DNA of 64,000 nucleotides. Source: Patescibacteria group bacterium. Its GTDB lineage: Bacteria; Patescibacteriota; UBA1384; XYA2-FULL-43-10; 1-14-0-10-43-13. Of this stretch, positions 1 to 64,000 are shown piece after piece. The DNA lies in assembly GCA_041649155.1 (NCBI GenBank), contig JBAZNP010000001.1, positions 673,183 through 737,182 on the forward strand, written 5' to 3'. The notes under the pieces are model-generated. The model did not search any database. It saw nothing but the letters and a program-made list of their open reading frames with translations, and had not been told where the DNA came from. Position 1 is the first letter of the stretch; each line of letters starts with the position of its first letter. The translations under genes and the position numbers were made by a program.

Positions 1-258
1 TTTGCTCTGATCTCGCCAACTTTGGACACGTTAAAAACTGGTGGCTACATTGCTGTTTTGCCGGTAGATCCAAATGGCGCCAGCGAATATAAATATAAAT
101 CAGATGGCAAGCAATATAAGGCTATCGCAACCACGCCGGAAAGCTTGGTTGGTGTGACTGATGATAATAAGGCGAAAGAAAAAGCAGATGAGTATTATGA
201 TCCCAATACCAAAACCCGTTTTCAGATTTCCTCAGATGGAACGGCAGCAGCGTGGTGA
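1..258 (+). CDS. 3' end of a gene continuing upstream of the window; possibly a pilin-like protein given the adjacent pilin cluster
   Basis: Frame is open from position 1 to the TGA at 256-258. No recognisable domain in the 85 visible residues. Confidence 0.3.
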   Translation, partial: FALISPTLDTLKTGGYIAVLPVDPNGASEYKYKSDGKQYKAIATTPESLVGVTDDNKAKEKADEYYDPNTKTRFQISSDGTAAAW

Positions 259-446
259 GTTGAAAGTGGAGAGTGGAAGGTGAAAAATATACAAATTATT
301 TTTTAAAAAAGATACAAGAGACAAGAAACAATGACCAAGCAATATTCAATAATCAAAGACCCAAACGTTTGAATATTTTGAATTTGGATATTTGAGGTTT
401 GTTTGTGATTTGTATCTTGTTGCTTGTTTCTTAAAAAAAGAATTTT

Positions 447-932
447 ATGCATAAAAAAGCATTTACATTGATTGAGCTTATGGTTACAGCTGCCATTATT
501 GTTGTTATGGCTGTGGTGGCTATTCCTGCTTTTAATAGTTATGGAGATAAAAACACCTTTAAATTACAGGTTACTGAAATACAATCATTGATAAATCAAA
601 CTAACGTTATGGCTAGAAATCCGGAGCAGGGAGTTACGAGGTATTTTATTAAAGTGAACTCCTCTGATATTTCATTGTATAAAACAAGCGAAAGTTCCGG
701 TAATTTAATAAAAAAAATAGCTGTCCCTGACACATACTCATTTACTTCCGTGTCCAGCGCATATCTTGTTTGTGACTCTCCTTCAAATTTTTGTTGTCCA
801 TTGACAGCGGTTGGTGCTTGTTCTTTGGCACCGACTTCCGGTACTGATTTTTTAACAGTAAGCGATACTAATTCAGGTGGTTCTGCAGTTATTGAGATTT
901 TTTCAAATCCATTCAAAGCGGAATTACAATGA
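447..932 (+). CDS. type IV pilin-like protein with prepilin N-terminal methylation motif
   Basis: N-terminus MHKKAFTLIELMVTAAIIVV: short basic leader, F at +1, E at +5, then a hydrophobic helix, as in class III signal peptides. Confidence 0.7.
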   Translation: MHKKAFTLIELMVTAAIIVVMAVVAIPAFNSYGDKNTFKLQVTEIQSLINQTNVMARNPEQGVTRYFIKVNSSDISLYKTSESSGNLIKKIAVPDTYSFTSVSSAYLVCDSPSNFCCPLTAVGACSLAPTSGTDFLTVSDTNSGGSAVIEIFSNPFKAELQ

Positions 933-1525
933 AAAAAGTGATTATAATGACTAAGAACGTAAATATTGAAAAATATAAACAGGGTTTTGGCATTTTGGAA
1001 GTGCTGGTTTCTGCTGTGATTATTATTACTATTTTGTCGGTACTTGTATTTATAGGGAGATCAGCTTTAGCTAACAGTCTATATGCTCAAGGGAAAGCAC
1101 AAGCTATATATATAGCTCAAGAAGGGATTGAGCAAGTGAGACAGGCTAGAGATACCAACTGGATTGATGGAGATAATACGACGCAATTTGATGATGTCGC
1201 TTGGAATACAGCTATTAACGATTTAGTGCAACCAACAGCAGGAACGGTCTATGCTCCTAACTATGCACTAAATAGATGGGGGTTAAAAGCCACTACAACC
1301 GGAAGTAGTGATACAAATATTTTGATCCTGGGCCAGACATACAGAAGAGAAGTAAGAATAAGCACATTGGGTTCCTCGACAATTATGGCTGGTTCTGGCA
1401 GTAACGATGTAAATAAAAGCACCCAAAGTTTTAAGGTAACTGTTAAGGTGATGTGGGATCTCAACGGTCAAACAAAAAATGTGGAAGTTAGTGAAATCTT
1501 AACTAACTGGCGACCAAATTTTTAG
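929..1525 (+). CDS. minor pilin/pseudopilin-like protein
   Basis: KQGFGILEVLVSAVIIITIL prepilin-type motif (G-F...E) near the N-terminus. Start overlaps the upstream stop (ATGA), suggesting translational coupling. Confidence 0.55.
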   Translation: MKKVIIMTKNVNIEKYKQGFGILEVLVSAVIIITILSVLVFIGRSALANSLYAQGKAQAIYIAQEGIEQVRQARDTNWIDGDNTTQFDDVAWNTAINDLVQPTAGTVYAPNYALNRWGLKATTTGSSDTNILILGQTYRREVRISTLGSSTIMAGSGSNDVNKSTQSFKVTVKVMWDLNGQTKNVEVSEILTNWRPNF

Positions 1526-1550
1526 AATCATGAATCAAGAATTATAAATT

Positions 1551-2291
1551 ATGGTAAATAAGAATTTAAAAACTAAAAGAGGGTTTACTTTACTCGAGAT
1601 TTTAATTGCTTCGGCTTTATTCGCTATGGTAATGCTTATGACAACTGGAACGATTGCTAGTAGTAGTTCTTATCAATCCAAACTAAAAACAATGCGGGAA
1701 ACAGGAGAAGAGACCCGAAGAATTGCGGATATGATGACTCAGGATATCAGGGAAGCAGATGGTGAAATGGTTGTCCAAGGGGGAACAGCTAGCGTGCCTG
1801 TTTTGAAATCATTTAGTACTGGGATTGCCTTACTGCAGTTTAATGAAAGTGTAACCAATTCCTTTTCTTTTTTTGCTTTTACGAATCCTGTTAATTTAAA
1901 TGCCGCGGATTCTTTTAGTAGAGCCGATGTATTGGTTTTGGCAAGTAAAGATAAATATAAGGTATATTTATTTTCAGAAAAATATGGCAAGGTTGACTAC
2001 AAAGAATTTGATAGGTTTGATAGTTCTGGAAATGTTAAAACATTAACATTTACTAATATGCAATCCATGAGTTTCGGCGCTGGTGAATGTCCTTTGTCTA
2101 CAAAGGTGGATTTAGAAGCTTATTTTGGAGGCTTCGCGCCAGAAAAAAATTCATTTTCTGCAAGTAAACAGCAGCCTTTCATTCAATTTAATATCAAAGC
2201 GAAAACTTTGGGTTACGCTACCAGCAATGTCTCATCCAGATATCAGACAGCAATTCAGTCTATGGTCACATCGCGTAATTATAATAAATAA
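1551..2291 (+). CDS. minor pilin/pseudopilin-like protein
   Basis: KRGFTLLEILIASALFAMVM prepilin N-terminal motif. Confidence 0.6.
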   Translation: MVNKNLKTKRGFTLLEILIASALFAMVMLMTTGTIASSSSYQSKLKTMRETGEETRRIADMMTQDIREADGEMVVQGGTASVPVLKSFSTGIALLQFNESVTNSFSFFAFTNPVNLNAADSFSRADVLVLASKDKYKVYLFSEKYGKVDYKEFDRFDSSGNVKTLTFTNMQSMSFGAGECPLSTKVDLEAYFGGFAPEKNSFSASKQQPFIQFNIKAKTLGYATSNVSSRYQTAIQSMVTSRNYNK

Positions 2292-2354
2292 ATCTTGCTC
2301 TCATTTAAATTTTTATATATGGTTAAATTGTTGGAGGATGAGATTATTTTCATT

Positions 2355-2423
2355 CGTCATTCCAGACTTGATCTGGAATCTATATAAATAGTAACTGGAT
2401 CCCGTATCAAGTACGGGATGACA
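2355..2423. repeat. palindromic mini-element E1 (GTCATTCC...GGGATGACA family)
   Basis: cgtcattccagacttgatctggaatc...ggatcccgtatcaagtacgggatgaca forms two stem-loops and shares termini with the other copies. Ends about 20 nt before the trpS ATG. Confidence 0.7.
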
Positions 2424-2443
2424 AAGATGTGGAATATAAAAAT

Positions 2444-3433
2444 ATGAAAAGAATTTTTTCAGGCATTCAGCCTTCAGGTATTATCCATTTAGGAAATTAT
2501 CTTGGTGCCATAAAACAATGGGTAGAACTTCAAAAAGATGTTGACGAAGCGATTTTTTGTGTTGTTGATCTTCACGCAATCACAATTCCACAAGATCCGA
2601 AAGAACTGCAAAAAAATATTCTTGCAACCGCTGCATTGTACCTTGCTTCAGGCATCGATCTAAACAAGTCAACAATTTTTGTTCAATCATCTAGGCCGGA
2701 ACATGCAGAACTTGCCTGGATTTTAAACTGCCAGGCCAAAATGGGGGAGTTGTACAGAATGACGCAGTTTAAGGAGAAGTCAGTTAAAGGTGATGCCGAT
2801 ATGTCTGGTGTTGGTCTTTTTGATTATCCTGTTTTGATGGCATCTGACATTTTACTTTATCAAACAAATTTAGTTCCGGTTGGCGAAGATCAGAAGCAAC
2901 ATGTCGAGTTAACTCGTGATTTAGCGCAAAGATTTAACAAAAATTTTGGAGAGACTTTTATAGTACCAGAGCCAATTATTAAAAAAGAAACAGCAAGAAT
3001 AATGGGACTTGATGATCCAACCAAAAAGATGAGCAAGTCTGCTTCTTCTCCCTACAATTATATTGCGATGACTGACAATGCTGATACAATCAGGCAGAAG
3101 ATAAAACGTGCGGTTACGGACTCAGGCTCGGAAATTAAATCAGGACAAGACAAGCCTGCTATTACAAATCTCCTCGCTATTTATTCAGAAGTTACGGGTA
3201 AAGTGGTGGGGGAAATTGAGAAAGAATTTAATGGCAAAGGTTATGGTGAATTTAAAAATGCGCTTGCCGAAGCAGTTGTCGAATACTTGAAACCAATTCA
3301 AACTAAATATAATGAAATTATTCGTGACGAAAAATCGCTTAGAGATATTTTAAAAAAGGGAAGTGAAAAAATTGCACCTCTAGCTCAAAAAACTATTGCT
3401 GAAGTCAAAGAAAAAGTTGGACTGGGACTATGA
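2444..3433 (+). CDS. trpS: tryptophanyl-tRNA synthetase
   Basis: MKRIFSGIQPSGIIHLGNYLG class I HIGH-type motif typical of TrpRS, and KMSKS present. Start chosen at the ATG matching the TrpRS N-terminus; the ORF-track start is an upstream GTG. Confidence 0.9.
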   Translation: MKRIFSGIQPSGIIHLGNYLGAIKQWVELQKDVDEAIFCVVDLHAITIPQDPKELQKNILATAALYLASGIDLNKSTIFVQSSRPEHAELAWILNCQAKMGELYRMTQFKEKSVKGDADMSGVGLFDYPVLMASDILLYQTNLVPVGEDQKQHVELTRDLAQRFNKNFGETFIVPEPIIKKETARIMGLDDPTKKMSKSASSPYNYIAMTDNADTIRQKIKRAVTDSGSEIKSGQDKPAITNLLAIYSEVTGKVVGEIEKEFNGKGYGEFKNALAEAVVEYLKPIQTKYNEIIRDEKSLRDILKKGSEKIAPLAQKTIAEVKEKVGLGL

Positions 3434-3873
3434 AACAAATTTTTATCAATACAGACGGAGGGTCCAGAGGAAACCCTGGGCCGGCGGCAATAGGGATTGT
3501 TTTCTCTGATTCGGAAGGAAAATTAATTCATAACCATAAAGAATGTATTGGCAAGGCTACCAACAATGAAGCTGAGTATGGAGCAATAATCAAGGGTCTG
3601 GAGATATTAGTTAAAAGCAAATGGTTTTTGGAGAATAACACTCCCGAAAGCAAAGTTATTTGTCGGTTGGACAGCAAATTGGTGGTTGAACAAATCAACG
3701 GCAATTTTAAAATAAAACAACCTCATATTCAGAGATTCATTAATCAAATTAAAACTATTTTGAGTGATTTTCATTTAAATATACAATTTATTCATATCCC
3801 GAGAGAAGAAAATAAGGAAGCTGATAAATTGGTGAATGAAGCGTTGGATGAAAAGGTGGAGAGTAGAAAGTAG
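3430..3873 (+). CDS. rnhA: ribonuclease HI
   Basis: INTDGGSRGNPGPAAIGIV...NNEAEYGAIIKGLE catalytic motifs of RNase H. Start overlaps the trpS stop (ATGA). Confidence 0.85.
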   Translation: MKQIFINTDGGSRGNPGPAAIGIVFSDSEGKLIHNHKECIGKATNNEAEYGAIIKGLEILVKSKWFLENNTPESKVICRLDSKLVVEQINGNFKIKQPHIQRFINQIKTILSDFHLNIQFIHIPREENKEADKLVNEALDEKVESRK

Positions 3874-3893
3874 AGAATGGAAAGTTCTTTTTG

Positions 3894-3974
3894 CGTCATT
3901 CCGGACTGTGGCTTGAGATCCGGAATCTATACAATAGTCGTGCTTCTGGATCCCAGATCAAGTCTGGGATGACA
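3894..3974. repeat. palindromic mini-element E2
   Basis: cgtcattccggactgtggcttgagatccggaatc...ggatcccagatcaagtctgggatgacag. Lies 14 nt upstream of the next ATG. Confidence 0.7.
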
Positions 3975-3987
3975 GACTGTCAACATT

Positions 3988-4245
3988 ATGAAAAAAATTT
4001 CAGTAAAAGTTATTCCTGGAGCTAAAGTTGAGCAAATCCAAACAGTCCTTCCCCTATCATCCTCGGACTTGACCCGAGGATCTATGGAACATTCAAAAGT
4101 TTGGGTCAAGGGTAAACCTGTTGATGGAGAGGCTAATAAATGTGTAATAGAATTGCTTTCAAAACATTTCAGTGTTCCTAAAAGCAGTATTTTTATAGTA
4201 AGAGGGTTGACGTCGAGAAATAAGATAATACAAATTGAGAACTAA
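3988..4245 (+). CDS. DUF167/YggU-family protein
   Basis: KVIPGAKVE...[40 protein letters not shown] matches the conserved DUF167 core. Carries an in-frame half-element at 4058-4082. Confidence 0.55.
4058..4082. repeat. half palindromic element inside the DUF167 CDS
   Basis: atcctcggacttgacccgaggatc repeats the hairpin arm seen in E3 (ggatcctcggatcaagtccgaggatgac). It is in frame, encoding SSSDLTRGS. Confidence 0.5.
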
Positions 4246-4264
4246 ACTATATTTATGGAGGGGT

Positions 4265-4843
4265 ATGAACGAAAGAAAAAGGAGTTGTAATCTTGAGCGA
4301 AATCGAAAAGGGTTTACACTTATAGAATTGCTGGTTGTAATCACGATTATTGGTATCCTGGCAACTGTTATTATTATTAATGTGTCTAAGGCTCGGGCAA
4401 AGGCTTCAGACGCACGAAGAAAGAGCGATATTTCACAGATAGCTAAAGCAATAAAAATGTTTTATACAGAGAAAGGTGAATATCCACATAATCCCAGCCA
4501 GGATACTGTACATCTTGGTAGAGATAATTCTGCAAGTGCTTCTTCTAACTGGGGGTGGCTTGGTGGTGATAATTATCTTAAGCCATATCTCAATATTTTG
4601 CCTACAGACCCGATAAATAAGTCCTCGCCACCACCACAACATATTTATTATTATAATGCTAGAGATACAAAGAACACCACACTACTAGGGGGTCCATATA
4701 ATTGGTTCTCTATTTATGCTACTAGTTTAGAGAATACCGGCGACAGCCAAACTTGTAGTGGAGGAAATCGATTTACTGTAGGCTACAGTCAGCCTTGTGC
4801 CTCAAATTATAGCAACGGATTTGGCATTAGTAGCGATAAATAA
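4265..4843 (+). CDS. type IV pilin/pseudopilin (PulG/PilA-like)
   Basis: RKGFTLIELLVVITIIGILATVIIINVSKARAKASDARRKSDISQIAKA: canonical prepilin cleavage and methylation motif followed by a PulG-like helix. RBS ggagggg precedes the ATG at 4265. Confidence 0.8.
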   Translation: MNERKRSCNLERNRKGFTLIELLVVITIIGILATVIIINVSKARAKASDARRKSDISQIAKAIKMFYTEKGEYPHNPSQDTVHLGRDNSASASSNWGWLGGDNYLKPYLNILPTDPINKSSPPPQHIYYYNARDTKNTTLLGGPYNWFSIYATSLENTGDSQTCSGGNRFTVGYSQPCASNYSNGFGISSDK

Positions 4844-5147
4844 AACCTCCTTATTGAAAAAAACGTAATCATACTGTATTCTAATGCCTAGAAGCGTTTA
4901 TTAGTCTGAAATCAACAGACAAGTATCACTATGTGAATACGCTAAGGGAAGAAAGCGATTTTTCGTGATTAGAACCCTTCGGCTGGCAATCGTAATTGCT
5001 AAAATCAAGCATTTTTTTGGCTGGTACCTCACTTTTGTTAGAATTATGAAGTTAGAATTATGAATTATGGTTCATAATTCAATATTTTCATTATTCAAAT
5101 CATGGTGGCCTTAAGTTATAATATAACGAGAGGCTTTTTTTATAATC

Positions 5148-5217
5148 CGTCATTCCAGACTTGATCTGGAATCTATATAAAATAATTGGATCCTCGGATC
5201 AAGTCCGAGGATGACAC
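5148..5217. repeat. palindromic mini-element E3
   Basis: cgtcattccagacttgatctggaatc...ggatcctcggatcaagtccgaggatgacac. Lies 19 nt upstream of the ileS ATG. Confidence 0.7.
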
Positions 5218-5235
5218 AACACAAAAGGATGTATT

Positions 5236-8124
5236 ATGTTTAAAAAAATTGACCCTAAATTAAATTTACCGCTTGAGGAAGAAAAAGTTTTAAAGTTTTG
5301 GCGCGAAAATGACATTTTTAAAGAAACACTCAGGAAAGAAAGTCCAAAAGGTAATTTTGTTTTCTATGAAGGTCCTCCCACTGCAAATGGTCAGCCTGGC
5401 ATTCATCATGTAGAGGCACGTTCATTTAAAGACCTGTTTTGTCGTTACAAAACAATGCAGGGTTATCATGTTGAGAGAAAAGCAGGTTGGGATACTCATG
5501 GTCTTCCAGTGGAACTTCAGGTTGAAAAAGAGCTAGGTATTTCAGGCAAGTCGCAAATCGAAGATATCGTTTCCGGAGACAAAATAAAGTCAATTGAAAA
5601 ATTTAACGACTTATGCAAGCAATCAGTCTGGAAATACAAGGAAGAATGGGAAAAAATGACCGAGCGAATGGCATATTGGGTCGACATGGATGATCCATAT
5701 GTTACATATGAGCCAAAATACATTGAAAGCGTTTGGAATATCATCTCTGAGATTGATAAAAAAGGACTTTTATATAAAGGACATAAAGTAGTGCCTTACT
5801 GCCCTCGTTGCGGCACTGCTCTTTCATCTCATGAAGTAGCGCAGGGATATAAAAAAGTGACCGAAGAATCAGTTTACGTTAAAGTAAAATCCATGAAAGA
5901 TGAGGTTTGTTTCTTGGTCTGGACAACAACGCCTTGGACCTTGGCGGGAAATGCTGCGTTAGCTTTTAATTCAAACATTAAGTACGTTGTGGCCAAGAAA
6001 GACGGACAAAAACTTATTTTGGCAAAAAACAGGCTTTCAGATGTGTTAAAAGGTAATGATTATGAAGTTATTGAAGAATTAACAGGCAATGAATTAGTTG
6101 AGAAATATTCTACAAAAGAACTTGATTATGAACCAATTTATCCTGATGGTGAAAAATATTCCGAAGCAGGGGATAGAGCTTATAAATTAATTATAGCTGA
6201 CTATGTTTCTGATGCAGATGGCACTGGTATAGTCCATATCGCGCCAGCTTTTGGCGAAGATGACTATACATTCGGTTTTCAAAAAAATGGCATAAAAGTC
6301 TTGAAAACGGTTGACGAAAAAGGAATGGAGTTAGCCGGTGCCGGTGCTGGAAAGTTCGTAAAAAAGGCTGATTCTGATATAAAAATTGATCTGGAAGAGC
6401 GAAATATTTTATTTAAAAAAGAAGATGTCACTCACGATTATCCGTTTTGTTGGAGATGTGAGTCACCATTGCTATATTTTGCCAAAGACTCATGGTACAT
6501 TGCCATGAGCAAGGTGCGGGAAGATTTATTGAAAAACAATGAAGGAATCAATTGGAACCCCGCATATTTAAAACAGGGACGTTTTGGTAATTGGCTCAAA
6601 GAAATCAAAGATTGGGCCATTTCACGTGATCGTTACTGGGGAACTCCGCTTCCGATTTGGGAATGCGAGAAATGCAATAAATACAAAGTCGTTTCTACAT
6701 TAAAAGAAGTTGGCGATATTGATCCACATAAACCTTTTATCGATGAAGTGGAATTTGATTGCGAATGTGGCGGTAAAATGAAAAGAACATCGGAGGTAAT
6801 GGATGTCTGGCTCGATTCTGGAACTATGCCATTTTCGCAATATCACTGGCCATTTGAAAACAAAGAAACATTTGAAAAACAATTTCCAGCTGAGTTTATT
6901 TGTGAAGCTGTTGATCAAACACGAGGCTGGTTCTATACAATGCTTGCGGTTTCAACATTAATTAAAAACGAAACTCCTTATAAAAATGTTATTTCGGTCG
7001 GTCATGTTTTAGATGAAAAAGGCAAGAAAATGTCTAAGTCATTGGGAAACATTGTTAAACCTGAAGAAGCATTTCAAAAATTTGGTGCCGATGTTGTTCG
7101 CTATTATTTTTATGCGGTTAATCAGCCGGGTGAACCAAAACTATTTTCTGAAAAAGAGGTGGTTTCGTTGTCAAGAAATCTGTTTTTAACTCTATGGAAT
7201 GTTTTTTCTTTCTTTATGACCTATGCTTCAATCGATGATTTTAAACCAACAGGAAAAGTAAAAATTGATAATATTTTAGACAAGTGGATAATGGCCAAAT
7301 ATCAAAAACTTGTAAATGACGTCACAAAGTCGTTGGATCAATACGATCCATATCATGCAAGCAACTCTTTGATTGAATTTACAACGGAGCTTTCAACTTG
7401 GTATGTTCGTCGTTCTCGCAGAAGATTTTGGAAAAGCGAAAATGACTCTGACAAATTATCCGCATATGAAACTCTCTATCAAGTTTTGAATGGGATGACC
7501 AAACTTCTGTCTCCATTTGCACCAATGTTTGCAGATTTGTTGCACAGTCATTTAAAATCTAATTCAGATCCAATTTCTGTTCATTTGACAGAATATCCGG
7601 AAGTTTCAGAGCATGACAAAAAGGTTATTTTAGATATGGAACGTGCAAGAAAAATAGTCGAAGCCGGATTATCTGCTAGAGCTGAAGCAAAAATTAAAGT
7701 TCGTCAGCCTTTGCAATCCATTGGCTACTACGGAGAAAAATTAAGTCCTGATCTAGAAGAGATACTAGCAGATGAAATAAATGTTAAGGAAGTAAAAAAT
7801 CTTACAGAAAAATCAGAAAATGTTGTTAAACTTGATTTAAATATTACACCAGAATTAGAGAGAGAGGGTCAGGCCAGAGAGTTGGTGCGAAATATTCAGT
7901 CTTTGCGAAAAAAATCAGGTTTTGAAGTTGAGGACAGAATTGAACTATATTTTCAAACAGAATCTACTGTGCTTATTGAAATGATGAAAAAAATGCAAGA
8001 AATAATTGCAAAAGAGATTTTGGCGGAGAAAATTGAGAATATAAAAGCAGAAACTGAGGGCGAAGAAGAATTCTCTATTAGCGGCGAAAAAATCTGGATT
8101 GGTGTTTCAAGGGTAAAAAAGTAA
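5236..8124 (+). CDS. ileS: isoleucyl-tRNA synthetase
   Basis: 962 aa. PPTANGQPGIHHVEARSFKD (HIGH-region), KMSKSLGN, and the editing-domain region WTTTPWTL. Confidence 0.95.
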   Translation: MFKKIDPKLNLPLEEEKVLKFWRENDIFKETLRKESPKGNFVFYEGPPTANGQPGIHHVEARSFKDLFCRYKTMQGYHVERKAGWDTHGLPVELQVEKELGISGKSQIEDIVSGDKIKSIEKFNDLCKQSVWKYKEEWEKMTERMAYWVDMDDPYVTYEPKYIESVWNIISEIDKKGLLYKGHKVVPYCPRCGTALSSHEVAQGYKKVTEESVYVKVKSMKDEVCFLVWTTTPWTLAGNAALAFNSNIKYVVAKKDGQKLILAKNRLSDVLKGNDYEVIEELTGNELVEKYSTKELDYEPIYPDGEKYSEAGDRAYKLIIADYVSDADGTGIVHIAPAFGEDDYTFGFQKNGIKVLKTVDEKGMELAGAGAGKFVKKADSDIKIDLEERNILFKKEDVTHDYPFCWRCESPLLYFAKDSWYIAMSKVREDLLKNNEGINWNPAYLKQGRFGNWLKEIKDWAISRDRYWGTPLPIWECEKCNKYKVVSTLKEVGDIDPHKPFIDEVEFDCECGGKMKRTSEVMDVWLDSGTMPFSQYHWPFENKETFEKQFPAEFICEAVDQTRGWFYTMLAVSTLIKNETPYKNVISVGHVLDEKGKKMSKSLGNIVKPEEAFQKFGADVVRYYFYAVNQPGEPKLFSEKEVVSLSRNLFLTLWNVFSFFMTYASIDDFKPTGKVKIDNILDKWIMAKYQKLVNDVTKSLDQYDPYHASNSLIEFTTELSTWYVRRSRRRFWKSENDSDKLSAYETLYQVLNGMTKLLSPFAPMFADLLHSHLKSNSDPISVHLTEYPEVSEHDKKVILDMERARKIVEAGLSARAEAKIKVRQPLQSIGYYGEKLSPDLEEILADEINVKEVKNLTEKSENVVKLDLNITPELEREGQARELVRNIQSLRKKSGFEVEDRIELYFQTESTVLIEMMKKMQEIIAKEILAEKIENIKAETEGEEEFSISGEKIWIGVSRVKK

Positions 8125-8234
8125 TAAAATATGTTCATTCATTGGTCACTGCGAAAAGCGAAGAGATGAGGTAATCTGTAAGAGCATTAGATCGCCACGT
8201 CTCGCTTACGCTCGACTCGTGATAACTATCAAAT

Positions 8235-9350
8235 ATGTCAATAAAAATTAAAACTTTTGATATAGTTTTGCCAGTTATTCCCATAATGATCTTGGCCATC
8301 AGTACAGCTGTAATATACAGTTTGGTTTTTAATACTGCAGATTCTTATCTGGTCTTTCGGCAGGGCTTGTTTATATTGGTCGGAATTGCGCTAATGGCGA
8401 TCGTCTCATTTATCGATTACAGGATGTTTCGGGGGATTAACTGGATACTCTACATTATAGGAATTTTGTTGTTATTATACGTCGATTTTTTTGGGAAAGC
8501 AGCTGGTGGGGCAATGCGATGGATCAATCTAGGTTTTTTTCAACTTCAACCGTCTGAATTGGCAAAGATTTTTTTAATTTTTTCTTTTTCCGCTTTTTTT
8601 TCCAAAAAAATAGGTAAATTACAATGGCGTGATATATGCATTTCAGTATTAATATTGCTTCCGCCGCTTTTCTTAGTTCTTAAAGAGCCTGATTTAGGCA
8701 CAGCCCTTGTCTTGTGTTTCATTTATGTAATAATTCTTTTTCTCTCTAAGCCGACAAAAACTCAATCGTTGGTTATTTCAATGCTTTTAATTATTCTTGC
8801 AGGGTCTTTGTTACTATCAACTTTTAAAGTCAAGCCATTTGATAAATTAATGCATGATTATCAAAGAAATCGGATTTTAACCTTTATCGATCCAAGTTTG
8901 GATCCGTATGGCAATGGATACAACGTCAGACAGGCTCAAATTACCATTGGATCCGGAGGATTATCAGGTAAAGGATTGGGCCGAGGTTCTCAAAGCCAAC
9001 TCCGTTTTTTGCCTGAGCCATATACTGATTTTATTTTTTCTGGTATCGCAGAATCATTCGGATTTTTTGGAAGTTTTGTACTTGTTAGCTTGTATGCTCT
9101 TCTTATAATTAAGATAATAAATATTGGTAATTTAGCGAGAGATAATTTTGGAATGCTCATATGTATCGGTACGTCTGCTATGTTTTTGTTTCAGATTTTA
9201 GTGAATATAGGCATGAATTTAGGACTTGCTCCAGTTACGGGAATTCCACTTCCTTTCGCGAGTTGCGGCGGTACTTCGCTGGTTGTCTATTTATTTTTGA
9301 TCGGTCTGGTTCAGAGTGTGTTCATTCGGCATAAAAAAATATCATTTTAA
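8235..9350 (+). CDS. SEDS-family cell-wall polymerase (FtsW/RodA)
   Basis: Multi-TM protein with AMRWINLGFFQLQPSELAKI and the C-terminal GGTSLVVYL motifs typical of FtsW/RodA. Confidence 0.85.
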   Translation: MSIKIKTFDIVLPVIPIMILAISTAVIYSLVFNTADSYLVFRQGLFILVGIALMAIVSFIDYRMFRGINWILYIIGILLLLYVDFFGKAAGGAMRWINLGFFQLQPSELAKIFLIFSFSAFFSKKIGKLQWRDICISVLILLPPLFLVLKEPDLGTALVLCFIYVIILFLSKPTKTQSLVISMLLIILAGSLLLSTFKVKPFDKLMHDYQRNRILTFIDPSLDPYGNGYNVRQAQITIGSGGLSGKGLGRGSQSQLRFLPEPYTDFIFSGIAESFGFFGSFVLVSLYALLIIKIINIGNLARDNFGMLICIGTSAMFLFQILVNIGMNLGLAPVTGIPLPFASCGGTSLVVYLFLIGLVQSVFIRHKKISF

Positions 9351-9495
9351 GCAACAGATAGATATAAACAGAAAGACGCTATTGACTTTTTTGAGAATAT
9401 TATGTTAAATTATAAACAGTAAGGCCGTCGGTCTTTTTTAGATTTACTTAGGTTAATGGTTATTGAACGATAATGAATTTAAGGTTAAGGAGATT

Positions 9496-9825
9496 ATGTT
9501 TGCAGTAATTTCTCACAAAGGAAATCAGTATAAAGTGGCTCTTAACAAAGAGTACAAAATAGACTTAACTGATGAATTGGGCGAAGATCAAAAGAAAATT
9601 GTTTTTTCTGATGTTTTGTTGATCAACGATGGTAAAAAGAATGTTGTCGGCACACCTGTTATTAAAGATGCTAAGGTGGAGGCTGATTTCGTAAAAAACA
9701 TTTCAGACGAAAAAGCTTTGGTTTTTAAGTTCAAGGCCAAGAAAAGATATAAAAGGACTCAAGGGCATAGACAGTCATATAGTGTTATAAAAGTGACTAA
9801 TATCTCATTGAAAAATGAAAAATAA
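9496..9825 (+). CDS. rplU: 50S ribosomal protein L21
   Basis: MFAVISHKGNQYKV...KRYKRTQGHRQSY matches the bL21 signature (GHRQ). RBS aaggag lies before the ATG at 9496. Confidence 0.8.
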   Translation: MFAVISHKGNQYKVALNKEYKIDLTDELGEDQKKIVFSDVLLINDGKKNVVGTPVIKDAKVEADFVKNISDEKALVFKFKAKKRYKRTQGHRQSYSVIKVTNISLKNEK

Positions 9826-10012
9826 TATAATAATAAATTACTTTGTTAGTTCATGGGCCGAATTGAAAAAAGTTACCTGGCCTACTAAAAAAGAAGTTTT
9901 AAACCATACCGTAATTGTTGTTGTTTCCGCTACTTTGGCGATTGGAATAACCGGAGCGGTGGACTATGGGCTTACTTATTTAGTTCAATATCTTGTTCAA
10001 ATAAAGGGATAA
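9815..10012 (+). CDS. secE: preprotein translocase subunit SecE
   Basis: ELKKVTWPTKKEVLNHTVIVVVSATLAIGI: classic SecE motif plus a single TM helix. Confidence 0.8.
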   Translation: MKNNIIINYFVSSWAELKKVTWPTKKEVLNHTVIVVVSATLAIGITGAVDYGLTYLVQYLVQIKG

Positions 10013-10013
10013 T

Positions 10014-10688
10014 ATGACAAAAGATAAGACAAAAGAAACTGATGTTACTCAACCAGAAGTTGGGAATACAGAGTCTGAAAAAAACGAAAAAATTGAAAAC
10101 GAAGTTGCCGCTGAGGCCGTTCCAGCTTCTCCAAAGAAGAAACTTCTTACTTTAAAGCAGTCAGGTGAAAGAAACTGGTACGTTATACATACTTATGCCG
10201 GCTATGAAGAGCAAGTTGCTGATTCTTTGAAACAAAGAATTGAATCTTTGAGTATGCAGGACAAAATTTTCGATGTAATTGTCCCTAAAGAAAAACAAAT
10301 TGAAATAAAAAATGGTAAGAGAACCACTATCGAGAAAAGAATTTTTCCTGGATATGTTTTGGTTGATATGATCGTTACGGATGATTCTTGGTATGTTGTT
10401 CGAAATACACCTAATGTAACAGGCTTCATTGGCTTTGGCGTGAGGCCAACTCCAATGTCTAAGGAAGAAATCGATAGAATTAAAAAACGCATGGGTGTTG
10501 AAGAACCTAAGTTCAAAGTTGACTTTAAAGAAGGTGACCTAGTGAAAATAACAGACGGTGCTTTGAAAGGTTTTGAAGGAAAAATCGAAGAAGTTGATCA
10601 AGATAAAGGTAAGGTAAAGGTTCTTGTGAATATGTTTGGTAGAGAAACACCTGTAACACTAGATTTCTTACAAGCAAAGAAAGTATAA
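10014..10688 (+). CDS. nusG: transcription termination/antitermination factor NusG, with N-terminal extension
   Basis: WYVIHTYAGYEEQV (NGN domain), FPGYVLVDM, and KOW motif GDLVKITDGALKGFEGKIEEV. Confidence 0.9.
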   Translation: MTKDKTKETDVTQPEVGNTESEKNEKIENEVAAEAVPASPKKKLLTLKQSGERNWYVIHTYAGYEEQVADSLKQRIESLSMQDKIFDVIVPKEKQIEIKNGKRTTIEKRIFPGYVLVDMIVTDDSWYVVRNTPNVTGFIGFGVRPTPMSKEEIDRIKKRMGVEEPKFKVDFKEGDLVKITDGALKGFEGKIEEVDQDKGKVKVLVNMFGRETPVTLDFLQAKKV

Positions 10689-10737
10689 CATTAATACAAG
10701 TTACAAATATACAAATTATTACAAATAAGGAAACGTT

Positions 10738-11163
10738 ATGGCTAAACCGATAAAAACAATTATTAAACTTCAATGTGCTGCAGGCAAGGCTAACCCAGCA
10801 CCACCTGTTGGACCTGCTTTGGGTCAACATGGTGTAAATATTATGGAATTTTGCCAATCTTTTAATGAGCAAACAAGAGATAAAGGCGATACAATAATTC
10901 CTGTTGAAATTACTGTTTATGAAGACAGAACTTTTAGCTTTATTTTAAAAACTCCTCCGGCTGCTGTTTTAATTAAAAAAGCTTTAGGGCTAAAATCTGC
11001 TTCTGATAATTCCAAGAAAAACAAAGTTGGAAAATTAACTCAAGCCCAACTAGAGGAAATTGCAACTACTAAATTACCTGATTTAAATGCAAATGACGTT
11101 GAAGCCGCCAAGAAAGTGATCGCAGGTACTGCACGTAGTATGGGTGTTGAAATAGAAAAATGA
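10738..11163 (+). CDS. rplK: 50S ribosomal protein L11
   Basis: [39 protein letters not shown] is near-identical to the uL11 consensus. Confidence 0.95.
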
Positions 11164-11171
11164 CACGTAGT

Positions 11172-11211
11172 GTCATCCTGAGCGAATCGCTAAGCGATGA
11201 GTCGAAGGATC
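11172..11211. repeat. short member of the palindromic element family (E4)
   Basis: gtcatcctgagcgaatcgctaagcgatgagtcgaaggatc. Its reverse complement resembles E5 (gatccctcgacttcgctcgggatgac). Confidence 0.5.
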
Positions 11212-11230
11212 TAAAATAACTTTATATATA

Positions 11231-11257
11231 AAAAAATTCCTTGATAGGAATTTTTTT
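11231..11257 (+). terminator. Rho-independent terminator after rplK
   Basis: aaaaaattccttgataggaattttttt: perfect hairpin with flanking A-run and T-run. Confidence 0.7.
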
Positions 11258-11344
11258 GTTTGTGATGAATACGCTATCCACGGAGGCAAAAACCAAAGGA
11301 GGGGCAAAGGTTTTTTCGCAGATAGCATGCTCATCACAAAGCTC

Positions 11345-11374
11345 TTACTAAATCATACTATTTTATGCTATAAT
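11345..11374 (+). promoter_or_regulatory. sigma70-like promoter with extended -10 (tgcTATAAT) upstream of mfd
   Basis: ttacta, an 18-nt spacer, then tgctataat, about 20 nt before the ATG. Confidence 0.4.
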
Positions 11375-11393
11375 TTGTCAATAAAAAACTAAG

Positions 11394-13262
11394 ATGAGTA
11401 ATACAAATTTAAAAATTTCCATTGGGAGTCATAAAAAGATTTCCGATACAATAAAAATCCTGACTGAACTTGGATATATTCGTGAAGTGGTTCCAAACGA
11501 TCCTGGTACCTTTTCTGTTTCAGGCGGCAACCTGTCGATACATGCTGCCAACCATACAAATATTTTTATGGTTGAGTTTTTCGGTGATGAGATAGATCGA
11601 ATATTTGATTATGACAATGCAAGCAACAAGATACTAAAAAAGTATGAAGAAATCATAGTTTGCTCAAATTTCTTAGAGCTGGAAAATAACGTTAGAGTTT
11701 CGCCGGATGATTATGTCGTTCATGAAGATCATGGAATCGGAAGATTTTCATCAATTGAAACAAAAAATATAAATGGCGAAGATACTAAATATATATTAAT
11801 TGAATATTTGAATGGAGATGTACTTAACTTGCCATATGAATTTAAGAATAAATTATCTTCATATGTAGGAGTCGGCAGAAAAAAACCAAAATTAAGTAAA
11901 CTTGGCAGTGCAACTTGGCAAAGAACATATAAGAAAACGTATGAAAATATATTACTTTTAGCTAAGGAACTATTAAACATTTATGCCAAGCGAGAATTAA
12001 TAAATAGAGAAAAGTGGAAGATTAATAAAGACTGGAAAAAGGAAATTGAGAATACTTTTGGATATAGAGAAACGGAAGATCAGAAAAAAGCTTTGGATGA
12101 TATTTTTATTGATTTAGAAGGAGATAAGCCAATTGATCGTTTAGTTTGCGGTGATGTTGGATACGGAAAAACTGAAATTGCCATAAGAACCATAGCTCAA
12201 GCAGTCGCCAATGGCTATCAAGTTGCCATGCTTGTTCCGACTACAATTCTAGCTGAGCAGCATTATATAACTCTGAAAAACCGTTTTTGTAATCTACCAG
12301 TTTCAATAGAGCACCTGAGCCGTTTTATAAAAACTGAAGAGGAAAAAAAGATTTTAAATTCTTTAAAGAATGGCACAACGGATATAATTATAGGTACTCA
12401 TCGGTTATTTGGTGCAGATATTAAATTTAAGGAACTTGGCCTTCTGGTGATTGACGAAGAGCAAAAATTTGGCGTAAAGCATAAAGAAAAGTTGAAAAAG
12501 CTAAAACTCAATCTTAATATTTTATCTCTAACAGCGACACCAATTCCGCGCACTCTTTTCATGTCCTTGTCCGGCTTAAGGGATATTTCGCAAATTAGTT
12601 CTCCGCCTGCCGGAAGGCAAGAGGTTGGCACTAAGGTGGTTGTGTATAATGAAGAAGATATCATGAAATATGTGAATAGAGAAGTGGAGCGAAAAGGTCA
12701 GATTTACTATTTGCATAATGAAGTGAGAACGATTGAACCCAAGCGAAAAATATTACAAAAACTTTTTCCAAAGTTAAATATTGGCGTGGCACATGGGCAA
12801 ATGGGAGAGGTAGCGTTGGCAAAAGTTATGACAGACTTTGCTGAGAAAAAAATTGATTTGCTCGTTTGTTCTACGATTATCGAAAACGGTCTGGATTTGC
12901 CAAATGTTAATACGCTTATTGCCGACGACTCTGATAAGTTTGGTCTTTCCCAGCTTTATCAGATTAGGGGTAGAATTGGCCGAAGCAAAAAGAAAGCTTA
13001 CGCGCTATTCACTTTTCGGGACAAGAAAATTATCACAACCAATGCATACAAGCGTTTGAAGGCGATAGTTGAAAACACAAGATTAGGATCGGGCTATAGT
13101 ATCGCTTTGTCGGATTTAGAAATCCGTGGTGGAGGGAATATTCTAGGGAAAGAACAGCACGGCAATATGGAAGCAGTCGGTCTAGTTCTCTACACTAAGC
13201 TTTTAAATAAAGCGGTAGAAAACCTAAGAAAGAAGCAATCTAATAACAAAGTCATTAGATAA
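11394..13262 (+). CDS. mfd: transcription-repair coupling factor, short form lacking the UvrB-homology N-terminal domains
   Basis: RNAP-interacting motif DYVVHEDHGIGRF, helicase motifs GDVGYGKTE, LLVIDEEQKFG and QIRGRIGRS, and TRCF motif DLEIRGGGNILGKEQHG. Only 622 aa against about 1150 for full-length Mfd. Confidence 0.8.
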   Translation: MSNTNLKISIGSHKKISDTIKILTELGYIREVVPNDPGTFSVSGGNLSIHAANHTNIFMVEFFGDEIDRIFDYDNASNKILKKYEEIIVCSNFLELENNVRVSPDDYVVHEDHGIGRFSSIETKNINGEDTKYILIEYLNGDVLNLPYEFKNKLSSYVGVGRKKPKLSKLGSATWQRTYKKTYENILLLAKELLNIYAKRELINREKWKINKDWKKEIENTFGYRETEDQKKALDDIFIDLEGDKPIDRLVCGDVGYGKTEIAIRTIAQAVANGYQVAMLVPTTILAEQHYITLKNRFCNLPVSIEHLSRFIKTEEEKKILNSLKNGTTDIIIGTHRLFGADIKFKELGLLVIDEEQKFGVKHKEKLKKLKLNLNILSLTATPIPRTLFMSLSGLRDISQISSPPAGRQEVGTKVVVYNEEDIMKYVNREVERKGQIYYLHNEVRTIEPKRKILQKLFPKLNIGVAHGQMGEVALAKVMTDFAEKKIDLLVCSTIIENGLDLPNVNTLIADDSDKFGLSQLYQIRGRIGRSKKKAYALFTFRDKKIITTNAYKRLKAIVENTRLGSGYSIALSDLEIRGGGNILGKEQHGNMEAVGLVLYTKLLNKAVENLRKKQSNNKVIR

Positions 13263-13324
13263 ATTCTAGTTAAATTCTAGTCAAGTCATTTGGTCCTTAA
13301 GGTGCTCACGTCTATATTTTTTCC

Positions 13325-13363
13325 CGTTGTGGCAAATATCGTCGATCGTGAGTTTTCAGCATA
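13325..13363. repeat. 40-nt conserved hairpin repeat R1 (core AAATATCGTCGATCGTGAGTTTTCAGCATAA)
   Basis: One of three near-identical copies (13325, 13953, 22752). The 24-nt core is identical and is flanked by the imperfect inverted repeat gttatgg.../...agcataa. Confidence 0.6.
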
Positions 13364-13388
13364 ATAAAAATTAACATATAATATAAAT

Positions 13389-13952
13389 ATGAGCAGTGAG
13401 ATAAAAAGACAAATTCAGCAACAAAAGGTTGGCAAGGTAGCTAAAACTGTTATGGAAGGTTTTCTAGAGGGAGTTTATTTTGCTATGGAAACCCTAGGGA
13501 GATTAAATGTTAATAGATATAGCATATATGGTTCTTTAAGAAAAGGAGCTTTTTCTGATTGGAGTGATACACAGCTTTCAATAAAAATAAAAGATGCAGT
13601 TAGAACAGGCTATTTAAAAATTGATTCAAATAATTCTATCGAGTTTACCGATAAAGCCAAGTTGCGAATAGTGGATGTTGTTACTTCTAATAATCTAAAG
13701 GATGGTAAGAATCGTTTTATTTCGTTTGATATTCCTGAAGAAAAAAGGTCTCAGAGAGACGGTTTTAGAAGAACTATTAAAAAAATGGGGTTTAGACAGA
13801 TACAAAAAAGTCTTTGGGTTTGCGACAGGAATATTGGTGATTTTATTGAGATTGCGAAAAAAGAATATGATGTTGAGAAATACGTCGCATACATTGTTTC
13901 GGAAAAATCAGACATCGATGATCACATCAAAACTATTATGAGTATGCGTTAG
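13389..13952 (+). CDS. hypothetical protein with C-terminal Cas2-like/VapD-like motif and a putative N-terminal winged-helix region
   Basis: C-terminal half FISFDIPEEKRSQRDGFRRTIKKMGFRQIQKSLWVC follows the Cas2 pattern (YDIsdd..rR..v.k.l..yG.RvQ.SVFeC). No CRISPR array is present in the window. TATAAT lies 8-13 nt upstream of the ATG (leaderless-type start). Confidence 0.4.
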   Translation: MSSEIKRQIQQQKVGKVAKTVMEGFLEGVYFAMETLGRLNVNRYSIYGSLRKGAFSDWSDTQLSIKIKDAVRTGYLKIDSNNSIEFTDKAKLRIVDVVTSNNLKDGKNRFISFDIPEEKRSQRDGFRRTIKKMGFRQIQKSLWVCDRNIGDFIEIAKKEYDVEKYVAYIVSEKSDIDDHIKTIMSMR

Positions 13953-13993
13953 TGTTATGGCAAATATCGTCGATCGTGAGTTTTTAGCACAAT
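13953..13993. repeat. hairpin repeat R2
   Basis: gttatggcaaatatcgtcgatcgtgagtttttagcacaat, starting 1 nt after the stop codon of the Cas2-like ORF. Confidence 0.6.
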
Positions 13994-14143
13994 GATAAGT
14001 GGAAGATGTGTTGCGCGTAAAGAGTGTCTTTGGTGGCGGTGTCTTTGTTTTTATTGTTGTGAAATAATGGATCTGGTATACTGAAAACAAGCTGATAATC
14101 ATTATCACTTATTATTTATTGATCTCTAAGAGGAGGGAGTGAT

Positions 14144-15349
14144 ATGGGTTTTTTAAAGAAGGAAATTAAATCAAGCACGGCTTGGATAATTATTGCTGCT
14201 GCAGTTGTTCTATTGTTTGGCGGGGCATTAAGCTGGGCCTATTATAATGAACCAAATGATTATGATTACTCAAATGGCGGAACTCTAACTCAACAAAAAA
14301 CAGAAGTTGACGAAACCGCTGATTGGAAAACTTATACAAATGATACATATGGGTTTAGCTTTAAATATCCGAAAGATTGGGAAAATACAAAGACAGAAGC
14401 AACTTCAGAGCCAGCTTTGGGCGACCTAGCAACAGATTTGGTTTTCAAAGTAAAATTTTATGATCTATTAAATCAAAAACAGATTGATTGTGCAAACAAT
14501 GAACTTCAAAACTGGACCAGTAAAACACCAACAAAAACAGAATGCGAACCTATTCTGAGCGAGCTGACGAAAGTGCAAAAGGAAAATCTAACTGGCCCAA
14601 AATCTCCGCAGAATATTTATATTAGAATTTGGAAGAAGAATGACGCTGTAGCTTTGAAAGATTGGCTTTATAATAAATTCCATAAATCAAACACTGAACT
14701 TGAGAAATATCAGGTTGGCAAAGAAATTAACATTGCTAGTCTTAGTGGATACTATTCCTCAATTGGATGCTGCGCACAGTCAGATCGAAATTATGTAGTT
14801 GAAAAAAACGGTTATGTATACAGTCTAGGCACAAATTATTTTAAAGATAGTATAACTGATACAGAGATGCCTGCAATTTTTACTTTAATTAGTAAGACAT
14901 TAAAATTAACAACTCCAGCAAGCACTACTGCTGCTACCGTTTCTAACACCACAACTACCACTGCTGTTGCTTGGAAAACGTATGAAAATACTGATTATGG
15001 TTTTGGGTTGACTTTTACTGATGCGTGGGAAGGGTACAAGATGAAAGCTGTCGATTTAGAGGGGACTGTCAAAACATTTTATGTGAATGTTCCGACTTCT
15101 GATCCGCTTTATGTCTCCGAGACGAGTACGGCTTATGCCGGTTACGCTGCCCCTTTTGCTATAAGTGTGATCGAAAAATCAAAATGGCAGGACGATGAAT
15201 TATTTGCCAGAGATTTTGGTTCTAAAGTTGGGGAAAAGGGTGATTATGTTTTTACATCAAGCCAAGGGCAAGCTTGTGCAACCGACTTATGTGGCGGCGA
15301 CATTATGAGCTCTGTAAAAACCGTAATGGATTCATTCACCGTTTTGTAA
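14144..15349 (+). CDS. hypothetical membrane-anchored/secreted protein with an internally duplicated domain and a Thr-rich linker
   Basis: N-terminal TM STAWIIIAAAVVLLFGGALSWAYY. Two copies of a W-K-T-Y-x-N-x-x-Y-G-F...DWE module separated by TTPASTTAATVSNTTTTTA. Confidence 0.45.
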   Translation: MGFLKKEIKSSTAWIIIAAAVVLLFGGALSWAYYNEPNDYDYSNGGTLTQQKTEVDETADWKTYTNDTYGFSFKYPKDWENTKTEATSEPALGDLATDLVFKVKFYDLLNQKQIDCANNELQNWTSKTPTKTECEPILSELTKVQKENLTGPKSPQNIYIRIWKKNDAVALKDWLYNKFHKSNTELEKYQVGKEINIASLSGYYSSIGCCAQSDRNYVVEKNGYVYSLGTNYFKDSITDTEMPAIFTLISKTLKLTTPASTTAATVSNTTTTTAVAWKTYENTDYGFGLTFTDAWEGYKMKAVDLEGTVKTFYVNVPTSDPLYVSETSTAYAGYAAPFAISVIEKSKWQDDELFARDFGSKVGEKGDYVFTSSQGQACATDLCGGDIMSSVKTVMDSFTVL

Positions 15350-15353
15350 TTTA

Positions 15354-16430
15354 ATGTCTCAATACCTACTTGCACTAAATGCACATGAGAAAATTGGGAG
15401 TCAGACTATCAAAAAAGCTCTGGCTCCTTTTGGTGATAATGCTGAAAAATTGTGGAAAGTAGGGGATAGTGAAATTAGAAAAAAGTTGGATAGTCGGATT
15501 GCAGAATTAATTATTGAAGCGAAAAACCAATTTGATCCTTTGGCTGAAATTAAAAAATTACAAAAACTCAATATTGGTTATATGACAATGTATGATAAAG
15601 AATATCCGAAACTTTTAGCAGAAACGTCGGATGGGCCAGTCGTCTTATATATTCGGGGAGACATTAACGCCTTAAAAGTTCCAAGTATTGGCGTTGTTGG
15701 TAGTCGGAAATTTACCCACTATGGGCAAAAAGTCGCCTATCAATTATCCAAATCTTGTAGTGAGGCCGGTTTGAGTATCGTGTCAGGACTTGCCCTTGGG
15801 ATTGACACAGTGGCTCACAGGGCTGCGCTTGATGTTGGCGGGATTACGGTTGGGGTTTTGGGTTGTGGGCTGGATCGGATTTATCCTGCCAGTAATTTAA
15901 TGCTTGGCAAAGAAATAATCGAAAAAGGCGGGGCGGTTGTTTCGGAATTTCCGCCCGGAACTCCGCCGTTAAAATATAATTTTCCTGCTCGTAATCGAAT
16001 TATTGCCGGATTAACATTGGGTACACTTGTGATTGAAGCGGCCGAACAATCTGGAGCTTTGATAACGGCTTATCAGGCCTTGGAGTATAACCGTGAAGTT
16101 TTTGCTGTACCCGGCAACATTGACTCTGAAACCTCAAAAGGTACAAATTTACTAATTCAAAAAGGAGCAAAAACGGTAACTAAGCCGGAAGATATTTTAG
16201 AGGAATTTAATATTGAGGCGAGAAAAATTGAACAGAAAAATAGGGATTTATTGCCGGAAAATGTCAATGAAAAATTGATTTTTAATATCTTATCTTCGGG
16301 AGAAAAATTGGTCGATATCATTGTGTCTGAAAGTAAGTTAAACATCATAACTGTTAATACTTGTCTGACAATGATGGAGATGAAAGGAATAATCGAAAAT
16401 ATTGGGGGTGGTCGTTATAAATTGCGATGA
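15354..16430 (+). CDS. dprA: DNA processing protein DprA (Smf)
   Basis: GVVGSRKFTHYGQKVA...IVSGLALGIDTVAHRAAL...FPARNRIIAGL: Rossmann-like DprA core motifs. Confidence 0.9.
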   Translation: MSQYLLALNAHEKIGSQTIKKALAPFGDNAEKLWKVGDSEIRKKLDSRIAELIIEAKNQFDPLAEIKKLQKLNIGYMTMYDKEYPKLLAETSDGPVVLYIRGDINALKVPSIGVVGSRKFTHYGQKVAYQLSKSCSEAGLSIVSGLALGIDTVAHRAALDVGGITVGVLGCGLDRIYPASNLMLGKEIIEKGGAVVSEFPPGTPPLKYNFPARNRIIAGLTLGTLVIEAAEQSGALITAYQALEYNREVFAVPGNIDSETSKGTNLLIQKGAKTVTKPEDILEEFNIEARKIEQKNRDLLPENVNEKLIFNILSSGEKLVDIIVSESKLNIITVNTCLTMMEMKGIIENIGGGRYKLR

Positions 16431-16514
16431 TTTAATGCAGAGACGATTTGATTTTTGATTTTCGATATTATATGGTAGGATTTTAATGTTTAAAACAAAA
16501 ATATATAACAGAAA

Positions 16515-16543
16515 GATCCCTCGACTTCGCTCGGGATGACAAG
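16515..16543. repeat. short palindromic element E5
   Basis: gatccctcgacttcgctcgggatgacaag, 22 nt upstream of the topA ATG. Confidence 0.5.
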
Positions 16544-16564
16544 GGGGAGAAGAAAAGGACAAAA

Positions 16565-18745
16565 ATGAATCTTGTAATCGTTGAGTCGCCGGCAAAGGCA
16601 AAAACAATTGAAAAGTATTTGGGCAAAGATTTTAAAGTTTTGGCCTCTTTTGGTCATGTTCGAGATTTGCCACAAAAAAAATTGGGCGTAGATGTTAAAA
16701 AAGATTTTTTGCCGGAATATGAAATTCCAGCTAAAGCAAAAAAGATTATTTCTGAAATCAAGAAAGCTGAGAAGGGCGCCAAAATTCTATATCTCGCAAC
16801 TGACTTGGATCGGGAAGGCGAGGCTATCTCCTGGCATATCCTAAAAGCCTTAAATATTAAGGAAAATGATCAGAACGTTAAAAGAATTGTTTTTAATGAA
16901 ATAACTAAGTCAGCATTGGAAAACGCGGTAAAAAATCCACGTGGTCTTGATATGAATTTAGTTGATGCGCAGCAGGCAAGACGAGTTTTGGATCGGCTGG
17001 TTGGTTATAAGCTTTCTCCATTACTGTGGAGAAAAGTAAAATCTGGCTTGTCGGCAGGTAGGGTTCAATCTGTCGCAGTGCGGCTGGTTGTTGAAAGAGA
17101 AAGAGAGATCGAAGCTTTCAAACCGGAAGAATTCTGGCTTTTGGGCGCAAATTTGTCAAAATTACAAGATGACAAGTTGTTCAAATCATTTTTAACAGAG
17201 ATTGACGGAAAACCGGTTAAAAAATTTGATATAAATAGTAAGGAACTCGCGGATCAAGTAGAAAAAGGTTTGACGGGTGCTGATTACAAAGTATTAAATA
17301 TTTCCAAAAAAGAATCAACGAGAAAGCCATCTGCTCCGTTTACAACTTCTACTTTGCAGATGGAAGCTTCAAGAAAGTTGGGGTATTCAGCAAAACAAAC
17401 AATGATGTTGGCTCAAAAGCTGTATGAAGCGGGACGCATTACCTACATGAGAACTGACTCAACTAATCTTTCTGAAGAGGCGGTTGGTGCAATCAGAAAA
17501 ACCATTAAGAACGAATTTGGCGATAAATATTTACCGGAAGGTGCGCAGAAATATCAAACGAAAACAAAACGCGCTCAAGAGGCTCATGAGGCAATCAGAC
17601 CGTCTCATATTGACCGTAAAGATGCTTCTGAAGATGCTAGAGAGCAAAAACTCTATGAAATGATCTGGAAACGAACCGTGGCATCTCAAATGAAAGAAGC
17701 AATATTTGATATCACTACAGTTTCAATTGAGGCAAATGCCAAACAAAAATTTTTGTTTGTGGCAAAAGGAGAAGGTCTTCGGTTTGATGGTTTTATAAGA
17801 GCATATGTTGAAAGCCAGGATGAAGAAACGGATGAAATTGAAAACAACATTCCAGCTCTTAAAGTTGGTGAAGTATTACAATTTCATAACTTAATTAAAG
17901 AACAAAAATTTACTGAACCGCCAAAGAGATATTCAGAAGCAATGCTGGTTAAAAAACTAGAATCTCTTGGAATTGGGCGTCCATCAACCTATGCTCCAAC
18001 CCTAGCAACAATTCAAGACAGGGGATATGTCGAACTGACTGATAAGAGATTTTTTCCGACAGATATTGCTAAAATTGTAAATGACCTTTTGGTCAAGCAT
18101 TTCTCTAATATTGTTGATTATGAATTTACAGCAAAAATGGAAGATCAGTTTGATGATATTGCTGCAGGAGAGAAAAAATGGGTTCCGGTGATTGAAGAAT
18201 TTTATACGCCTTTTGCCAAAAATCTTTCTGAAAAATCAAAAGAAATTGAGAAGGACGATATTATTAAACCTGAAATGACAGATGAAAAATGTCCTGAATG
18301 CGGAAAACCACTTTTGATTAGACTTGGCCGATATGGTAAATTTATGGCTTGTTCTGGTTATCCGGAGTGTAAATTTTCCAAGCCTCTGGAAGAAAAAGGT
18401 GAGAGCGGGGAAGTGGCCAATAAAAAAGGCGAAATGGAATCAATAGCGGAGGCAACTGCGGAAAAATGTGAAAAATGCGGTGGAAAGATGGTTTTGAAAG
18501 AGGGAAGATTCGGAAAGTTTTTAGCATGCGAGAATTATCCGAAATGTAAAAATACAAAAACAGTTGTTCAATCTTCGGGAATTAAATGTCCGGAATGTGG
18601 AGAAGGGGAGTTAGTTCAGAAGAGGACTAAAAAAGGCAGAATGTTTTGGGGTTGCTCACGATATCCGGGTTGCAAGTATGCCAGTTGGAACGATCCGAAG
18701 CAGGAACGGACAGCGAACAAAACAGACGGCGAAAATGAAAATTAA
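16565..18745 (+). CDS. topA: DNA topoisomerase I with C-terminal zinc ribbons
   Basis: TOPRIM N-terminus MNLVIVESPAKAKTI, active-site region ITYMRTDS, and three CxxC...CxxC ribbons (CPECGKPL...CSGYPEC etc.). Confidence 0.95.
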   Translation: MNLVIVESPAKAKTIEKYLGKDFKVLASFGHVRDLPQKKLGVDVKKDFLPEYEIPAKAKKIISEIKKAEKGAKILYLATDLDREGEAISWHILKALNIKENDQNVKRIVFNEITKSALENAVKNPRGLDMNLVDAQQARRVLDRLVGYKLSPLLWRKVKSGLSAGRVQSVAVRLVVEREREIEAFKPEEFWLLGANLSKLQDDKLFKSFLTEIDGKPVKKFDINSKELADQVEKGLTGADYKVLNISKKESTRKPSAPFTTSTLQMEASRKLGYSAKQTMMLAQKLYEAGRITYMRTDSTNLSEEAVGAIRKTIKNEFGDKYLPEGAQKYQTKTKRAQEAHEAIRPSHIDRKDASEDAREQKLYEMIWKRTVASQMKEAIFDITTVSIEANAKQKFLFVAKGEGLRFDGFIRAYVESQDEETDEIENNIPALKVGEVLQFHNLIKEQKFTEPPKRYSEAMLVKKLESLGIGRPSTYAPTLATIQDRGYVELTDKRFFPTDIAKIVNDLLVKHFSNIVDYEFTAKMEDQFDDIAAGEKKWVPVIEEFYTPFAKNLSEKSKEIEKDDIIKPEMTDEKCPECGKPLLIRLGRYGKFMACSGYPECKFSKPLEEKGESGEVANKKGEMESIAEATAEKCEKCGGKMVLKEGRFGKFLACENYPKCKNTKTVVQSSGIKCPECGEGELVQKRTKKGRMFWGCSRYPGCKYASWNDPKQERTANKTDGENEN

Positions 18746-18799
18746 AGAACCGCCGGCCTACGAGATGTAGACAGGCGGTCAAAGGGTATTTTGTGCCAC

Positions 18800-18973
18800 T
18801 CACTTTAGTAGTGATGCGGCGATTGATGTGAGGAGCATTATGCCTCCAGTAGTGCTCCAGCAATATGCGGCATCTAAGAGAGCTTTGTTGTTGGTGAAAG
18901 TCCACAATGCGCAACCGCATATTCCCATAGCCAATCCGATCAAGAACGAAATCTTTGCTATATCTGAATACAT
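18800..18973 (-). CDS. candidate 57-aa small hydrophobic protein (below the ORF-track length cutoff)
   Basis: Minus strand: RBS aggggg, 6 nt, then ATG; translation MYSDIAKISFLIGLAMGICGCALWTFTNNKALLDAAYCWSTTGGIMLLTSIAASLLK. Lies in a locally GC-richer patch. Speculative. Confidence 0.25.
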   Translation of the reverse strand: MYSDIAKISFLIGLAMGICGCALWTFTNNKALLDAAYCWSTTGGIMLLTSIAASLLK

Positions 18974-19036
18974 ATTTAACCCCCTGGAACAGTCATAACG
19001 TTGTTAACTATACCATATAACTCAATAAAAGTCAAT

Positions 19037-19633
19037 ATGCTACCAAGAAGTGTTCAAAATTTAATTGATGAGTTTGCTAAACTTCCTGGTGTTGGGCCAA
19101 AAACTGCGGCAAGGCTGGTTTTTTATTTGCTTTCCAAACCAAAGCAGGACGTTTCTAACTTGGGAAATGCCGTTTCTGGATTGACTGAGAATTTAAGTTA
19201 TTGCAAAGAATGCTTCAATATTGCCGAATCGGAGTTGTGTCCAATTTGTTCAAGCGAAAAAAGAGATCACTCCATTATTGCTGTTGTGGAGGAACCGCTA
19301 GATGTCATTGCCCTAGAGAAGTCATTATTTTTTAGCGGGGTTTATCATGTTTTAGGTGGGTCTATTTCGCCGATCAATGGTATCGGCCCCGAGGATTTGA
19401 GAATTAATCAACTGATTGAAAGATTAGGCGGTGGTGTTCAGGAAATAATTTTGGCGACTAATCCTGATTTGGAAGGTGAAGCTACGGCATCGTACATAAA
19501 AGACAGGGTACATAATAGTTCTAGCGAAATAAAAATAACTAGAATTGCCAGAGGATTACCTGTCGGTGGCGATTTGGAATATGCCGATGAAGTTACTTTG
19601 AAGCGGTCTTTGGAGGGACGGCGGGAGTACTAG
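19037..19633 (+). CDS. recR: recombination protein RecR
   Basis: LIDEFAKLPGVGPKTAARL (HhH), C4 zinc finger CKECFNIAESELCPICS, and Toprim region. Start set at the ATG matching the RecR N-terminus. Confidence 0.9.
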   Translation: MLPRSVQNLIDEFAKLPGVGPKTAARLVFYLLSKPKQDVSNLGNAVSGLTENLSYCKECFNIAESELCPICSSEKRDHSIIAVVEEPLDVIALEKSLFFSGVYHVLGGSISPINGIGPEDLRINQLIERLGGGVQEIILATNPDLEGEATASYIKDRVHNSSSEIKITRIARGLPVGGDLEYADEVTLKRSLEGRREY

Positions 19634-19944
19634 AAATTACAATGTAATTGTAATTTCTAGATAACAGCTAACAGCTGAACAGATAACAGAAATTAGAAAA
19701 TAATTTTTATGAGTCTTTAAATAACTGTTATCTGTCTGTATTCTGTGATCTGTCAGTTGTCATAATTTGTCATAAAACATTTATAGGACTATATAATTTT
19801 GCCTAAATCTAAATTAGGTGGACAACTTTGTTGACACGAAAAATATTTTATCGATAAAATCCAGTAAGTATCAGCCAAAGGCTGATCGGCCTCTGGCCGA
19901 AAATATAAAAATTAATCGCTGTAAGCGAAAAAAACGAGGGTTAC

Positions 19945-20154
19945 ATGGCAGAAGAATTTGTATGTAGTGAATGCGGTCAGGTGTCGGAAAATGATTATTG
20001 TCCGATTTGTGAGAGCAAAATGGTCAAGCTTGGCGATTTTGACGACATGTCATATGAATCAGATGAAAATGACGAAGATGAAGACGAATTTGACACTATG
20101 AATGGAGATTTTGATGCCGACGATCTAGAGGAGGGTCTGCCAAACTTCGCTTAA
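19945..20154 (+). CDS. small acidic zinc-ribbon protein
   Basis: CSECGQ...CPICES CxxC-x12-CxxC motif followed by a D/E-rich tail. A hairpin terminator follows. Confidence 0.4.
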   Translation: MAEEFVCSECGQVSENDYCPICESKMVKLGDFDDMSYESDENDEDEDEFDTMNGDFDADDLEEGLPNFA

Positions 20155-20170
20155 AAAGATAAAACAAGAT

Positions 20171-20197
20171 CCCGGGAAGTATTAGCTCGGGTTTTTT
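20171..20197 (+). terminator. Rho-independent terminator
   Basis: tcccgggaagtattagctcggg then tttttt. Confidence 0.5.
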
Positions 20198-20263
20198 GTA
20201 TGGGTTATCGAAATTGTAAGATAAATATGATATCCTGAGGCTAAATTAAGATGAGGATTCAAA

Positions 20264-21616
20264 ATGAAACTTTTTAATACAATGGCAAGAGAAAAAGAGG
20301 AATTAATATCAATTGAAGATAAAAAAATACGATTATACACTTGTGGTCCGACTGTCTACGACGCTGTCCATATTGGCAATTTGCGCGCATATGTTGTAAA
20401 CGATTTATTAAAACGAACTTTAACTGAAAACGGATACAATGTTACTCATGTCATAAATATCACAGATGTTGATGACAAAACCATAAGGCGATCTGAAGGA
20501 AAAAAAGCTGCCTTTGAAAAACTTGTGAAAAAGTATGAAGAAAAGTTTTGGTCTGACATGGATGAGCTGAATAATCTGCGACCAACTAACGTAACTCGAG
20601 CGACTCAGTATATTGATAAAATAGTTTCTTTTATTGAAGATTTGGTAAAAAAAAGTTTTGCCTATAAGTCTTCAGACGGATCAGTTTATTTTTCAATAGA
20701 AAAATTTAAAGATTATGGAAAATTATCCCGACTTGATAAGAGCGGTATAAAATCGGGAGCGAGAGTTTCTCAGGATGAATACGACAAACAAAATCCAAGC
20801 GATTTTGCGTTGTGGAAAGCGTGGACAGAAGAAGATGGTGAAATTTACTGGGAAACAAGTTTGGGAAAAGGGAGACCTGGCTGGTCGATTGAATGTTCGG
20901 CAATGTCAATGGATGTGTTGGGAGAAACTTTAGATATTCATACTGGAGGAGTCGACTTGATTTTTCCTCACCATGAAAATGAAATTGCCCAGTCAGAAGC
21001 AAAAACAGGTAAAAAATTTGTGAACTACTGGGTTCACAACGAGCATTTATTGGTCGACAATACTAAAATGGCGAAAAGTCTGGGAAATTTTTTTACATTA
21101 GATGATATAAAGCAGAAGGGTTTTTCTTCATTGGATTTCCGCTATTTGGTCTTGGGCGCTCACTATCGATCGAAATTAAATTTCACTTGGAAATCTTTAA
21201 CTGCTGCCAAGAATTCACGTGAGCGACTTAATAATATTGTCGATAATTTTAAAGATGGGTCAAATGGCAATATCGATAAAAAATATTATGATGATTTTAT
21301 AGAAGAAATATCTGACGATATAGATGTACCTGGTGCCTTAGCTGTTTTGTGGAACATGCTTCGCGACGAGAACATTGGTCGGGCGGATAAGTATAAAACA
21401 GCACTTTTAATGGACAAAGTTTTTGGCTTAGACCTTGGCCAAATAAAAGAAGAGAATATTCCTCAGGAAATCACAAAACTTGCAGAAGAGCGAAAAGGAG
21501 CTAAGGCTAATAAAGATTTTCAGTTAGCGGATGAAATTCGAGAGAAAATCAAACAAGAGGGATGGTCGATTGAGGATCTGGAAAATAATGAATATAAATT
21601 AGCAAAAAGCCTCTAA
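20264..21616 (+). CDS. cysS: cysteinyl-tRNA synthetase
   Basis: YTCGPTVYDAVHIGNLRAYV (HIGH-region), KMAKSLGN, and C-terminal DALR-like region. Confidence 0.95.
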   Translation: MKLFNTMAREKEELISIEDKKIRLYTCGPTVYDAVHIGNLRAYVVNDLLKRTLTENGYNVTHVINITDVDDKTIRRSEGKKAAFEKLVKKYEEKFWSDMDELNNLRPTNVTRATQYIDKIVSFIEDLVKKSFAYKSSDGSVYFSIEKFKDYGKLSRLDKSGIKSGARVSQDEYDKQNPSDFALWKAWTEEDGEIYWETSLGKGRPGWSIECSAMSMDVLGETLDIHTGGVDLIFPHHENEIAQSEAKTGKKFVNYWVHNEHLLVDNTKMAKSLGNFFTLDDIKQKGFSSLDFRYLVLGAHYRSKLNFTWKSLTAAKNSRERLNNIVDNFKDGSNGNIDKKYYDDFIEEISDDIDVPGALAVLWNMLRDENIGRADKYKTALLMDKVFGLDLGQIKEENIPQEITKLAEERKGAKANKDFQLADEIREKIKQEGWSIEDLENNEYKLAKSL

Positions 21617-21730
21617 GGATAAAAAAGTGGACGGACACAAATGATGCGCCGTCCGAGTAAAGAGGGTGGGAAGGTCTGATTTTTTTAGCTAATAAATCAA
21701 CCAAATGGATTTTAACCCAATATAATAAAT

Positions 21731-22744
21731 ATGTCAATATCTGATAAATCGTTTTGGCGAGAAGTCAAGCGTCCAATTAAAGTTCTCGCACCAATGGCCG
21801 GATACACCGACTCAGCTTTTCGCATAATTTGCCGGCAATTTGGTGCTGACGTTGTAATGACTGAGCTTGTTTCGGCAGATGCGATTGCTTTTAGTAAATT
21901 TAAAGTCGAAAAAAGTGATGGCAAAACTAAAGCAATCTCGACTAAAAATAAAACTACAGCTGAAATGTTGTCTTTTTCTGACGAGGAACGACCTTTGGTT
22001 ATCCAGCTTTTTGGTAAGTATCCGGAAAAATTTGCTTTGGCTGCCAAATGGATTTCGGATAATTTAAAGCCTGATGGGATTGATATTAATATGGGTTGTC
22101 CTGCTAGAAAGGTGGTTGGCAGCGATCACGGTGCTGCACTATTGAAAAATCCTGATCTTGCTTGTGAAATCGTTCGAGCAGTTAAAGAAAATACGAACCT
22201 GCCAATCTCGGTTAAAACCAGACTTGGTTGGGACTCCGATGATCAAATTCTGGAATTTGGACCAAAAATGATATCAGCGGGGGCAGAGGTTCTAATTATT
22301 CATGGTCGGACTTATAAACACGGTTTTTCCGGCGAGGCACGTTGGGAAAATATTTATAAATTAAAAGAAATAGTCGGGGACAATATTGTAATTGGAAACG
22401 GCGATATTAAGAGCATCTTTGATCTTGAACGCCGCATAAACGGCGTTATTGACGGCCGGAATATTACGCTCGACGGAGCAGCAATTGGCAGGGCAACTTT
22501 TGGAAAACCATGGATATTCACTCAGAATACAGATAACAGAATACAGATAACAGCTTTGAAAAAAACTATTTTAGACCATGCAAGATTAGCTTTTGAAGAC
22601 AAGGGGGATAAAGGAATAATTGAATTCAGAAAGCACTTGCTTGCATATTTAAAAGGTTTTCCAGGCTCGAAAGCTTTACGCATTGTAGCGACTAAGATTG
22701 AGAATTTAAATGACATCGAACAAATTTTGTCCCATATTGTATAA
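21731..22744 (+). CDS. tRNA-dihydrouridine synthase
   Basis: LAPMAGYTDSAFRIICRQFGADVVMTELVSA...INMGCPARKVV: Dus family TIM-barrel motifs. Confidence 0.9.
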   Translation: MSISDKSFWREVKRPIKVLAPMAGYTDSAFRIICRQFGADVVMTELVSADAIAFSKFKVEKSDGKTKAISTKNKTTAEMLSFSDEERPLVIQLFGKYPEKFALAAKWISDNLKPDGIDINMGCPARKVVGSDHGAALLKNPDLACEIVRAVKENTNLPISVKTRLGWDSDDQILEFGPKMISAGAEVLIIHGRTYKHGFSGEARWENIYKLKEIVGDNIVIGNGDIKSIFDLERRINGVIDGRNITLDGAAIGRATFGKPWIFTQNTDNRIQITALKKTILDHARLAFEDKGDKGIIEFRKHLLAYLKGFPGSKALRIVATKIENLNDIEQILSHIV

Positions 22745-22751
22745 ATAATGC

Positions 22752-22791
22752 GTTATGCTAAATATCGTCGATCGTGAATTTTCAGCATAAC
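22752..22791. repeat. hairpin repeat R3
   Basis: gttatgctaaatatcgtcgatcgtgaattttcagcataac has a perfect 8-bp inverted repeat around the conserved core. Starts 8 nt after the dus stop. Confidence 0.6.
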
Positions 22792-23341
22792 AATTGGGTA
22801 AGTTAGCTCTCAAATTGGTCTACTCGATACTGCTCATTGTTAGAATGGGGTGGTTTTTTTAATTTTGATATTGACAAAAATTTATAAATGTGATAAAGTA
22901 TGCAGTCGGTTAGTTAAAGCTAACTGGGCAAGCAATTTGAAAATTTTAAATTGAAAACTGGCTGGGATCTGGGGAAATTATGAGTGGCGGTTTTATTCGG
23001 TTGGTCGGCATTGTTGACCCCTTAAAAAATGTGGGTCTGGCCACGCCAACTTCCGACCACTTCTCACCCTTTTCTTGGCTAGTTTTCAACTTAAAATTAG
23101 AAGATTTTACAATAATCTTTGTTGGCAATAGTCAAAATTGTATGAAAGATTAGCGTAAAGGTTTTGATAAAAAAATAAAATGGTTTAGCGGGAGATGTAG
23201 TGATTTAAATCATTCATTTCTCGCTAAAGTAAAAAAATACTTTAGTGAGTTATATAAATGACCCATGGACACAGTGCCTCCCGATCCATGGGTGGCACTT
23301 TGATATAAAACGAATCAAAACGAAAAAATACATAGGAGGCT

Positions 23342-24355
23342 ATGATGAAAAGATTTGGATTCGTAATTATAGTTGTAATGATGTTATCACTCGTTCCGAC
23401 GTTTGTCGGAGCACAGGTTGGTGCTGTTGTTGCAACAAACGGCAACGGCTTTGGCTGGTATGCTGGTGGGGAGTTCATCACGAACACCACAACGGCAAGG
23501 GCGACTGCAGTTCTCGGCATCGATCAGATGTACGAGGACTCATTCTCGTACGGTTGGCGCAACAACGCCGATGCTAAGGTCATCGATGTTGTAACTGGAC
23601 TTTTCAATGCATGTCCCACGGCTTATGCCGGGCCATTCACGACCGGTCCAGATGGACAACTGCTCAAACTCTCTGGAGTCTGGGTGTCAAACTTTCCGCT
23701 TAATTCAGCGGTAAAGAAAGTACCAGAAGGGTGTTTTTTAATTCAACTTGATTGTAATCCTTGTGGCGGCTTAACTGGTTCGTTTACTCCCCCATGTGGA
23801 TGCGCTAAAGGCGAATTGTTCTTTTACGGTCAAGTAGAGGCTGGAAAGAGAACGGTTTATGGAATTAAGATACCAGTCATTTCTTGGTTTTTCCCGAACG
23901 CTTTTGATTGGACAAAGAGGTCTGATTTATTTCAGCCGCTTGGAGTAGTTCCATACAACCTTGTTCGATGGGTGGGCGACAAGCCCTCTAATGCGACAGA
24001 GTTGGCTGATGTAATGATCAACCAGTTGGGTTCAGGTGGATCGTCTCCGGATATCATGGCGATGAGGGCTAATCACGCTATGGAAGAGGGTATGTTAAGG
24101 TCGACAAATGGCTTTAAGATAGCTCTCATGTCAGCAGACGGAACTCCGTTTACAGGAACGCTTAACTTTCGACTGAAGTCAATGTTTGACAACAGCGAAT
24201 ACACTCCCAGCCAGCTTTTTAGAGGACCAGTGTTAAGCTTTGGTCCGACGACTCCTGGTAAATATCAACTTTCCCTTTGGTGGGGAGCTGGTAAAACGAA
24301 GTCTTGGGATGTCGCTGTTGCGAATGACACTGTTATACCGATTCAATTGCCGTAA
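23342..24355 (+). CDS. secreted hypothetical protein (Cys-containing) in a GC-rich island
   Basis: Signal peptide MMKRFGFVIIVVMMLSLVPTFVGAQ and RBS aggagg. Local GC is visibly higher than the flanks. Confidence 0.5.
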   Translation: MMKRFGFVIIVVMMLSLVPTFVGAQVGAVVATNGNGFGWYAGGEFITNTTTARATAVLGIDQMYEDSFSYGWRNNADAKVIDVVTGLFNACPTAYAGPFTTGPDGQLLKLSGVWVSNFPLNSAVKKVPEGCFLIQLDCNPCGGLTGSFTPPCGCAKGELFFYGQVEAGKRTVYGIKIPVISWFFPNAFDWTKRSDLFQPLGVVPYNLVRWVGDKPSNATELADVMINQLGSGGSSPDIMAMRANHAMEEGMLRSTNGFKIALMSADGTPFTGTLNFRLKSMFDNSEYTPSQLFRGPVLSFGPTTPGKYQLSLWWGAGKTKSWDVAVANDTVIPIQLP

Positions 24356-24367
24356 GGAGGATGGGCA

Positions 24368-25036
24368 ATGCGAAAAATAGTGATTCTATGTTTAATGATG
24401 TTTCTTTTGCCAACCATAGCATTGGCAGCTATTGATTTGTCAAAGAAGGAATGGTATCCATGGCCGGTTTCGGCTCAAAAATATCGTCCTGCATTAGGGC
24501 CAAGAACATTGCAGGTGAATGTTCCTCCAGGTTATCTGACAAGTGTTGCGCGTTGGAACGGCGGTCGAGTAAAAAATGTCGAAGGATATAATAGCAAATA
24601 TGCACCTTCGATTGTTGACATTGTCAGCGAAACGGCCACTTATTGGACAGTTAATCCCAGAAGGCTACTGGTTTGTGGAAATCCAGAAACAGGGAGGTGC
24701 TTCAACGTTATGAAGCCTTGCCCACCGCCATGTCCAACGGTATCAAAACCGCCATGTGAACCGCCATGTCCACCTTTACCACCACCTTGTGCCATAATTG
24801 GTACAGCAGAAGGATCATGCGCAGTGTATACGAGAGGAGAGTCACAGTATTCTCCGACCACACCTCGAGAAAGCGTTGATAATGGTGGTTGGTCAATACC
24901 ATTCGGAGTATTCGGCTATAAGCCGAATGAAACGACAATTACTCAATCTCCAGATTGCCATTTGACGCCTGAACAGGCGGCGGCAATTGTTAAGCCGACT
25001 ATTGGGCAGGTAACTAATGGTGTTATCTTGTATTAA
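24368..25036 (+). CDS. secreted hypothetical protein with Cys/Pro-rich segment
   Basis: Signal peptide MRKIVILCLMMFLLPTIALAA, and CPPPCPTVSKPPCEPPCPPLPPPC. RBS aaggagg. Confidence 0.5.
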   Translation: MRKIVILCLMMFLLPTIALAAIDLSKKEWYPWPVSAQKYRPALGPRTLQVNVPPGYLTSVARWNGGRVKNVEGYNSKYAPSIVDIVSETATYWTVNPRRLLVCGNPETGRCFNVMKPCPPPCPTVSKPPCEPPCPPLPPPCAIIGTAEGSCAVYTRGESQYSPTTPRESVDNGGWSIPFGVFGYKPNETTITQSPDCHLTPEQAAAIVKPTIGQVTNGVILY

Positions 25037-25238
25037 TACTTGATGACACAATGAAAACCAGCGAATGCTGGTATCTGCGGGAGTGGCGCTAAAGCGCCAC
25101 TCCCGACATTCTTCCAAATCAATAATAATTATTTATTGATTTAGATAGAGTGATATTGAATAAAGTGATTAATTGAGGTATAAGAAAGCGTTAGTCAATA
25201 ATATTAACAAGCTTTCTTGTTATAATCGAAAGGAAAAA

Positions 25239-26411
25239 ATGAAAGTAATTAAGAGTTTCTTGGAGAATTTCAAAAAACTGTTTTGTATAACAGTTATTTT
25301 GTCGTTCTTTTTATCAATGTTCCTGCCTTCTCTGACGCAAGCTTCAGAAGGGCCTCATTTTGCGGCAGAATTGCCACTATTTGAGGGTGCTAACATAACA
25401 AAAAACCAACAGGGTTATTCTGACCCTGTAACGGGAGATCCTGGTGACAACATCGCTGGTCTGATCTACATTCACAATGATGTTAAAGGCACGACCGCGA
25501 CTAATTCCAAGGTAAAAGTAGATCTTCCATCTACGACTACTAATAAATCAGCTGTTCTAAAAGAGACGTTATCCGCTGATAATGCAGCTTCTATCTCAGA
25601 CACATTAACAGCAAATCTTAGCGCCGATGCTAACATTAATTATGTTGCTGGAAGTGCAAAATTTTACCATGTAGTAAACAACCAATCGGTTGAGATTCCT
25701 TTTCCAAATGGTGATGGGAACAATTTGACCACCACAGGCGTAAATCTTGGAAACCTACAAGGTTGTACCGAATTTATCTATTTTATTTCATTCATTTTCA
25801 AAACTACTCCAAAAGATGTTCCAGCTGCTAACTTTACAGTTGCAAAAACTGTGAGAAATATTTCTTGCGGTGAAAGTAATTTCGTTAAAAGCAATTATGC
25901 TAATCCTGGTGAGACTTTGGAATATAAGATTGATTTCCAAAATACTGGAAAAGCTGCCGCGGACATCTTTGTTGTAGATAAAATTCCTGCAAAAACCACT
26001 TTTGTTCCTGGTTCTGTTGTATTGGTTAGAAACGGTAAAGAAGAAAAATTAAGTGATGCTTTTGTCGGCGAGGGAGTATCTATCTCAAACGTTACTGCTG
26101 GTGAAAAAGGTACTATTAAGTTTAAAGTAAAAGTTAATGCTGACGCGAAAGACAAGGAAGTGCTTGTTAATACTGTAACTTTGTATTTTAATAAGATTTC
26201 AATCTGTGATACTGCTCAGACTACAGTTAAAGTTGCTGTAACTCCTACACCTCCAGTTCCAACTACTCCGGCTCTTCCTGTTTCTGGTCCAGTTGAAACT
26301 GCCAGCGCATTGGTTTCTTTGTCTGGAATGGGTATCTTCGGTTTTATGAGGTATCGAAAGTTTATGGCTCTTAAAGAAACTAAGATTATTGGCGAGCTAC
26401 TTAGCAAATAA
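25239..26411 (+). CDS. cell-surface protein with signal peptide and LPXTG-like (LPVSG) C-terminal sorting signal
   Basis: N-terminal signal MKVIKSFLENFKKLFCITVILSFFLSMFLPSLTQA. C-terminus PALPVSGPVETASALVSLSGMGIFGFMRYRKF (motif, hydrophobic stretch, basic tail). TATAAT lies 12 nt upstream of the ATG. Confidence 0.5.
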   Translation: MKVIKSFLENFKKLFCITVILSFFLSMFLPSLTQASEGPHFAAELPLFEGANITKNQQGYSDPVTGDPGDNIAGLIYIHNDVKGTTATNSKVKVDLPSTTTNKSAVLKETLSADNAASISDTLTANLSADANINYVAGSAKFYHVVNNQSVEIPFPNGDGNNLTTTGVNLGNLQGCTEFIYFISFIFKTTPKDVPAANFTVAKTVRNISCGESNFVKSNYANPGETLEYKIDFQNTGKAAADIFVVDKIPAKTTFVPGSVVLVRNGKEEKLSDAFVGEGVSISNVTAGEKGTIKFKVKVNADAKDKEVLVNTVTLYFNKISICDTAQTTVKVAVTPTPPVPTTPALPVSGPVETASALVSLSGMGIFGFMRYRKFMALKETKIIGELLSK

Positions 26412-26583
26412 GTAAATCTGTTGTCAGTAAATCAGTTATACAAAATTCCTCCGATGTAATGTTGGGGGAATTTTGTATATAGAATATCAAATACGAATTT
26501 GATACAATCAGGAGGAGAGGCTGCGGAACTCGCTTTGCTCTAACAGTCCTCGCCAATAAAACAAACAAGGCAAATAAATAACC

Positions 26584-27606
26584 ATGGATGCAAAACAACG
26601 TCTCTCTGAATTGAGACAAATTCTAAAAATTGACGAGAAAAGAGCGAAAGCTAAGGAAATTGAAGAAGAAATGAATTCTCCTGAATTTTGGCTTGATGAA
26701 AAAATGGCTCAGCAGAAATCGAAAGAAATTAAAGTCTTGAAAGAAGAAATTAAAAAATTTGATGATATAAATGAAATTGCTGAAATTGCAACTGAAGACG
26801 AAGAAGACTTCATTAAAAAAGAAATTGATAAGCTTGAAATTTACGCTCTTTTTAAAGGCAAATATGATATTAAAAACGCAATCATAAATTTCTATGCCGG
26901 TGCTGGTGGAGTGGACGCTCAAGATTGGACAGAAATGCTACTTCGGATGTATCTGAAGTGGGCGGAGAGCAATGAAGCGACTGCTGTTATTTTAAATGAA
27001 TCAAGAGGCGGGGAAGCAGGAATAAAGAGTGCAACGGTGGAAATTTCCGGTTCATATATTTTTGGTAAGTTAAGAGGTGAAAATGGGGTTCATAGGCTTG
27101 TTAGGCAGTCTCCTTTCAATGCAAAAAGCTTAAGGCAAACTTCCTTTGCATTGGTCGAAGTAATGCCGGAGATTGAGACAGACACTGAAATAGGCATTGA
27201 CGCCAAGGATATTAGAGTTGATACATTTCATTCCAGTGGTGCCGGCGGTCAATCTGTTAATACGACCAATTCGGCAATCCGCATAAAGCATTTACCAACT
27301 GGCATTATTGTTTCCTGTCAAAATGAAAGAAGCCAGCTGCAAAATAAGGAAATGGCAATGAAAATTTTAAGGTCCAGATTAGCTCAATTGATGCTTGATC
27401 AGCATAAAGAAAAAGTCGAGGAAATTCGGGGTGACTTTTCTGCACCGGAATGGGGCAACCAAATCAGATCTTACGTGTTGCATCCATATAAACAAGTAAA
27501 AGATCATCGTACGAACTATGAATCAAAAGATCCCGATAAAGTACTTTTGGGCGATCTAAATGGTTTTATTGAAGCGGAACTAAAACAAGTGGAAGGTAGG
27601 GAGTAG
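26584..27606 (+). CDS. prfB: peptide chain release factor 2 (single ORF, no programmed frameshift)
   Basis: SPF tripeptide (RQSPFNAKS) and GGQ (HSSGAGGQSVN). The N-terminus aligns past the position of the classical +1 frameshift site. Confidence 0.85.
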   Translation: MDAKQRLSELRQILKIDEKRAKAKEIEEEMNSPEFWLDEKMAQQKSKEIKVLKEEIKKFDDINEIAEIATEDEEDFIKKEIDKLEIYALFKGKYDIKNAIINFYAGAGGVDAQDWTEMLLRMYLKWAESNEATAVILNESRGGEAGIKSATVEISGSYIFGKLRGENGVHRLVRQSPFNAKSLRQTSFALVEVMPEIETDTEIGIDAKDIRVDTFHSSGAGGQSVNTTNSAIRIKHLPTGIIVSCQNERSQLQNKEMAMKILRSRLAQLMLDQHKEKVEEIRGDFSAPEWGNQIRSYVLHPYKQVKDHRTNYESKDPDKVLLGDLNGFIEAELKQVEGRE

Positions 27607-27646
27607 AAGGCGGAAAGAAGAGGGTAGAAAATGAAAAGGAGGGGAA

Positions 27647-28402
27647 ATGCAATTGCCGAAAATTAATGTTGATTGGGGTAAAGTGGGGGATTTGAATATC
27701 CAGAATTTTGATTTTCATTCTCCTTTTGGGAAGCTAATCTTATTGATTTCCGCTATATTATTGCTTTCTTTTGTAACAAATTACCTTTTATCTAGGTCAA
27801 TATTTGGTAGGGGCTACCGGATTTTTGTTGCCCCTGGTGTTATTGTCCACGAATTTTCGCATGCTCTAATGTGTCTTGTAACCGGAGCAAAAATTTCCAA
27901 AATGTCACTCTTTGATAAAGAGGGCGGTAAAGTTGAACATACGTCTCCTAAAATACCGATTATCGGCCAGATTGTTATCTCTTTGGCCCCGATATTTTTT
28001 GGAGCGGTTGTAATATATTTCTTATCAAGAAGATTGGGAATAAATAGTGTGGATTTTGCTACTATCCATTTAACCAAAGAAGGGATAGCGGAACTTTTTA
28101 AATCAGTGTTCTCTAATCTCAATTTTCGGATTGCCAGCACTTGGATAATTCTTTATCTAGTCTTGTCTATCACTGCTACTTTAACACCAAGCTTTCAGGA
28201 TTTGAGAAACATTGTAGCCTCGCTTGGTTTTATTGGAATAATAATATTTTTGGTTTATAGATTTTCCGCATTTCGTTTTAATTTTAATCTGTTGGCACCG
28301 GATCAAATTGTTGTTTTATTGTCGACTGTATCTTTGTTATTGATTTTGGGCCTCATATTAAGTATCATACTTTATATTACATCTAAGCTAATAAGCAGAT
28401 AA
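27647..28402 (+). CDS. putative membrane zinc metallopeptidase (M50B-like, HExxH)
   Basis: Polytopic membrane protein with VHEFSHALMCLVTGAKI in a TM helix. Family assignment is tentative. Confidence 0.4.
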   Translation: MQLPKINVDWGKVGDLNIQNFDFHSPFGKLILLISAILLLSFVTNYLLSRSIFGRGYRIFVAPGVIVHEFSHALMCLVTGAKISKMSLFDKEGGKVEHTSPKIPIIGQIVISLAPIFFGAVVIYFLSRRLGINSVDFATIHLTKEGIAELFKSVFSNLNFRIASTWIILYLVLSITATLTPSFQDLRNIVASLGFIGIIIFLVYRFSAFRFNFNLLAPDQIVVLLSTVSLLLILGLILSIILYITSKLISR

Positions 28403-28416
28403 GTAAAAGGAGAATT

Positions 28417-28722
28417 ATGGTAGATTTTTCAAAAGCGCGTGAATTGTATGATTTACAAAAAAAAGCAAGAAAAATTCAAAAAGAATTAAAAGACACAGAA
28501 ATTGAAGCAAAAAGCAATGACGGTTGGGTTAAGGTTGTGTTTAATGGTGAACAACATTTAACTGATATCGATATTGCCGAAGAAGCATTGAAAGTTGAAA
28601 ATAAGAGAGAGCTAGAAAAGGATTTAAAAAACACTATTTCTCAGGCAATTGCCAGAGCTCAAGCTCATGCAGCAGAGAAAATGAAAGAAATTGCTGGAAA
28701 TCTCAATATTCCAGGGATGTGA
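28417..28722 (+). CDS. ybaB: nucleoid-associated protein YbaB/EbfC
   Basis: About 100 aa, with K/E-rich N-terminus, core GWVKVVFNGEQHLTDIDI and C-terminal helix, typical of YbaB. Confidence 0.8.
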   Translation: MVDFSKARELYDLQKKARKIQKELKDTEIEAKSNDGWVKVVFNGEQHLTDIDIAEEALKVENKRELEKDLKNTISQAIARAQAHAAEKMKEIAGNLNIPGM

Positions 28723-28799
28723 GAAAACAACAGATTACTAATTATACAAATAATACAGATTATACAAATTAAGAATATTATAAAGAGTAAAGAAGCGAG

Positions 28800-29423
28800 A
28801 TGAAAATTATTGTTGGCTTGGGAAATCCGGGGGAAAAATATGAAGGCACGCGTCACAATGCGGGTTTTATGTTTGTTGATGCCTTGTCTGAATGTGAGGC
28901 TGTAAAGCCGGTTGATAGCAAAGTGGTTTTTAATTTTGATAAAAAGTTTGAAGCGGAAGTTGCTACTGTTAATTATAAAGCCGAGAAAATCATATTGGTA
29001 AAACCTCAAACTTTCATGAATTTATCAGGCAGAGCAGTTTCTAAAATTCTTTCTTTTTATAAGGCGTCGCCAGAAGATTTGATTGTGATAAATGATGATA
29101 TTGATTTGCCAATTGGTACTATTCGAATTAGAAAAGAGGGTTCAGGTGGAGGGCAAAAAGGGCTTGAAAACATTATTTCTGAATTGAAAACCGACAATTT
29201 TACCAGAATCAGAGTTGGTATATCTAGTTCTGGCGAGAAAGTAAATCAAATTGAAACGGTCAATTATGTTTTGGGTAAGATCGACAAGAGAGAACTTCCA
29301 ATAATCCAAAAAGCAATATCGCAGGGTATTAATTATATCTTGGAATTCATTGGCACTAATAATGAGATCCCTTGCCATACTATTGAAGTTGTCGGCAAGG
29401 AAGAGGGACCGAGTAAGGTCTAG
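28800..29423 (+). CDS. pth: peptidyl-tRNA hydrolase
   Basis: MKIIVGLGNPGEKYEGTRHNAGFMFVDAL is the canonical Pth N-terminus. Confidence 0.95.
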   Translation: MKIIVGLGNPGEKYEGTRHNAGFMFVDALSECEAVKPVDSKVVFNFDKKFEAEVATVNYKAEKIILVKPQTFMNLSGRAVSKILSFYKASPEDLIVINDDIDLPIGTIRIRKEGSGGGQKGLENIISELKTDNFTRIRVGISSSGEKVNQIETVNYVLGKIDKRELPIIQKAISQGINYILEFIGTNNEIPCHTIEVVGKEEGPSKV

Positions 29424-29830
29424 AAAGTAGAAGGTGGATTGTAGAAAGTGGAGAGCGAGCATTCATTCAAACTGTAATTCATGATGTCGAAAAATCCCCG
29501 AGTCGATCCAATAGAAAAAGAGACGGCCAGTGGCGCGGGCCGTCTCTTTGTTGTCTTGGTGCCGAACCAAGAGTAGATGGGGCAGTGGAGTGCCCAACCA
29601 TCAAGATCATCTACTTGCGGTTTGTAAGTGCTATCATCATAGGCAACCTCCGGAAGGGTCCCCATAAAATAGCGGGTAGTTTTATTGTATACAAATATTT
29701 TATATGCGCAAGTGGACAACTTGAAAAAAGAGCATAAAAGTAGTATTATATGATTTGTTAAATTAATTATGTGGGAGTTGGGAGACGTTTGCACCACAAA
29801 CCGCTAAGTTAATAGCGGGCTAGGAAAAAA

Positions 29831-30622
29831 ATGACAGCGAAAAAAGTTGTAGAGATGGCCAACGAAGAAGTCATCGACGAGAAGAAAATTCTCAAAGAAG
29901 CAGAGGAAAGAGAAAAAGAGAGAAAAGCTGAGGAAGAAGTAGCAAAAGAAGAAGAAAAAAAGGCTGAAAAGGAAGAGAAGAAAGAAGAGAAGAAAAAAGT
30001 AGAGCAGAAGAAAAGAAAGCCTTTGCATGGTAAAAAATACAGGGAATTGGCCAAGCAGATTGAGAAAGACACGGAATATCCAATTGCAGAAGCGATTGAA
30101 TTAGCACTTAAGACTTCTCCTGTAAAATTTGACGCTACAATCGAAGCTCATTTTAAGATCAATCCTAAAGAAAAAAATATTCGAGGCATGATCACTCTTG
30201 CCGGCGGTCTTGTTAAAGAGAAGAAAGTGAAGGAAGTTACCGAAGGTAATGTTGACGAAGTGATCGCAGAGGTTAAGGCTGGTAAAGTTGATTTTGATGT
30301 GATGATCGCCGAACTAAAGGCCATGCCTAAACTAGCTCAGCTTGCAAAAGTACTAGGTCCTAAGGGCCTTATGCCTTCGCCAAAGGCTGGAACTGCTGTT
30401 GAAGATGTAGCTAAAGCAGTAGAAGAATTAAAGAGCGGCAAAGTTGAATACAGAGCAGATAAATTCAATATCGTTCATTTGGCACTAGGTAAAATATCTT
30501 TCGGTTCCGAAAGAGTTAAACAGAATTATGATGCAATTTTAAATGCTTTGCCATTTAAGAAGATTGAAACTATATTCTTGACTTCTACAATGGGTCCAAG
30601 CGTTAAGGTGGCCAGAAAGTAG
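29831..30622 (+). CDS. rplA: 50S ribosomal protein L1 with Lys/Glu-rich N-terminal extension
   Basis: ...[44 protein letters not shown]...[24 protein letters not shown] matches uL1. About 70 aa of extra charged N-terminal sequence. Confidence 0.9.
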
Positions 30623-30670
30623 AGGGTAGAAAGTGGAAGGGGAACATAGAAAGCTGAATTGTGCTAAAGG

Positions 30671-30717
30671 AAAAATCGCCTTGAATTCGATAATGTCGGA
30701 TCAAGGCGATTTTTTTG
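30671..30717 (+). terminator. Rho-independent terminator after rplA
   Basis: aaaaatcgccttgaattcgataatgtcggatcaaggcgattttttt. Confidence 0.7.
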
Positions 30718-30746
30718 TTGACTTATGCTTGTGTTTTTGTTATATT
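30718..30746 (+). promoter_or_regulatory. sigma70-like promoter for rplJ-rplL (TTGACT-N17-TATATT), followed by about 150 nt leader
   Basis: ttgact, 17 nt, tatatt. The leader before rplJ contains hairpins (ctgtcgctgacag, gcacagtagttgcag), consistent with an L10-type autoregulatory leader. Confidence 0.5.
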
Positions 30747-30894
30747 AATTTTGTTCCAAAGACCACAAGTTCCGTCTGTCGCTGACAGCCGAGATTAAAT
30801 ATCTTGTGCAGGGATGAATTTAAATCATAATAAATTGATTTATTATTTATTTCTGCACAGTAGTTGCAGATTTTTTTATAAAATGGAGTGCATT

Positions 30895-31416
30895 ATGGCA
30901 AAGACAAAAGAAGCAAAATCAAAACTTTTAGAAAACCTTGACAGCAAAATCGAAAGAATGAAATCTGCTGTGATTGTTGACTACAAAGGTTTGAAAGTAA
31001 AAGACACTGAGGCATTGAGAAATGCCCTGAGAGAAAAAGGTGTTGAGTTTAACGTTTCAAAGAATTCATTAACAAAGATCGCTTTGAAAAAAGGTGGTAT
31101 TGAATTTGATGAAAGCGTTTTTACAAAACCGGTTGCAATCGCTTTCGCAATGGAAGATGAAGTTGCACCTGCTAAAGAAATCACTCTTTTCGCGAAAAAG
31201 AATGAAGCGATTGAGATTTTGGGTGGAATTCTGGAGCGAAAGTTCATTGATGATGCCATGGTAAAGCGGCTAGCAGCTCTTCCTTCAAAAGAACAATTGC
31301 ATGCCAAAGTTGTTGGCACAATTGCAGCTCCATTATCTGGCTTGGTCAATGTTTTTGCTGGAAATATGCGCGGCTTGGTCAATGTTTTAAATGCTCACAA
31401 GGAAAAAGTTAGTTAA
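30895..31416 (+). CDS. rplJ: 50S ribosomal protein L10
   Basis: MAKTKEAKSKLLENLDSKIERMKSAVIVDYKGLKVKDTEALRNALREKGVEFNVSKNSL is the uL10 N-terminal consensus. RBS ggag before the ATG at 30895. Confidence 0.9.
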   Translation: MAKTKEAKSKLLENLDSKIERMKSAVIVDYKGLKVKDTEALRNALREKGVEFNVSKNSLTKIALKKGGIEFDESVFTKPVAIAFAMEDEVAPAKEITLFAKKNEAIEILGGILERKFIDDAMVKRLAALPSKEQLHAKVVGTIAAPLSGLVNVFAGNMRGLVNVLNAHKEKVS

Positions 31417-31496
31417 ATAATTAATATTAATAAATAATTTATAAGAATTTGACCCCAGTTAGATAGCTATCGCATCTAACGGGGTAAAGGAGAAAA

Positions 31497-31952
31497 ATGG
31501 CAGAAGAAGAAAAAGTAGAAACAACTGAGGCAGTTGCCGAAGTAAAAGAAGAAACAAAAGCAGAAGTTCCTGCAAAATTTGAGAAGATCGTTGCTGAGAT
31601 TGATAAAATGTCAGTTTTGGATCTTTCAGAATTTGTTAAGGTTCTTGAAGATCACTATGGCGTATCGGCTGCAGCTCCTATGGCTATGGTTGGTGCTGTT
31701 GCTCCAGCTGCTGGCGAAGCAGAAGCTGCTGAAGAAAAAACATCATTTGATGTTATCCTAGCAGGTGCTGGCGCACAAAAGATTGCTGTTATTAAGGCTG
31801 TTAGAGAAATCAAACCGGAATTAGGTTTGAAAGAAGCTAAAGACTTAGTTGATGGTGCTCCAAAAGATCTTCTAAAAGGTGTTAAGAAAGAAGACGCTGA
31901 AGCTGCAAAAGCAAAGCTAGAAGCTGCTGGTGCTACTGTTGAAATGAAATAG
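31497..31952 (+). CDS. rplL: 50S ribosomal protein L7/L12
   Basis: Ala-rich hinge followed by the C-terminal domain [19 protein letters not shown]...[14 protein letters not shown]...[10 protein letters not shown]. Confidence 0.95.
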
Positions 31953-32001
31953 GCTGATTAGATAACAGCTAAACAGAATAAAGATAACAGATAGATATGT
32001 A

Positions 32002-32032
32002 CAAAAAAGCCCCGATTAATCGGGGCTTTTTT
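32002..32032 (+). terminator. Rho-independent terminator after rplL
   Basis: aaaaaagccccgattaatcggggctttttt. Confidence 0.75.
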
Positions 32033-32244
32033 GTATTTTGTGGTATAATTTTAATGTTAATATTTATACCGGAAGGGGGGTGGGCTGATTGGCAAAGCGG
32101 TGGCGCGAAAGACTCAGAAAGAGGCTGCGCGATTTGCTCGGATTGCGTCAGCCAATGTGGGCATGATTTTTTCTCTTTGGGCCGACACTGTCTTTTAGTG
32201 CCGGCTCTTTTCATTCTTATGGTTTTCTAGTATAATATTTTGTT

Positions 32245-33480
32245 ATGGCATTTGAATTAATCAAAAAATTAGATAACGGAGTTCGGGTTGGAAAACTAAC
32301 AACGCCTCATGGAGAAATTGAGACGCCTTTTTTTATGCCGGTGGGCACAGTCGGTAGTGTTAAGGGTGTATCGCCAAATGAATTAAACGAATTGGGTGCT
32401 CAAATAGTTCTGTCTAATACTTATCATCTGTATTTGCGTCCAGGAGAAAAACTAATTAAAAAACTTGGTGGACTGCATCAGTTTATGAATTGGAATAGGC
32501 CAATACTTACCGACTCTGGCGGATACCAAGTCTTTTCTTTGGGAAAAGACAATTCTAAATTTCTAATTTCTAATGACAAATCAAATTACAAAACCCAAAT
32601 AACAAATGTCCAAACATCTTTGGTTAAAATTACTGAGGATGGGGTTGAATTTAAGTCGCATTTAGACGGAAGTAAGCATTTTTTTACTCCTGAGAAAGTA
32701 ATCCAAATTCAACTTGATTTAGGGGTGGATATCTTGATGCCGCTCGATGTTTGTCCCAGCGGGAAGGCAACTCGGGAGGAGATTGAAGAAGCTTGCAAGT
32801 TAACAATATCTTGGGCAAAGCGTTCCAGAAAATATTTTCTGGAACAAGTAGAAAGTAGAAAGCTGAAAGATAACAGGCCACTTCTTCACGGAATAGTCCA
32901 AGGGGGATTGTATGAAGATTTACGCAGATATTGCGCTAAAGAGCTTATTAACCTTGATTTTGATGGATACTCAGTCGGAGGGTTGGCAGTTGATTTTGAA
33001 ACTCGTGATATGTGGAAGACTGTAAAATTGATGGGAGAAATTCTTCCCGAAAACAAGCAGAGATATTTAATGGGGGTTGGAACTCCTGACGACATTATTA
33101 AAGCAACGAAATTAGGCATGGACATGTTTGATTGTGTTTTGCCGACAAGATTAGCTCGTCACGGATCGGTTTATGTTAAAAATTGTCATTCCCACAACAA
33201 CCTTTGTCATTCCCGCGAAGGCGGGAATCCAGAGCCTGGATCCCAGATCGAGTCTGGGATGACAGACCATTATAAACTTATCAATCTTTTAAATTCCAAA
33301 TACAAAGAGGACGGGGGAGTGATCGATGAAGAATGCGCCTGTCCGGCTTGTAAAGGGGGATTTAGCCGTGCTTACATTTCGCACCTTCTAAGATCCAAAG
33401 AAATATTGGGACTGCGTTTAGCAACACTGCATAATCTACATCAGTATTTAGAACTGATGAGGGAATTAAAAAGTGAATAA
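32245..33480 (+). CDS. tgt: queuine tRNA-ribosyltransferase carrying an in-frame palindromic-element insertion
   Basis: TPHGEIETPFFMPVGTVGSVKG, LTDSGGYQVFSL, and zinc site CACPACKGG...SHL. About 30 extra residues (KNCHSHNNLCHSREGGNPEPGSQIESGMTDH) sit where other TGTs are contiguous; these are encoded by element E6. TATAAT lies 11 nt upstream of the ATG. Confidence 0.9.
   Translation: MAFELIKKLDNGVRVGKLTTPHGEIETPFFMPVGTVGSVKGVSPNELNELGAQIVLSNTYHLYLRPGEKLIKKLGGLHQFMNWNRPILTDSGGYQVFSLGKDNSKFLISNDKSNYKTQITNVQTSLVKITEDGVEFKSHLDGSKHFFTPEKVIQIQLDLGVDILMPLDVCPSGKATREEIEEACKLTISWAKRSRKYFLEQVESRKLKDNRPLLHGIVQGGLYEDLRRYCAKELINLDFDGYSVGGLAVDFETRDMWKTVKLMGEILPENKQRYLMGVGTPDDIIKATKLGMDMFDCVLPTRLARHGSVYVKNCHSHNNLCHSREGGNPEPGSQIESGMTDHYKLINLLNSKYKEDGGVIDEECACPACKGGFSRAYISHLLRSKEILGLRLATLHNLHQYLELMRELKSE
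33185..33265. repeat. palindromic mini-element E6 inserted in-frame in tgt
   Basis: gtcattcccacaacaacctttgtcattcccgcgaaggcgggaatccagagcctggatcccagatcgagtctgggatgacag: same termini and the same second hairpin as E2. Confidence 0.7.
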
Positions 33481-33652
33481 CAAAAATTGTTGTGGATAAG
33501 CAAATAATTTATTAATATTTTGAATTGACATTCGTTTTTCCGTCGAGGATAATAGAGCTAGACCCTGCAGGTCCATAGCGGTGCGTTTCGTGGGGATATT
33601 TTGCAACTTAGGGTTGCTGTTTAATTAGATTAGTAGGAAAGAGGAGGACGTT

Positions 33653-33856
33653 ATGAGTGATGATTACCAGGATGACCAAACAACCAAGGAAGAGGAAGCT
33701 GTAGAAGAAACAGATGATTCAGACGAGGAAACTGAAGGAGAAGAGACAGAAGCTGCTGAAGCACCTGTAGAAGAGAAAGAAGAAGATGAAACCGAAGAAG
33801 CTGAAACTCCAGAAGAAGAAGACGAAGACGAAGACGAAGATAAAGAAGAAGAGTAA
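33653..33856 (+). CDS. small highly acidic protein (67 aa, D/E-rich)
   Basis: Strong RBS aggaaagaggagg; sequence composed mostly of E/D/T. A terminator follows. Confidence 0.4.
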   Translation: MSDDYQDDQTTKEEEAVEETDDSDEETEGEETEAAEAPVEEKEEDETEEAETPEEEDEDEDEDKEEE

Positions 33857-33884
33857 ACTTGGCTGGATAATATCCAATTTTAAT

Positions 33885-33928
33885 AAAAAAGCTCCGATCG
33901 ATATAGTATTGTAATCGGGGCTTTTTTC
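33885..33928 (+). terminator. Rho-independent terminator
   Basis: aaaaaagctccgatcgatatagtattgtaatcggggctttttt. Confidence 0.6.
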
Positions 33929-33966
33929 TTTGTTCTGGCTTTGATTGCTGTTTTTTATTAAAGCTC

Positions 33967-33995
33967 TTGACAAATAAAATTTGGTATGCTATAAT
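33967..33995 (+). promoter_or_regulatory. near-consensus sigma70 promoter (TTGACA-N17-tgcTATAAT) driving a 400-nt structured leader/ncRNA and the downstream module
   Basis: ttgaca, 17 nt, tataat, with extended -10 TG. Followed by about 400 nt of GC-elevated sequence full of short hairpins before the first ATG at 34403. Confidence 0.6.
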
Positions 33996-34402
33996 CCAAT
34001 GTTCTTAAGGTGAGGGGATTCACAGCGAGAACCCAGTTACCTCAAGAAAATACATTACAATTTAGTGCGATAGTGTGCTGCATAATTCATTTCTTGGCCT
34101 CGTGCCAAGACGTAGGTTCCCCCTCCGCCTGCGGAATTATGTGGCACAGTATTGCACTTTTTTTAAACCTTTGGTTTAAAACCCAGCGTAGCTTTAGCGA
34201 AGTTGGGTAGATGCAATTGCATTTTGACAACTAAATATCCTTCAGAGCAAGTTGCGCTCCGTGCAACTAGTAGAAAGTGAAAGGCGGTAAGTAGAAAGTT
34301 TTACGCCCAGCTTGCTCTGAGGGAATAACACCCTCAAAAGGGCCGCCAAAACGGCGTTTAATTACGCCGCTTACGCGGCACTACATTTGGAGGGATCGTA
34401 GA

Positions 34403-35068
34403 ATGAGAACACTTGTAACTTTGGTCGTTATTATAACGACGCTGTTTCTTTTCTCGCCTAATTCCTACTGCGCCATTGGCGTTGTAGTGGAAGACGGTAA
34501 CGGACCTGTCGCACAGGGTCAGGAAGCTCAAACTAGTATTCAGGAATCTCCTCAAGATAGTGGTGAGCAGGTTGCACAAATGCCAGCTGAGGAACGGGTT
34601 GAAGAGATGGGGACCTTAGTTGACTCTCAAGTTTCGTGTGTCAATTCTGATATTTCGAAATTTAGAGAAGCTCGAGCTAATCTGGCTCGAAGGAATGAGA
34701 GTGTAGCAGTCCACGTTCTTGAACGGAAGGTTGCCAGTCTTCAGTCGAGACTGAGAATATTTAAATCTATGAAGGTTGAAATAAAAGATCTTCGTGAGAG
34801 AATGTTCACTCTCGATGACAAGAAAGATATTGAGGCGCTCAAGAAGCTCGTTGATTCATGGACGAGCAAGTTCGTTGATGATGAGGAATTCACAAAAAAG
34901 CTCCAATCTTATGTCACAAAAGAAGACTTGGAGCAGCAGTTGTCTTCTTATGCCACTAAAACAGAAGTGAATCACATCGGAAATCGAGCGAGAAATTCTT
35001 ATGTGCTTTCATGGTTAGCAATTGTGGGAGTGATTCTTCCTCCGATTTACAAGAAAGTGCGTGGGTAG
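34403..35068 (+). CDS. hypothetical secreted/membrane protein with coiled-coil region
   Basis: Signal-like N-terminus MRTLVTLVVIITTLFLFSPNSYCA, central heptad-like charged region, C-terminal TM YVLSWLAIVGVILPPIY. Confidence 0.45.
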   Translation: MRTLVTLVVIITTLFLFSPNSYCAIGVVVEDGNGPVAQGQEAQTSIQESPQDSGEQVAQMPAEERVEEMGTLVDSQVSCVNSDISKFREARANLARRNESVAVHVLERKVASLQSRLRIFKSMKVEIKDLRERMFTLDDKKDIEALKKLVDSWTSKFVDDEEFTKKLQSYVTKEDLEQQLSSYATKTEVNHIGNRARNSYVLSWLAIVGVILPPIYKKVRG

Positions 35069-35115
35069 ATAAAAAATAAGAATTAAGATAGTTATTGCGA
35101 CGTTGTCGCAAGAGT

Positions 35116-35148
35116 CGGGGCGGCCCATATGGGCCGCCCTCTTTGTGT
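35116..35148 (+). terminator. hairpin terminator/attenuator
   Basis: ggggcggcccatatgggccgcccc-like 9-bp GC stem followed by tctttgtg (weak U-tract). Confidence 0.45.
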
Positions 35149-35217
35149 CCAATAAACTAAACTGTTGTGCAAATAGTTGATTTGTTTTATTATAAATATA
35201 TACAAGCTAGGAGGGAG

Positions 35218-38200
35218 ATGGTCGAATCGGGACAACAGCCACCACAAGAACTCGAAGGATTACGAGGTGATCTTGTTAATTTAAAGCACGAAGAAATTTC
35301 TAGTGAAGAAGATGAAATTTTGGCGGAAATTTCCAAGGCTAGACAAGAGATCGAAAATAATCCTGAAAAATTTGAGGAAATTTTGGCGTCTTTAGATGCT
35401 GATGCACTTCTTTTAAAAAGGATTTTAGAAGAAAAAAAGAAGTTTTGGGGACTTGGTGAAAAAATATCAAATATTACTGTTGATAAAATACAAAATGAAA
35501 AATGGAAAAAAGTACTAAAAATCGGCGCTAAACTTGGCGGGGGAATCATTGCATCAAGGTTGATATCAATAGGTGTTAAGAGTGCTTTTAACGTTTCTAA
35601 TCCGGTAACTGGAGCAATCTCCGGCGCTGCTATGGGGGGGTTCTGGGGCTATGTCAGGGGGAAAGACAAGACTGAATCGGCAAACGCATGGATGAAAGAG
35701 CTGAATATTGAAGAGCTGGAAACTGAAACTGTTGATGAATATTCTAACGAAGATTTAGGAAAAGTTATTGGTATTTTAAAAAATGCAATTGAAGATGGTA
35801 AAAATGGAAGGATGAGAGGCAATGCTGTTTCTAAAATTAATCTAGCTAGGAAGTATCGAGTAGCAAACAAAGAGCTTGTAAGGCGTACTAATGAGATAGA
35901 ACAGGATGAAAGTGGTTCAGTAATCGATCGAATCGATGAATTGAGCCAGGACGCAGAGGTTGAGGGAAAAGCCATATCGGAGTTATCTGGTAGGGAGCAT
36001 GAAGAACTTTATAAAATTCTCACTGAGCGTAATAAATATACGGTTGTTAAAGAAGGAATCAAAGGAGCTCTTGTCGGTGCTGGAGTTGGCTATGTGGCAA
36101 ACTGGGCTATGGATAAGATTTTTCACGTTGATGGTAATTCAGCTAAAGATGCAGCGTTGGAAGCAAAGAAGGAATCAATTAGACAAGCACATGATGCTAA
36201 AATTGATCAATTTGGGAATAATGATCTTCATAGCTTTAATACAGATCAAACTACCCACTTGCAATTAGTTGAAACAAAGGGAGACCTGCATGGGTTTAAT
36301 GACACTGAACTATCAAGCTTTACAGAGTCAGTAAATAAATCCGGTAATGTCTGGGAATTAATAAGGGATAGCCATTCCGATCTTCATAACATTGATTTAC
36401 AGGCTCCAATTGATGGAGAAACGGGCAAAAACATCGGTCAATTCATACTTGAGCATAAGGAAGCATTTTCTAACCTCGATCCGAATATACAAAGAGAAAT
36501 GTTGTCATTTCCAAGCTTAGCAGAAGATATTTTTAAAGCAGCAACTGAAAATTCATCAGCATCTGCGAGCGCAATTTCGGGTAACGCATTAGGGACTTTG
36601 GGTTTGGCTGCAATTGGCAGTGGTGGCATTTATGCTCTCGCGGCTAAAAAAGAAAAAGTGGCTAATGAAAAAATCGAAGCTTACGAGCCTAGACAACAAT
36701 CAGCATCTGGTGGAGGTGATTCTGGTCCTGACGGGACTCCATCTCCTGATGCTGGTGGAACTAGTGAGCAGAAGCCTCGAATTGTAGCGCCTAAAGGCAG
36801 ATTTGACGACAGTAATCTTGGAGAAGGCGGGCTGGCAGAAAACAACGGAGTTAATCCGGTCGGACTGGTTGAAAGCAAACCTGTTGATGTTGAAAAATAC
36901 AATCCGACCAAAGAAGATTACAAAAATGCAGAAGAGTTTTGGAAAATAAATGCGGGCAAAAAAGAAGTTAAAGAACATCTGGACGAATGGTTGTCTATAT
37001 TTATCAATCAAGGCAAATTCAATCTTAGAATTAACGGTGATGAAATTAGCGAAGTCGAAGCTTTAGAAGTTGCTGCATATAAGATTATGATTTTCGAAAA
37101 AGGTTGTGGAATTGGTGAAATTAAGATCGAAAGAAATAATGGTGTGTATTCTGCAGAGGCTGAGATCGTCGCTTTAAATGGTGGTGCTTCTGAAAAACCA
37201 GAATTGTCGCCTCAAGCTGCCGGAGTTGCAAGCGAGGGAGTAAACGCTGAAGCGGAAGACTATGGAAATAAAGAATGGATTTCTCGTGAAGCAGGAGTTG
37301 TTTTGCATGGCGCTCATGGATCAATAGCTGTCAATGCTGGCGATGTAGTGACGGAAAAATTAGGCAATCGTTTTACTATACGTGAATTATATGTCGATGA
37401 AAATCAAGATAATATTAAGATTGTTTGGGAAGATGGAAGTGATAATGTAAACACATCCGATAAATGGTATGAGTTTTTTTGGGAGGCAAAGCAAAGAGAA
37501 GAAGTGGGAGGAGGCACTGGCTTGAGTAACGAAGGCGAAGATGAGCCGGAAGTTTTTGTCCCAAGAAAATTAAATCCTGATAGGGCAGAGGGTTTAATTA
37601 AATCAGCTTCTGAAAATAACACAAATTTAAATATTCCAGAACTTGGTTTACAGAAATTTAATGTTAATAATAGTGATCAAGTTGTTTTGCTTGGCGATTT
37701 AGGAGATAATCTTGACTATTTAAAACAAGACATAGACTTTGGGTTTGTGCGGATAAATGAAATACAGGGAGAGTTAAGGGAAAAGGGTGTACAGACACCG
37801 GATTATAAGTTTTCTATAGAAAATGGTGAAAATTTCATTGAGTCTTATCTTGAGCCATTGAATGTGTTTATGGAAAAAATTTACAATCATTTGCCTCATA
37901 ATAAAGTTGAATTACCGCCAAATATTGAAAGCCAGGATTTAAGTGAAGCAATTGAGCGATTTGAAAGCGGATTCGAGAAGGTTAAAGCAAAATTAGAATT
38001 TTTTGGAGAATCGGCCAAAATTGAAAAGGTTCAAAATTTTTTAAGTCTTGCAAGAGCAATTAGGGATAATGATATCCAAAAGATTAATCCAAAATCAATT
38101 TCAAATGTGATTATGCAAACGTGGCATCCTTATAACAGCAACAAAGAGACTAATTGGATATATAAAAATGCCGAGGTTCTTAACCAACTATTGAAGGAAA

Positions 38201-38712
38201 AACTAAAAGGCTTTGATTACGAGATCATAGATGAAGAAGATTTAATTGGACATGAATTTATTCCATCAATTTGTAGGAGTATTGCATTGGAAGTTCAAAA
38301 TAAAGAGAATAAAGGCAAGATAATAGCGTTAAAGGGAGATAAAATAACAGGGGCAGGCCCTGGGGCATTAATATTCAAAGGAAAATTAGAGTATCCTGCC
38401 TTAACTGTTCTTGGGGTTGATGGTTTCAAGATAGATTTGGGCAAAGGAAAAGAGATATCTTTAGACTTAAATTCTGTTTACCGGATTAAAGACGGAGATA
38501 AGGAAGAATTCATTAAGTTTCATTGGCTGCGCGAAATTCATGGTGAGTATTTAGTAAACCTAGAAGTATCTGATTATGGTGTGCCCTTAAGTAAAGAGGG
38601 ATTAATTAGATTTATTAACAGGTATTCGATTGAGAAGATAGAAGGAGAAGTCGATCTAGGTAAGACCGAGAAAGCATATGCCAATCAATTACTTGAGGAA
38701 TTTCGTAAATAA
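35218..38712 (+). CDS. large hypothetical protein (1164 aa from the ATG at 35218) with three glycine-zipper-like amphipathic/TM segments
   Basis: RBS gagggag then ATG. Segments GGGIIASRLISIGVKSAFNVSNPVTGAISGAAMGGFWGYV, GIKGALVGAGVGYVANWAM and GNALGTLGLAAIGSGGIYALAA. A Gly/Ser/Pro-rich linker. No recognisable enzymatic motif. Confidence 0.5.
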   Translation: MVESGQQPPQELEGLRGDLVNLKHEEISSEEDEILAEISKARQEIENNPEKFEEILASLDADALLLKRILEEKKKFWGLGEKISNITVDKIQNEKWKKVLKIGAKLGGGIIASRLISIGVKSAFNVSNPVTGAISGAAMGGFWGYVRGKDKTESANAWMKELNIEELETETVDEYSNEDLGKVIGILKNAIEDGKNGRMRGNAVSKINLARKYRVANKELVRRTNEIEQDESGSVIDRIDELSQDAEVEGKAISELSGREHEELYKILTERNKYTVVKEGIKGALVGAGVGYVANWAMDKIFHVDGNSAKDAALEAKKESIRQAHDAKIDQFGNNDLHSFNTDQTTHLQLVETKGDLHGFNDTELSSFTESVNKSGNVWELIRDSHSDLHNIDLQAPIDGETGKNIGQFILEHKEAFSNLDPNIQREMLSFPSLAEDIFKAATENSSASASAISGNALGTLGLAAIGSGGIYALAAKKEKVANEKIEAYEPRQQSASGGGDSGPDGTPSPDAGGTSEQKPRIVAPKGRFDDSNLGEGGLAENNGVNPVGLVESKPVDVEKYNPTKEDYKNAEEFWKINAGKKEVKEHLDEWLSIFINQGKFNLRINGDEISEVEALEVAAYKIMIFEKGCGIGEIKIERNNGVYSAEAEIVALNGGASEKPELSPQAAGVASEGVNAEAEDYGNKEWISREAGVVLHGAHGSIAVNAGDVVTEKLGNRFTIRELYVDENQDNIKIVWEDGSDNVNTSDKWYEFFWEAKQREEVGGGTGLSNEGEDEPEVFVPRKLNPDRAEGLIKSASENNTNLNIPELGLQKFNVNNSDQVVLLGDLGDNLDYLKQDIDFGFVRINEIQGELREKGVQTPDYKFSIENGENFIESYLEPLNVFMEKIYNHLPHNKVELPPNIESQDLSEAIERFESGFEKVKAKLEFFGESAKIEKVQNFLSLARAIRDNDIQKINPKSISNVIMQTWHPYNSNKETNWIYKNAEVLNQLLKEKLKGFDYEIIDEEDLIGHEFIPSICRSIALEVQNKENKGKIIALKGDKITGAGPGALIFKGKLEYPALTVLGVDGFKIDLGKGKEISLDLNSVYRIKDGDKEEFIKFHWLREIHGEYLVNLEVSDYGVPLSKEGLIRFINRYSIEKIEGEVDLGKTEKAYANQLLEEFRK

Positions 38713-38745
38713 TTACATTAAGATAAATAAAGTCGGAGGGGAAAA

Positions 38746-39096
38746 ATGAATAACGATGATATGAACAAAGCGGACAATATTGAGGAAACTAATGATATAA
38801 TATTGCTGTATCAGAAAAAAATCATGGAAGAACTAGGGCTTGATAAGCTTTCCGAAAAAGAAAAAGAGGAAGCTGAAGCAAAAATTGCCAACCTTGTTAA
38901 TAACAGGGTGGTGAATATTATTTTGGCGTATTTACCGGAAGAGAAAGCCGAAGAATTTAAAGTTTTGATTGAGCAAGAAAAACTGGATGAAATAATTAAA
39001 TTTTTAAAAACAACAGTGCCTGATATTGAAGTTAAAATTGCAAATGATCTAATGCTGTTAAGAAAAGAATTAATAAGCAAATTGGCGAAAAAATAA
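38746..39096 (+). CDS. hypothetical protein (116 aa, K/E-rich)
   Basis: ORF with RBS ggagggg. Stop overlaps the next start (ATAATG). Confidence 0.4.
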   Translation: MNNDDMNKADNIEETNDIILLYQKKIMEELGLDKLSEKEKEEAEAKIANLVNNRVVNIILAYLPEEKAEEFKVLIEQEKLDEIIKFLKTTVPDIEVKIANDLMLLRKELISKLAKK

Positions 39097-40886
39097 TGTT
39101 ACAAAATACGGAAACAAAATCTAAGTCAGGATTACTGATGGACGCATCTGCTCATTTTAGTGAATCAGGAACTTCTGATAACTTTTTGGAGCTTCAAAAG
39201 GCTCTTAGCGCTGCTTCTGAGGCGGATAAAAATAAACTACGTGCAAGATATGCAGGTAAAGAAGGTTCTGCGGTCGAAGCGTCTCAAGAAAAAGGTATTG
39301 AGACCAGTGAGCAGGAAAAATTTGATGAATTGATGGAGGCTGTGAATAAGTTTGAGGAATTGGCCAAAGAGACTAAGAACATTGAAAAAGAACTTCAGGA
39401 AGCCGAAAGGGCTCATGATGAACATTATAGTAGCTATGCTGGGAAGATTACTTTGGCTGATCAAAATAGAGAGAGGGGATTGGTTACACTTAGAGCTGAA
39501 GTCGGACAAAAGCTCGAAGAAATGATTGTATTAAAGGGTGATATTCTAGACAAATTATCAGATATTAAATCTCATGAACTGAGGGCGAAAACATATGAGC
39601 GATTTGAAAGAAAGAAACCTGATGAAGTAGGAATGTCCAGTGAAGTAAAGTTGGAAACAAAATCCGACAAACATACAGATGATTTAAAGCATCGAACACT
39701 TAATCATAAGGCTAGGGAAATAGTTAAGTCTAATCTTGAAAAAATAGCAAAAAAGAAAACAGAAGCGGAAAAAATTGTCGTAGAAGTGGCCCCTGAAAAT
39801 GTTGAGCCTTCTGTACAGGAAGAAACCGCTGTCGCAAATGATTTGAAAGAAGAAGAAATTAGAAATAATTCAGAAGATCATCTTGCGCCTGGGATTCAAA
39901 TTGGCCGAGAAGAGGAGAGTGAAACACCTAAACCAGAAGAAGTTCAGACTAAGTCTCCAAAGGATATTATTGAACAAAAAGCGGTTATTGATATTCCTGA
40001 ACAAAAACCCCAGCCAGTTGCAGAAAATAAATCTGAAATTAAAGACAAACCATCCGAACCTCCGGTTGAAATCATGGAAATTGGACCAGATGGCGATCCT
40101 GTTAGCGTTACAGATAATGAAGGAGACTTTAGGGAAGACGAGATAACTTTTGTTGATGGTTCGGCTCAGCAGAACATTCCACAATCAAAAGTGGGGGAAA
40201 GTGAAAAGCAAAAAGTAGATTCTTCAGAATTTATCGATAAAATCAGAGAAAAACAATCCGAAATTGCAGAAAGAATGGGACTGGAACTTAAGAAACCAGT
40301 TGCCGAACCGATAAGGAAAATTGACGACTTTTTGCCGCCAACATCCAGAATTGAACAGGCAGCGGAAACAATAGAGCAAGATTTAAATAAACCAATCGCA
40401 GCTGCAAAAGCAGAACCAATTATTGATGAGAAGACTGTGAGTTCTATTCCTGTTATCCCCGAGAAGTCGGGGATCCAAGATAGTGATAGATTAGTAGATT
40501 CCCGCCTACGCGGGAATGACAATGTGGAGGGCGGGAATGACAATGCGAAAATGGCTGAATCGGACGATCAAATATTAACTCAAAATATTCAAACAGCAGA
40601 GCCCGTTGTCCCTGAGCAGAAAATCGAACCGGTTCAGCCGGTTACGGAAGAAGTGGGTAATAATGATGCAGGCAATATGATAGATATCAAGCCGGCAATC
40701 GAGGCAAAAGAAATTCAATTAGAGCAGCCTTTGCCAGAGCAAAAGAGGGGATTCTTCGGGAGAATTTTTGGCGGGAATAACGCTGATAGGCATGGTGCTG
40801 AAGTGATAGCTGGAAAGGGTGATGAATTAACCGCTGACCACATACATCAAATATTGGGTGCTAATGAAGAGAAAGAAGCGGCATAG
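39096..40886 (+). CDS. hypothetical charged/low-complexity protein (596 aa) with an in-frame palindromic-element insertion
   Basis: Coiled-coil-like E/K-rich sequence. Element E7 encodes ...IPEKSGIQDSDRLVDSRLRGNDNVEGGNDNAKM. Confidence 0.4.
   Translation: MLQNTETKSKSGLLMDASAHFSESGTSDNFLELQKALSAASEADKNKLRARYAGKEGSAVEASQEKGIETSEQEKFDELMEAVNKFEELAKETKNIEKELQEAERAHDEHYSSYAGKITLADQNRERGLVTLRAEVGQKLEEMIVLKGDILDKLSDIKSHELRAKTYERFERKKPDEVGMSSEVKLETKSDKHTDDLKHRTLNHKAREIVKSNLEKIAKKKTEAEKIVVEVAPENVEPSVQEETAVANDLKEEEIRNNSEDHLAPGIQIGREEESETPKPEEVQTKSPKDIIEQKAVIDIPEQKPQPVAENKSEIKDKPSEPPVEIMEIGPDGDPVSVTDNEGDFREDEITFVDGSAQQNIPQSKVGESEKQKVDSSEFIDKIREKQSEIAERMGLELKKPVAEPIRKIDDFLPPTSRIEQAAETIEQDLNKPIAAAKAEPIIDEKTVSSIPVIPEKSGIQDSDRLVDSRLRGNDNVEGGNDNAKMAESDDQILTQNIQTAEPVVPEQKIEPVQPVTEEVGNNDAGNMIDIKPAIEAKEIQLEQPLPEQKRGFFGRIFGGNNADRHGAEVIAGKGDELTADHIHQILGANEEKEAA
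40455..40545. repeat. palindromic mini-element E7, in-frame inside the CDS
   Basis: atccccgagaagtcggggatc ... attcccgcctacgcgggaatgacaatgtggagggcgggaatgacaatg has the same arms as E6 (cccgcgaaggcgggaat). Confidence 0.6.
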
Positions 40887-40963
40887 AATCTTATTAACCT
40901 CACCTAACCCTGCCTACCGGCAGGCAGGCTCTCCTTGAAAAGGAGAGGGAGCAAAAAAACAAA

Positions 40964-43501
40964 ATGACAGACGATTATTATAATGGATATGAAAGTTCAA
41001 GTGGATCAAATTGGTGGATTTGGTTGGTTGTTTTTGTTGTCGCAATTATTCTGATTTATATTATTTATCAGAAGATAAGAAAGTCAGTATTACGAAAAAA
41101 CCAAATTAATTTGACTAAAGACTGGACAATGTACAAGGTTCTAGTGCCAAGAGAAAGGCATGCAGGAGAAGATGATCAACGCAAAAATTTTCAGGAAATG
41201 TTGTCAGTTATTGAACCTTTTTATGCAAACTTGAATGCAATGTTTGATAACACTGTCTCAAAAAGACTTCAGGGGCAGGATCATATTTCGCTGGAATTAA
41301 TTGCTAAAGATAATTTAATAAGTTTCTACATCGGTTGCTCCAAGAAAATATCTAATAGTATTTTAAAAAATCTCCATGCCCAATATCCTTATGCAGAAAT
41401 TACTGAAGATAAAAACTATTCAGTTTTTCCAAATAAGCCGTTAAAAATTGATATTGCCAATTTGGGGCTAATAAAAAGATATATTTTTCCCCTAAAAACA
41501 TACAAAACATTGGAAGAGGATCCCCTTAATGCTTTATCTAATTCACTATCGAAGTTGTCCGAGGATGAGCTGGCAGGGGTGCAATTTTTACTAAGGCCAA
41601 CCACAGGTGTCTGGAGAACGGCGGGAGAGAGGGCGGCGTTCAATATTCAGCACGGAAAATCCCGTGTTTCTCATTCAAACTCAGCTACAGTTAGAGCAGG
41701 GGAGGCATTTTTTAATTTTCTAGGTTCCGCGACGCAAACTGCGCAGGGAAAAGGGGAAGGCGAGCACTCCGAGCTATATGATCCAAAGAACCCAATGAAG
41801 TTAACTCCAATGCAGGAAAGTCAAATAAAGCTTTTAGGAGAAAAAGTCTCCAAGCTTGGATTTGAGTGTCAAATAAGAATTGTGAGTGTTGCTCCCACTA
41901 TGGAAAAAGCTCGCCAAAATACTAAAGAAATCGCTTCAATATTCAATCAATTTAATTCTCCTGACTCCAATGGGCTGAATATCAAATATCCAAAAAAGAG
42001 ATCAGAAGACATAGCGAACTATGTTTTCAGGCTTTTCGGTAGGGGACCGAGATTAATTTTAAATACTGAGGAGTTATCTTCCCTATATCATTTACCAAAT
42101 CGTTTTATTGAAACCCCAAATATTGCGTGGCTGTTAGCTAAAAAAGAGCCACCTCCATCAAATTTGCCAAAAGAAGGGACAATAATCGGAAACAGTGTAT
42201 TTAGGGGGAGTGAACTTCCAATTAAAATCAAAGAGTTAGATCGGCTGAGGCACGTTTATATGATAGGTAAAACCGGTGTTGGTAAAACCGTGCTTTTCGA
42301 AAATATGATCCTTCAGGATATAAAAGAAGGAAAGGGTGTCTGCTACCTTGATCCAAATGGAGATGCGGCAGAATACATTTTAAGCCGGATACCAAAAGAA
42401 AGAGCCGACGATGTAATTTACTTCAATCCAGCTGATATAGAGAGGCCAATGGGATTGAATTTGCTTGAATGGAAGACTCCTGAGCAGAGAGATTTCTTAG
42501 TTCAGGAAGCTATTCAAATATTTTATAAACTTTTTGATCCGGGGCAGACTGGAATTGTTGGACCGCAGTTTGAACACTGGATGAGAAATGCAGCCTTAAC
42601 TTTGATGGCTCATCCAGAAGGTGGAACCCTTATTGATATTCCAAGATTGTTTACTGACCCTGATTTTGAAAAGGACCGTGTGAAATATGTGCAAGATCCA
42701 GTAGTGAAAAACTTTTGGGAGAAGCAAATGGCTAAAACTGCTGATTTCCATAAGTCAGAAATGTTAAATTATTTCACTTCAAAATTTGGTCGCTTTATGA
42801 CCAATGATATGATGAGAAATATTTTGGGTCAGACTAAGTCATCATTTGACTTCAGGGATGTGATGGATAACAAGAAAATTCTGATCTGCAATTTATCAAA
42901 AGGATTAATAGGGGAGATCAACGCTTTTCTTCTGGGTATGATAATCGTATCCAAGATAGCGATCGGCGCTTTTTCCCGTCAGGATTTAACAGAAGAAGAG
43001 AGAATTCCCTTTTATCTTTATGTTGATGAATTCCAGAACTTTATTACAGATGTTTTTGCAACTATTCTTTCTGAGTCGAGAAAATACAAATTATCTTTAA
43101 ATATCACAAACCAGTACATTGCGCAGCTGGATGAAAAAATACGTGATGCTGTTATTGGTAATGCCGGCACTTTGGTGTCATTCAGAATTGGTGCGGCGGA
43201 TGCGGACTTTTTGGTTAAAGAATTTGATCCTCTTAAGCCTGACGATATGACCAATATTGATAAGTATAATTTTTATATAAAAATGCTGATTGATGGCGCA
43301 CCGACAAAGCCGTTTAATGGTCAGAGTTTGGCTCCCGATCCCAATGCAAATAGTCAGCTTAGCGCAGCTATAAAAGAATTATCAAGACTGAAATATGGGA
43401 AGCCAAAAGATCAAGTTAATAATGAAATATTAGATAGAACTAAAGTTGACTCTATAGATTTACCAGGGATTAGTTCTACGGATGCAGTGAAAACAGCATA
43501 G
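40964..43501 (+). CDS. TraG/VirD4/TraD-like (type IV coupling protein-like) P-loop ATPase with N-terminal TM and a 400-aa N-terminal domain
   Basis: TM WWIWLVVFVVAIILIYIIY. Walker A IGKTGVGKT (near 42264). Walker B/TraG-D_C-like YLYVDEFQNF. Arginine-finger/Q motif SESRKYKLSLNITNQYIAQL. Ends with IGNAGTLVSFRIGAADADFL. Confidence 0.6.
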   Translation: MTDDYYNGYESSSGSNWWIWLVVFVVAIILIYIIYQKIRKSVLRKNQINLTKDWTMYKVLVPRERHAGEDDQRKNFQEMLSVIEPFYANLNAMFDNTVSKRLQGQDHISLELIAKDNLISFYIGCSKKISNSILKNLHAQYPYAEITEDKNYSVFPNKPLKIDIANLGLIKRYIFPLKTYKTLEEDPLNALSNSLSKLSEDELAGVQFLLRPTTGVWRTAGERAAFNIQHGKSRVSHSNSATVRAGEAFFNFLGSATQTAQGKGEGEHSELYDPKNPMKLTPMQESQIKLLGEKVSKLGFECQIRIVSVAPTMEKARQNTKEIASIFNQFNSPDSNGLNIKYPKKRSEDIANYVFRLFGRGPRLILNTEELSSLYHLPNRFIETPNIAWLLAKKEPPPSNLPKEGTIIGNSVFRGSELPIKIKELDRLRHVYMIGKTGVGKTVLFENMILQDIKEGKGVCYLDPNGDAAEYILSRIPKERADDVIYFNPADIERPMGLNLLEWKTPEQRDFLVQEAIQIFYKLFDPGQTGIVGPQFEHWMRNAALTLMAHPEGGTLIDIPRLFTDPDFEKDRVKYVQDPVVKNFWEKQMAKTADFHKSEMLNYFTSKFGRFMTNDMMRNILGQTKSSFDFRDVMDNKKILICNLSKGLIGEINAFLLGMIIVSKIAIGAFSRQDLTEEERIPFYLYVDEFQNFITDVFATILSESRKYKLSLNITNQYIAQLDEKIRDAVIGNAGTLVSFRIGAADADFLVKEFDPLKPDDMTNIDKYNFYIKMLIDGAPTKPFNGQSLAPDPNANSQLSAAIKELSRLKYGKPKDQVNNEILDRTKVDSIDLPGISSTDAVKTA

Positions 43502-43562
43502 ATAGTTAATAAATGATAGTCTAATGATAGTCTATAGTTAATGGACTTCATAGAAAAAATCG

Positions 43563-43596
43563 CCTGTTATTTCAAAGGCGGTTTTTTAATTAAAAA
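43563..43596 (+). terminator. Rho-independent terminator
   Basis: aaaaaatcgcctgttatttcaaaggcggtttttt. Confidence 0.55.
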
Positions 43597-43670
43597 ATGT
43601 TGACGTCTGATCAATTATGTGGTAGGATAATTGCGTAAAAGGGGATAAAAAAACAAACAATCGGAGCATT

Positions 43671-44177
43671 ATGCCTCAAGAAAAAGAATTACAAGCGATT
43701 AAACACTTACTTGATTCTGCTGAAAATAATATCAGGCAGGTAAAAAGTATACTATTTGCGTCTGAAATTACAAAAAAAGCTCAAGATCTTGAGGAAAGTG
43801 GAGATGGCACAGTGATAGAAGGCGTGTTCGATGGTGAGAATATGATCGGTCCTGATAAGACAAAGTATCCAACACCTCCAAACTATGCGTCAAAATCAAA
43901 ACTTATTCCCGGTGATGTATTAAAATTGACAATACTTCCAGACGGATCATTTCTTTTCAAGCAAATTGGCCCGATAAAAAGAAAGAAGATCATTGGTGAG
44001 CTTGAAGAAATATCAGAAGGAAAGTTTATTGTTAATGCAGAAGGCAGGAAATATAGAGTTCTCCTTGCATCTGTGACATATTTTAAGGCTAATAATGGGG
44101 ACAAATTAACCATTATAGTGCCAGAAAAAGATGAGTCAGAGTGGGCAGCAGTAGAAAATATATTAGAAGGTAAATAA
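43671..44177 (+). CDS. hypothetical protein (168 aa)
   Basis: ORF with RBS ggag. No recognisable motif. Confidence 0.35.
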   Translation: MPQEKELQAIKHLLDSAENNIRQVKSILFASEITKKAQDLEESGDGTVIEGVFDGENMIGPDKTKYPTPPNYASKSKLIPGDVLKLTILPDGSFLFKQIGPIKRKKIIGELEEISEGKFIVNAEGRKYRVLLASVTYFKANNGDKLTIIVPEKDESEWAAVENILEGK

Positions 44178-44178
44178 A

Positions 44179-45213
44179 ATGACAACAATAAAGAATTTTA
44201 GTCCCTACAAAATTGTTAAAAAGGCAATGGAAAGCTTAAAACCAAATGAGGTTAAAGTTATTGCAGGTCGTTTTGGTATTGATGAAGACAGAAAGACTCT
44301 TTCCTCTATTGGTAAAGAATTAAATCTTTCGAGAGAAAGAATTCGTCAAATTGAAAAAGAGGGACTTAAAAAGCTTGCATCTAAAATCGTCGATCGTAAA
44401 AATGAATATCTTGAATTAATCATTCAATCATTTAAGCAAAGCGGTGGAATTGCCAAGCATGAAAATATCGCAAATAAGTTTTTGGAAGAGAGTTTGAAAT
44501 CAAATAAAAATGAATTTAATGCTTTGCATTTGATTTTCTTTCTCATGCCGGAACTTAAGAAGATCGATAAGACTAGAGAACTGGAAGCAAGCTGGGTCAT
44601 TGCTTCTTTATCTAAAGATGAAGTTCTTGGAATTATTAATAATTGGGTTGATCATCTACAAAAAGTGAAAAAACCAACTACGATAGATATTCTCGTAAAA
44701 GAAAATCCTAGTCATAATAAATATGAAATGACCTTTTTGTCCGAATTACCTTACATCAGTAAAAAGCTGGTTAAAACAGAAAATGACTTTATTGGATTAG
44801 CATCTTGGCCTGAAGTAAATCCTAAAAATGTGCGCGATAAAATTTACTATATCCTAAAAAAAGAAGGTAAACCTGTTCACTTTGAAATAATTGCAAAGAA
44901 GATTAATGAAGAAAAATTTTCAAAGAAAAAAGTTGTAAAAGCCACTGTTCACAATGAATTAATTGCTGACGACAGATTTATTCTAGTAGGCAGAGGAATT
45001 TATGCACTTAGAGAATGGGGATACGAGCCCGGAACAGTGAGAGATATTATAAAAAATATTTTAGATATTCATAATCATTCTATGAAGGTTGATGAAATTG
45101 TTTCAGAAGTTCTAAAACAAAGAACTGTTAAGAAAAACACTATTTTGATTAACTTGCAAACAAAGTCGGATTTTAAAAAAGCCGGCAAAGATAGCTACGA
45201 ACTCGCTAAGTAA
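44179..45213 (+). CDS. sigma-70 region-4-like HTH protein with 270-aa C-terminal extension (not a canonical sigma factor)
   Basis: VKVIAGRFGIDEDRKTLSSIGKELNLSRERIRQIEKEGLKKLASKI matches the sigma70 region 4.2 HTH. No region 2. Start overlaps the upstream stop. Confidence 0.5.
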   Translation: MTTIKNFSPYKIVKKAMESLKPNEVKVIAGRFGIDEDRKTLSSIGKELNLSRERIRQIEKEGLKKLASKIVDRKNEYLELIIQSFKQSGGIAKHENIANKFLEESLKSNKNEFNALHLIFFLMPELKKIDKTRELEASWVIASLSKDEVLGIINNWVDHLQKVKKPTTIDILVKENPSHNKYEMTFLSELPYISKKLVKTENDFIGLASWPEVNPKNVRDKIYYILKKEGKPVHFEIIAKKINEEKFSKKKVVKATVHNELIADDRFILVGRGIYALREWGYEPGTVRDIIKNILDIHNHSMKVDEIVSEVLKQRTVKKNTILINLQTKSDFKKAGKDSYELAK

Positions 45214-45306
45214 TTAGCAAAAACATTGAGAATGATGTAAAATAGTGTTAGAAAGTAAACGCGATATAATTTGGCGTTTACTTGTAAAACAAAATGGGGG
45301 AGCTCT

Positions 45307-48300
45307 ATGCAGATTTTTTTATTTCTAATTTTAGTTGTAATTGTGTTAGCCGCAGGCTATCTTATTTTGATTTTAACTAAAATCAAAAATGCAAAAGCCA
45401 AGCAGGAGTGGATGGAGTCGCAAGAATATACGACCTTGCGAATTGATGTACCTAAAAATAATGACAAAAAACCACTTTCTGCCGAACAAATGTTTGCTTC
45501 CATTCATGGAATATATTCTGAAAATTCTCTTTTTCAGAACCATTTGAGTTTTGAAATAGTTGCCCGAGACAAATTCATTCAGTTTTATGTGTATGTGCCG
45601 AAACATATTAAGGACTTTGTTGAGGGCCAAATCTATGCTCAGTATCCAGCAGTCGAAATTCATGAAGTTCCTGATTATACGGAGTCTGTAAAGCCGACAG
45701 ATGGAATTAATTTTGCCGTTTGCGACTTAAACATGACAAAACCGGATGTCTATCCGGTGAAATTTTTTACTGATTTTGAGGTTGACCCATTGAGTGGTAT
45801 TACTTCTGTTATGACTAAGCTTAATCAGGGTGAAGAAGTATGGTTTCAATTGGTCATGAAGCCGGTAGGGGATGAGTGGCAAGAAAAAGGCAATAGCATC
45901 GTTTCGGCAGTCAGGGCCGGACGTAAACCAGGTGGGGTGGGCATTTCTAGCACTATATTAGGTCATTTAAAACAATTTTCAAAGGCTTTTATTCAGCAGG
46001 CGATTCAGCCTGGAGTCGAGACAGAAGAAAGCAAAAGCGAGGTTAAACTTCCAGCTACTGTGGAGGAGGCTCTTAAAGGGATTGAACAAAAAATAGTTAA
46101 ATTAGGGTTTGAGACAAAAATTCGTATTCTTTCAATCTCGAACGATCCCATTTCAGCTAAAGTGAGATGCCAAAGTGTCTCAGCTGCTTTTAAACAATTC
46201 AATACAACAAATTTAAATGGTTTTAAGGTCGGGGAAATAGTCACGAACAATTATGATACATGGAAAGACTTTTCTCAAAGGTCATTTGAAGATGCGGGTA
46301 ATATTCTTAATATCGCCGAGCTTGCTTCTATTTATCATCTTCCTCATGAAACTGTAGAAACACCAAACATTGTTTGGTCGGGCGCAAAAAAGGGTGAACC
46401 ACCGGCAAATTTGCCTTTCAGAGAAAATATATCCGAAGAGGTTTTGACCGTTATTGGCATGACTAATTTTAGAAGCACTTTTCATGAATTCGGTATAAAA
46501 AATGATGACAGAAGAAGGCATATCTATATTGTGGGTAAGTCTGGTACTGGTAAATCAACTCTGATTGAAAATATGGCTGTTGATGATGTAGTTAGGGGCA
46601 AAGGCGTAATAATTGTTGATCCTCATGGTGAATTGGCAGATAAAGTTATATCTTGTGTACCTGATTATCGAATTAATGATGTTATTGTTTTTGATCCTGC
46701 TGATCGAGCATACCCGATTGGTTTTAACCTGTTGGAACACGTAGAGGATGATTTTAAGGGCATGGTTGCTTCTGGATTTGTAGGGATATTTAAAAAAATC
46801 TTCGGTGATTCATGGGGCCCCCGTTTGGAGCATATCTTAAGAAATACTGTTTTGGCATTGCTTGATTTTACAGAATCGACAATGCTTGATATTCCACGAA
46901 TGCTTACGGATAACCGTTTTAGAGATCGTGTAGTTGAAAAAGTTAAGGATCCGGTAATCAGGGACTTCTGGGTAAATGAATTTGCTCAATATGATAGTAA
47001 GTTCAGAACTGAAGCAGTGTCTCCGATTTTGAATAAAGTCGGTCAATTTTTGGCGACTGCTACTATTCGAAATATTGTTGGCCAGTCAAAATCAAAAATC
47101 AATATCAGGGAAATTATGGATCAGAAGAAGATATTGATTGTAAATCTTTCCCGTGGAAAAATTGGCGAAGACAATTCCGCTTTGCTCGGTGCTATGATGA
47201 TTACCAAAATTCAGCTTGCAGCAATGAGTCGTGCTGATGTTACGGCAGATAAGAGAGCAGATTGTTTCTTATATGTTGACGAGTTTCAGAACTTTGCTAC
47301 AGAATCTTTTGCAACCATTTTGTCAGAAGCGAGAAAATATAATCTATGTTTGACGATGGCTAACCAGTACATTGAGCAGATGTCTGAAGAGGTAAGAAGT
47401 GCTGTGTTCGGTAATGCCGGCACTATTGCGGCATTTAGGGTTGGCGGAGCTGACGCTGATTTTCTGGTTAAGGAATTTGAGCCTGTATTTGATGCAAACG
47501 ATATGGTTAATCTTGATAAATATAACATCTATATTAAACTTTTGATTGACGGTATTTCTTCGCCGGCTTTTTCGGCTAAGACTTTACCGCCGGTTCAAAA
47601 ACTTACCGGTAATGTTGAGAAAATTGTCAATCAATCGCACGAAAAATACTCTTCTTTGCGTTCAGTGATAGAAGAAAAGATTATCAATAGGGACAAGGAA
47701 GAAGAAGCTCTTCTTAAAGCTGAAGCTGAAGCTTTTAAACAAGGTGGATTAGAAGCTTTATTAGTAAAAAAAGCTGATCATTCTACGGTTCATGTTGCGT
47801 CGCCGGAAAAGAAATCCGATGCGTTTGGTGAAGCGCCAAAGGAGACGGGGGATAGTCTTAAAAGAGAAAGTGTGCCAGAAAGAGTAACGTCAGAAAATAC
47901 AGAAAATACTGAGGACTATATCAAGAAGGAATCCAAGCCGCGTGTTTTTAGATATCAAAATATAATTGGCGATAAAATCTATAAAGAGCAAACCGCGAGA
48001 GGGGGAGTAAAGTGGTATGTTGGAGAGGAAATCGATCTTGCTAAGCAGAAAGAGCTTGGTGTGGAAGTTTTGAAAGATGGCGAAAAAATGATTGAATTGG
48101 CAAACAAGGTCAAAAAATCTGCCGTTAACGTAAGCCATGAGAGAACGGAGGATCCAAAAGATACAGATTTAAACAAAACCGATTCTACTATTAAAGATCG
48201 CGAAACAGGATCAAAGGAAACTAAAAAAGTAGAAGATGAAAAATCTTTAACACCTTCTAAAGAACCTGATGTGATCATTCAGGAAGAAAAAGGCGAGAAA

Positions 48301-48393
48301 GCAAAAGAAACTACTACCAAAGATAATAAAACCAATATTGTTAATCATGCCGATGCGAAACACCTAACAGAAGGTGAAGAAACAGTTTTGTAA
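45307..48393 (+). CDS. second TraG/VirD4/TraD-like ATPase (paralog) with C-terminal 330-aa charged extension
   Basis: RBS gggggag then ATG. TM IFLFLILVVIVLAAGYLILIL. Walker A VGKSGTGKS (near 46535). FLYVDEFQNF. SEARKYNLCLTMANQYIEQM. FGNAGTIAAFRVGGADADFL. N-domain shares YAQYP(A/Y)(V/A)EI with the first copy. Confidence 0.6.
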   Translation: MQIFLFLILVVIVLAAGYLILILTKIKNAKAKQEWMESQEYTTLRIDVPKNNDKKPLSAEQMFASIHGIYSENSLFQNHLSFEIVARDKFIQFYVYVPKHIKDFVEGQIYAQYPAVEIHEVPDYTESVKPTDGINFAVCDLNMTKPDVYPVKFFTDFEVDPLSGITSVMTKLNQGEEVWFQLVMKPVGDEWQEKGNSIVSAVRAGRKPGGVGISSTILGHLKQFSKAFIQQAIQPGVETEESKSEVKLPATVEEALKGIEQKIVKLGFETKIRILSISNDPISAKVRCQSVSAAFKQFNTTNLNGFKVGEIVTNNYDTWKDFSQRSFEDAGNILNIAELASIYHLPHETVETPNIVWSGAKKGEPPANLPFRENISEEVLTVIGMTNFRSTFHEFGIKNDDRRRHIYIVGKSGTGKSTLIENMAVDDVVRGKGVIIVDPHGELADKVISCVPDYRINDVIVFDPADRAYPIGFNLLEHVEDDFKGMVASGFVGIFKKIFGDSWGPRLEHILRNTVLALLDFTESTMLDIPRMLTDNRFRDRVVEKVKDPVIRDFWVNEFAQYDSKFRTEAVSPILNKVGQFLATATIRNIVGQSKSKINIREIMDQKKILIVNLSRGKIGEDNSALLGAMMITKIQLAAMSRADVTADKRADCFLYVDEFQNFATESFATILSEARKYNLCLTMANQYIEQMSEEVRSAVFGNAGTIAAFRVGGADADFLVKEFEPVFDANDMVNLDKYNIYIKLLIDGISSPAFSAKTLPPVQKLTGNVEKIVNQSHEKYSSLRSVIEEKIINRDKEEEALLKAEAEAFKQGGLEALLVKKADHSTVHVASPEKKSDAFGEAPKETGDSLKRESVPERVTSENTENTEDYIKKESKPRVFRYQNIIGDKIYKEQTARGGVKWYVGEEIDLAKQKELGVEVLKDGEKMIELANKVKKSAVNVSHERTEDPKDTDLNKTDSTIKDRETGSKETKKVEDEKSLTPSKEPDVIIQEEKGEKAKETTTKDNKTNIVNHADAKHLTEGEETVL

Positions 48394-48617
48394 AACTGAG
48401 AGCTTAGATTTTAATTTAAGGGATTTTTTCGATTTTTCGGCAGGGGATAATGAAATCGGGGGAGTGCCTTATTTTTCATTTTATTCTATTTTTTATTTCT
48501 CAACAAAAAGTACCCCCTCTTTCTTTTCTGAAATCATTAAAATAAAATGAAAAATAGAATAAAAAAAAGAGGCTTATTTTATTTTATAATTTTATTATTT
48601 TAATGTAATTATTATTG

Positions 48618-48704
48618 TCATTTCGACCCCGTGCCCGTGAAACGGTTGGAGAAATCTTAATTAAGATGGGTTGAAAGATCCCTCCACGTTGGTTGGGATG
48701 ACAA
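48618..48704. repeat. palindromic mini-element E8
   Basis: tgtcatttcgaccccgtgcccgtgaaacggttgg...gatccctccacgttggttgggatgacaa. The terminal part is the reverse complement of E9. Confidence 0.6.
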
Positions 48705-48847
48705 TAGTGAGTTATATTGACCAAGAGGACTGGTTCGGAGAGCTGAGAAAGGCTTCTAGGGGGCTTTGCATGAGTCTGATATGAGAACTATTATGTGTCC
48801 TCGGTACAATAAATACTGGATTGCGTCGTGGCGATTTTGCATGAATA

Positions 48848-48875
48848 ATGTCGCATAACATGCATTATGCGACAT
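48848..48875. promoter_or_regulatory. dif-like 28-bp site (11-6-11) in the convergent intergenic region
   Basis: ATGTCGCATAA-CATGCA-TTATGCGACAT: perfectly palindromic 11-bp arms whose inner ends match dif/XerCD arms (…CGCATAA / TTATG…). Located exactly where gene orientation switches from + to -. Confidence 0.4.
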
Positions 48876-48993
48876 AAACATTTACTAAATATGACTTTTC
48901 TATCAAATCGGTTGTATTTTAACTAAGTAAACAGGATTATTGAGCACAAAAAACCCTACAATCGATTTTAAGCGATTTTTATTGTTTGAGTGA

Positions 48994-49368
48994 CTATTTC
49001 CCCATCTCGTCTTTAGATTCTATGTTGATTTGTTTCCAAATTTTACCGAATGCGGTGGTTTTTATAATTCCGATGTTGGCAAAGATCCTAATGACGAAAG
49101 CTACTAGTATGGCTAGATATAGATCCAGGTTCAATTTATCTCCAATAAAGGTAATCAGTACTGCGATGATCATATTGAAGGCAAGTCCTGAGAGAAATAT
49201 GGTTGTTGAATATTTTTTTTCGATCGATGCACGAATGGCGCCAAATAGGGAATCGAGAACTCCGACGATTGCAACTGCAGTGTAGCGGGCAAGTTCTGGC
49301 GGAATATTAATTTGAAGAAAAGCCCCCATGATCAATCCTAGTGAAAGACCCAATATTATAAGATACAT
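48994..49368 (-). CDS. small polytopic membrane protein (DUF1290/Sbp-like?)
   Basis: 124 aa with three hydrophobic helices. Family call is tentative. Confidence 0.35.
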   Translation of the reverse strand: MYLIILGLSLGLIMGAFLQINIPPELARYTAVAIVGVLDSLFGAIRASIEKKYSTTIFLSGLAFNMIIAVLITFIGDKLNLDLYLAILVAFVIRIFANIGIIKTTAFGKIWKQINIESKDEMGK

Positions 49369-49551
49369 AATAACTCCTTCGGATAAATTTCTAAATCCTA
49401 ATTTCTAATGTCAAATAAAATAACAAATGCTCAAATGTTTAAAATAATTTATAAATTTGATTTTTAGATTTTTATTTGAAATTTGTAATTTAGGATTTGT
49501 CATTATGCTGATATTCTGGAAAATAAACTAATTTTTCTTTCTCGCGCTCCC

Positions 49552-50463
49552 CTACTTTGCAATAGCAGTAGAAGGGATTTTCTTTTCCTGCCATTTAACC
49601 AGAATTGCCGTGGCAACAAATATTGAGGAGTAAGTACCAAAGAATATACCAATGATCAAAGTTAGTACGAAATGTCTTATGGAAGTTCCGCCTAGGACAA
49701 ATAATGAGATTAATACAATAATCACTGTTAAGGAAGTATTTATTGATCGCGCAAGTGTTTGATTAACACTTTCTTCTGCTATTATTGTAACGCCTTTATG
49801 CGGGTTTTTAATAAAGTTTTCACGCAATCGGTCATAAACGACGATTGTATCATGAACGGAAAAACCCATTATAGTAAGAAGCGCAGTAATAAATAAAGCA
49901 TCTACTTCCACCCATGGAACAAAATGGGATATCACAGCAATCGCACCGGTTGTTATTAATAGGTCGTGAATTATGGCAACAACCGCTGATATACCGAATT
50001 TCCATGATGAAAGTGGTTTGGGTATCTTGCGAAAAGCAAAAGCAATATAAATTATGATTGCGATTGAAGCTAAAATCACAGCAATTATTGATTTAGTTGT
50101 TAGATCCTTGCTAATAGAAGGCCCGACGCTATCGTATAAACTTTCTTTGTAATCCCCTCCTAATGCGTTGGTGAGGTTTTCTGTTAATTTTGTGTGATCT
50201 TCATTTGAAAGGACTGGCAAGCGCAGGTTGATCTGATTATTGGCACCTTCTTTTATTTGATAGCCTGAGCTGAATTGTTGCTTAACTGTATTCTCAACAA
50301 TTGTAAGCTTGTTGGAATTATTTGAGTGCGCTTCAATAACCGTACCTCCTTTGTAGTCAATTCCGAGTCTTAAACCGAATACGGCGATTGCTACTATGGA
50401 CAAGACCATGAGAGATCCTGAAAATACAAACCAATAGTTTGAATTTTTAATAATTTTAAACAT
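49552..50463 (-). CDS. secF: protein-export membrane protein SecF
   Basis: MFKIIKNSNYWFVFSGSLMVLSIVAIAVFGL... has SecF topology with conserved C-terminal TM bundle. Overlaps the secD stop by 8 nt. Confidence 0.85.
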   Translation of the reverse strand: MFKIIKNSNYWFVFSGSLMVLSIVAIAVFGLRLGIDYKGGTVIEAHSNNSNKLTIVENTVKQQFSSGYQIKEGANNQINLRLPVLSNEDHTKLTENLTNALGGDYKESLYDSVGPSISKDLTTKSIIAVILASIAIIIYIAFAFRKIPKPLSSWKFGISAVVAIIHDLLITTGAIAVISHFVPWVEVDALFITALLTIMGFSVHDTIVVYDRLRENFIKNPHKGVTIIAEESVNQTLARSINTSLTVIIVLISLFVLGGTSIRHFVLTLIIGIFFGTYSSIFVATAILVKWQEKKIPSTAIAK

Positions 50464-51751
50464 GAATAAGTCCTTTTGCTCTGCTGCCGGCAATTAATAG
50501 TAGGATGGTTCTTGTTACGGTTATAGCCGTAAACAAACTGATAGCAATACCAATGCCCAGTGTTAAGGCAAATCCCCGAACTGGTCCTGATCCAGCAGTG
50601 AAATAGAGAATTAAACAAGTGATGATCGAAGATAGGTTTGAGTCTTTAACGGAACTCCATGCTCTCTTGAAACCATCAATTATTGATAAATTTAATGTTT
50701 TACCTAGCGCCATTTCCTCTCTCATTCGTTCAAAGATTAGAATATTGGCATCAATTGCCATTCCGATAGAAAGGACGAAACCGGCGATACCAGCTAAAGA
50801 TAGTGTAACTGGAATTAATTTATATAGAGCAAAACTGATTATCGAGTAAAAAACCAAAGCTATCATCGCAATCAGTCCTGAGGTTTTGTAATAAGAAACC
50901 ATAAATATTCCAACTAAGAGAAGGCCGACTATGCCGGCGACAGCACTTTTTTGCAGTGAATCTTTGCCGAGTGTAGCTCCAACGTTCTGTTGCCCGATTA
51001 AAGTGGCTGGAACTGGCAGCATGCCCTCATTGAGGCGCTGAGCCAGCTCTTGTGCTTCTTTAATATTGTTTGATCCAGTTATAATGGCTTCGCCATTGGT
51101 TAATTCTGTTTGAACAGTTGGCGCAGTAACTATTTTATTATCTAAAACGACAGCTATTTGTTTTTGGACATTCCTTTTTGTTAATTCGGCAAATTTTTCC
51201 TTGCCGACATTATCAAATTTAATTGTTACGACTGGTTCTGACTGTAAATTACTCTGGCTGCTGTTTTGGAAAGTGTATTCGGCTGATTTTAATTGCCGTC
51301 CATTTAGATCGGTCTTTTTCCAGTAACCAGGATATGTGAAGCTGGGATCATAATAGTCATTTAGCTGCACCCCGTCTTCTGCTGTTCCTGTTTCCATAAA
51401 TACGAGTTCGTATGTTGCTCCGATCTTATCAACAGCCTGATTTATGTCTTTGACGCCTGGCAGTTCAACAATAATCTTACTAGTGCCGGAGGTTTGAATG
51501 GTTGGTTCAGCTACGCCAAGCTCATCTATTCTATTCCTAAAAACGTTTGCAAGGTTATTTAGATCCTTTATTTTGTCGGTTGATGCCGATAAATCGGCCT
51601 GATAAACAAGTTCGGTTCCGCCAACTAGATCAAGACCCAAAACAGCCTTAATTTTTTGCCCGGCAATCGGACTTTTAGGCACGTCAATTAGTACACCGAA
51701 AGTGACAATGACTATAATCACAGCAAACATTATCCAAAGATTTCTTTTCAT
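50456..51751 (-). CDS. secD: protein-export membrane protein SecD
   Basis: N-terminal TM, large periplasmic domain, C-terminal six-TM SecD/SecF core (LAGIAGFVLSIGMAIDANILIFERMREE). Confidence 0.85.
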   Translation of the reverse strand: MKRNLWIMFAVIIVIVTFGVLIDVPKSPIAGQKIKAVLGLDLVGGTELVYQADLSASTDKIKDLNNLANVFRNRIDELGVAEPTIQTSGTSKIIVELPGVKDINQAVDKIGATYELVFMETGTAEDGVQLNDYYDPSFTYPGYWKKTDLNGRQLKSAEYTFQNSSQSNLQSEPVVTIKFDNVGKEKFAELTKRNVQKQIAVVLDNKIVTAPTVQTELTNGEAIITGSNNIKEAQELAQRLNEGMLPVPATLIGQQNVGATLGKDSLQKSAVAGIVGLLLVGIFMVSYYKTSGLIAMIALVFYSIISFALYKLIPVTLSLAGIAGFVLSIGMAIDANILIFERMREEMALGKTLNLSIIDGFKRAWSSVKDSNLSSIITCLILYFTAGSGPVRGFALTLGIGIAISLFTAITVTRTILLLIAGSRAKGLIHV

Positions 51752-51804
51752 AAATTTCTCCGTTTCTATCTAATATGATAGTTCATTTGACCACTGTCAG
51801 TCAA

Positions 51805-52434
51805 TCATATCATTGGATAAATGGCGATTTCCTCTTCTTTTAAGAGCTTAGGAAAAATATCGCTTTCAAGCATGGAGAAACCGTTCGGTAAGTGATTGAA
51901 AATTTCTGATTCTAAGATATAAGCTCCTTCTAGTGCTGACAAATTATTTGTGGCTATTGTGGCGGTATTTTTTTGTTTTCTATGAAAAGAGATCAATTTT
52001 TCCAAGTTAATTTTTAAGACTTCATCTGTATTAACTACTATAAAAGTTTTGTTAAAGGTCTTTTTGAGTTGTTTTATTGCTCCTCCTGAGCCTTCGCCTT
52101 CAATATATTTTATCTCTAATCCGAGGTCTTTTCCGTCGCCTAGTTTTTGAATTATTTTATCTCCCAAATATCCAATTGCGACATGCACCACAGTGCAGCC
52201 ATATTTTTTAAGGAGCTTTAAATTTTCTTTTGCTGTGGGTATTAACTTGAGAGCGTCCTTACCTCCCAGCAATAAAATAGCATTTCTGGTTTCACCTGAG
52301 TTTAGGGCTGTAGTGGTGAGTGTCTCAATCGCATGTGAGCGATTTCTGATATTCATTCCGTCTATCGTACCATCAATTTCTTTTAGCAGGTTTTTTTTAA
52401 TTGAGATCGTTATTCTTTCGCGTTCCATGCTCAC
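51805..52434 (-). CDS. ribbon-helix-helix domain fused to a degenerate sugar-nucleotidyltransferase-like domain
   Basis: N-terminus ERITISIKKNLLKEIDGTIDGMNIRNRSHAIETL (CopG/Arc-like). Followed by NAILLLGGKDALKLIP...IGYLGDKIIQKLGDGKDLGLEIKYIEGEGSGGAIKQL...FIVVNTDEV resembling a GlmU/RmlA-type NTP-transferase with a degenerate G-loop. Confidence 0.4.
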   Translation of the reverse strand: MSMERERITISIKKNLLKEIDGTIDGMNIRNRSHAIETLTTTALNSGETRNAILLLGGKDALKLIPTAKENLKLLKKYGCTVVHVAIGYLGDKIIQKLGDGKDLGLEIKYIEGEGSGGAIKQLKKTFNKTFIVVNTDEVLKINLEKLISFHRKQKNTATIATNNLSALEGAYILESEIFNHLPNGFSMLESDIFPKLLKEEEIAIYPMI

Positions 52435-52539
52435 CTTTCTTTAATGTTGATAAAATAATTTTGTTATTAATACTAAAATTACCGTACCATATACTTTTTT
52501 TGAGTGCAAATATTAATATGAATTTGTATGATTAAGGCG

Positions 52540-53505
52540 TTAAATTGACTTTAAATTATCGAGAACTGATTCCATGTCTTTGGGAATTGGTGCCTCAAAT
52601 GTTGAGTGTTTGACATCTCCTGGTAATGAAATCTCCAGAGTTCTGGCATGCAATAATTGCCTTTCAATTCCCATTTTTTGGGATAGGTTGTCACAATGTT
52701 TGTTGCCATAAAATTGATCGCCTAAAACAGGAATTCCAATCAGACTCGCCTGTACTCTGATCTGATGCGTTCTTCCTGTTTTGATATTAAATTCAACCAG
52801 TGAAATTCTATTATGTTGGCTATCTTCAAAACATTGTAATACTTTGTAATCAGATATTGCTTCTCTCCCCTTCTCTTTTCCAATATCTGCTATCATTTTT
52901 CTATTTTTCGGGTGTCTTCCTAGATAATTAATTAATCTTCCTTCGGATTTTTTGGGCCAGCCACAACAAAGAGCAATATAAATCTTTTTAACAGTGCGGT
53001 TTTGTATCTGCTTTGACAATGAGTGCATTGTCCTTTCATTTTTTGCGATGATTATTACTCCTGATGTATCTTTATCTAAACGATGAACTAAGCCAGGTCT
53101 TTGCTCGGAGACAATATTGCCTTTTTCATATACGGCCTCCCGTATTTTAGGGAAATAATCTAAAAGCGCATTCACTAGCGTTCCACTGCTATTTCCGGCA
53201 GCAGGATGGACTACAATTCCTGGTTGTTTGTTTACGACAATAACGTTCTCATCTTCGTAAATAATATCCAGGTTAATTTTTTCAGGAACAACCTCCTTTT
53301 TTAATCTTGGAGCAATATTTATTTCGATTAAATCTAGTGAGTTAATTTTATAGCTGGGTTTAGTGCTATTTTTGTTTACAGTTACCATATCTTTCTTGAT
53401 CAAACTAGAAAGTTGAGACCTAGAAAATTCCGGCAATTTCGCAACTAAAAAAGAATCTAGACGCTTCCCTACTTCATTTGATTTTGCTTCAATTTTTTTT
53501 ATCAT
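52540..53505 (-). CDS. rluD: RluA/RluD-family 23S rRNA pseudouridine synthase
   Basis: S4 domain N-terminus, catalytic HRLDKDTSGVIIIAKN, C-terminal GRTHQIRVQ. Confidence 0.9.
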   Translation of the reverse strand: MIKKIEAKSNEVGKRLDSFLVAKLPEFSRSQLSSLIKKDMVTVNKNSTKPSYKINSLDLIEINIAPRLKKEVVPEKINLDIIYEDENVIVVNKQPGIVVHPAAGNSSGTLVNALLDYFPKIREAVYEKGNIVSEQRPGLVHRLDKDTSGVIIIAKNERTMHSLSKQIQNRTVKKIYIALCCGWPKKSEGRLINYLGRHPKNRKMIADIGKEKGREAISDYKVLQCFEDSQHNRISLVEFNIKTGRTHQIRVQASLIGIPVLGDQFYGNKHCDNLSQKMGIERQLLHARTLEISLPGDVKHSTFEAPIPKDMESVLDNLKSI

Positions 53506-54353
53506 TTTAAAAAACCGGATATGCTAGTATCGCTGTTAACCCTATATCGATTAAGCTCAAATAAATTCTCAAAAGTTGTTAACTTGCTTTTTGTGGTTAC
53601 GGCATATTTATAGCCAGTCTCTTTGACGATTTGAGCCGTTTCTTCGGAAAATTTCCCCGAAGGATAGCAGAAAGAAATTACATTGTTGCCGATAAGCGAT
53701 TCAAGAGCTTTCTTGCTGCTTGAAATTTCTTCCTGTGCTCTACTGGAGGACGATGTGCTTAAATCCGGATGTGATAAAGTGTGAGAGCCTATTTCTATTC
53801 CATTTGAATTTATCTCTTTTATCTCTTTTTCGCTTAAGTAATCATTCTTGCCAATATCATTTACAATAACGAAAACCGTGCCGATCATTCCTCTTTTTTT
53901 AAGCTCGGGATAGGCATTTTGATAAAAGTTTTCATATCCATCGTCAAAAGTTAGTATTATTGGTTTTGTTGGAGTATTACCAGTACTTAAATCATTAAAA
54001 GTAATTGTTGTATATCCTTCGTTTTTAATTAGATCAAGTTGCTTGGCAAATTTTTCCGGCGAAACTGATAAATTAGTTCCTATTTTGTCATTTGGATCAC
54101 TAAAATCACGAATGTGATGATACATTAAAACTGGCATCGACAGGTTTTGTAGATTTGCTTCATTTGTTGATGTGGATGTGGTGTTATCTTCAGTCTTATC
54201 TTCAATTGAAGATATTTTCACAATCTCCGAGTCGTTATTATTCTGTGTGGACGGAGAAATAACTTTTTCATTTTTAATGAAAATAATTCCGCAAAAAATT
54301 AATGCAGAAGCAACTGTTAATATTATAATTTTTTTTGATTTGCGTTTTTTCAT
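53502..54353 (-). CDS. polysaccharide deacetylase (NodB/PgdA family), membrane-anchored
   Basis: TM IIILTVASALIFCGIIFI. NodB motifs LTFDDGYENFY and HTLSHPDLS. Confidence 0.85.
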   Translation of the reverse strand: MKKRKSKKIIILTVASALIFCGIIFIKNEKVISPSTQNNNDSEIVKISSIEDKTEDNTTSTSTNEANLQNLSMPVLMYHHIRDFSDPNDKIGTNLSVSPEKFAKQLDLIKNEGYTTITFNDLSTGNTPTKPIILTFDDGYENFYQNAYPELKKRGMIGTVFVIVNDIGKNDYLSEKEIKEINSNGIEIGSHTLSHPDLSTSSSSRAQEEISSSKKALESLIGNNVISFCYPSGKFSEETAQIVKETGYKYAVTTKSKLTTFENLFELNRYRVNSDTSISGFLK

Positions 54354-55483
54354 TACTCTATTAAATCATTTGTTTTTTGTTCTAGAATGTTTTGACTTTT
54401 AATTTTATCCACAACTGAAGTTAATTGTCTATTTCTAGTATTTGCTACTACATCGAATTGTTTGCCAGCTGAAGATATTCGATCACCCAAAGTATCAACT
54501 GCAGCACAATATTTTTGATATTCAGTATCAAATTTTTGAATTAAGCCGATAATGTGGTGAAGATTTTCCTGATATCGGAAGTTTGTGTATGCCTGCTTGA
54601 CCATTCGCAAAATAGCAGTGAAACTAAATGGTCCTGCTAAAATTACTTTTTTTTGCATCGCTTCTTCCCAAATATCATTCATTTTATCGTAAATGAAGCT
54701 GAAAATCATCTCATTTGGAATAAAAAGTATGACAAAATCAACTGTTTTTTCTTCAGGGTTAATATAATCTCTGGTGCAAACCTGTTTAATCTTATTCTTT
54801 ACGTCCTGTTTAAAATCTCTCAAATAACGCTCTTTTGTGGTTTTGTCATTTGATTCAACATATTTTACTAATGAAGAATAAGGAAACTTAACATCAATGT
54901 TGATTTTAGTTTGATCTGGTAAGAAGATCGTAAAATCCGGCCTAGTGTCTCGTGTTTGCTGAGTTTCATTCTTTGAGTAGTCTTGTCCAATTACTAAACC
55001 TGCCATTTGCAGTAAATTTTCAGCTACCTGTTCGCCAAATGCTCCTCGCATTTGGTTGTTGGAAAGAAGTTCCTTTAGCTTATCAGTACTTAGCTTTAAG
55101 TCGCCAGTTATTTCTTTATAGCTTTTCAATTCGTTTTGTAGTGCTGAAAAAGATTTTACCCTGTCTTCATCGCTTTTAGTAATTCGTTCTTCGTTTTTTC
55201 TTATGTCTTTTCTTATCTCGTTTATTAGCTCTCCGATTGCAGATTTCTTGCCGTCTAAATCTGTTTTGATCTCATTTTTCTGTGAATTCAGAACTTCTTT
55301 CGCCAGTGTTAAAAATTGTTCTGTGTTATTTTTTAAGGCGTCGTTTGAAATTCTGGCGATCTTGTCTTCCAAATTCATGTCATCAACATTTTTTGTATTC
55401 TTTTTCTTAATTAAAATATTGGCGGCAATTGTTCCAATTATGGCTGCCAAAAATACTGAGATAATAATAAGTATGTTGTTCAT
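54353..55483 (-). CDS. rmuC: DNA recombination protein RmuC
   Basis: N-terminal TM, long coiled-coil, C-terminal RmuC core (DFVILFIPNE...FTAILRMVKQ). Confidence 0.85.
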   Translation of the reverse strand: MNNILIIISVFLAAIIGTIAANILIKKKNTKNVDDMNLEDKIARISNDALKNNTEQFLTLAKEVLNSQKNEIKTDLDGKKSAIGELINEIRKDIRKNEERITKSDEDRVKSFSALQNELKSYKEITGDLKLSTDKLKELLSNNQMRGAFGEQVAENLLQMAGLVIGQDYSKNETQQTRDTRPDFTIFLPDQTKINIDVKFPYSSLVKYVESNDKTTKERYLRDFKQDVKNKIKQVCTRDYINPEEKTVDFVILFIPNEMIFSFIYDKMNDIWEEAMQKKVILAGPFSFTAILRMVKQAYTNFRYQENLHHIIGLIQKFDTEYQKYCAAVDTLGDRISSAGKQFDVVANTRNRQLTSVVDKIKSQNILEQKTNDLIE

Positions 55484-55533
55484 TTCGATTCCCTCTTTTA
55501 TTAATTAGGCGCGACTGTTCAATACTCTCCTGT

Positions 55534-55559
55534 GTCATCCCGACCAACGTGGAGGGATC
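55534..55559. repeat. short palindromic element E9
   Basis: gtcatcccgaccaacgtggagggatc is the reverse complement of the E8 terminal half. Lies about 50 nt upstream of the rmuC start on the - strand, followed by the GC palindrome cctgcctgccggcaggcagg, which also occurs at 40905-40930. Confidence 0.55.
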
Positions 55560-55847
55560 TGTTAACAGTTAATTCTTTTTATTTGTAAGATTTCCCTGCC
55601 TGCCGGCAGGCAGGTCCGCCCCTCAGACAAGGCCGAGGAGTCGAAATGACAGCGGCGAGTGAGCATTGCAATTAAATATAGCATTATTGTAGCATAAATA
55701 TTTAACCGAACAAATGCTGAACATAACAACACAGATTTCTTACACAGATCGAACACTGATACAGGGTGGTCAATAGGACGTTTTACTAATAAAATCGCTG
55801 GCAATATGCCAGTGATTTTATTAGTCTTTCTATTCCCTTTTCTTTCT

Positions 55848-58800
55848 CTACAACTTCACAAATCCGAATATCCTCTGTAGTGATTCCAGTATTACTTCAA
55901 GTGGTCCTTTGTCTTTTTGCGCTGTTGGAGTGGTGAAGGTAAAGTCTCCTGAGACTGCGGTGTTGCCATTGGCATCTTTTGAGGTTGTTCTAAAGTGGTA
56001 GGCTGTGTCAGGAGCTAAATCTTCCAGTGTTACGGAGTGACCCATATTCAGAGATTCTTCTTCTCTTGTCTTTTGTCCATAGTTTCCGCTTGTGCCAAAT
56101 TCAACCTGACTGCTTGCTCCTCTGTTTGTATCCCATGATACAGTTAATTGTACTTTATCTTTAGCTACCAACACTGATTCTTCTATCACCTTGCTATTTG
56201 TAACTTCCAGTGTTGAGTCGTCTCCGACTATCGGCTTTCTCACTACAGGGAGCCCGTCATTTATGCGGTATCTAAAGGTTGTGTTTAGACTCAAGCCTTT
56301 GTCTATGAAGTAGCCATTACTATCAGTGTTAATGCTAGAGTAACTGCTATCATCATTGCTCTTTTCTACCTTTGATCCTTTTGGAAAGGTCAGAACATTT
56401 TGATAGAATCCCTTTTCTTTAAACGATACATCTGTAACTAGAAGATTGTTGGAAAATCCCTGAAGCGACTCCAATGAGTTAGTATCTGAAGACGTGGTGT
56501 CAGCCGCTTTTGTGTTGGTTGTTGTTAATACCCTGAACAGCCCTTGTAATGTATCAATGATGATCTTGAGAATTGATTTGTCTTCCGGTGCAGGTTTCGT
56601 TGTAAATGAAATATCTTCACTTACAAGTTCTTTACCATAAATGTCCTTGCTTGTTACTTTTGCATGATAAGTGGTCGCTGGTTTTAGATCCTTAAGAAGA
56701 ACATTGTGTCCTTGGTTTAAGCTTTCATCTAATTCTGTTTTGTTTCCATAACTGGTAGAGGCTCCATATTCAACTAAGCTTGTTGCTGGATAGACAGTTT
56801 TCCATGAAACAGTAACGGTGGTTTTGTCCTTAGCTACTACAGAAGAAGCAGTGCCTTTTGGATCAGAGATGACATCTGTTTCAATTGCTTTTCCTGTCGT
56901 ATTAACTTTAACTACTCCTGTTTCTGAGCTATTGCCGGCATTGTCAACTGCTTTCACTTTGTAGACATAATCTCCGGAAGTAACATCTGCGTCTAATAGA
57001 TAATATGGCTGGCTCTCATTTCCAGTGTAATTAGTATTAGTATTTTCTTTCTTCGGATTGATATCCCCTATCTTGGCATCTCCCTTAAAGACCTCGTAAT
57101 TTTTAATTAAAGAAGTGTCATCATTTGATCCAGCAAAGTCTAGATAAATGGCATAAACAGAAGCAGCAGTATTGGAAACATTGAATACCCTAAGATCAGA
57201 TGGAATAGTTGGGGCAATGCTATCAACTATTACGGAAAATGTAGAAGTAGCCTTTTCGTTGCCGGCATTATCTAAAGCACGAGCTACAATTGTGTGATTG
57301 CCTTCTGTATAATCTTTCCATTCATAATTCCAGGAATTAGAACTTAGATCTTCGCTCTGAGAACTTAGGGTAGTAGTATTCCAGTCACCATTATCTATTT
57401 GGATTTCTACTTTATTTAGTCCGACTATTGGTTTGGAGGCAGTACCAGAAAGAGCGATTGATTTAGAATTAACGTATTGGCCGGAAGTTAAGTTATCTAA
57501 TGTAATCACAGGACTGGTTTGATCGATCAATACACTCCCCTCAAGAGAGAAGCTGCTTATATGACCAACATTGTCAACTGCCTTAATCCTAATGTAGTAT
57601 GTGCCGACAGAAGCAAAGGTTTTTGATATTGAGTTAGTAGTTACAGTTGTGCCATTTACTATGTCAGTGCCACCAGAGATTGATCCAATGTAGACTAAGT
57701 ATTCCTTAATTCCTGAACCATTACCGTCAGAAGCGGCATTCCAGTTAAAGCTAACCGTTAAATTATTAGTAGGATTGGCAGAAGCTGCAGGAGTAATACT
57801 GCTCAAATCAGGAGTGATAGTGTCGACTTTAACCTCTCTTGACCCAGGAGACAATGAATTAGAATTTCCGGCGTTATCAACGGCATAATATGTTAGAATA
57901 TTATTTCCTTCAGGGGCAGTAATAGCAGAAGAGTAATCAGCCCAGTCCCCGTTCCCCCATCTATACTTGATACCGGATACACCACTGCTATCGACATCCG
58001 TAGCTGACAAAGTCACAGTCGGAGCGGAAGTGTAATATCCGTTTGTATCAGGAGATGCGGGGTTGATGGATGAGGATGATGAAGGATTAACAGTATCCAA
58101 TTTAATCTCTCGATTAAAGGTGGATGAGACATTTCCTGCTATATCGACACCATAGTAGTAAACAGTATTTACTCTTTCTGGTGCAGTTAAAGCGGTAGAG
58201 TATGTGCTAAAGTCGCCACTACTACCCCATCTGTAATATATCGAACCGGCACCACTCAAAGCATCTGTCTCTGAGAATGTAACAGAAGGAGCTGTTCCTT
58301 TGTAGTATCCGTTAATACCATTTACCTCAGAAGGAGAAACAGAGATATCTACAGCAGACGGAGCAGCAGTGTCTACTTTGTATTCTGTAATTGAAGGATC
58401 ATCAAGACCAGAATTATTGGCTTCATCTGTAGCATATGCATAAAGAGAATTCGTTCCTTCTGGAGCAGTAACTGGAGTAGAATAAGTCAAGTAATCTCCA
58501 GAGCTTCCCCATCTGTAATATATTCCTGTCACAACCGGCCCGATTGACTCGGCCGATAAAGTAATGGTCGGAGCAGTTGTCTTAAACCAATTATTTGATC
58601 CGTTCGGAGATACGGGATTAGAAACAGAAATTACAATCGGTGCTGTATAAACAAAATTCCAACCGTTGTTATTGCCGCTATCAATAACATTACTATAATT
58701 TCCAGGAGTGATTATTCCTCCTGTAATGTTTGAATTAGCAACTTGAATATATTGATCAGACGTAAATGAAGCAGGGATAGCAATTGTATATTGATCTGAC

Positions 58801-61472
58801 CCTGACCCGCCATTACGATTTAAGGTTAAAACCTTGCCTGATGCTCCAGCCAAAGTTAACGAGTTTGAGATTGTCTGAGTGGAACCAGAAGTGAAAGAAA
58901 CGGTTTTGCCTGAAGTCGATCCCGAAGAATTAATAGCCAATTTATTAAATGTGCTACTACCTGAGATAACAGAAGCGCCATCATTAACAATACTGACTGT
59001 TTGGGTTGTGGCACCTCCTCCAACCTTTGAATTAAACGAACCGCCGGATATACTCCAATTACCGCTGACATTCACATCCTGATTATTCGCGTCAAAGACA
59101 CCATTGCTATTGGTAATGTTACCTGAAACAGCCAAAGCATTGGTTACAAGTTGCAGTGTTCCGGCTCCGGAATGAGTAAGATTATTAAATATTTGAGATG
59201 CACCGGTGCCACCGCTGTTCAATGTCTGTGTGCCTGATGTTTTAGTAAAGTTGACGGTGGAAGTGCCGGCGGTAAAAGTGCCATTGTTTGTCCAGTTACC
59301 GGAGACAGTAAATGTTGACGTACCAACGCTGCCATTCGTACCAGCATAAAGCACTCCGCCTGTATTTACTGTCGTATTTACGCAAGAAATATTGTAGCTA
59401 GTTGTGCCAACATATGTATTTAGAGTCGCGTTAGTGTCAACTGTAAGACTACCGCTCATGGCATTACTAGAAGTAAGGCTGCCAGTTAAGTTATAACTTT
59501 CAGCTGATGCGGGAGCAAATTGAAGATTATTGTAAGCCAATGTGGCAATATTAACATTGCCGCCAGAATTAAGTGCAGTATATTTGACTGTAGAATTACT
59601 GCCTGGATCTAGACTGCCATTAACAGTCAATACATCGGCGGCAGAGCCGGTACCAGCCAGAGTCAAAGTATAACCAGAAGAGCTAAGATTAAAAAAATTC
59701 ATACCAGATATATTTACACTATCTGCTGTAATACTTGAAGCAAGAGCGACTATATTAAACTCGGGAAAATTATTAGTTTTGCTAATAGTAACTGAACCCA
59801 AATTTTGAGGCGTAGCATTGGAATCGGTATAGGTTGTTGTAGTAGTAGAGCCATCAAAAGTAACACCAGCTCCTTTAGTAAAAGTAGTACCGTTAGACAA
59901 TGAAAAATTACCGGCAACTGTCATAGCCAAATTGTTTGTTCCAGCATCAAATGTGCCGGCAGAGTTGGTAAAAACACCGTTAACATCAAGGGCACTAGTG
60001 TTTAACTGCAAAGTTCCAGCACCTGAATGAGTCAGGTTGTTAAAGAACTTTCCTGTCCCTGTTCCACCGCTATTTAATGTTTGGGCGTCGGAAGATTTAA
60101 TGAAATTAACAGTCGAAGTTCCGGCAGTGAAGGTATCAGAGTTTGTCCAGTTTCCGGAAACATTCATATTAATAGTTTTTGTATCATTGGCAATAATTTT
60201 ATTATGTCCTCCTCCATCGTAGATAGTAATATTGTTTGTTGTAATAAGTGATTCTGAAGCACCTGAATTGACTATTTGACCGTTACGTGCTGTATCGCCG
60301 CTATTACCTATATTTAAATTTCCACCTGTACTAGTTAGACTGTGGCCTTTAAGATCTAGGGATCCTACTGCATTATTGCCATCAGAATAAACGTAAATGG
60401 TATCAGACGCAGTAACGTCTCCATTAAGCTCAAAAGTTGTGAGAGCACTGGCTTCGGTTCCACTATTAACCACAAGTCTGGCATAGAAAGTGCCAGCTGG
60501 GATTTTGTAGGTCTCTCCGTTTGCTCCATACCATTGTGCGTTTGATTTTCCGGTGAAATTAGCTCCATTGGATACTATGCATGGATCAGCTAACTGGTTG
60601 CCAGTAAACTGAACAGCAGAATAATCTCCCGCAAAATGCCCCGTGCTATCGCCTGCCAATGTAAATAAGTGAGAAACTTGAATGTTGCCGAGATTAGTAT
60701 TGGTTTGGCCAGTGTGGGCGACTTCTAGATCATAGAAATAGCTGCCGTTAGTAATACTACCTGATAACATCATTCTCACTGTCGAAGTGTTGTAATTAAA
60801 TGTTCCAGTTCTAGCCCAATCTCCATACACAATCAATGTCGATGATCCAGCTGTAACTACTCCACCGGTGTTAATGGTCATTGAACCAAAGGTAATATTG
60901 TTGTTGCTGGTGGTAAGAGTACCGGTGACAGAGATACTTCCTAGGATTGTATTGTCTGTGTTGTTTAGGTTTAGATCATTAACATCAAGCGTAACTGATC
61001 CACTTGGTATAGATACATCATAAGCTGTTGCTGCAGTTTGACCTGGATATTCTCCATTACAATTTGACCAGTTAGCGGTGCTTGACCAGTTGCCTGTTGT
61101 TCCATCCCAAGTACAAACATAGTCAGCTGCTTTGGCTAGATTGGGTCTACCTAAAAGAGGAAACGAGAAAAAGAGAGCACTTGATAATAGAATGACTAGC
61201 AATGCACCTGCATGCACTTTAGTAGCATAAGGTTTTGTGTGCCAGTTATAGTACCAACTGTATCTTACTCTGCAATAGTTATGCACAGGAGCAAAGAATG
61301 AGAAAGTAGTTCTGGTTGATTTCTGGATAGCAAGGAGCTCCTGATCGATCTTTTGGAGTTCTTTTAGTCGATCTTCTCCCTTTTCGACAAGTTCATCGAT
61401 CCTCTCTTTGTCTTGGGGAAGAAGACTTGCTTTACGCTTTATAAGTTTGAGTTTACGTAAAAAATTCCCCAT
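55848..61472 (-). CDS. giant cell-surface protein (1874 aa): N-terminal cytoplasmic coiled-coil, TM anchor, beta-helix-like repeats, three Ig-like repeats, two FN3-like domains
   Basis: TM HAGALLVILLSSALFFSFPLL. Duplicated block of about 400 aa (GTSTVNF(I/T)K(S/T)S...TLNSGGTG...FNNLTHSGAGTLQL...) rich in Gly/Thr/Asn. Three repeats YYRWGSSGD(Y/F)(L/S)TYSTP(V/L)TAPEG. Two ...VSWKT.../...VSWDT... FN3-like modules with conserved tyrosines (YHAK/YHFR). Confidence 0.55.
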   Translation of the reverse strand: MGNFLRKLKLIKRKASLLPQDKERIDELVEKGEDRLKELQKIDQELLAIQKSTRTTFSFFAPVHNYCRVRYSWYYNWHTKPYATKVHAGALLVILLSSALFFSFPLLGRPNLAKAADYVCTWDGTTGNWSSTANWSNCNGEYPGQTAATAYDVSIPSGSVTLDVNDLNLNNTDNTILGSISVTGTLTTSNNNITFGSMTINTGGVVTAGSSTLIVYGDWARTGTFNYNTSTVRMMLSGSITNGSYFYDLEVAHTGQTNTNLGNIQVSHLFTLAGDSTGHFAGDYSAVQFTGNQLADPCIVSNGANFTGKSNAQWYGANGETYKIPAGTFYARLVVNSGTEASALTTFELNGDVTASDTIYVYSDGNNAVGSLDLKGHSLTSTGGNLNIGNSGDTARNGQIVNSGASESLITTNNITIYDGGGHNKIIANDTKTINMNVSGNWTNSDTFTAGTSTVNFIKSSDAQTLNSGGTGTGKFFNNLTHSGAGTLQLNTSALDVNGVFTNSAGTFDAGTNNLAMTVAGNFSLSNGTTFTKGAGVTFDGSTTTTTYTDSNATPQNLGSVTISKTNNFPEFNIVALASSITADSVNISGMNFFNLSSSGYTLTLAGTGSAADVLTVNGSLDPGSNSTVKYTALNSGGNVNIATLAYNNLQFAPASAESYNLTGSLTSSNAMSGSLTVDTNATLNTYVGTTSYNISCVNTTVNTGGVLYAGTNGSVGTSTFTVSGNWTNNGTFTAGTSTVNFTKTSGTQTLNSGGTGASQIFNNLTHSGAGTLQLVTNALAVSGNITNSNGVFDANNQDVNVSGNWSISGGSFNSKVGGGATTQTVSIVNDGASVISGSSTFNKLAINSSGSTSGKTVSFTSGSTQTISNSLTLAGASGKVLTLNRNGGSGSDQYTIAIPASFTSDQYIQVANSNITGGIITPGNYSNVIDSGNNNGWNFVYTAPIVISVSNPVSPNGSNNWFKTTAPTITLSAESIGPVVTGIYYRWGSSGDYLTYSTPVTAPEGTNSLYAYATDEANNSGLDDPSITEYKVDTAAPSAVDISVSPSEVNGINGYYKGTAPSVTFSETDALSGAGSIYYRWGSSGDFSTYSTALTAPERVNTVYYYGVDIAGNVSSTFNREIKLDTVNPSSSSSINPASPDTNGYYTSAPTVTLSATDVDSSGVSGIKYRWGNGDWADYSSAITAPEGNNILTYYAVDNAGNSNSLSPGSREVKVDTITPDLSSITPAASANPTNNLTVSFNWNAASDGNGSGIKEYLVYIGSISGGTDIVNGTTVTTNSISKTFASVGTYYIRIKAVDNVGHISSFSLEGSVLIDQTSPVITLDNLTSGQYVNSKSIALSGTASKPIVGLNKVEIQIDNGDWNTTTLSSQSEDLSSNSWNYEWKDYTEGNHTIVARALDNAGNEKATSTFSVIVDSIAPTIPSDLRVFNVSNTAASVYAIYLDFAGSNDDTSLIKNYEVFKGDAKIGDINPKKENTNTNYTGNESQPYYLLDADVTSGDYVYKVKAVDNAGNSSETGVVKVNTTGKAIETDVISDPKGTASSVVAKDKTTVTVSWKTVYPATSLVEYGASTSYGNKTELDESLNQGHNVLLKDLKPATTYHAKVTSKDIYGKELVSEDISFTTKPAPEDKSILKIIIDTLQGLFRVLTTTNTKAADTTSSDTNSLESLQGFSNNLLVTDVSFKEKGFYQNVLTFPKGSKVEKSNDDSSYSSINTDSNGYFIDKGLSLNTTFRYRINDGLPVVRKPIVGDDSTLEVTNSKVIEESVLVAKDKVQLTVSWDTNRGASSQVEFGTSGNYGQKTREEESLNMGHSVTLEDLAPDTAYHFRTTSKDANGNTAVSGDFTFTTPTAQKDKGPLEVILESLQRIFGFVKL

Positions 61473-61562
61473 CCTGTGTCCCCCGCCAATTAAATAGTTA
61501 TAACAACATTATAATACACAAAAAGCAAAACACAAAATTTTCTATAGGATTCATGCGATCGA

Positions 61563-61662
61563 CGTCATTCCGACTCCTTGGCTTTGTCCAAGGATGGAGG
61601 AATCTTTTAATTAATTAAAACTACTATAAAAAGATCCCTTCATTTCAGTCGGGATGACAAAG
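61563..61662. repeat. palindromic mini-element E10 (two halves)
   Basis: cgtcattccgactccttggctttgtccaaggatggaggaatc ... gatcccttcatttcagtcgggatgacaaag. Lies 90 nt upstream of the giant gene start on the - strand. Confidence 0.6.
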
Positions 61663-61728
61663 TGAGAAGTCGGGCTAGCAGAAGATGGTAAAAATTGATT
61701 AAACGCGTAAGTCTCACAATTAAAATAA

Positions 61729-64000
61729 TCATTCGTTTTGGTTGTTGTGACAAATATTGTAGTATGCGCAAACACCGGAACTTTTCTTGCAAGCCTGTTC
61801 TTCGAGGTGAAATTCCAAATTTATGATTTTATCATACACCTTTTCCACGGTTGTTTTGAATTCTGAGTATTGCTTGTCATCAATCGGTAGCGACACCCTT
61901 TTAAATTTCTTATCAGCAGAAGACGCTTTGTCCGGAGAAATAAAATCAAATTCAATTTCTCCGACCTGCCATTGAAAGATTGGATCAACCTCAGAAAGAA
62001 GCTTATAGAAATAAGCCTGATACATTAACTTTGTATCCTTCTCCTTTGTATTACCAAGTATGAAGTTTAGTGATTTAGGCGAAGATGTTTTGTAATCAAT
62101 TATTCGAACGTTATTGGATAATTTATCAGCCAAGTCTATTCGATCAATTTTTCCGGTAACCGGAATATCCTTAAAATGTACGTCATGTTTAGAAAAGTCA
62201 TATTCACAAGACAAAGGAATACCTCTGCTTTGCCAGTCTTTATCGTAAAAATCGTAGTATTTTGAAAGAATTTCTTGCCCAAATTCAATGGCTCTTTTGC
62301 GTTCTTCTACGGTGAAAATTTCCTCTTCCAGTGCTCCAAGAAAATCACCGATAAATTCTTCCTTGCTTGGTAATTTAAAATCCCTTCGATACTTTTTAAA
62401 AAGTAATTCCAAAGCTTTGTGAACGGCTGTCCCATAACTCTGAGTAAAGTCTTTAGTTTTCGGCACACGTAGTATATTGTCATAGAAAAATCTCTGAGGA
62501 CATTCAAGGTAGCTATTTAATGCTGTCGGACTTAGTTTAAAATCGTGAATTAATTGTTCCAGGAAATGGGACAATGCTTCAGAGGGTTCCCACTTTTTTT
62601 TAGCGAAAGTTAGTTTGAGGCGTTCGTCGAATTCGTTTTCATACTTTATCACACTTATTCTGGAAATAAGATCGGAAGAAAGCTCTGTAATAAATTTAGA
62701 AGGAACTGTTAAACTAATACTGTCAGCTTCTCCATAGGCAGTGGCATGTGTCAAGAAAATTTGTTTCTTTGCTCGTGTCAAAGCGACATAAAAAAGACGT
62801 CTTTCTTCTTCATCTTGTGCTATGGTTTCAGAAGACGGGTCGTCATCTTGAGTTGATTTTAGGATAGATTTAGGCAGTTTAATCAGTTCTTTTTTAACCT
62901 TGTTACCCCAATGTTTATCTGTGCAATGGATTAGAAAAACATATTCAAATTCTAGCCCCTTTGATTTATGGGCTGTCATTAAGTGTACACCTTCATAGTT
63001 TGCGGAGAGTTCTTTTTGTTTGATCGATAAATTATTTTCCTGTAAGAGCCCAATATATTCCAAAAATCCATTTAACTTCAAGTTCTTGTTTTTAGTATTA
63101 ATTGTCTTTATTTCGTCAAAAAGAGTTTGAAGTCGATTTAAATGATGAACGGATTCACCTAATGACAAAAGATAATTTAAATAACCAGTGGCGTTTATGA
63201 TGTGCTCAAATGCATGAGCGAAAGCGGCAGTATTGGCAATGTGACGGCATTCCAAAAAAGTATTTACAAATTCTTTAACAGCATTTGGTTCATCTAATTC
63301 TAACTCCTCCAGAATTTTGGGTGACGAAACTATGTCAAATATGTTTTTTCTTTTTTTATTAGTTTCAACTACTATTTTGTAAATGTCCAATGGAGAAATT
63401 CCGAAGAATGAATAATGCATAACTTCCATTAAAAGCTGATTGTCCACTTGCTTGACGCCAAAATTCAAGGCTTTCAAGTAGGTTATTATTTTATCTATCT
63501 CAGGATCTTCCAAAATATTGCCTCCGACTTCAATAATATAAGGAATGTTTAATTTTGAGAGAAAGTCGATCAACTCTTCTGAATCTCTATGTTCTTTGTA
63601 AAGAATGGCTATTTCATTGGGAGAAACCTTATTCTTTATTAATTCCTCAATTTTTTTAGCCACAAAGTAAGACTCAACTGAGCCATTTGAAAATTCGGCC
63701 AATTCAATGTCACCAGTGACATTCTGAAGTTGGCTTTTCAGTTTCTTTTCAATATTTAAACGTCCGGCAATTTGATTTTTGTTATTCTGAATTAACGTTC
63801 GGGACACATCAAGAATTTTTTGAATAGACCGGTAGTTATTTTCCAGTACGATCATTTTAGCCTCCGGGTATAATTCTTTGAAAAAAATAATATTTTCAAG
63901 CGAAGCTCCTTGAAAGCGAAAAACCGACTGTTCGTCATCACCCACAACAAAAATATTTGGGTTTTCATAAAAAGATCCCAATAGTTGGACAATGCTGTTT
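61729..64000 (-). CDS. UvrD/PcrA-family helicase fused to C-terminal RecB-like PD-(D/E)xK nuclease (AddA-like); 5' end lies beyond the window
   Basis: Helicase motif II at the window edge (VVGDDEQS), motifs V-VI (TAHKSKGLEFEYVFL, ALTRAKKQIF), C-terminal nuclease motifs (DRIDL...IIDYKTS), and a terminal Cys cluster. Confidence 0.7.
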   Translation of the reverse strand, partial: NSIVQLLGSFYENPNIFVVGDDEQSVFRFQGASLENIIFFKELYPEAKMIVLENNYRSIQKILDVSRTLIQNNKNQIAGRLNIEKKLKSQLQNVTGDIELAEFSNGSVESYFVAKKIEELIKNKVSPNEIAILYKEHRDSEELIDFLSKLNIPYIIEVGGNILEDPEIDKIITYLKALNFGVKQVDNQLLMEVMHYSFFGISPLDIYKIVVETNKKRKNIFDIVSSPKILEELELDEPNAVKEFVNTFLECRHIANTAAFAHAFEHIINATGYLNYLLSLGESVHHLNRLQTLFDEIKTINTKNKNLKLNGFLEYIGLLQENNLSIKQKELSANYEGVHLMTAHKSKGLEFEYVFLIHCTDKHWGNKVKKELIKLPKSILKSTQDDDPSSETIAQDEEERRLFYVALTRAKKQIFLTHATAYGEADSISLTVPSKFITELSSDLISRISVIKYENEFDERLKLTFAKKKWEPSEALSHFLEQLIHDFKLSPTALNSYLECPQRFFYDNILRVPKTKDFTQSYGTAVHKALELLFKKYRRDFKLPSKEEFIGDFLGALEEEIFTVEERKRAIEFGQEILSKYYDFYDKDWQSRGIPLSCEYDFSKHDVHFKDIPVTGKIDRIDLADKLSNNVRIIDYKTSSPKSLNFILGNTKEKDTKLMYQAYFYKLLSEVDPIFQWQVGEIEFDFISPDKASSADKKFKRVSLPIDDKQYSEFKTTVEKVYDKIINLEFHLEEQACKKSSGVCAYYNICHNNQNE

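Follow-up and report, generated by a model that had tools for sequence, protein, structure and literature searches.

The question raised by this locus is what the short palindromes are that recur along it, between genes and even within them, and whether they are at work in the genome. The window analyzed here is a stretch of 64,000 nucleotides from the genome of a Patescibacteria group bacterium. A sequence-only reading had listed eleven positions and proposed a dispersed family of palindromic mini-elements; the element is present at all 11 positions, and the family is borne out, with a total of 19 units and two half-units in the window compared with approximately 0.6 expected by chance.

The basic module is a hairpin unit with the organization YGTC-[AT..stem-loop..AT]-C. 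All 19 units have the boundaries (G/A)T(C/T)-AT...AT-C, so that non-palindromic flanks give the repeat an orientation. A boundary detector that searches for GTCAT+YYC followed by the complementary GRRAT+C returned 21 matches in the window, whereas 200 dinucleotide shuffles of the same sequence averaged 0.6 and never gave more than 4. Seventeen of the matches are genuine units, two are nested and stem from the half-units at 33185 and 40541, and two are chance or coding matches (20035-20073, and 7424-7446, which is conserved in ileS of the relative L003). Two more units with decayed heads, at 4056 (ATCAT) and 40452 (GTTAT), raise the number from 17 to 19. The string GTCATTCC alone occurs eight times in the window, with 1.7 occurrences expected. 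When a covariance model was trained exclusively on 91 units of foreign origin, it picked up 15 of the 19 window units, nine of them at E <= 5e-6, with a strand contrast (44 bits forward, about 11 bits reverse), and detected no additional copies in the window. The density in the window is about 0.3 units per kb, and 25 units are found in 79 kb of the source contig (the window together with the segments L001 and L127).

Sixteen units are paired in inverted orientation, GTCAT heads facing outward, to give eight doublets, and the other three are single (Table 1). The units of a doublet are separated by spacers of 9-29 nt and are normally of different type, T-type (GTCATTYC..GRAATC) and C-type (GTCATCCC..GGGATC), which correspond to the two interchangeable stem-loops noted in the sequence-only reading. 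Most stems are perfect, and the differences between copies are compensatory. A second structural class, class B, has a 5-bp base, tandem G.A and an inner mini-hairpin. The class B singles show weak DNA nearest-neighbour folds (z = -1.6 and +0.3) and were assigned by the boundary motif and by analogy to the contigs L131 and L154; the unit upstream of topA, with the higher z value, is thus recognized by its boundary motif and not by its folding energy.

Table 1. Copies of the hairpin repeat in the window, with their parts, the evidence for each and the z score of the predicted DNA fold.
Element and location	Coordinates	Strand	Parts	Evidence	Fold z
Class A doublet, upstream of trpS	2356..2422		T-type 2356-2380 (+), spacer TATATAAATAGTAACTG, C-type 2398-2422 (-)	Boundary detector, covariance model 44 and 44.9 bits	-4.7 (two DNA hairpins)
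Class A doublet, spacer between RNase H gene (3430..3873) and DUF167 gene (3988..4245)	3895..3973		T-type 3895-3927 (+), C-type 3949-3973 (-)	Boundary, covariance model	-3.5
Single class A unit with decayed head ATCAT, in frame in DUF167 gene	4056..4082	+		Covariance-model E = 0.018	-4.0 (hairpin)
Class A doublet, between ileS leader terminator and ileS start (5236)	5149..5215		T-type 5149-5173 (+), spacer TATATAAAATAATTG, C-type 5189-5215 (-)	Boundary, covariance model	-4.6
Single class B unit (5-bp base, GA..GA, inner hairpin), past rplK	11172..11211	+		Boundary detector	-1.6
Single class B unit GTCATCCCGAGCGAAGTCGAGGGATC, dprA/topA spacer	16515..16540	-		Boundary; covariance-model E = 0.059	+0.3
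Composite in frame in tgt (32245..33480)	33185..33263		Half-unit 33185-33205, NTS-type T 33206-33229 (+), C-type 33239-33263 (-)	Covariance model 36.1 and 43 bits	
Composite like that of tgt in opposite orientation, in frame in ORF 39096..40886	40452..40541		C-type with decayed head 40452-40475 (+), NTS-type T 40497-40520 (-), half-unit 40521-40541 (-)	Boundary, covariance model	
Class B doublet, non-coding region at gene-orientation flip	48617..48702		T-type 48617-48656 (+), C-type 48677-48702 (-)	Boundary; C-type covariance-model E = 0.037	
Class B doublet, inverted, 50 nt upstream of rmuC start	55534..55650		C-type 55534-55559 (+), long T-type 55589-55650 (-)	Boundary detector	
Class B doublet, spacer between addA-like gene and gene of 1874-aa surface protein	61564..61658		T-type 61564-61604 (+), C-type 61633-61658 (-)	Boundary detector	-5.2 (two heads paired with each other)

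The repeats had been taken for a sequence family different from those of the Rickettsia palindromic and Neisseria Correia elements; that they form a family of their own is not supported. Positions 33205-33232 of the window, within the tgt composite, match the Neisseria NTS consensus CGTCATTCCCGCGMAVGCGGGAATCYRG at 27 of 28 bases, and the boundary signature CGTCAT..ATCYRG is common to the window units and NTS. The search for NTS in the paper that described the nuclease Ssn permitted one mismatch (PMC11893778), and the same limit was applied here. The published string for Ssn-related motifs (SRMs), HGTCWYN(0-2)YYVSBRHN(0-5)WNVSBRGN(0-2)RNCYNB, has three matches in the window compared with 0.08 in shuffles. 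By the published strings, one unit qualifies as NTS and three of the 19 as SRMs, including the NTS-like unit of tgt, and the other 16 miss the SRM string by a few positions. The likeness to the Neisseria NTS and SRMs lies in the boundary signature, the oriented hairpins, the high density and the identical units that adjoin ssn elsewhere; by contrast, most window units deviate from the published SRM string, and the window has the additional class B.

Chenal et al. described the repeat family together with its nuclease in 2025, mainly from Pseudomonadati reference genomes; their list of genomes with over 300 SRMs includes Rickettsia, and Patescibacteria are not mentioned in the main text (PMC11893778). 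Literature searches with the unit strings returned only primers besides that paper. The window elements are probably Ssn-related hairpin repeats that belong to the same family as the Neisseria dRS3/NTS repeats of that work (PMC11893778). The family is already described, and the Patescibacteria host is a new addition.

The repeats are not restricted to the window. They occur in L001 and in relatives, and, among the matches listed from species-representative genomes, the pattern GTCATYCCNNNCTTGANNNGGRATC spans more than 15 phyla, Patescibacteria among them. Of the 128 matches listed, 113 have complementary bases at the free NNN positions. In these 128 foreign copies, each of the four free pairs is Watson-Crick in 95-97% of cases and occurs as 3-4 pair types, and the flanks are conserved, with Y at -1, Y at +1 and A at +2. 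The 100% pairing among the training units of the covariance model is a product of their selection and is not counted as evidence of covariation. Pairs of units in other phyla are arranged heads-out in 58 cases versus 8 heads-in and 13 direct.

This pattern of conservation bears on the idea that the palindromes are sites for a DNA-binding protein, either operators or sequences of the DNA-uptake type, and neither nuclease targets nor mobile DNA. The palindromic units and the type IV pilus and dprA competence genes of the organism would be in agreement with such sites. However, the stem sequence is free to covary, with just the flanks and the base pairing held constant, which is typical of the recognition of a folded single strand rather than of a duplex operator; moreover, copies lie inside genes, and the motif occurs next to ssn in more than 15 phyla. 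We regard this explanation as very improbable. Integron attC sites and CRISPR were rejected on sequence grounds.

With respect to the genes, the earlier description of the elements as lying just 5' of start codons holds for trpS (the doublet stops 21 nt short of the ATG at 2444), the DUF167 gene (14 nt), ileS (20 nt) and topA (24 nt), but does not amount to a rule, since other copies are 50-180 nt from a start or, after rplK, begin 8 nt past the stop codon. Copies in intergenic DNA and copies in frame within coding sequences, the two settings that had suggested a comparison with the palindromic elements of Rickettsia, are both confirmed. In-frame insertions are found in three genes (tgt, the DUF167 gene and the unknown ORF 39096..40886, which has no Pfam family). 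The tgt composite encodes CHSHNNLCHSREGGNPEPGSQIESGMT, and residues 313-345 of Tgt have no counterpart in solved Tgt structures; the DUF167 gene is 33 nt, or 11 residues, longer than in the relatives L002 and L003. Sites in frame inside genes make up three of 11 in the window (five units), compared with approximately 2% of NTS inside genes (PMC11893778).

The four copies that end 14-24 nt 5' of a start codon could be taken to act as RNA, either as small RNAs of the FtrB and WsnRNA46 kind or through 5' UTR structures that adjust the translation or stability of the trpS, ileS, topA and DUF167 mRNAs. A role in 5' UTR structure or as a ribosome-binding context, as once proposed for these elements, is not supported: orthologues lack the element upstream (trpS in L002, L003 and L137; ileS in L002 and L003) and keep their own start regions, and the placement of the copies relative to start codons is inconsistent, with others after stop codons, between convergent genes or inside genes. 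The element supplies no Shine-Dalgarno sequence, and a promoter reading of its terminal ATGACA was rejected because it gives only weak 9/12 matches. A terminator reading was also discarded, as the sense strand has no T-run after the units; only at 5190-5212 does an element give a terminator-like call, and there on the antisense strand. A T-box upstream of ileS was unconfirmed by Rfam even at E <= 1, and neither Rfam at gathering thresholds nor tRNA scans returned a match.

Two doublets do match Rfam families weakly. The trpS-upstream doublet scores 29.4 bits with FtrB (RF02748, Francisella), and the doublet upstream of ileS matches both FtrB (24.6 bits) and WsnRNA46 (RF02625, Wolbachia; 21.7 bits); membership was rejected, the gathering scores of 66 and 65.3, respectively, being far higher. 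In the FtrB consensus itself, a spacer joins a T-type NTS unit to a C-type unit with a CTTGA loop. FtrB is a 115-nt transcript characterized by Northern blot and RACE, and the probe used contains at its core a unit identical to window positions 40497-40520 (GTCATTCCCGCGTAGGCGGGAATC). Both Rfam families are transcripts in two proteobacteria and not a DNA repeat family, and the results suggest that these 'sRNA' families are transcripts of such doublets. An ftrB deletion showed no phenotype in growth, stress or virulence, however, and SsnA does not interact with RNA (PMC11893778), and we consider a function of the elements as RNA improbable. For genome annotation, the units are a source of spurious peptides and wrong start calls, such as an extended DUF167 start in L002.

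The reading as Ssn-related repeats is strengthened by the genes that the units accompany. According to the literature, the hairpins of Neisseria and Wolbachia are bound by Ssn, a single-domain GIY-YIG nuclease of about 94 aa, which cuts the strand a few bases 5' of the hairpin. The covarying hairpin flanks small GIY-YIG ssn genes in candidate-phyla bacteria (CPR), Elusimicrobia, Sphingopyxis and N. gonorrhoeae. Genes similar to ssn adjoin units in L019, L116 (Cand. Peribacteria), L105 (Sphingopyxis) and L062, and a Paceibacterota ssn cassette with units is present in L125 and L126, the latter from ENA sample ERZ27247361 (the window is from ERZ27247363). The exact 28-mer of the window occurs in 27 metagenome contigs, six of which carry ssn; in two contigs, L146 and L142, the ssn start codon is located 14 nt after this 28-mer, and the entire cassette of unit, ssn and unit measures 331 bp (331-466 bp in other genomes). 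The protein P0177 and its relatives (94-96 aa, PF01541) correspond to the single-domain GIY-YIG protein of about 94 aa by which SsnA homologues are defined. The CPR Ssn protein and the gonococcal ORF share 62-64% identity, the comparator being the only matching ORF in N. gonorrhoeae, surrounded by NTS and identified by sequence and not by locus tag. In L131 and L154, a second Ssn clade is bordered by class B units. The orientation of the units relative to ssn varies, with heads inward in the Sphingopyxis contig.

A small enzyme gene flanked by its own repeats, far outnumbered by ORF-less copies, is also a feature of REP/BIME/REPIN elements, which share with the window elements the inverted hairpin doublets free of target-site duplication and an abundant, mostly intergenic distribution. 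Mobilization of the window copies by a RAYT (IS200/IS605-type Y1) transposase is nevertheless barely conceivable. The enzyme in REP systems is a Y1 HUH transposase, whereas the unit-flanked gene is a GIY-YIG nuclease in six phylogenetically scattered contexts, for which transposition is hypothetical; the conserved 5' flank is (Y)GTC and not GTAG/GTGG; and Pfam finds no Y1_Tnp domain among the annotated genes of the window, L001 and L127. Membership in the REP/REPIN-RAYT group was rejected on the flank and the Pfam results.

Three other systems invite comparison. NIMEs, reportedly introduced by Parkhill and co-workers in 2000 as repeat blocks flanked by inverted dRS3 with spacers of about 60 nt, resemble the window doublets in the inverted pairs, heads outward, that enclose a short and variable spacer, and in the mosaic combination of units, and N. 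gonorrhoeae (L128) has exactly this layout, with the ssn ORF embedded in heads-out NTS doublets. The window differs in its shorter spacers, in pairing units of different types and in not sharing the RS sequences. N. meningitidis carries roughly 700 dRS3 copies in 2.2 Mb, a density similar to that of the window. Rickettsia palindromic elements are likewise palindromes found in frame in conserved protein genes and in intergenic DNA; they are longer, about 100-150 bp, and may be related in sequence to the window units. Correia elements (CREE) are small, abundant, mostly intergenic inverted repeats near genes, and are classical duplex MITEs with a terminal inverted repeat of roughly 26 bp and a TA target duplication. 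The termini of the window elements differ: the Correia terminal-repeat cores occur on neither strand, and none of the doublets is flanked by a TA or any other target duplication, so that this identity was rejected.

Comparison of the insertion sites in relatives, which had been recommended as a check, reveals differences in presence and absence rather than conserved regulatory sequence. L002, L003 and L137 lack the trpS-upstream doublet in their orthologous spacers. The spacer between the RNase H and DUF167 genes holds a single class B unit in L002 and L137 and a class B doublet in L003. The ileS doublet is absent from L002, where the flanks are conserved, and from L003, but is found in L137 at 88% identity; the DUF167 insertion is also common to the window genome and L137. 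Because trpS of L137 is only 80% identical to that of the window, some copies are taken to be old and stable and not actively mobile. Doublets are homologous across their spacers: the spacer of the composite in ORF 39096..40886 is homologous to that of a doublet in L127 (5997-6065), and the doublet upstream of rmuC aligns over its full length, inner part included, with one in L001 (2579-2693). No target-site duplication flanks any window doublet.

The left unit of the ileS doublet, together with its spacer, is similar to the ssn cassette of L146 and L142 at the left end and leader; the spacer TATATAAAATAATTG is similar to the L146 leader TATATAATAATTGT, a resemblance that is short and AT-rich. 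In sequence, the window doublets look like the 331-bp unit-ssn-unit cassette minus its ORF. Neither a regular-expression search nor tblastn detected an ssn gene or remnant in the 79 kb of source contig (window, L001 and L127), and none of the 120 Ssn matches listed belongs to a cluster with the source contig as its longest contig. The partner enzyme would therefore have to be encoded elsewhere in this genome, from where it may act on the window copies.

The same result would be expected if the family assignment were right and the copies inert, in a genome without an Ssn enzyme, as fossils of a past invasion or piecemeal imports by recombination. The decayed heads of two units and the positions conserved with L137 are consistent with such a history, and no SsnA homologue is detected in 19% of the genomes with more than 200 SRMs (PMC11893778). 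On the other hand, perfect stems with compensatory differences prevail among the copies, several sites differ among close relatives, the units reach about 0.3 per kb, and CPR genomes encode Ssn, including one in a sample with a neighbouring accession number. Inert copies are a rather unlikely, though not negligible, explanation.

Each unit is a short palindrome oriented by its flanks, Y-GTC 5' of the stem and C-Y-A 3' of it, that folds into a hairpin on single-stranded DNA. If the window copies are Ssn targets, the hairpin would be bound and cut by Ssn as in Neisseria and Wolbachia, which for the CPR enzyme is anticipated by analogy. The doublets may be ORF-less derivatives of the compact unit-ssn-unit cassette, and may spread, or be exchanged by recombination, as whole composites that would land in short intergenic spacers, or inside genes where the frame stays open. 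Ssn may be the mobilizing enzyme, and an effect on incoming single-stranded DNA is conceivable; the type IV pilus genes and dprA carried by the organism fit a role in DNA uptake. Tentatively, and as a possibility that we hold to be real but short of probable, we propose that the heads-out hetero-doublets are non-autonomous, ORF-less (MITE-equivalent) derivatives of a unit-ssn-unit cassette of 330-470 bp. Ssn GIY-YIG nucleases would mobilize this pan-bacterial element by way of hairpins in single-stranded DNA, leaving no target-site duplication. Patescibacteria would be hosts in which the element is active and inserts in frame into conserved genes such as tgt, and each class of unit would go with an Ssn clade of its own, class A with the L146/P0177 type and class B with the L131/L154 type.

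The authors of the Ssn paper had asked if the unit-ssn-unit arrangement constitutes a mobile element (PMC11893778). The end match between cassette and doublet, the heads-out pairs, the lack of target-site duplications, the differences in presence and absence, and the in-frame insertions provide material on this question, with insertions tolerated even in tgt and in the DUF167 protein. The findings extend the host range of the Ssn/repeat system to an ultra-small candidate-phyla bacterium, where the repeats reach a high density in the reduced, competence-equipped genome of a member of the Patescibacteria.

Each of the eleven positions listed by the sequence-only reading carries the element. The string GTCATTCC...GGATGACA, which was taken as the repeated element, does belong to a dispersed repeat, but the true module is shorter: a hairpin unit that consists of Y-GTC, a stem opening with AT, a loop, a complementary arm closing with AT, and a final C. 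A boundary detector built on this layout (GTCAT followed by YYC and, within 6–62 nt, by ATYYC's exact complement and then C) gave 21 matches in the window, against a mean of 0.6 and a maximum of 4 in 200 dinucleotide-preserving shuffles. Two matches are chance or coding occurrences (7424–7446, kept in ileS of a relative, and 20035–20073), two are nested matches produced by half-units, and another two units carry a mutated head (4056, ATCAT; 40452, GTTAT). This gives 19 units plus two half-units in all, and the presence of the family far above chance is confirmed.

Sixteen of the 19 units are organized in eight inverted doublets with their GTCAT heads outward, and three are single. Every doublet joins a T-type unit (GTCATT[CT]C...G[AG]AATC) to a C-type unit (GTCATCC[CT]...[AG]GGATC). 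Two structural classes were found: class A units are perfect 8–9 bp hairpins with a CTTGA or GNRA-like loop, and class B units combine a 5-bp base and a GA..GA step with an inner hairpin that varies. When folded as single strands of DNA, doublets of class A give a pair of independent hairpins (z = -3.5 to -4.7), and those of class B fold more poorly or pair head to head; under nearest-neighbour parameters the two single class B units fold weakly. Tandem half-units, comprising the 5' arm plus about 12 nt, are repeated once or twice directly 5' of a complete unit with a period of 21–23 nt, a pattern that recurs across unrelated organisms (see table); they could have been left by cleavage and repair on the 5' side of the hairpin, or could be a nested insertion. 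A separate small palindrome, CCTGCCTGCCGG(C/T)AGGCAGG, is contained in long T-type units of class B; it stands alone, too, upstream of the gene at 40964, with variants in other metagenome contigs.

Locations of features, and state of four insertion sites in syntenic relatives (L002, L137, L003); L001 lies upstream of the window
Feature or site	Window	L002	L137	L003	Other loci
Site upstream of trpS	doublet	absent	absent	absent	
Site upstream of ileS	doublet	absent (flanks conserved)	present	absent	
RNase H–DUF167 spacer	class A doublet	single class B unit	single class B unit	class B doublet	
Site inside DUF167 gene	unit	absent	present	absent	
Tandem half-units	33185-33205, 40521-40541				L135 5244-5314, 5472-5542, 6010-6080; L150 12182-12250; L128 2085-2155
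Palindrome CCTGCCTGCCGG(C/T)AGGCAGG	55605-55630, about 40910-40935				L001 2615-2635; L138; L154
Uptake/recombination genes	1-2300, 15354-16430, 19001-19633, 40964-48393, 54353-55483, 61729-64000				L001 1-9900
ileS leader	4843-5145	3255-3692	about 2780-2935		
Non-coding stretch	48703-48990				
L10 leader match	30738-30885				
Second Tgt insertion	32545-32625				

The family was found through a full-text literature search with one unit string, which led to Chenal et al. 2025 (PMC11893778). That work describes the Neisseria Transformation Sequence (NTS), CGTCATTCCCGCGMAVGCGGGAATCYRG, which includes the classical dRS3 repeat, and defines a wider class of Ssn-related motifs (SRMs) found near 71% of ssn homologues (PMC11893778). 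SsnA, a 94-aa GIY-YIG protein, binds the hairpin of the NTS and cleaves immediately on its 5' side, only in single-stranded DNA and on one strand; cleavage depends most on the three bases before the palindrome, and binding on the C after it (PMC11893778). Window positions 33205–33232 are identical to the NTS at 27 of 28 bases, and three window units match the published SRM string, compared with 0.08 in shuffles. The best-supported assignment is to this known Ssn-type family, and not to a different one as had been proposed. The remaining units are a few positions off the hand-made SRM string and keep the GTC...C boundary.

The hairpin is spread over many phyla. A scan of species-representative genomes with the pattern GTCATYCCNNNCTTGANNNGGRATC, which leaves three stem pairs free, matched at least 120 stretches; the matches listed include Alpha-, Beta- and Gammaproteobacteria, Sulfurovum, Sulfuricurvum, Sulfurimonas, Bacteroidota, Ignavibacteria, Chloroflexi, Elusimicrobia, Firmicutes, Spirochaetes, Actinobacteria, Cyanobacteria-related lineages, Dependentiae, Omnitrophota, Zixibacteria and several Patescibacteria lineages. 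Of the 128 matches listed, 113 have perfectly complementary free triplets (chance, 1/64), each free pair is 95–97% Watson-Crick with three or four pair types, and the flanking positions show the NTS bias (Y at -1, Y at +1, A at +2). A covariance model trained on 91 units from foreign genomes only recovers 15 of the 19 window units, nine at E ≤ 5e-6, scores the forward orientation higher than the reverse by about 33 bits, and detects no additional copies in the window. Pair counts within the training set are a consequence of unit selection and were excluded as evidence. A perfect unit (GTCATTCCGCACTTGATGCGGAATC) is also present in JAIWAR010000015.1, from a MAG labelled Methanosarcinales archaeon, which means either that the bin is contaminated or that the host range extends to archaea.

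No GIY-YIG ORF or remnant was found in the window, the 7.5 kb upstream or the 7.4 kb downstream. Pfam annotation of the window genes revealed no transposase; they are housekeeping and DNA-uptake/recombination genes. Five ssn-like genes occur in four of the 120 GTCATYCCNNNCTTGANNNGGRATC-selected loci listed, among them one with doublets on either side in Elusimicrobium (L019) and one bracketed by heads-out units in Candidatus Peribacteria (L116). The Peribacteria copy (L116 6665–6931) has an internal stop codon between intact flanking units and is likely a pseudogene. A search with the Peribacteria Ssn protein returned 3415 relatives (94–96 aa, PF01541), which are 65–89% identical across Absconditabacterales, Paceibacterota, Ignavibacteria, Bacteroidetes, Omnitrophota and Francisella. 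The Paceibacterota protein P0177 is encoded within a 466-bp cassette, TGTCATTCCCGCGGAGGCGGGAATCCAGG - ssn - CCTGGATTCCCGCTTCCGCGGGAATGACA, found in a JGI metagenome and in ENA sample ERZ27247361 (the window DNA is from ERZ27247363). The only matching ORF in two N. gonorrhoeae chromosomes from PLSDB shares 63.5% identity with P0177 and sits amid heads-out NTS doublets. These 2.17-Mb chromosomes (NZ_CP119140.1 and NZ_CP119142.1) are filed as plasmids, a curation error, and in this strain (L128) the ORF has no canonical in-frame start codon.

The window 28-mer GTCATTCCAGACTTGATCTGGAATCTAT, with copies at 2356 and 5149, occurs in 27 JGI metagenome stretches, six of which contain ssn. In two loci (L146, L142) this unit precedes the ssn start by 14 nt, and the ssn stop codon falls within a C-type unit, forming a 331-bp unit-ssn-unit cassette between recR and ybaB. 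For a more divergent Ssn clade, class B units bracket ssn in L154 and abut it in L131.

The doublets behave as composite elements. Those of the window are homologous over their whole length, spacers included; the doublet at 40452–40520 shares its spacer with one downstream of the window (L127 5997–6065), and that at 55534–55650 shares a 60-nt inner hairpin with L001 2579–2693. Adjacent units up to 80 nt apart in the 120 foreign loci listed are arranged heads-out in 58 pairs, heads-in in 8 and directly in 13, mostly with members of different types. In other metagenomes the same T-type unit and TATA-rich spacer are joined to various right-hand units, and L131 has the identical spacer, TATATAAATAGTAACTG. 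Such a mosaic is what Neisseria work called the Neisseria intergenic mosaic element (NIME). Because the ileS doublet spacer TATATAAAATAATTG resembles the L146 leader TATATAATAATTGT, which runs from the left unit to the ssn ATG, the doublets may be unit-ssn-unit cassettes minus the ORF; the likeness is suggestive, though short and AT-rich. No target-site duplication was found at any window doublet.

Four relatives are syntenic with the window (trpS nucleotide identity 85% for L002, 80% for L137 and 75% for L003, with L004). As the proposed comparison of insertion sites anticipated, presence/absence differences were observed at the trpS, ileS and DUF167 sites. Furthermore, L003 has a doublet in place of a 25-nt window spacer, and lacks the doublet that separates two pilus ATPase genes in L001. 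In-frame copies were borne out in the DUF167 gene, where the unit adds 11 residues, in tgt, where residues 313–345 spanning the element are without counterpart in solved Tgt structures, and in an unannotated 596-aa ORF. Relative to solved structures, Tgt also carries another extra segment of about 26 residues (residues 101–126), and this second insertion is not unit-derived. In L002 (2378–2649), gene calling pushed the DUF167 start into a class B unit and created the spurious N-terminus MVDISEGEKSL, an example of the annotation artefacts that these repeats produce.

Copies close to start codons are real. A role in 5' UTR structure or ribosome binding is disfavoured, since the same genes lack the element in relatives and other copies lie at stop codons or between convergent genes; the window elements supply no Shine-Dalgarno sequence, promoter-like matches are weak, and SsnA ignores RNA (PMC11893778). 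Two window doublets (5128–5242 and 2335–2444) weakly match Rfam FtrB (RF02748) and WsnRNA46 (RF02625). The FtrB consensus is a T-type plus C-type doublet, and its Northern probe holds GTCATTCCCGCGTAGGCGGGAATC, a unit identical to window 40497–40520; such doublets can therefore be transcribed. Both 'small RNA' families seem to rest on doublets from the DNA repeat family described here. In published Francisella work, ftrB deletion gave modest transcript changes and no growth, stress or virulence phenotype.

Other leaders and non-coding stretches were noted (see table). The ileS leader is long and conserved, with a T-box-like TGGTACC box and a terminal terminator-like hairpin and T-run (GGCCTTAAGTTATAATATAACGAGAGGC TTTTTTT); no T-box was matched in Rfam even at E ≤ 1, and the L002 leader contains other unit-type insertions (e.g. 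3341–3377). Directly upstream of rplJ, a ribosomal protein L10 leader match scores 35.8 bits, below the gathering score of 44; the leader there is probably real, though divergent. Gene orientation switches from + to - at a non-coding stretch of about 290 nt, where the cumulative GC skew also flattens; this stretch has no Rfam match and may represent a terminus or an uncharacterized RNA.

Genes for DNA uptake and recombination abound in this region (type IV pilus ATPases, pilins, prepilin peptidase, dprA, recR, rmuC, an addA-like helicase-nuclease and two VirD4/TraG-like ATPases), and several doublets adjoin pilin genes, similar to NTS clusters in Neisseria. The earlier interpretation was partly right on behaviour and wrong on the novelty of the family. 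The best-supported reading places the elements among the Ssn-type single-strand hairpin repeats, here in a Patescibacteria host and arranged as NIME-like doublets. We infer that this genome encodes a partner nuclease, and that Ssn would have a role in the spreading of the doublets.

Follow-up and report, generated by a model that had tools for sequence, protein, structure and literature searches.

PaaX is the phenylacetyl-CoA-responsive repressor of Escherichia coli and Pseudomonas (PDB 8a39 and 3L09), and a PaaX-like protein, Rv0674, is also represented among known structures (3kfw). The E. coli protein recognizes the operator TGATTC(N27)GAATCA and represses its own promoter sterically. In a review of PaaX, inducer binding was assigned to the C-terminus, the domain that Pfam names Cas2-like was described as a “dimerisation motif,” and no PaaX–DNA complex was reported as solved (PMC9493321).

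The gene that we analyzed lies in the genome of an uncultured member of the Patescibacteria, within a stretch of 64 kb that we call the window. It resembles the PaaX system by its winged helix followed by PF20803 in the same register (GFRQIQKSLW at residues 134–143 here, GFGALAPSLM at 134–143 in E. coli PaaX), by its inverted arms, which are about 24 bp apart here versus N27 in E. coli, with about 39 bp overall, and by a site overlapping its own promoter, where repression is known for PaaX and would be expected here. In contrast to PaaX, the protein has no PaaX_C domain and scores only 15 bits with the PaaX equivalog TIGR02277, far under the cut-off of 264.55; it retains a Cas2-type Asp, and no phenylacetate catabolism (paa) gene was found among its window neighbors. 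The DNA sites also differ, since a second putative cognate site is located directly past the stop codon and the site center has an invariant CGNNCG.

Three other types of systems deserve comparison. Cas2 and VapD have been reported to be RNases. The present protein shares with them a ferredoxin-like fold, an Asp closing beta-1, and a Q-x-S-(L/V)-(W/F) strand, but it is fused to a winged helix and misses the threshold of the Cas2 equivalog. In the Cas1–Cas2 complex, the Cas2 dimer lies along a duplex of about 23 bp, which is comparable by analogy only with the 24 bp that separate the arms here. As in REP elements with their REP-associated tyrosine transposases (RAYT) and in IS200, a single-copy gene is flanked here by presumed target palindromes, with dispersed intergenic copies and a compact size of about 0.7 kb. 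However, the protein here is not of the HUH/Y1 type, the flanking copies are mostly direct instead of inverted, and the sites number about one per 55 kb, versus hundreds of REP copies, with no sign of repeat proliferation. The tight bounding of the ORF by imperfect palindromes with GTT...AAC-like ends recalls integron cassettes and their attC sites. The latter are 57–141 nt long with variable centers, whereas the sites described here are 40 bp long with a conserved center; moreover, we found no integrase or cassette array, the unit is vertically inherited, and empty sites carry no repeat.

We propose, with a probability of roughly 60%, that the gene encodes an autoregulated minimal member of the PaaX family with putative split-palindrome operators. 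We did not find the palindrome-gene-palindrome unit in the literature on PaaX/Cas2-like proteins in Patescibacteria and on CGATCG palindromes, and it is apparently undescribed.

The minimal PaaX-like protein

The gene (13389–13952, + strand) encodes a protein of 187 amino acids, with a winged helix at about residues 20–100, including a predicted recognition helix at 60–72, and a Cas2-like ferredoxin-fold domain at about residues 105–185. SFDIPE and IQKSLWV are its conserved motifs. PaaX_M (PF20803) was by a wide margin the best-scoring model (59.2 bits for a cut-off of 24, E-value 4.3e-16, residues 105–178) and was present in 57 of 57 homologs. The matches with Cas2 models were borderline for Pfam PF09827 (23.9 bits for a cut-off of 23.8) and for the PADLOC model (E-value 3e-5), and the Cas2 equivalog TIGR01573 gave 19.4 bits, below its cut-off of 24.5. 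We obtained no Pfam match to PaaX_C, the protein stopping at residue 187, nor to a wHTH, HUH, tyrosine-recombinase, or serine-recombinase domain. The protein corresponds to the first two domains of PaaX without the third and, judging from its sequence, it is a two-domain PaaX-family member devoid of the ligand-binding C-terminal domain. The family comprises 1287 clusters (50% identity, E-value ≤ 1e-10) and needs re-annotation, since public databases call some of its members Cas2 (“CRISPR-associated endonuclease Cas2”).

In the AlphaFold2 model (mean pLDDT of 85), a winged helix precedes a beta-alpha-beta-beta-alpha-beta domain; residues 21–86 form three helices and a beta wing, as expected for a wHTH of the PaaX family. 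Foldseek recovered nothing in the PDB at E-value ≤ 0.001. Its best partial matches covered the N-terminal half with DtxR/IdeR winged helices and the C-terminal half with the Cas2 structures 6jhz, 5zyf, and 3exc. E. coli PaaX (8a39) was aligned over 183 columns with a weak score (query-normalized TM-score of 0.49, E-value 0.11) and Rv0674 (3kfw) over 133 columns, while a sequence search of the PDB returned a single weak Cas2 match. The original prediction, made from the DNA sequence, of a DNA-binding N-terminal half and a Cas2-like C-terminal half thus agrees with the structural model and, for the latter half, with both PaaX_M and the borderline PF09827 match.

The profile comparison with the E. 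coli PaaX sequence aligned only 10 residues, and the catalytic positions were therefore compared by hand. In this manual alignment, E. coli PaaX exhibits LLLLSEG and LAPSLM where the 187-residue protein has SFDIPE and IQKSLW. The Cas2-type Asp closing beta-1 (in SFDIPE) and the IQKSLW strand, both of which align with the Cas2 protein SSO8090, were invariant in 34 family members, so that a nuclease activity of the family is conceivable.

Repeats and promoter in the window

The window contains three copies, and only three, of a repeat conserved over about 40 nt, all on the + strand. The upstream copy, a putative operator (13326–13365; arms GTTGTG(GC) and (AG)CATAAT), has the center CGATCG at 13343–13348. 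The downstream copy (13954–13993; arms GTTATG(GC) and (AG)CACAAT) begins 1 nt past the stop codon, which ends at 13952, and is followed by neither a −10 box nor a T-tract; the third, solitary copy (22752–22791) is located 7 nt past the stop codon of dus (PF01207). The 23-nt core AAATATCGTCGATCGTGAGTTTT is exact at 13334–13356 and 13962–13984 and exhibits one mismatch at 22760–22782. Core matches were recovered in 0 of 100 dinucleotide shuffles, indicating that no copies are expected by chance. The presence of direct copies on both sides of the ORF, the 1-nt distance to the stop codon, and the third copy after dus had all been correctly predicted. The core said to lie 25 nt upstream of the start is indeed upstream but not at this distance, since the copy ends 23 nt and its core 32 nt ahead of the ATG.

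The repeat had also been described as a 40-nt hairpin. Conservation over 40 nt was recovered, but the hairpin is weak here: the + strand RNA folds of the three copies (−4.3, −6.0, and −10 kcal/mol) were no better than those of shuffled sequences. Pairing is limited to the outer 6–8 nt, such as GTTATGCT...AGCATAAC for the arms of the third copy, whose symmetry exceeds that of the other two (complementarity at 12 of 17 arm positions), and the upstream copy keeps a + strand stem solely via G–U pairs. The central 24 nt are an asymmetric and degenerate form of a palindrome that is perfect in relatives. The three copies of the window and the homologous site of locus L029 have one and the same central asymmetry, a feature that a symmetric homodimer does not explain and that runs counter to our model. 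Another abundant hairpin family is present in the genome.

A promoter-like site was detected at 13353–13382 (+ strand), with the −35 box TTTTCA at 13353–13358, a spacer of 18 nt, and the −10 box TATAAT at 13377–13382 (10 of 12 matches). The −35 box falls within the right half of the upstream repeat copy. The ATG is 6 nt past the −10 box, so that the mRNA would have no leader or almost none. Visual inspection of the homologous loci revealed this arrangement (palindrome, TATAAT, 6–7 nt, ATG) in many cases; upstream and downstream copies were not clearly distinguished by a hexamer count. The median distance from the end of the upstream palindrome to the ATG is about 20 nt.

The palindrome-gene-palindrome unit across Patescibacteria

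We compared the window with 80 metagenomic loci from divergent Patescibacteria that encode homologs of the protein (81 loci with the window). The gene was tightly bracketed by two palindromes of 38–40 bp in about half to three quarters of these 80 loci, with CGATCG, CGTACG, CGGCCG and, in some loci, CGACCG as centers. With a strict gapless score, high-scoring palindromes centered on CGATCG were recovered on both sides of the gene in 39 of the 81 loci; the CGATCG sites located at most 250 nt from the gene scored 11–18 of 18 arm positions, versus 1–9 for background sites. The same lineage-specific palindrome was present on both sides in as many as about three quarters of the loci. The association of the repeat with the ORF is genuine and conserved in most of the 80 homologous loci.

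Solitary sites occurred about once per 55 kb, and most of them had the same arms as the sites flanking the local gene. The genes adjoining them were heterogeneous, with no common function. A scan of a collection of contigs from other genomes with an 18-nt core produced 27 matches, in line with the approximately 17 expected by chance (hand estimate), the sole true relative being a Berkelbacteria locus (L006) with two tandem sites after obg. Downstream copies were tight to the stop codon in most loci. In 51 loci, the gene located 3′ of the downstream palindrome was convergent in 21 cases; in the remainder, its distance was usually 100–300 nt. This palindrome is neither in the promoter of the next gene nor a canonical terminator. 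Its lack of a regulatory rationale is another point against our model.

The arms of the palindromes covary. Positions 10–16 from the center were paired according to Watson–Crick rules in 91% of cases, versus 32% in shuffles (maximum of 41% in 1000), with all four pair types at each of these positions. Positions 1–9 were A/T-rich and paired in 77% of cases. The 7-bp outer arms, 24 bp apart, vary by lineage. Palindromes of 38–40 bp with such near-perfect outer arms are equally expected from selection for a hairpin, of DNA or of RNA, and in this respect do not favor our model. Within loci, the two copies differed by 9 compensated double changes versus 28 single ones; these double changes, which a symmetric dimer does not obviously require, are also counter to the model. 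In the window and in L044, the left arm of the first copy pairs better with the right arm of the second, which suggested an attL/attR arrangement. We rejected this idea, since only one position per locus is involved, L061 exhibits perfect cis compensation, and the L071 case amounts to an inverted copy.

The protein exhibits a similar partition, with a mean pairwise identity of 31% for its variable N-terminal half and 59% for its conserved Cas2-like half, paralleling the variable arms and conserved center of the sites. In the lineage linked to mfd, the window and L111 share GTTATG-type arms and the helix motif (K/N)DAV(R/K)TGYL. L029 also has GTTATG-type arms, its helix being read only from the presumed equivalent protein. 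Other arms are associated with other helices, TGACGT with REMARVGYI in L028 and CTTCGGTA with YDLERTGYV in L030. Two paralogs (L060 and L068) are encoded on one contig, each with its own palindrome. The overall correlations between proteins and sites were weak (partial r of about 0.13–0.14).

Putative autoregulation and competing readings

The scale of the repeats and the overlap of the upstream copy with the −35 box make regulation the best-fitting reading, as in one of the options of the original prediction, a regulatory cassette. The 40-nt repeats would be the cognate sites of the protein, in the form of a PaaX-type split palindrome with arms of about 7 bp separated by about 24 bp. In a dimer, each winged helix would read one of the lineage-specific arms, and the conserved Cas2-like core would lie over the semi-conserved A/T-rich region with its invariant CGNNCG center. 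We infer this association from adjacency, co-variation, and homology. The upstream site covers the −35 box and the spacer of the gene’s own promoter, so that binding there would produce autoregulation, most likely repression by occlusion of RNA polymerase, as for PaaX at the Px promoter. The downstream site could be a second operator, looping out the gene of about 0.6 kb, or a protein roadblock or insulator, and the solitary sites may be further targets.

Among the alternatives, an unlikely one is that the protein is a Cas2-like nuclease or recombinase acting on its own repeats, cutting at or near the CGNNCG center of extruded cruciforms or hairpins. In that case, the unit with its few dispersed copies would resemble REP/RAYT or IS200 as a selfish or domesticated system of repeats, or else represent a cassette capable of excision. 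The Cas2-type Asp and IQKSLW strand, invariant in 34 members (E. coli PaaX has LLLLSEG and LAPSLM there in the manual alignment), speak for this reading, and so do the tight repeats of a unit that is IS200-like in its compactness (about 0.7 kb), the existence of dispersed solo copies, the hairpin-style compensated changes between the copies of a locus, and the orientation of asymmetric copy pairs (17 loci with direct and 4 with inverted copies). In addition, near-identical loci (L063/L064 and L038/L040) cease to be homologous at the downstream palindrome or 16 nt beyond it, and some close relatives carry the unit while others lack it.

The inheritance of the unit points in the opposite direction. 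In the window, the ORF has for neighbors L11, mfd, a PsbP_2-like protein, dprA, and topA. Across loci, 347 neighbors fell into 247 clusters, with synteny within lineages only and none family-wide. The unit keeps its position between mfd and dprA from 87% down to 60% Mfd identity. Two close relatives (L108 and L109) lack it, and parsimony favors ancestral presence followed by two losses. Their empty sites contain no solo palindrome, and the edges of the deletions lie outside the repeats and do not coincide with them. A check for related strains without the ORF between the repeats had been proposed; the gene is absent from these two, but so is the repeat. Vertical inheritance at mfd/dprA and clean loss in two relatives indicate that the unit is dispensable and not recently mobile. 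Furthermore, there is a single gene copy per locus with no second copy, the neighbors of protein pairs with at least 70% identity are mostly common (32 of 39 sides), no relative was found in viral contigs, solo copies are rare, and the protein has no HUH, tyrosine-, or serine-recombinase domain. The suggestion of a mobile cassette is thus not supported. For a regulator, having its best sites flanking only itself and being lost by close relatives is unusual, which also runs counter to our model.

A more specific version, in which the protein would be an active site-specific nuclease or recombination factor, with the winged helices placing the Cas2-like dimer on CGNNCG, the 24 bp between the arms serving as a ruler in the manner of the Cas2 dimer on prespacers, and the palindromes around its own gene and at a few other positions being nicked, cut, or recombined, appears improbable. 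If true, it would reveal a repeat-gene-repeat system based on a Cas2 fold, possibly related to the ancestor of CRISPR adaptation, or a new REP/RAYT-like system of Patescibacteria.

It is also unlikely that the repeats function as RNA, i.e., as 3′-end hairpins on the transcripts of mfd, the PaaX-like gene, and dus, which the protein would bind or process, with effects on mRNA stability or termination. The three copies of the window and both copies of L006 (obg) are located just past a stop codon in sense orientation, the downstream copy is tight to the stop codon in most loci, the outer stems covary, and the + strand stem of the upstream copy is preserved only through G–U pairs. However, among 102 unique sites there was no excess of G:T over A:C mismatches (41 versus 54), and the mismatches of the outer stem were mostly not wobble pairs. 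The orientation of asymmetric sites is inconstant (opposite in L085, L104, L059, and L067), divergent gene pairs enclose some of the solo sites (L068:5563 and L079:12279), and the upstream copy precedes the start of transcription if the promoter call is right. The window copies, whose folds do not exceed those of shuffles, gave no Rfam match either, with nothing at gathering score in the window and nothing at E-value ≤ 1 around the repeats.

A standalone Cas2/VapD-like toxin or an orphan component of CRISPR adaptation is very unlikely. The borderline matches to PF09827 and to the PADLOC model, together with the annotation of some homologs as Cas2 in databases, would fit such a protein, but PaaX_M is the best model, the TIGR01573 score is too low, and the domain is fused to a winged helix. 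As originally stated, there is no CRISPR array: we detected no tandem or CRISPR-like array in the 64-kb window, and no Cas family, cas1 included, for its 40 large ORFs among the first 25 of 51 Pfam and the first 25 of 30 PADLOC families listed. No antitoxin-like small ORF adjoins the gene, and its neighbors vary by locus. The earlier idea of a toxin-like standalone Cas2 gains no support from this fused two-domain protein with no partner gene, but its Cas2-type Asp is conserved.

Finally, ordinary protein-independent terminators or generic intergenic repeats, adjacent to the ORF by accident, are scarcely credible and largely refuted by the association statistics: the copies are stem-capable and follow stop codons, and the genome has its other abundant hairpin family, but these repeats track the gene, with the lineage-specific palindrome on both of its sides and only three copies in 64 kb, the terminator scan did not call the window repeats, no T-tract follows the window copies, and in only 6% of downstream copies do the 8 nt past the stem include at least 5 T, the mean T content being at background. 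The objection raised with the original prediction, common terminators with no relation to the ORF, does not apply here.

Patescibacteria have small genomes, and the source contig here is less than 0.8 Mb. To our knowledge, no transcription factor has been experimentally characterized in this group. If our preferred reading of an autoregulated PaaX-family protein is correct, the putative cognate DNA site can be read from each genome, since it flanks the gene on both sides, and the family would provide ready protein/site pairs for studying PaaX-type recognition of half-sites three helical turns apart. It would also offer a test of the contact between a Cas2-like dimer and duplex DNA outside CRISPR adaptation, and its conserved Cas2-type acidic residue is a candidate for testing the descent of PaaX-like proteins from an active Cas2/VapD-like nuclease. 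Two paralogs (L060 and L068) are encoded on one contig, each with its own palindrome.

Protein fold and family

The gene between repeat copies 1 and 2 (13389..13952, + strand) encodes a 187-aa protein, 100% identical to a database entry described as a hypothetical protein from a Patescibacteria metagenome-assembled genome. Its best Pfam model was PaaX_M, "PaaX central Cas2-like domain" (59 bits, E 4e-16), with a Pfam Cas2 score right at threshold; with the NCBIfam equivalog models, PaaX was far from met and Cas2 was below cut-off. The AlphaFold2 model (34 homologues in the alignment, mean pLDDT 85) consisted of a winged helix (~20-100) and a ferredoxin-like beta-alpha-beta-beta-alpha-beta domain (~105-185), and the Cas2-like and DNA-binding fold proposed in the original prediction thus holds. 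Foldseek returned no match to this model at E <= 0.001; among partial matches, the N-terminal half aligned best with DtxR/IdeR winged helices and the C-terminal half with several Cas2 structures, and whole-chain alignments were obtained with E. coli PaaX (8a39, 183 columns) and the PaaX-like Rv0674. From the PaaX_M match, the two-domain model and the whole-chain alignments, we concluded that this is a PaaX-like protein lacking the third, C-terminal domain.

The family has many members, of much the same length. When 1.84 billion representative proteins were searched with a profile, 1287 clusters had E <= 1e-10; nearly all of the best 150 were 140-230 aa long, mostly 170-200. Mean pairwise identity was 59% in the Cas2-like half vs 31% in the winged-helix half. 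In the Cas2-like half, the SFDIPE motif is invariant, its Asp lining up with the one that ends beta-1 in Cas2 SSO8090, and a QKSLW strand is kept; E. coli PaaX differs, with LLLLSEG and LAPSLM at these positions in a manual alignment. A nuclease or recombination role for this conserved domain is improbable. Our literature searches turned up no description of this family or of the sites that bracket its genes.

Palindromic sites around the gene

All three copies of the ~40-nt repeat lie on the + strand: copy 1 (13326-13365) ends 23 nt ahead of the ATG, copy 2 (13954-13993) starts 1 nt past the stop codon and copy 3 (22752-22791) starts 7 nt past the stop of the dihydrouridine synthase gene (dus). 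The 18-nt core AAATATCGTCGATCGTGA is unchanged in all of them. This arrangement, an ORF between two copies with a third after dus, was confirmed: none of 100 shuffles produced a match, and relaxed matching over all 64 kb recovered these three sites and no others, a near-match at 44384 being within coding sequence with arms devoid of symmetry.

We then considered 81 loci, the window and 80 fetched metagenomic loci encoding homologues, in some of which the contig stops short of the expected site position. A CGATCG-centred palindrome of ~38-40 bp was present on both sides of the gene in 39/81 (strict gapless score), and at least 11 further loci had CGTACG, CGGCCG or CGACCG centres on one or both sides. 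CGATCG hexamers at most 250 nt from the gene had 11-18 of 18 arm positions complementary; for other CGATCG hexamers in 727 kb the figure was 1-9 of 18, bar a dozen real extra copies. The 102 unique sites were built alike. Counted outward from the central hexamer, positions 1-9 were A/T-rich, semi-conserved and just 77% paired. Sequence was not conserved at positions 10-16, each of which had all four pair types; pairing there was 91% Watson-Crick vs 32% in shuffles (at most 41% in any of 1000). The window repeat belongs to this class in degenerate form, with outer arms (GTTRTG/CAYAAY) that pair around an asymmetric central 24 nt; this explains both why it had been taken for a hairpin whose loop is conserved and why its single-strand fold is weak. 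Two tandem sites with the window-type core and different covarying arms directly follow the obg stop in L006, a Berkelbacteria locus (MEZY01000056, 125-240, minus strand) whose sequence ends ~125 nt beyond them.

Both palindromes hug the PaaX-like gene and not its neighbours. The median distance was ~20 nt from the upstream palindrome's 3' edge to the ATG and likewise ~20 nt from the stop codon to the downstream palindrome; the gene after the latter was convergent in 21/51 loci and otherwise usually 100-300 nt off. In the window, a -35-like TTTTCA sits in the right half of copy 1, and a TATAAT 18 nt after it ends 6 nt ahead of the ATG. By eye, the succession of palindrome, TATAAT, 6-7 nt and ATG was repeated in many relatives, which implies leaderless transcripts with the -35 and spacer under the palindrome; in a simple tally, a -10-like hexamer followed the palindrome in 30/51 upstream and 19/53 downstream copies, the layout across relatives resting on inspection more than on statistics. 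Since runs of at least five T in 8 nt followed 6% of downstream copies, which equals background, and no -10 box was found after window copy 2, the downstream copies are not canonical terminators and, in the window at least, not promoter operators.

Operator and hairpin readings

We favor, with a probability of about 0.6, a minimal, autoregulated DNA-binding protein of the PaaX family whose gene is flanked by its putative split-palindrome operators. The E. coli PaaX operator is TGATTC(N27)GAATCA, and PaaX represses its own promoter by sterically hindering RNA polymerase (phenylacetate pathway review, PMC9493321). The sites described here are of the same scale, with ~7-bp arms 24 bp apart and half-site centres about three helical turns apart. 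Variability is shared by the winged helix and the arms, and conservation by the Cas2-like domain and the palindrome centre, which suggests that the winged helices would read the arms with the dimer core over the centre.

Three findings support this model. In the mfd-linked lineage, the window and comparison locus L111 share GTTATG-type arms and the helix motif (K/N)DAV(R/K)TGYL; L029 also has GTTATG-type arms, its helix being read from a presumed equivalent protein only, and L028 (TGACGT arms) and L030 (CTTCGGTA arms) have helices unlike that motif. Two PaaX-like paralogues ~150 kb apart in one genome (L060 and L068, contig Ga0172380_10000078, 207 kb) each have their own distinct flanking palindrome, CTTCCCCAAATATCGTCGATCG... 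and ATACCCGAAAATGAGACGATCG.... Most solitary sites carry the same arms as the local gene-flanking sites. Global protein-site correlations were weak, in the expected direction. Downstream and solitary sites might act in looping, as a roadblock or as further targets.

Selection of the palindromes as hairpins or cruciforms would also fit arms that are almost fully complementary and the way in which a locus's two copies differ (9 compensated double vs 28 single changes); templated correction in quasi-palindromes could yield such a pattern without selection. The three window copies and L029 share one asymmetry for which a symmetric dimer does not account. An RNA hairpin on the sense strand is argued against, because G:T mismatches were not above A:C (41 vs 54) and wobble was not preferred in the outer stem.

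Inheritance of the unit and its surroundings

There was no synteny over the whole family, 347 neighbours forming 247 clusters; PaaX-like proteins at least 70% identical mostly had neighbours in common. The gene upstream is mfd in the window, L028, L111, L029 and L030. Downstream, the window and L028 both have a PsbP_2-like gene and dprA, and in L111 dprA is further away; the contigs of L029 and L030 stop inside the PaaX-like gene. The unit keeps its place within this lineage from 87% down to 60% Mfd identity. Neither the ORF nor any palindrome is present in L108, whose Mfd (93% identical) makes it the nearest relative found, or in L109/L110 (80%); there the PsbP_2-like gene lies 57-86 nt after mfd. 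Each of these relatives is sister to a module-carrying genome in the Mfd identity matrix, so that ancestral presence followed by two losses is the parsimonious scenario. No locus contained a second copy of the gene and no relatives were found in viral contigs. Given in-place inheritance, two losses, single copies and no viral relatives, the unit is dispensable and without recent mobility.

Homology between 92-99% identical metagenomic loci stops at the outer edge of the downstream palindrome in one pair (L063:4826/L064:8425), where a 4-5-kb segment is replaced, and 16 nt beyond it in another (L038:6587/L040:2299), with no more homology up to the locus ends; these breaks could reflect recombination at the palindromes, a variable island or an assembly artefact. 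Asymmetric copy pairs were direct in 17 loci vs inverted in 4. The absence of a CRISPR-like array was verified for the 64-kb window, and none of its 40 large ORFs matched a Cas family among the families listed (25 per scan, two scans). The original prediction is borne out in part: the regulatory cassette is the reading that fares best, and a mobile cassette and a CRISPR-related role are not supported.

The genes around the PaaX-like gene are housekeeping ones (L11, mfd, a PsbP_2-like secreted protein, dprA, topA). A second hairpin-repeat family, unrelated to the palindrome and far commoner in the window, has the form GTCATYCC-[stem-loop]-GGRATC (24-33 nt), with 13 copies, often in close intergenic pairs on opposite strands (2356-2380, 2398-2422, 3895-3927, 3949-3973, 5149-5173, 5189-5215, 16515-16540, 33206-33229, 33239-33263, 40497-40520, 48677-48702, 55534-55559 and 61633-61658), and a further one in L111 (about 6938-6965); it may be REP-like or terminator-like. 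The 540-nt gap 3' of copy 3 (22800-23340) has no convincing ORF and no matching Rfam family, and contains a strong promoter-like site (22871-22899: TTGACA, 17 nt, TG-extended TAAAGT); it could encode a long leader or a small RNA not yet described. Three ORFs at 447-1525 and nearby have N-terminal methylation motifs typical of type IV pilins, with dprA close by; type IV pilins and dprA are parts of competence and pilus machinery. The window's homologue of Mfd, the transcription-repair coupling factor (11394-13262), has just 622 aa, E. coli Mfd ~1150 aa. This short form is common to more than 100 Patescibacteria relatives, and its C-terminal tail is different in those without the PaaX-like module.

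Follow-up and report, generated by a model that had tools for sequence, protein, structure and literature searches.

The closest described counterpart of the locus reported here is the S-layer cassette of C. difficile (slpA-secA2-cwp2-cwp66), of which 12 types are known and whose variation is attributed to selection acting on the cell surface (PMC5270738). Our locus lies in a 64-kb stretch of DNA (the whole of which is hereafter called the window) from an uncultured, ultra-small member of the Patescibacteria (CPR) group, and resembles this cassette in being a fixed-position block for secreted, presumably surface-located proteins that is far more variable than its flanks and is exchanged between lineages by homologous recombination (PMC5270738). 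It differs in that there is no sequence or domain relation (and no CWB2), in its size (only about 1.65 kb and two genes, termed g1 and g2 and encoded by ORF1 and ORF2), in its left border, which falls inside a gene, where the signal peptide ends, and in its persistent GC excess and conserved structured RNA leader. Sortase-dependent pilus and adhesin loci of Gram-positive bacteria (BcpA, SpaA, RrgB; FCT-type variable regions) differ as well: g1 and g2 carry no LPXTG signal, whole-chain TM scores are below 0.2, and no sortase was found in the locus or the rest of the window (among the genes that were scanned or have a Pfam record, i.e. most, not all, of the ORFs of at least 150 aa). With bacterial collagen-like surface proteins (Scl1/Scl2, BclA) the pair shares a variable globular part combined with a proline-rich rod; unlike in these, the g2 of the window lacks GXY, and head and stalk would sit on two polypeptides.

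The ompA mRNA of E. coli carries a stabilising stem-loop in its 5' UTR. Likewise, a stem-loop in the 5' UTR of Lactobacillus slpA stabilises the slpA mRNA (PMC10221546). The leader described below is similar to both in placing a long, stable 5' hairpin on the mRNA for exported envelope protein(s), and dissimilar in its size and complexity (a rod of 155 nt with five helices), its invariant loops, its covariation across family-level divergence and the absence of an Rfam match. Classical genomic islands, in turn, have in common with this locus a deviant local base composition and a content that differs between close relatives; here, however, mobility genes, a tRNA target and border repeats are lacking at the cassette, the slot and its putatively regulatory RNA are ancestral, and the content is changed by homologous replacement within the lineage.

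Conservation of the locus

The order of the locus (cysS, dus, RNA, GC-rich signal-peptide pair, DUF11/LPXTG gene, prfB, M50B, ybaB, pth; features in Table 1) is kept from cysS to pth in each of the five species representatives with coverage of the region (labelled Berkelbacteria or Saccharibacteria where nearest, with RF2 63-71% identical across the five) and at some 25 additional loci from metagenomes. Wherever a metagenome locus extends downstream, it shows the RNA, two signal-peptide genes, one or more DUF11/LPXTG genes and prfB, and all matches to g1 or g2 with readable genomic context lie in this slot (the remote matches P0007-P0010 are not among them); viral contigs gave no match. No tRNA was found in the 64 kb, and neither an integrase nor border repeats at the cassette, the adjoining genes of which are dus and the DUF11 gene. 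The initial annotation had proposed an island inserted between dus and prfB, and had itself named syntenic homologues in the relatives as the observation that would speak against it: all relatives examined hold such homologues, with a GC-rich signal-peptide pair at the same position, and the insertion is thereby contradicted. Rather than a foreign insertion, the GC-rich stretch is a core open to exchange within a locus that is old and fixed in position.

Table 1. Features of the locus (coordinates refer to the window)
Feature	Position	Strand	Basis or detail
Sigma-70-type promoter TTGACA-17-(TG)TAAAGT, candidate for leader and operon	22871..22899	+	best promoter match in 22600-26700
Small 7-bp hairpin CGGTTAG-TTAAAG-CTAACTG, 5' end of predicted transcript	22907..22926	+	read from sequence
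Rod-shaped structured RNA, about 155 nt, 51 bp in 5 helices	22944..23101	+	covariation
3' part of leader, to ribosome-binding site	23102..23341	+	identity to L108, L004
g1 (ORF1), secreted 337-aa protein	23342..24355	+	signal peptide 23342-23415
Exchangeable GC-rich cassette, mature g1 and g2	23416..25079	+	collinearity break against L108
g2 (ORF2), secreted 222-aa Pro/Cys-rich protein	24368..25036	+	Sec signal peptide
Cys/Pro tract CPPPCPTVSKPPCEPPCPPLPPPC, hinge-like, CPPPC...PPPC	24719..24790	+	ORF2 residues 118-141
13-bp GC-rich hairpin after g2, right cassette border	25078..25105	+	inverted repeat I5, 100% complementary
O3 (ORF3), DUF11-repeat surface protein	25239..26411	+	profile matches, LPVSG sorting signal

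A structured RNA in the predicted leader

The candidate promoter (10 of 12 positions matching, with an extended -10 element) is aligned and conserved in the related loci L003, L004/L117, L008 and L108. The small hairpin downstream of it is kept within the clade of the window, and its position is taken in other clades by a terminator-like hairpin with a U-run that doubles as the 5' strand of the rod. The rod itself has internal loops on its 5' side and an apical loop (UUAAAAAAUGU), and the nucleotides in its loops do not vary, those of UAAA..A in the apical one included; since invariant G-U pairs fix the strand, it is assigned to the plus strand. The secondary structure of the leader is conserved and backed by covariation: RNAalifold on 8 sequences recovered compensatory changes in 22 of the 51 pairs, and across 30 distinct rod sequences 95.3% of cells were paired and 34 of the 51 pairs showed double changes (conservation being inflated in helices 1-2, part of which was fixed in the pattern that fetched 29 of the 37 RNA copies, and helices 3-5 and the apical loop being unaffected). 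The covariation score (0.571, against at most 0.167 when slid) was reached by none of 500 shuffles, and the single-sequence fold has a free energy of -59.4 kcal/mol (z -4.95). Neither Rfam (no match at the gathering threshold, best sub-threshold matches E 2.6 or weaker) nor ARAGORN recognised the rod, which is a structured RNA not previously described.

The 3' part of the leader is 86-89% identical to L108 and 79% to L004 (where the adjoining cysS/dus proteins reach 63-71%), and no terminator was found between rod and ORF1 in the window. In every relative the rod precedes the signal-peptide pair on the same strand and in the same order, at a distance of between 70 and 430 nt from g1, which in 14 relatives does not go beyond 70-106 nt. 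In L016, where the rod is an independent match outside the training set (87 bits, E 3e-16), an extra gene lies between dus and the RNA, which indicates that the RNA travels with the pair and not with dus. A conserved mutually exclusive structure or expression platform was not found in the leader of the window. The rod is most likely a cis-acting 5' element that would stabilise or control the g1-g2 mRNA, and the invariance of its loop nucleotides suggests a specific partner rather than a mere stabiliser.

The predicted secreted pair and its neighbour

As the initial annotation had proposed, ORF1 and ORF2 encode signal-peptide proteins with strong ribosome-binding sites (AGGAGG at 23334-23339 for g1; AAGGAGG at 24354-24360, overlapping the g1 stop, for g2). 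Both Sec signal peptides are typical (MMKRFGFVIIVVMMLSLVPTFVGA with cleavage before Q in g1, MRKIVILCLMMFLLPTIALA with cleavage before A in g2), and the proposal that the products are secreted or surface-located is supported; neither g1 nor g2 has a recognisable wall-anchoring motif. The mature part of g1 is beta-rich and ends in a CnaB/transthyretin-like sandwich in the predicted structure, a model of moderate confidence (pLDDT 69, pTM 0.48) in which matches are confined to the C-terminal 80 residues; the g1 proteins of several relatives contain central helical or coiled-coil-like inserts. The Cys/Pro-rich protein is equally genuine, its tract CPPPCPTVSKPPCEPPCPPLPPPC in ORF2 being built on a 36-nt tandem duplication (repeat D1, 24715-24786) and resembling a disulfide-linked Pro/Cys hinge of the antibody type. 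The C-terminal tail of g2 (GQVTNGVILY) is conserved, its CGNP motif and C-terminal half are shared with L005, and its N-terminal half is common to L003 and L009. The g2 of all relatives contains 8-20% Pro (homology across all g1 and g2 clusters being only transitive and partly weak), and that of L012 has a Pfam Collagen domain (PF01391, E 1e-16) with true GXY repeats; the window g2 has no Pfam match and no Gly-X-Y collagen repeats, and the AF2 model built for it (pLDDT 32) is of no use. ORF1 and ORF2 have almost no homologues (for g2, 2 relatives among 5.8 billion proteins), and since dN/dS within an allele type is 0.08-0.23 (0.23 for g2) we consider them real genes under purifying selection.

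ORF3, which most likely starts at ATG 25239 (390 aa) and not at TTG 25173, carries an N-terminal signal peptide (MKVIKSFLENFKKLFCITVILSFFLSMFLPSLTQA, judged by eye) and matches TIGR01451 (50.3 bits, cut-off 24) and PF24595 DUF7619 (36.2 bits, cut-off 27), with PF01345 just under its cut-off (22.9 bits, cut-off 24.6). The sortase-type tail ascribed to it is authentic: LPVSG (26274-26288) is followed by 20 hydrophobic residues and RYRKF, and the orthologues keep the LPx[TS]G form, ending in LPVTG, LPITG, LPQTG, LPKTG or LPRTG, a hydrophobic segment and a basic tail. The 15-residue extension after the basic tail of ORF3 is unusual. Syntenic orthologues of O3 occur in all relatives (its N-terminal half is replaced in L003) and its composition is ordinary (GC 37.7%, GC3 0.28, z about 0); because of this ordinary GC and syntenic conservation it lies outside any island, and is an ancestral neighbour of the cassette rather than a member of it.

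Exchange of the cassette between relatives

L108 is collinear with the window at 81-88% identity up to 23415 and again from 25080; between these junctions, which are sharp and coincide with the end of the signal peptide (23415) and the hairpin after g2 (25080), identity falls to 28-46% under forced global alignment. At the protein level the two loci are 91-92% identical in O3, about 20% in g1 and 32% in g2. The hairpin at the right border is kept in L108 with a compensatory change, and a hairpin of -14 to -29 kcal/mol without a U-tract lies within 67 nt of the g2 stop in 16 of 18 relatives; it is probably the 3' end or a stabiliser of the operon. A second pair of loci, L012 and L095, behaves in the same manner (O3 97% identical with dS 0.24, g1/g2 synonymous sites saturated with pS 0.79-0.83). 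Moreover, the allele types cut across the phylogeny of the flanks: the g1 type of L108 recurs in L121 at 76% identity (flank identities of the two: cysS 62%, dus 64%, O3 45%), that of the window is 72% identical in L004 (cysS 63%), and between lineages g1 is at least as similar as cysS and dus. The locus thus has the conserved flanks, the unalignable interior and the alleles incongruent with flank phylogeny of a recombination-exchanged surface cassette, and we conclude that homologous recombination has moved mature g1 and g2 together, as one unit, from relative to relative. Of the horizontal acquisition postulated earlier, the foreign insertion falls away, and what stands is an exchange of slot content among relatives by replacement (as seen in L108 and in the allele incongruence). 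A diversity-generating retroelement target was also considered and rejected: no second copy of any cassette segment (hence no template/variable repeat pair) occurs in the window, and those of its genes that were scanned or have a Pfam record include no reverse-transcriptase domain.

Base composition and codon usage

The stretch from 23.4 to 25.05 kb is the most GC-rich of the 64-kb window (47% vs 37%), and the top 400-nt and 1700-nt GC windows both fall at ORF1-ORF2. Compared with 39 other ORFs (37.0 +/- 2.5%), GC is raised in ORF1 (46.8%, z 4.0) and in ORF2 (45.3%, z 3.3), so that of the three genes in the GC-rich island first described only these two belong there. The rise is limited to the mature-protein parts (47.7% in 23416-24355, 47.2% in 24428-24990, 47.1% over 23416-24990), the leader, both signal-peptide segments, the ORF2 tail and the spacers having a GC of 32-37%. 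Codon usage, proposed as a check together with windowed GC, gave a divided answer: the excess of ORF2 arises wholly from its amino-acid composition (14% Pro, 4.5% Cys), its synonymous usage being native, while that of ORF1 is about 60% compositional and about 40% synonymous (GC3 0.44 against an expected 0.34, z 3, and against 0.30, z 4; NCG codons enriched). In the window, most of the excess stems from a composition rich in Gly, Pro, Cys and Trp and poor in Lys, Glu and Ile, and the remainder from synonymous sites of g1. Over 20 distinct loci the pair exceeds its flanks by 5 to 21 GC points (median 14), and in the relatives the synonymous share of the excess is as large as the compositional one (GC3 up to 0.78 vs 0.39). 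In every lineage, the GC excess belongs to the cassette.

Discussion

Taken together, we regard it as reasonably probable that this is an ancestral surface-protein locus of fixed position, whose hypervariable core, the GC-rich stretch, is a surface or attachment module that stands behind a structured 5' leader and is exchanged through homologous recombination. The anatomy of the locus suggests a transcript of about 2.2 kb that would start at the promoter at 22871-22899, open with a long leader holding the rod, encode two translationally close Sec-secreted proteins and end at the hairpin after g2. Leader and signal peptide provide the conserved arm on the left, the g2 tail and the hairpin the one on the right, and old, very divergent alleles persist and move between lineages. 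As for the products, whose assignment rests on signal peptides, composition and one moderate-confidence model, g1 and g2 may build an extracellular fibre or stalk, or decorate one, next to the sortase-anchored DUF11 protein, with g2 as an extended Pro/Cys-rich protein (hinge-like in the window, collagen-like in some relatives), and the pattern is compatible with diversifying selection at the cell surface, stemming from host attachment or from phage/host-defence pressure. The cassette is hence a candidate determinant of cell-surface specificity. Host recognition, attachment and surface make-up are largely unknown in CPR/Patescibacteria, since almost none of them has been cultured, and a secreted pair at a fixed address, exchanged by recombination beside a wall-anchored protein, present throughout one lineage and with alleles that move between species, offers a testable candidate.

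That a recent island from an unrelated, higher-GC donor was inserted between dus and prfB appears extremely improbable. The GC contrast, the GC3 and NCG codons of ORF1 and the near absence of homologues of ORF1 and ORF2 speak for it, but the slot, the RNA and the GC-rich pair are found in all relatives down to 63% RF2 identity, the synonymous usage of ORF2 is native, ORF3 is ancestral, the signatures of insertion looked for (tRNA in the window, integrase and border repeats at the cassette) are missing, and no homologue was traced beyond the slot (P0007-P0010 aside) or in viral contigs; a GC-rich patch of orphan genes, then, need not mean a foreign insertion. Quite unlikely, if less so, is that the excess merely follows from the amino-acid make-up of vertically inherited, fast-evolving secreted proteins, the apparent swaps being extreme divergence. 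Amino-acid composition accounts for all of the ORF2 excess and about 60% of that of ORF1, and g2 is Pro-rich everywhere; against this stand the relatives, in which the synonymous part equals the compositional one, the sharp borders of divergence with saturated synonymous sites beside flanks of dS 0.24, the incongruence of allele types with the flanks, and a g1 that across lineages is at least as similar as cysS and dus.

Two further alternatives concern function rather than origin. The rod might be a small RNA gene in its own right, acting in trans or within a ribonucleoprotein, instead of the g1-g2 leader, as its invariant loops (the apical UAAA..A included), its variable distance to g1 and the promoter and terminator-like hairpin with U-run that several relatives have just upstream could indicate; we nevertheless hold this to be unlikely, given that the window has no terminator between rod and g1, that rod and start codon are only 70-106 nt apart in 14 loci, that strand and order always follow the pair (in L016 the rod stays with the pair, not with dus), and that the 3' leader is conserved too. 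To a similar degree we doubt that g1 and g2 are subunits of an S-layer-like lattice (i.e. abundant envelope proteins, not a fibre or adhesin) whose leader confers high mRNA stability as in slpA. The long structured 5' leader (PMC10221546 for the slpA analogy), the strong 3' hairpin and ribosome-binding sites, the cassette-type exchange as in C. difficile slpA (PMC5270738) and weak structural matches to SlaB, HPI and SbsB would fit such a role, but these matches suffer from low TM scores or a high rmsd, the proteins showed no S-layer or wall-binding domain (SLH, CWB2), and a Pro-rich or collagen-like g2 suggests a stalk, not a lattice.

We put forward as a tentative and rather doubtful extension that the rod typifies a new RNA class dedicated to a horizontally exchanged, hypervariable host-attachment cassette of CPR episymbionts. 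Bound by a specific protein or processed, it would govern the mRNA or its location; jointly with the codons of the signal peptide it would act as a conserved 'handle' for cassette replacement; and the lasting GC excess (GC3 up to 0.78 where the genomes have 0.39) would be the footprint of unusually intense recombination at one locus through GC-biased conversion. If true, this would be a system for surface variation at the population level, of a type that has not been described in Patescibacteria. The RNA motif is of interest in itself, as it combines unusually strong covariation support with the lack of a matching Rfam family. Bacteria have been proposed to undergo biased gene conversion (PMC4450053), and the GC excess may be due either to such conversion at a hotspot of recombination or to selection acting on the mRNA. 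Recombination alone is disfavoured, because O3 also recombines (in L003) and yet keeps native GC, and the locus provides a natural case in which to ask what keeps a slot that is vertically fixed 5-21 GC points above its genome.

Conservation of the gene pair and its slot

The initial annotation had interpreted the GC-rich segment downstream of dus as a three-gene island, a candidate for horizontal acquisition inserted between dus and prfB. The GC-rich patch itself is real, as the region of ORF1 and ORF2 (g1 and g2, a pair of secreted-protein genes) holds both the top 400-nt and the top 1700-nt GC windows of the entire 64 kb, and both genes (see table) exceed the GC content of the window overall (37.3%) and the mean of its other long ORFs (37.0 ± 2.5%, n=39). 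ORF3 (O3, a DUF11-repeat protein with an LPVSG sorting signal) is compositionally native (GC 37.7%, GC3 0.28), and therefore the anomaly comprises two genes, not three.

Relatives of the pair are scarce (ORF1: four among 5.8 billion proteins, and eight matches when 1.84 billion representatives were searched in full by HMM; ORF2: two among 5.8 billion proteins), and each one with a readable genomic context sits in the same slot, within the gene order recR-cysS-dus-(ORF1-ORF2)-DUF11 gene-prfB-M50B-ybaB-pth-L1-L10-L12-tgt. A scan with release factor 2 (RF2; one genome per species) assigned the organism to Patescibacteria; its closest representatives (labelled Berkelbacteria or Saccharibacteria) share just 63-71% identity. 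The order cysS-dus-gap-ORF3 homologue-prfB-M50B-ybaB-pth was kept in 5/5 representatives covering the region, and in each of them the gap is filled by two signal-peptide genes on the plus strand whose GC is strongly raised (58% and 62% in L011, where the adjoining dus and DUF11 genes have about 44%; 57% and 66% vs 41-45% in L016), for which tblastn detected no similarity to the pair of the window. This occupation of the syntenic position in relatives is exactly what the initial annotation had itself named as refuting its reading: its observations were mostly right, but the inserted foreign island is wrong as stated. A module of an RNA and two secreted-protein genes occupies a fixed position lineage-wide. 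Literature searches turned up no relevant published description of this locus or RNA, and we consider the Rfam-absent RNA and the behaviour of the cassette (the exchangeable GC-rich part of the pair) to be of greater interest than the compositional patch.

Elsewhere along the locus, L121 carries between ybaB and pth a 119-aa gene (15576-15935) of the bAvd/23S-rRNA-IVP family, which includes DGR accessory proteins; it has no counterpart in the window. A programmed +1 frameshift interrupts the RF2 gene of many bacteria; prfB of the window is one uninterrupted ORF across this region, and the CTT TGA site is not visible upstream.

Features of the window, ordered by position
Feature	Position	Strand	Length	Remark
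Type IV pilin-like genes	447-2291 and 4235-4843			three or four; N-terminal methylation motif
PaaX central/Cas2-like protein	13389-13952		187 aa	E 4e-16
Promoter TTGACA-17-TG-TAAAGT	22871-22899			best promoter match in region; 45 nt upstream of rod RNA
Plain hairpin	22907-22926		7 bp
Rod RNA	22944-23101	+	~155 nt	51 base pairs, five helices
ORF1 (g1)	23342-24355		337 aa	GC 46.8%
ORF2 (g2)	24368-25036		222 aa	GC 45.3%
CPPPC...PPPC tract of ORF2	24719-24790			built on a 36-nt tandem duplication
Post-g2 hairpin	25078-25105		13 bp	perfect, GC
YCCRAAG-like motif	25106-25125			...TTCCAAATC
prfB (RF2)	26584-27606
Promoter TTGACA-17-TGCTATAAT	33967-33995	+		near-perfect
ORF with signal peptide	34403-35068		221 aa	C-terminal membrane anchor; GC3 0.40
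Large-ATPase block	40964-48393			DUF8128, TraG/TrwB, VirB4 (DUF87) type
Large putative surface protein	55848-61472	-	1874 aa	GC2 0.475

A structured RNA and the proposed transcription unit

The 600-nt spacer between dus and ORF1 surpasses the adjacent proteins in conservation (79% nucleotide identity to L004, vs 71% and 63% protein identity for dus and cysS). It contains a structured RNA, the rod RNA, with internal loops on its 5' side and the apical loop UUAAAAAAUGU, for which RNAalifold (8 sequences) reported compensatory changes at 22/51 pairs. A covariance model recovered a copy in L016 that had not been used for training (87 bits, E 3e-16); it sits directly upstream of the GC-rich pair of that genome, with an additional gene between it and dus. 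Scanning metagenome contigs with a pattern added 29 further loci, all of which the model scored (80-162 bits). Across 30 distinct sequences 95.3% of cells are paired and 34/51 pairs show double changes, conservation being inflated in helices 1-2, since the search pattern fixes parts of them, and unbiased in helices 3-5 and the apical loop. The covariation score (0.571) compares with ≤0.167 for slid partners and was reached by 0/500 shuffles. Folded alone, the RNA of the window adopts the same structure (-59.4 kcal/mol, z -4.95), and invariant G-U pairs set its strand.

Rfam 15 (at gathering score and at E up to 10) and a tRNA/tmRNA scan gave no credible match, and the pattern had 0 matches in viral contigs. 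We rejected 6S, SRP, RNase P and tmRNA identities (no model match, characteristic motifs absent by eye), and judged a 14-nt complementarity between the RNA (22954-22967) and ORF1 (24205-24218) to be chance. By analogy with slpA leaders (PMC10221546), the RNA may exert a stabilising or regulatory role, although its invariant loops point to a specific partner.

The promoter upstream of the RNA is conserved within the clade of the window, no terminator was found between the RNA and ORF1, and the distance from RNA to start codon is merely 70-106 nt in 14 relatives. The hairpin after g2 is retained in L108 through a compensatory change, and an equally strong one (without a U-tract) follows g2 in 16/18 loci. 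Given this upstream promoter, the lack of an intervening terminator, the short spacers and the strong final hairpin, we read the locus as a unit in which promoter, structured leader, g1, g2 and hairpin would be co-transcribed, with ORF3 transcribed separately. The latter probably starts at ATG 25239, a start that public gene calls use and that homologues match. A pairing of an anti-SD CCUCC (23282-23286) with the ORF1 ribosome-binding site was dropped because it is not conserved in L008 or L117.

In most other clades the RNA is preceded by a promoter (TTGACA-17-TAGACT or TAGAAT), a purine motif (GGAUGGGG or GGAAAGGGG) and a small intrinsic-terminator-like hairpin with a U-run, the U-run being the 5' strand of the basal helix of the RNA (L011 6180-6265, L012 6045-6125, L015 5520-5590, L102, L110 and L090). 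This hairpin could be an attenuator; the clade of the window has a plain hairpin in its place. The post-g2 hairpins vary in sequence and, together with the YCCRAAG-like short motif that many loci share past them, may constitute a lineage-specific terminator or processing signal.

Exchange of the cassette

The window and L108 are collinear over 17000-29274 at 81-88% nucleotide identity, except for 23416-25079 (the cassette, i.e. mature g1 plus g2), where a forced global alignment yields just 28-46%. The left junction is the final signal-peptide codon (...FVGAQ) and the right one the post-g2 hairpin; nothing but the g2 tail (GQ..GVIL) can be recognised between them, and protein identity amounts to 91-92% for O3, about 20% for g1 and 32% for g2. 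The cassette is replaced at defined junctions. In L012 and L095, whose O3 proteins are 97% identical (dS 0.24), g1 and g2 (65% and 42% identical) are saturated at synonymous sites, and the alleles must therefore be much older than their flanks. Within allele types, dN/dS values of 0.08-0.23 show purifying selection.

The g1 type of L108 recurs in the same slot of L121 (76%) and L123 (57%), whose cysS and dus are no more than 60-64% and whose O3 is no more than 45% identical to those of L108; the window type occurs in L003 (90%), L004 (72%) and L008 (46%). Allele types thus cut across the phylogeny of the flanks and, between lineages, g1 is no less similar than their housekeeping genes. The proposed horizontal acquisition therefore survives in a different form: the evidence supports a horizontal replacement of slot content among members of the lineage, not the insertion of a foreign island. 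Sharing among loci is mosaic and at domain level (g1 clusters of 16 and 8 members plus singletons; g2 clusters of 10, 9 and 3). Mobile-element borders were ruled out (no flanking direct or inverted repeats), and neither silent donor copies nor a DGR template were found inside the window.

In L003, the N-terminal half of O3 is replaced (window 25242-25673 and L003 2479-2907 lack nucleotide homology); over their whole length the O3 proteins are 65% identical, as against 98% for RF2. It is the second replacement in this neighbourhood and independent of that of the cassette.

Origin of the GC excess

The GC rise is limited to the mature-protein parts of ORF1 (47.7%) and ORF2 (47.2%), with 32-37% in the spacers, the leader, the two signal-peptide segments and the 15 final codons of ORF2. 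Against a codon-usage background of the other ORFs of the window, the excess of ORF2 is wholly due to amino-acid composition (14% Pro, 4.5% Cys; Lys, Glu and Asp scarce) and its synonymous usage is native, so that a codon-usage deviation is borne out for ORF1 only. There, composition accounts for +6.1 of the +9.9 GC points (Gly, Pro, Trp and Cys raised; Lys, Glu and Ile lowered) and synonymous sites for +3.8 (GC3 0.44 vs 0.34 expected, z 3), the latter driven by NCG codons. In 20 distinct loci, the GC content of the cassette lies 5-21 points above that of the remaining locus (median 14) and follows host GC no more than loosely (r 0.51): the persistent excess is confined to the exchangeable part of the module.

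We set translational selection aside as an unlikely cause of the high GC3: no gene of the window has a lower GC3 than that for L7/L12 (0.19), and it is NCG codons that are enriched. A donor from outside is improbable, since no homologue was traced beyond this slot. That GC-rich and exchanged segments coincide is consistent with biased gene conversion (PMC4450053), yet O3 recombines too and retains native GC; selection on mRNA or on protein composition would likewise raise all three codon positions.

A large putative surface protein elsewhere in the window (weak fn3, Big_13 and purple-acid-phosphatase N-domain matches) has high GC2 and native GC3, its GC rise being purely compositional.

Encoded proteins and their possible role

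As initially annotated, classical Sec signal peptides begin both proteins of the pair, strong AGGAGG-type ribosome-binding sites precede both genes (that of ORF2 overlapping the ORF1 stop codon), and ORF2 carries the CPPPC...PPPC tract. Pfam and NCBIfam profiles gave no match above family cut-off for ORF1 and ORF2, nor did Pfam for ten positional counterparts, with the sole exception of a bona fide collagen domain in g2 of L012. Every g2 contains 8-20% Pro, and many show Cys-Pro or poly-Pro tracts and a PDHG motif; several g1 proteins have long helical inserts. The predicted ORF1 structure (8-sequence alignment; pLDDT 69, pTM 0.48) comprises, besides two helices, a beta-rich N-terminal part and a C-terminal sandwich (residues about 257-334) that is modelled with confidence. 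Foldseek matched the model at low TM to multi-Ig surface proteins; a viral fold library gave no match above TM 0.23. The AF2 model of ORF2 (3 sequences) was unusable (pLDDT 32).

The LPVSG-hydrophobic-RYRKF C-terminus of ORF3 was likewise confirmed, and its orthologues carry a terminal LPx[TS]G sorting signal (in loci with a pair of paralogues, only the second is anchored); no sortase gene was found among the window genes that were scanned or have Pfam hits on record, which cover most ORFs of at least 150 aa. We propose that g1 and g2 may build a fibre or stalk outside the cell, next to the wall-anchored DUF11 protein, and, taking the S-layer cassette of C. difficile (PMC5270738) as a model, that host attachment or phage/host-defence pressure would impose diversifying selection on the cassette.

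A second long structured leader may precede another surface-protein gene: a near-perfect promoter is followed by ~400 nt of ORF-free, GC-rich (46-47%) sequence, which extends to 34402, has no Rfam match and abuts an ORF with a signal peptide, a membrane anchor and raised GC3. The window also encodes a PaaX central/Cas2-like protein; neither a CRISPR array nor a further cas gene turned up among the genes scanned. Other envelope or DNA-transfer functions are represented by the pilin-like genes and by the large-ATPase block, which adjoins a sigma-70-r4/HARE-HTH protein.
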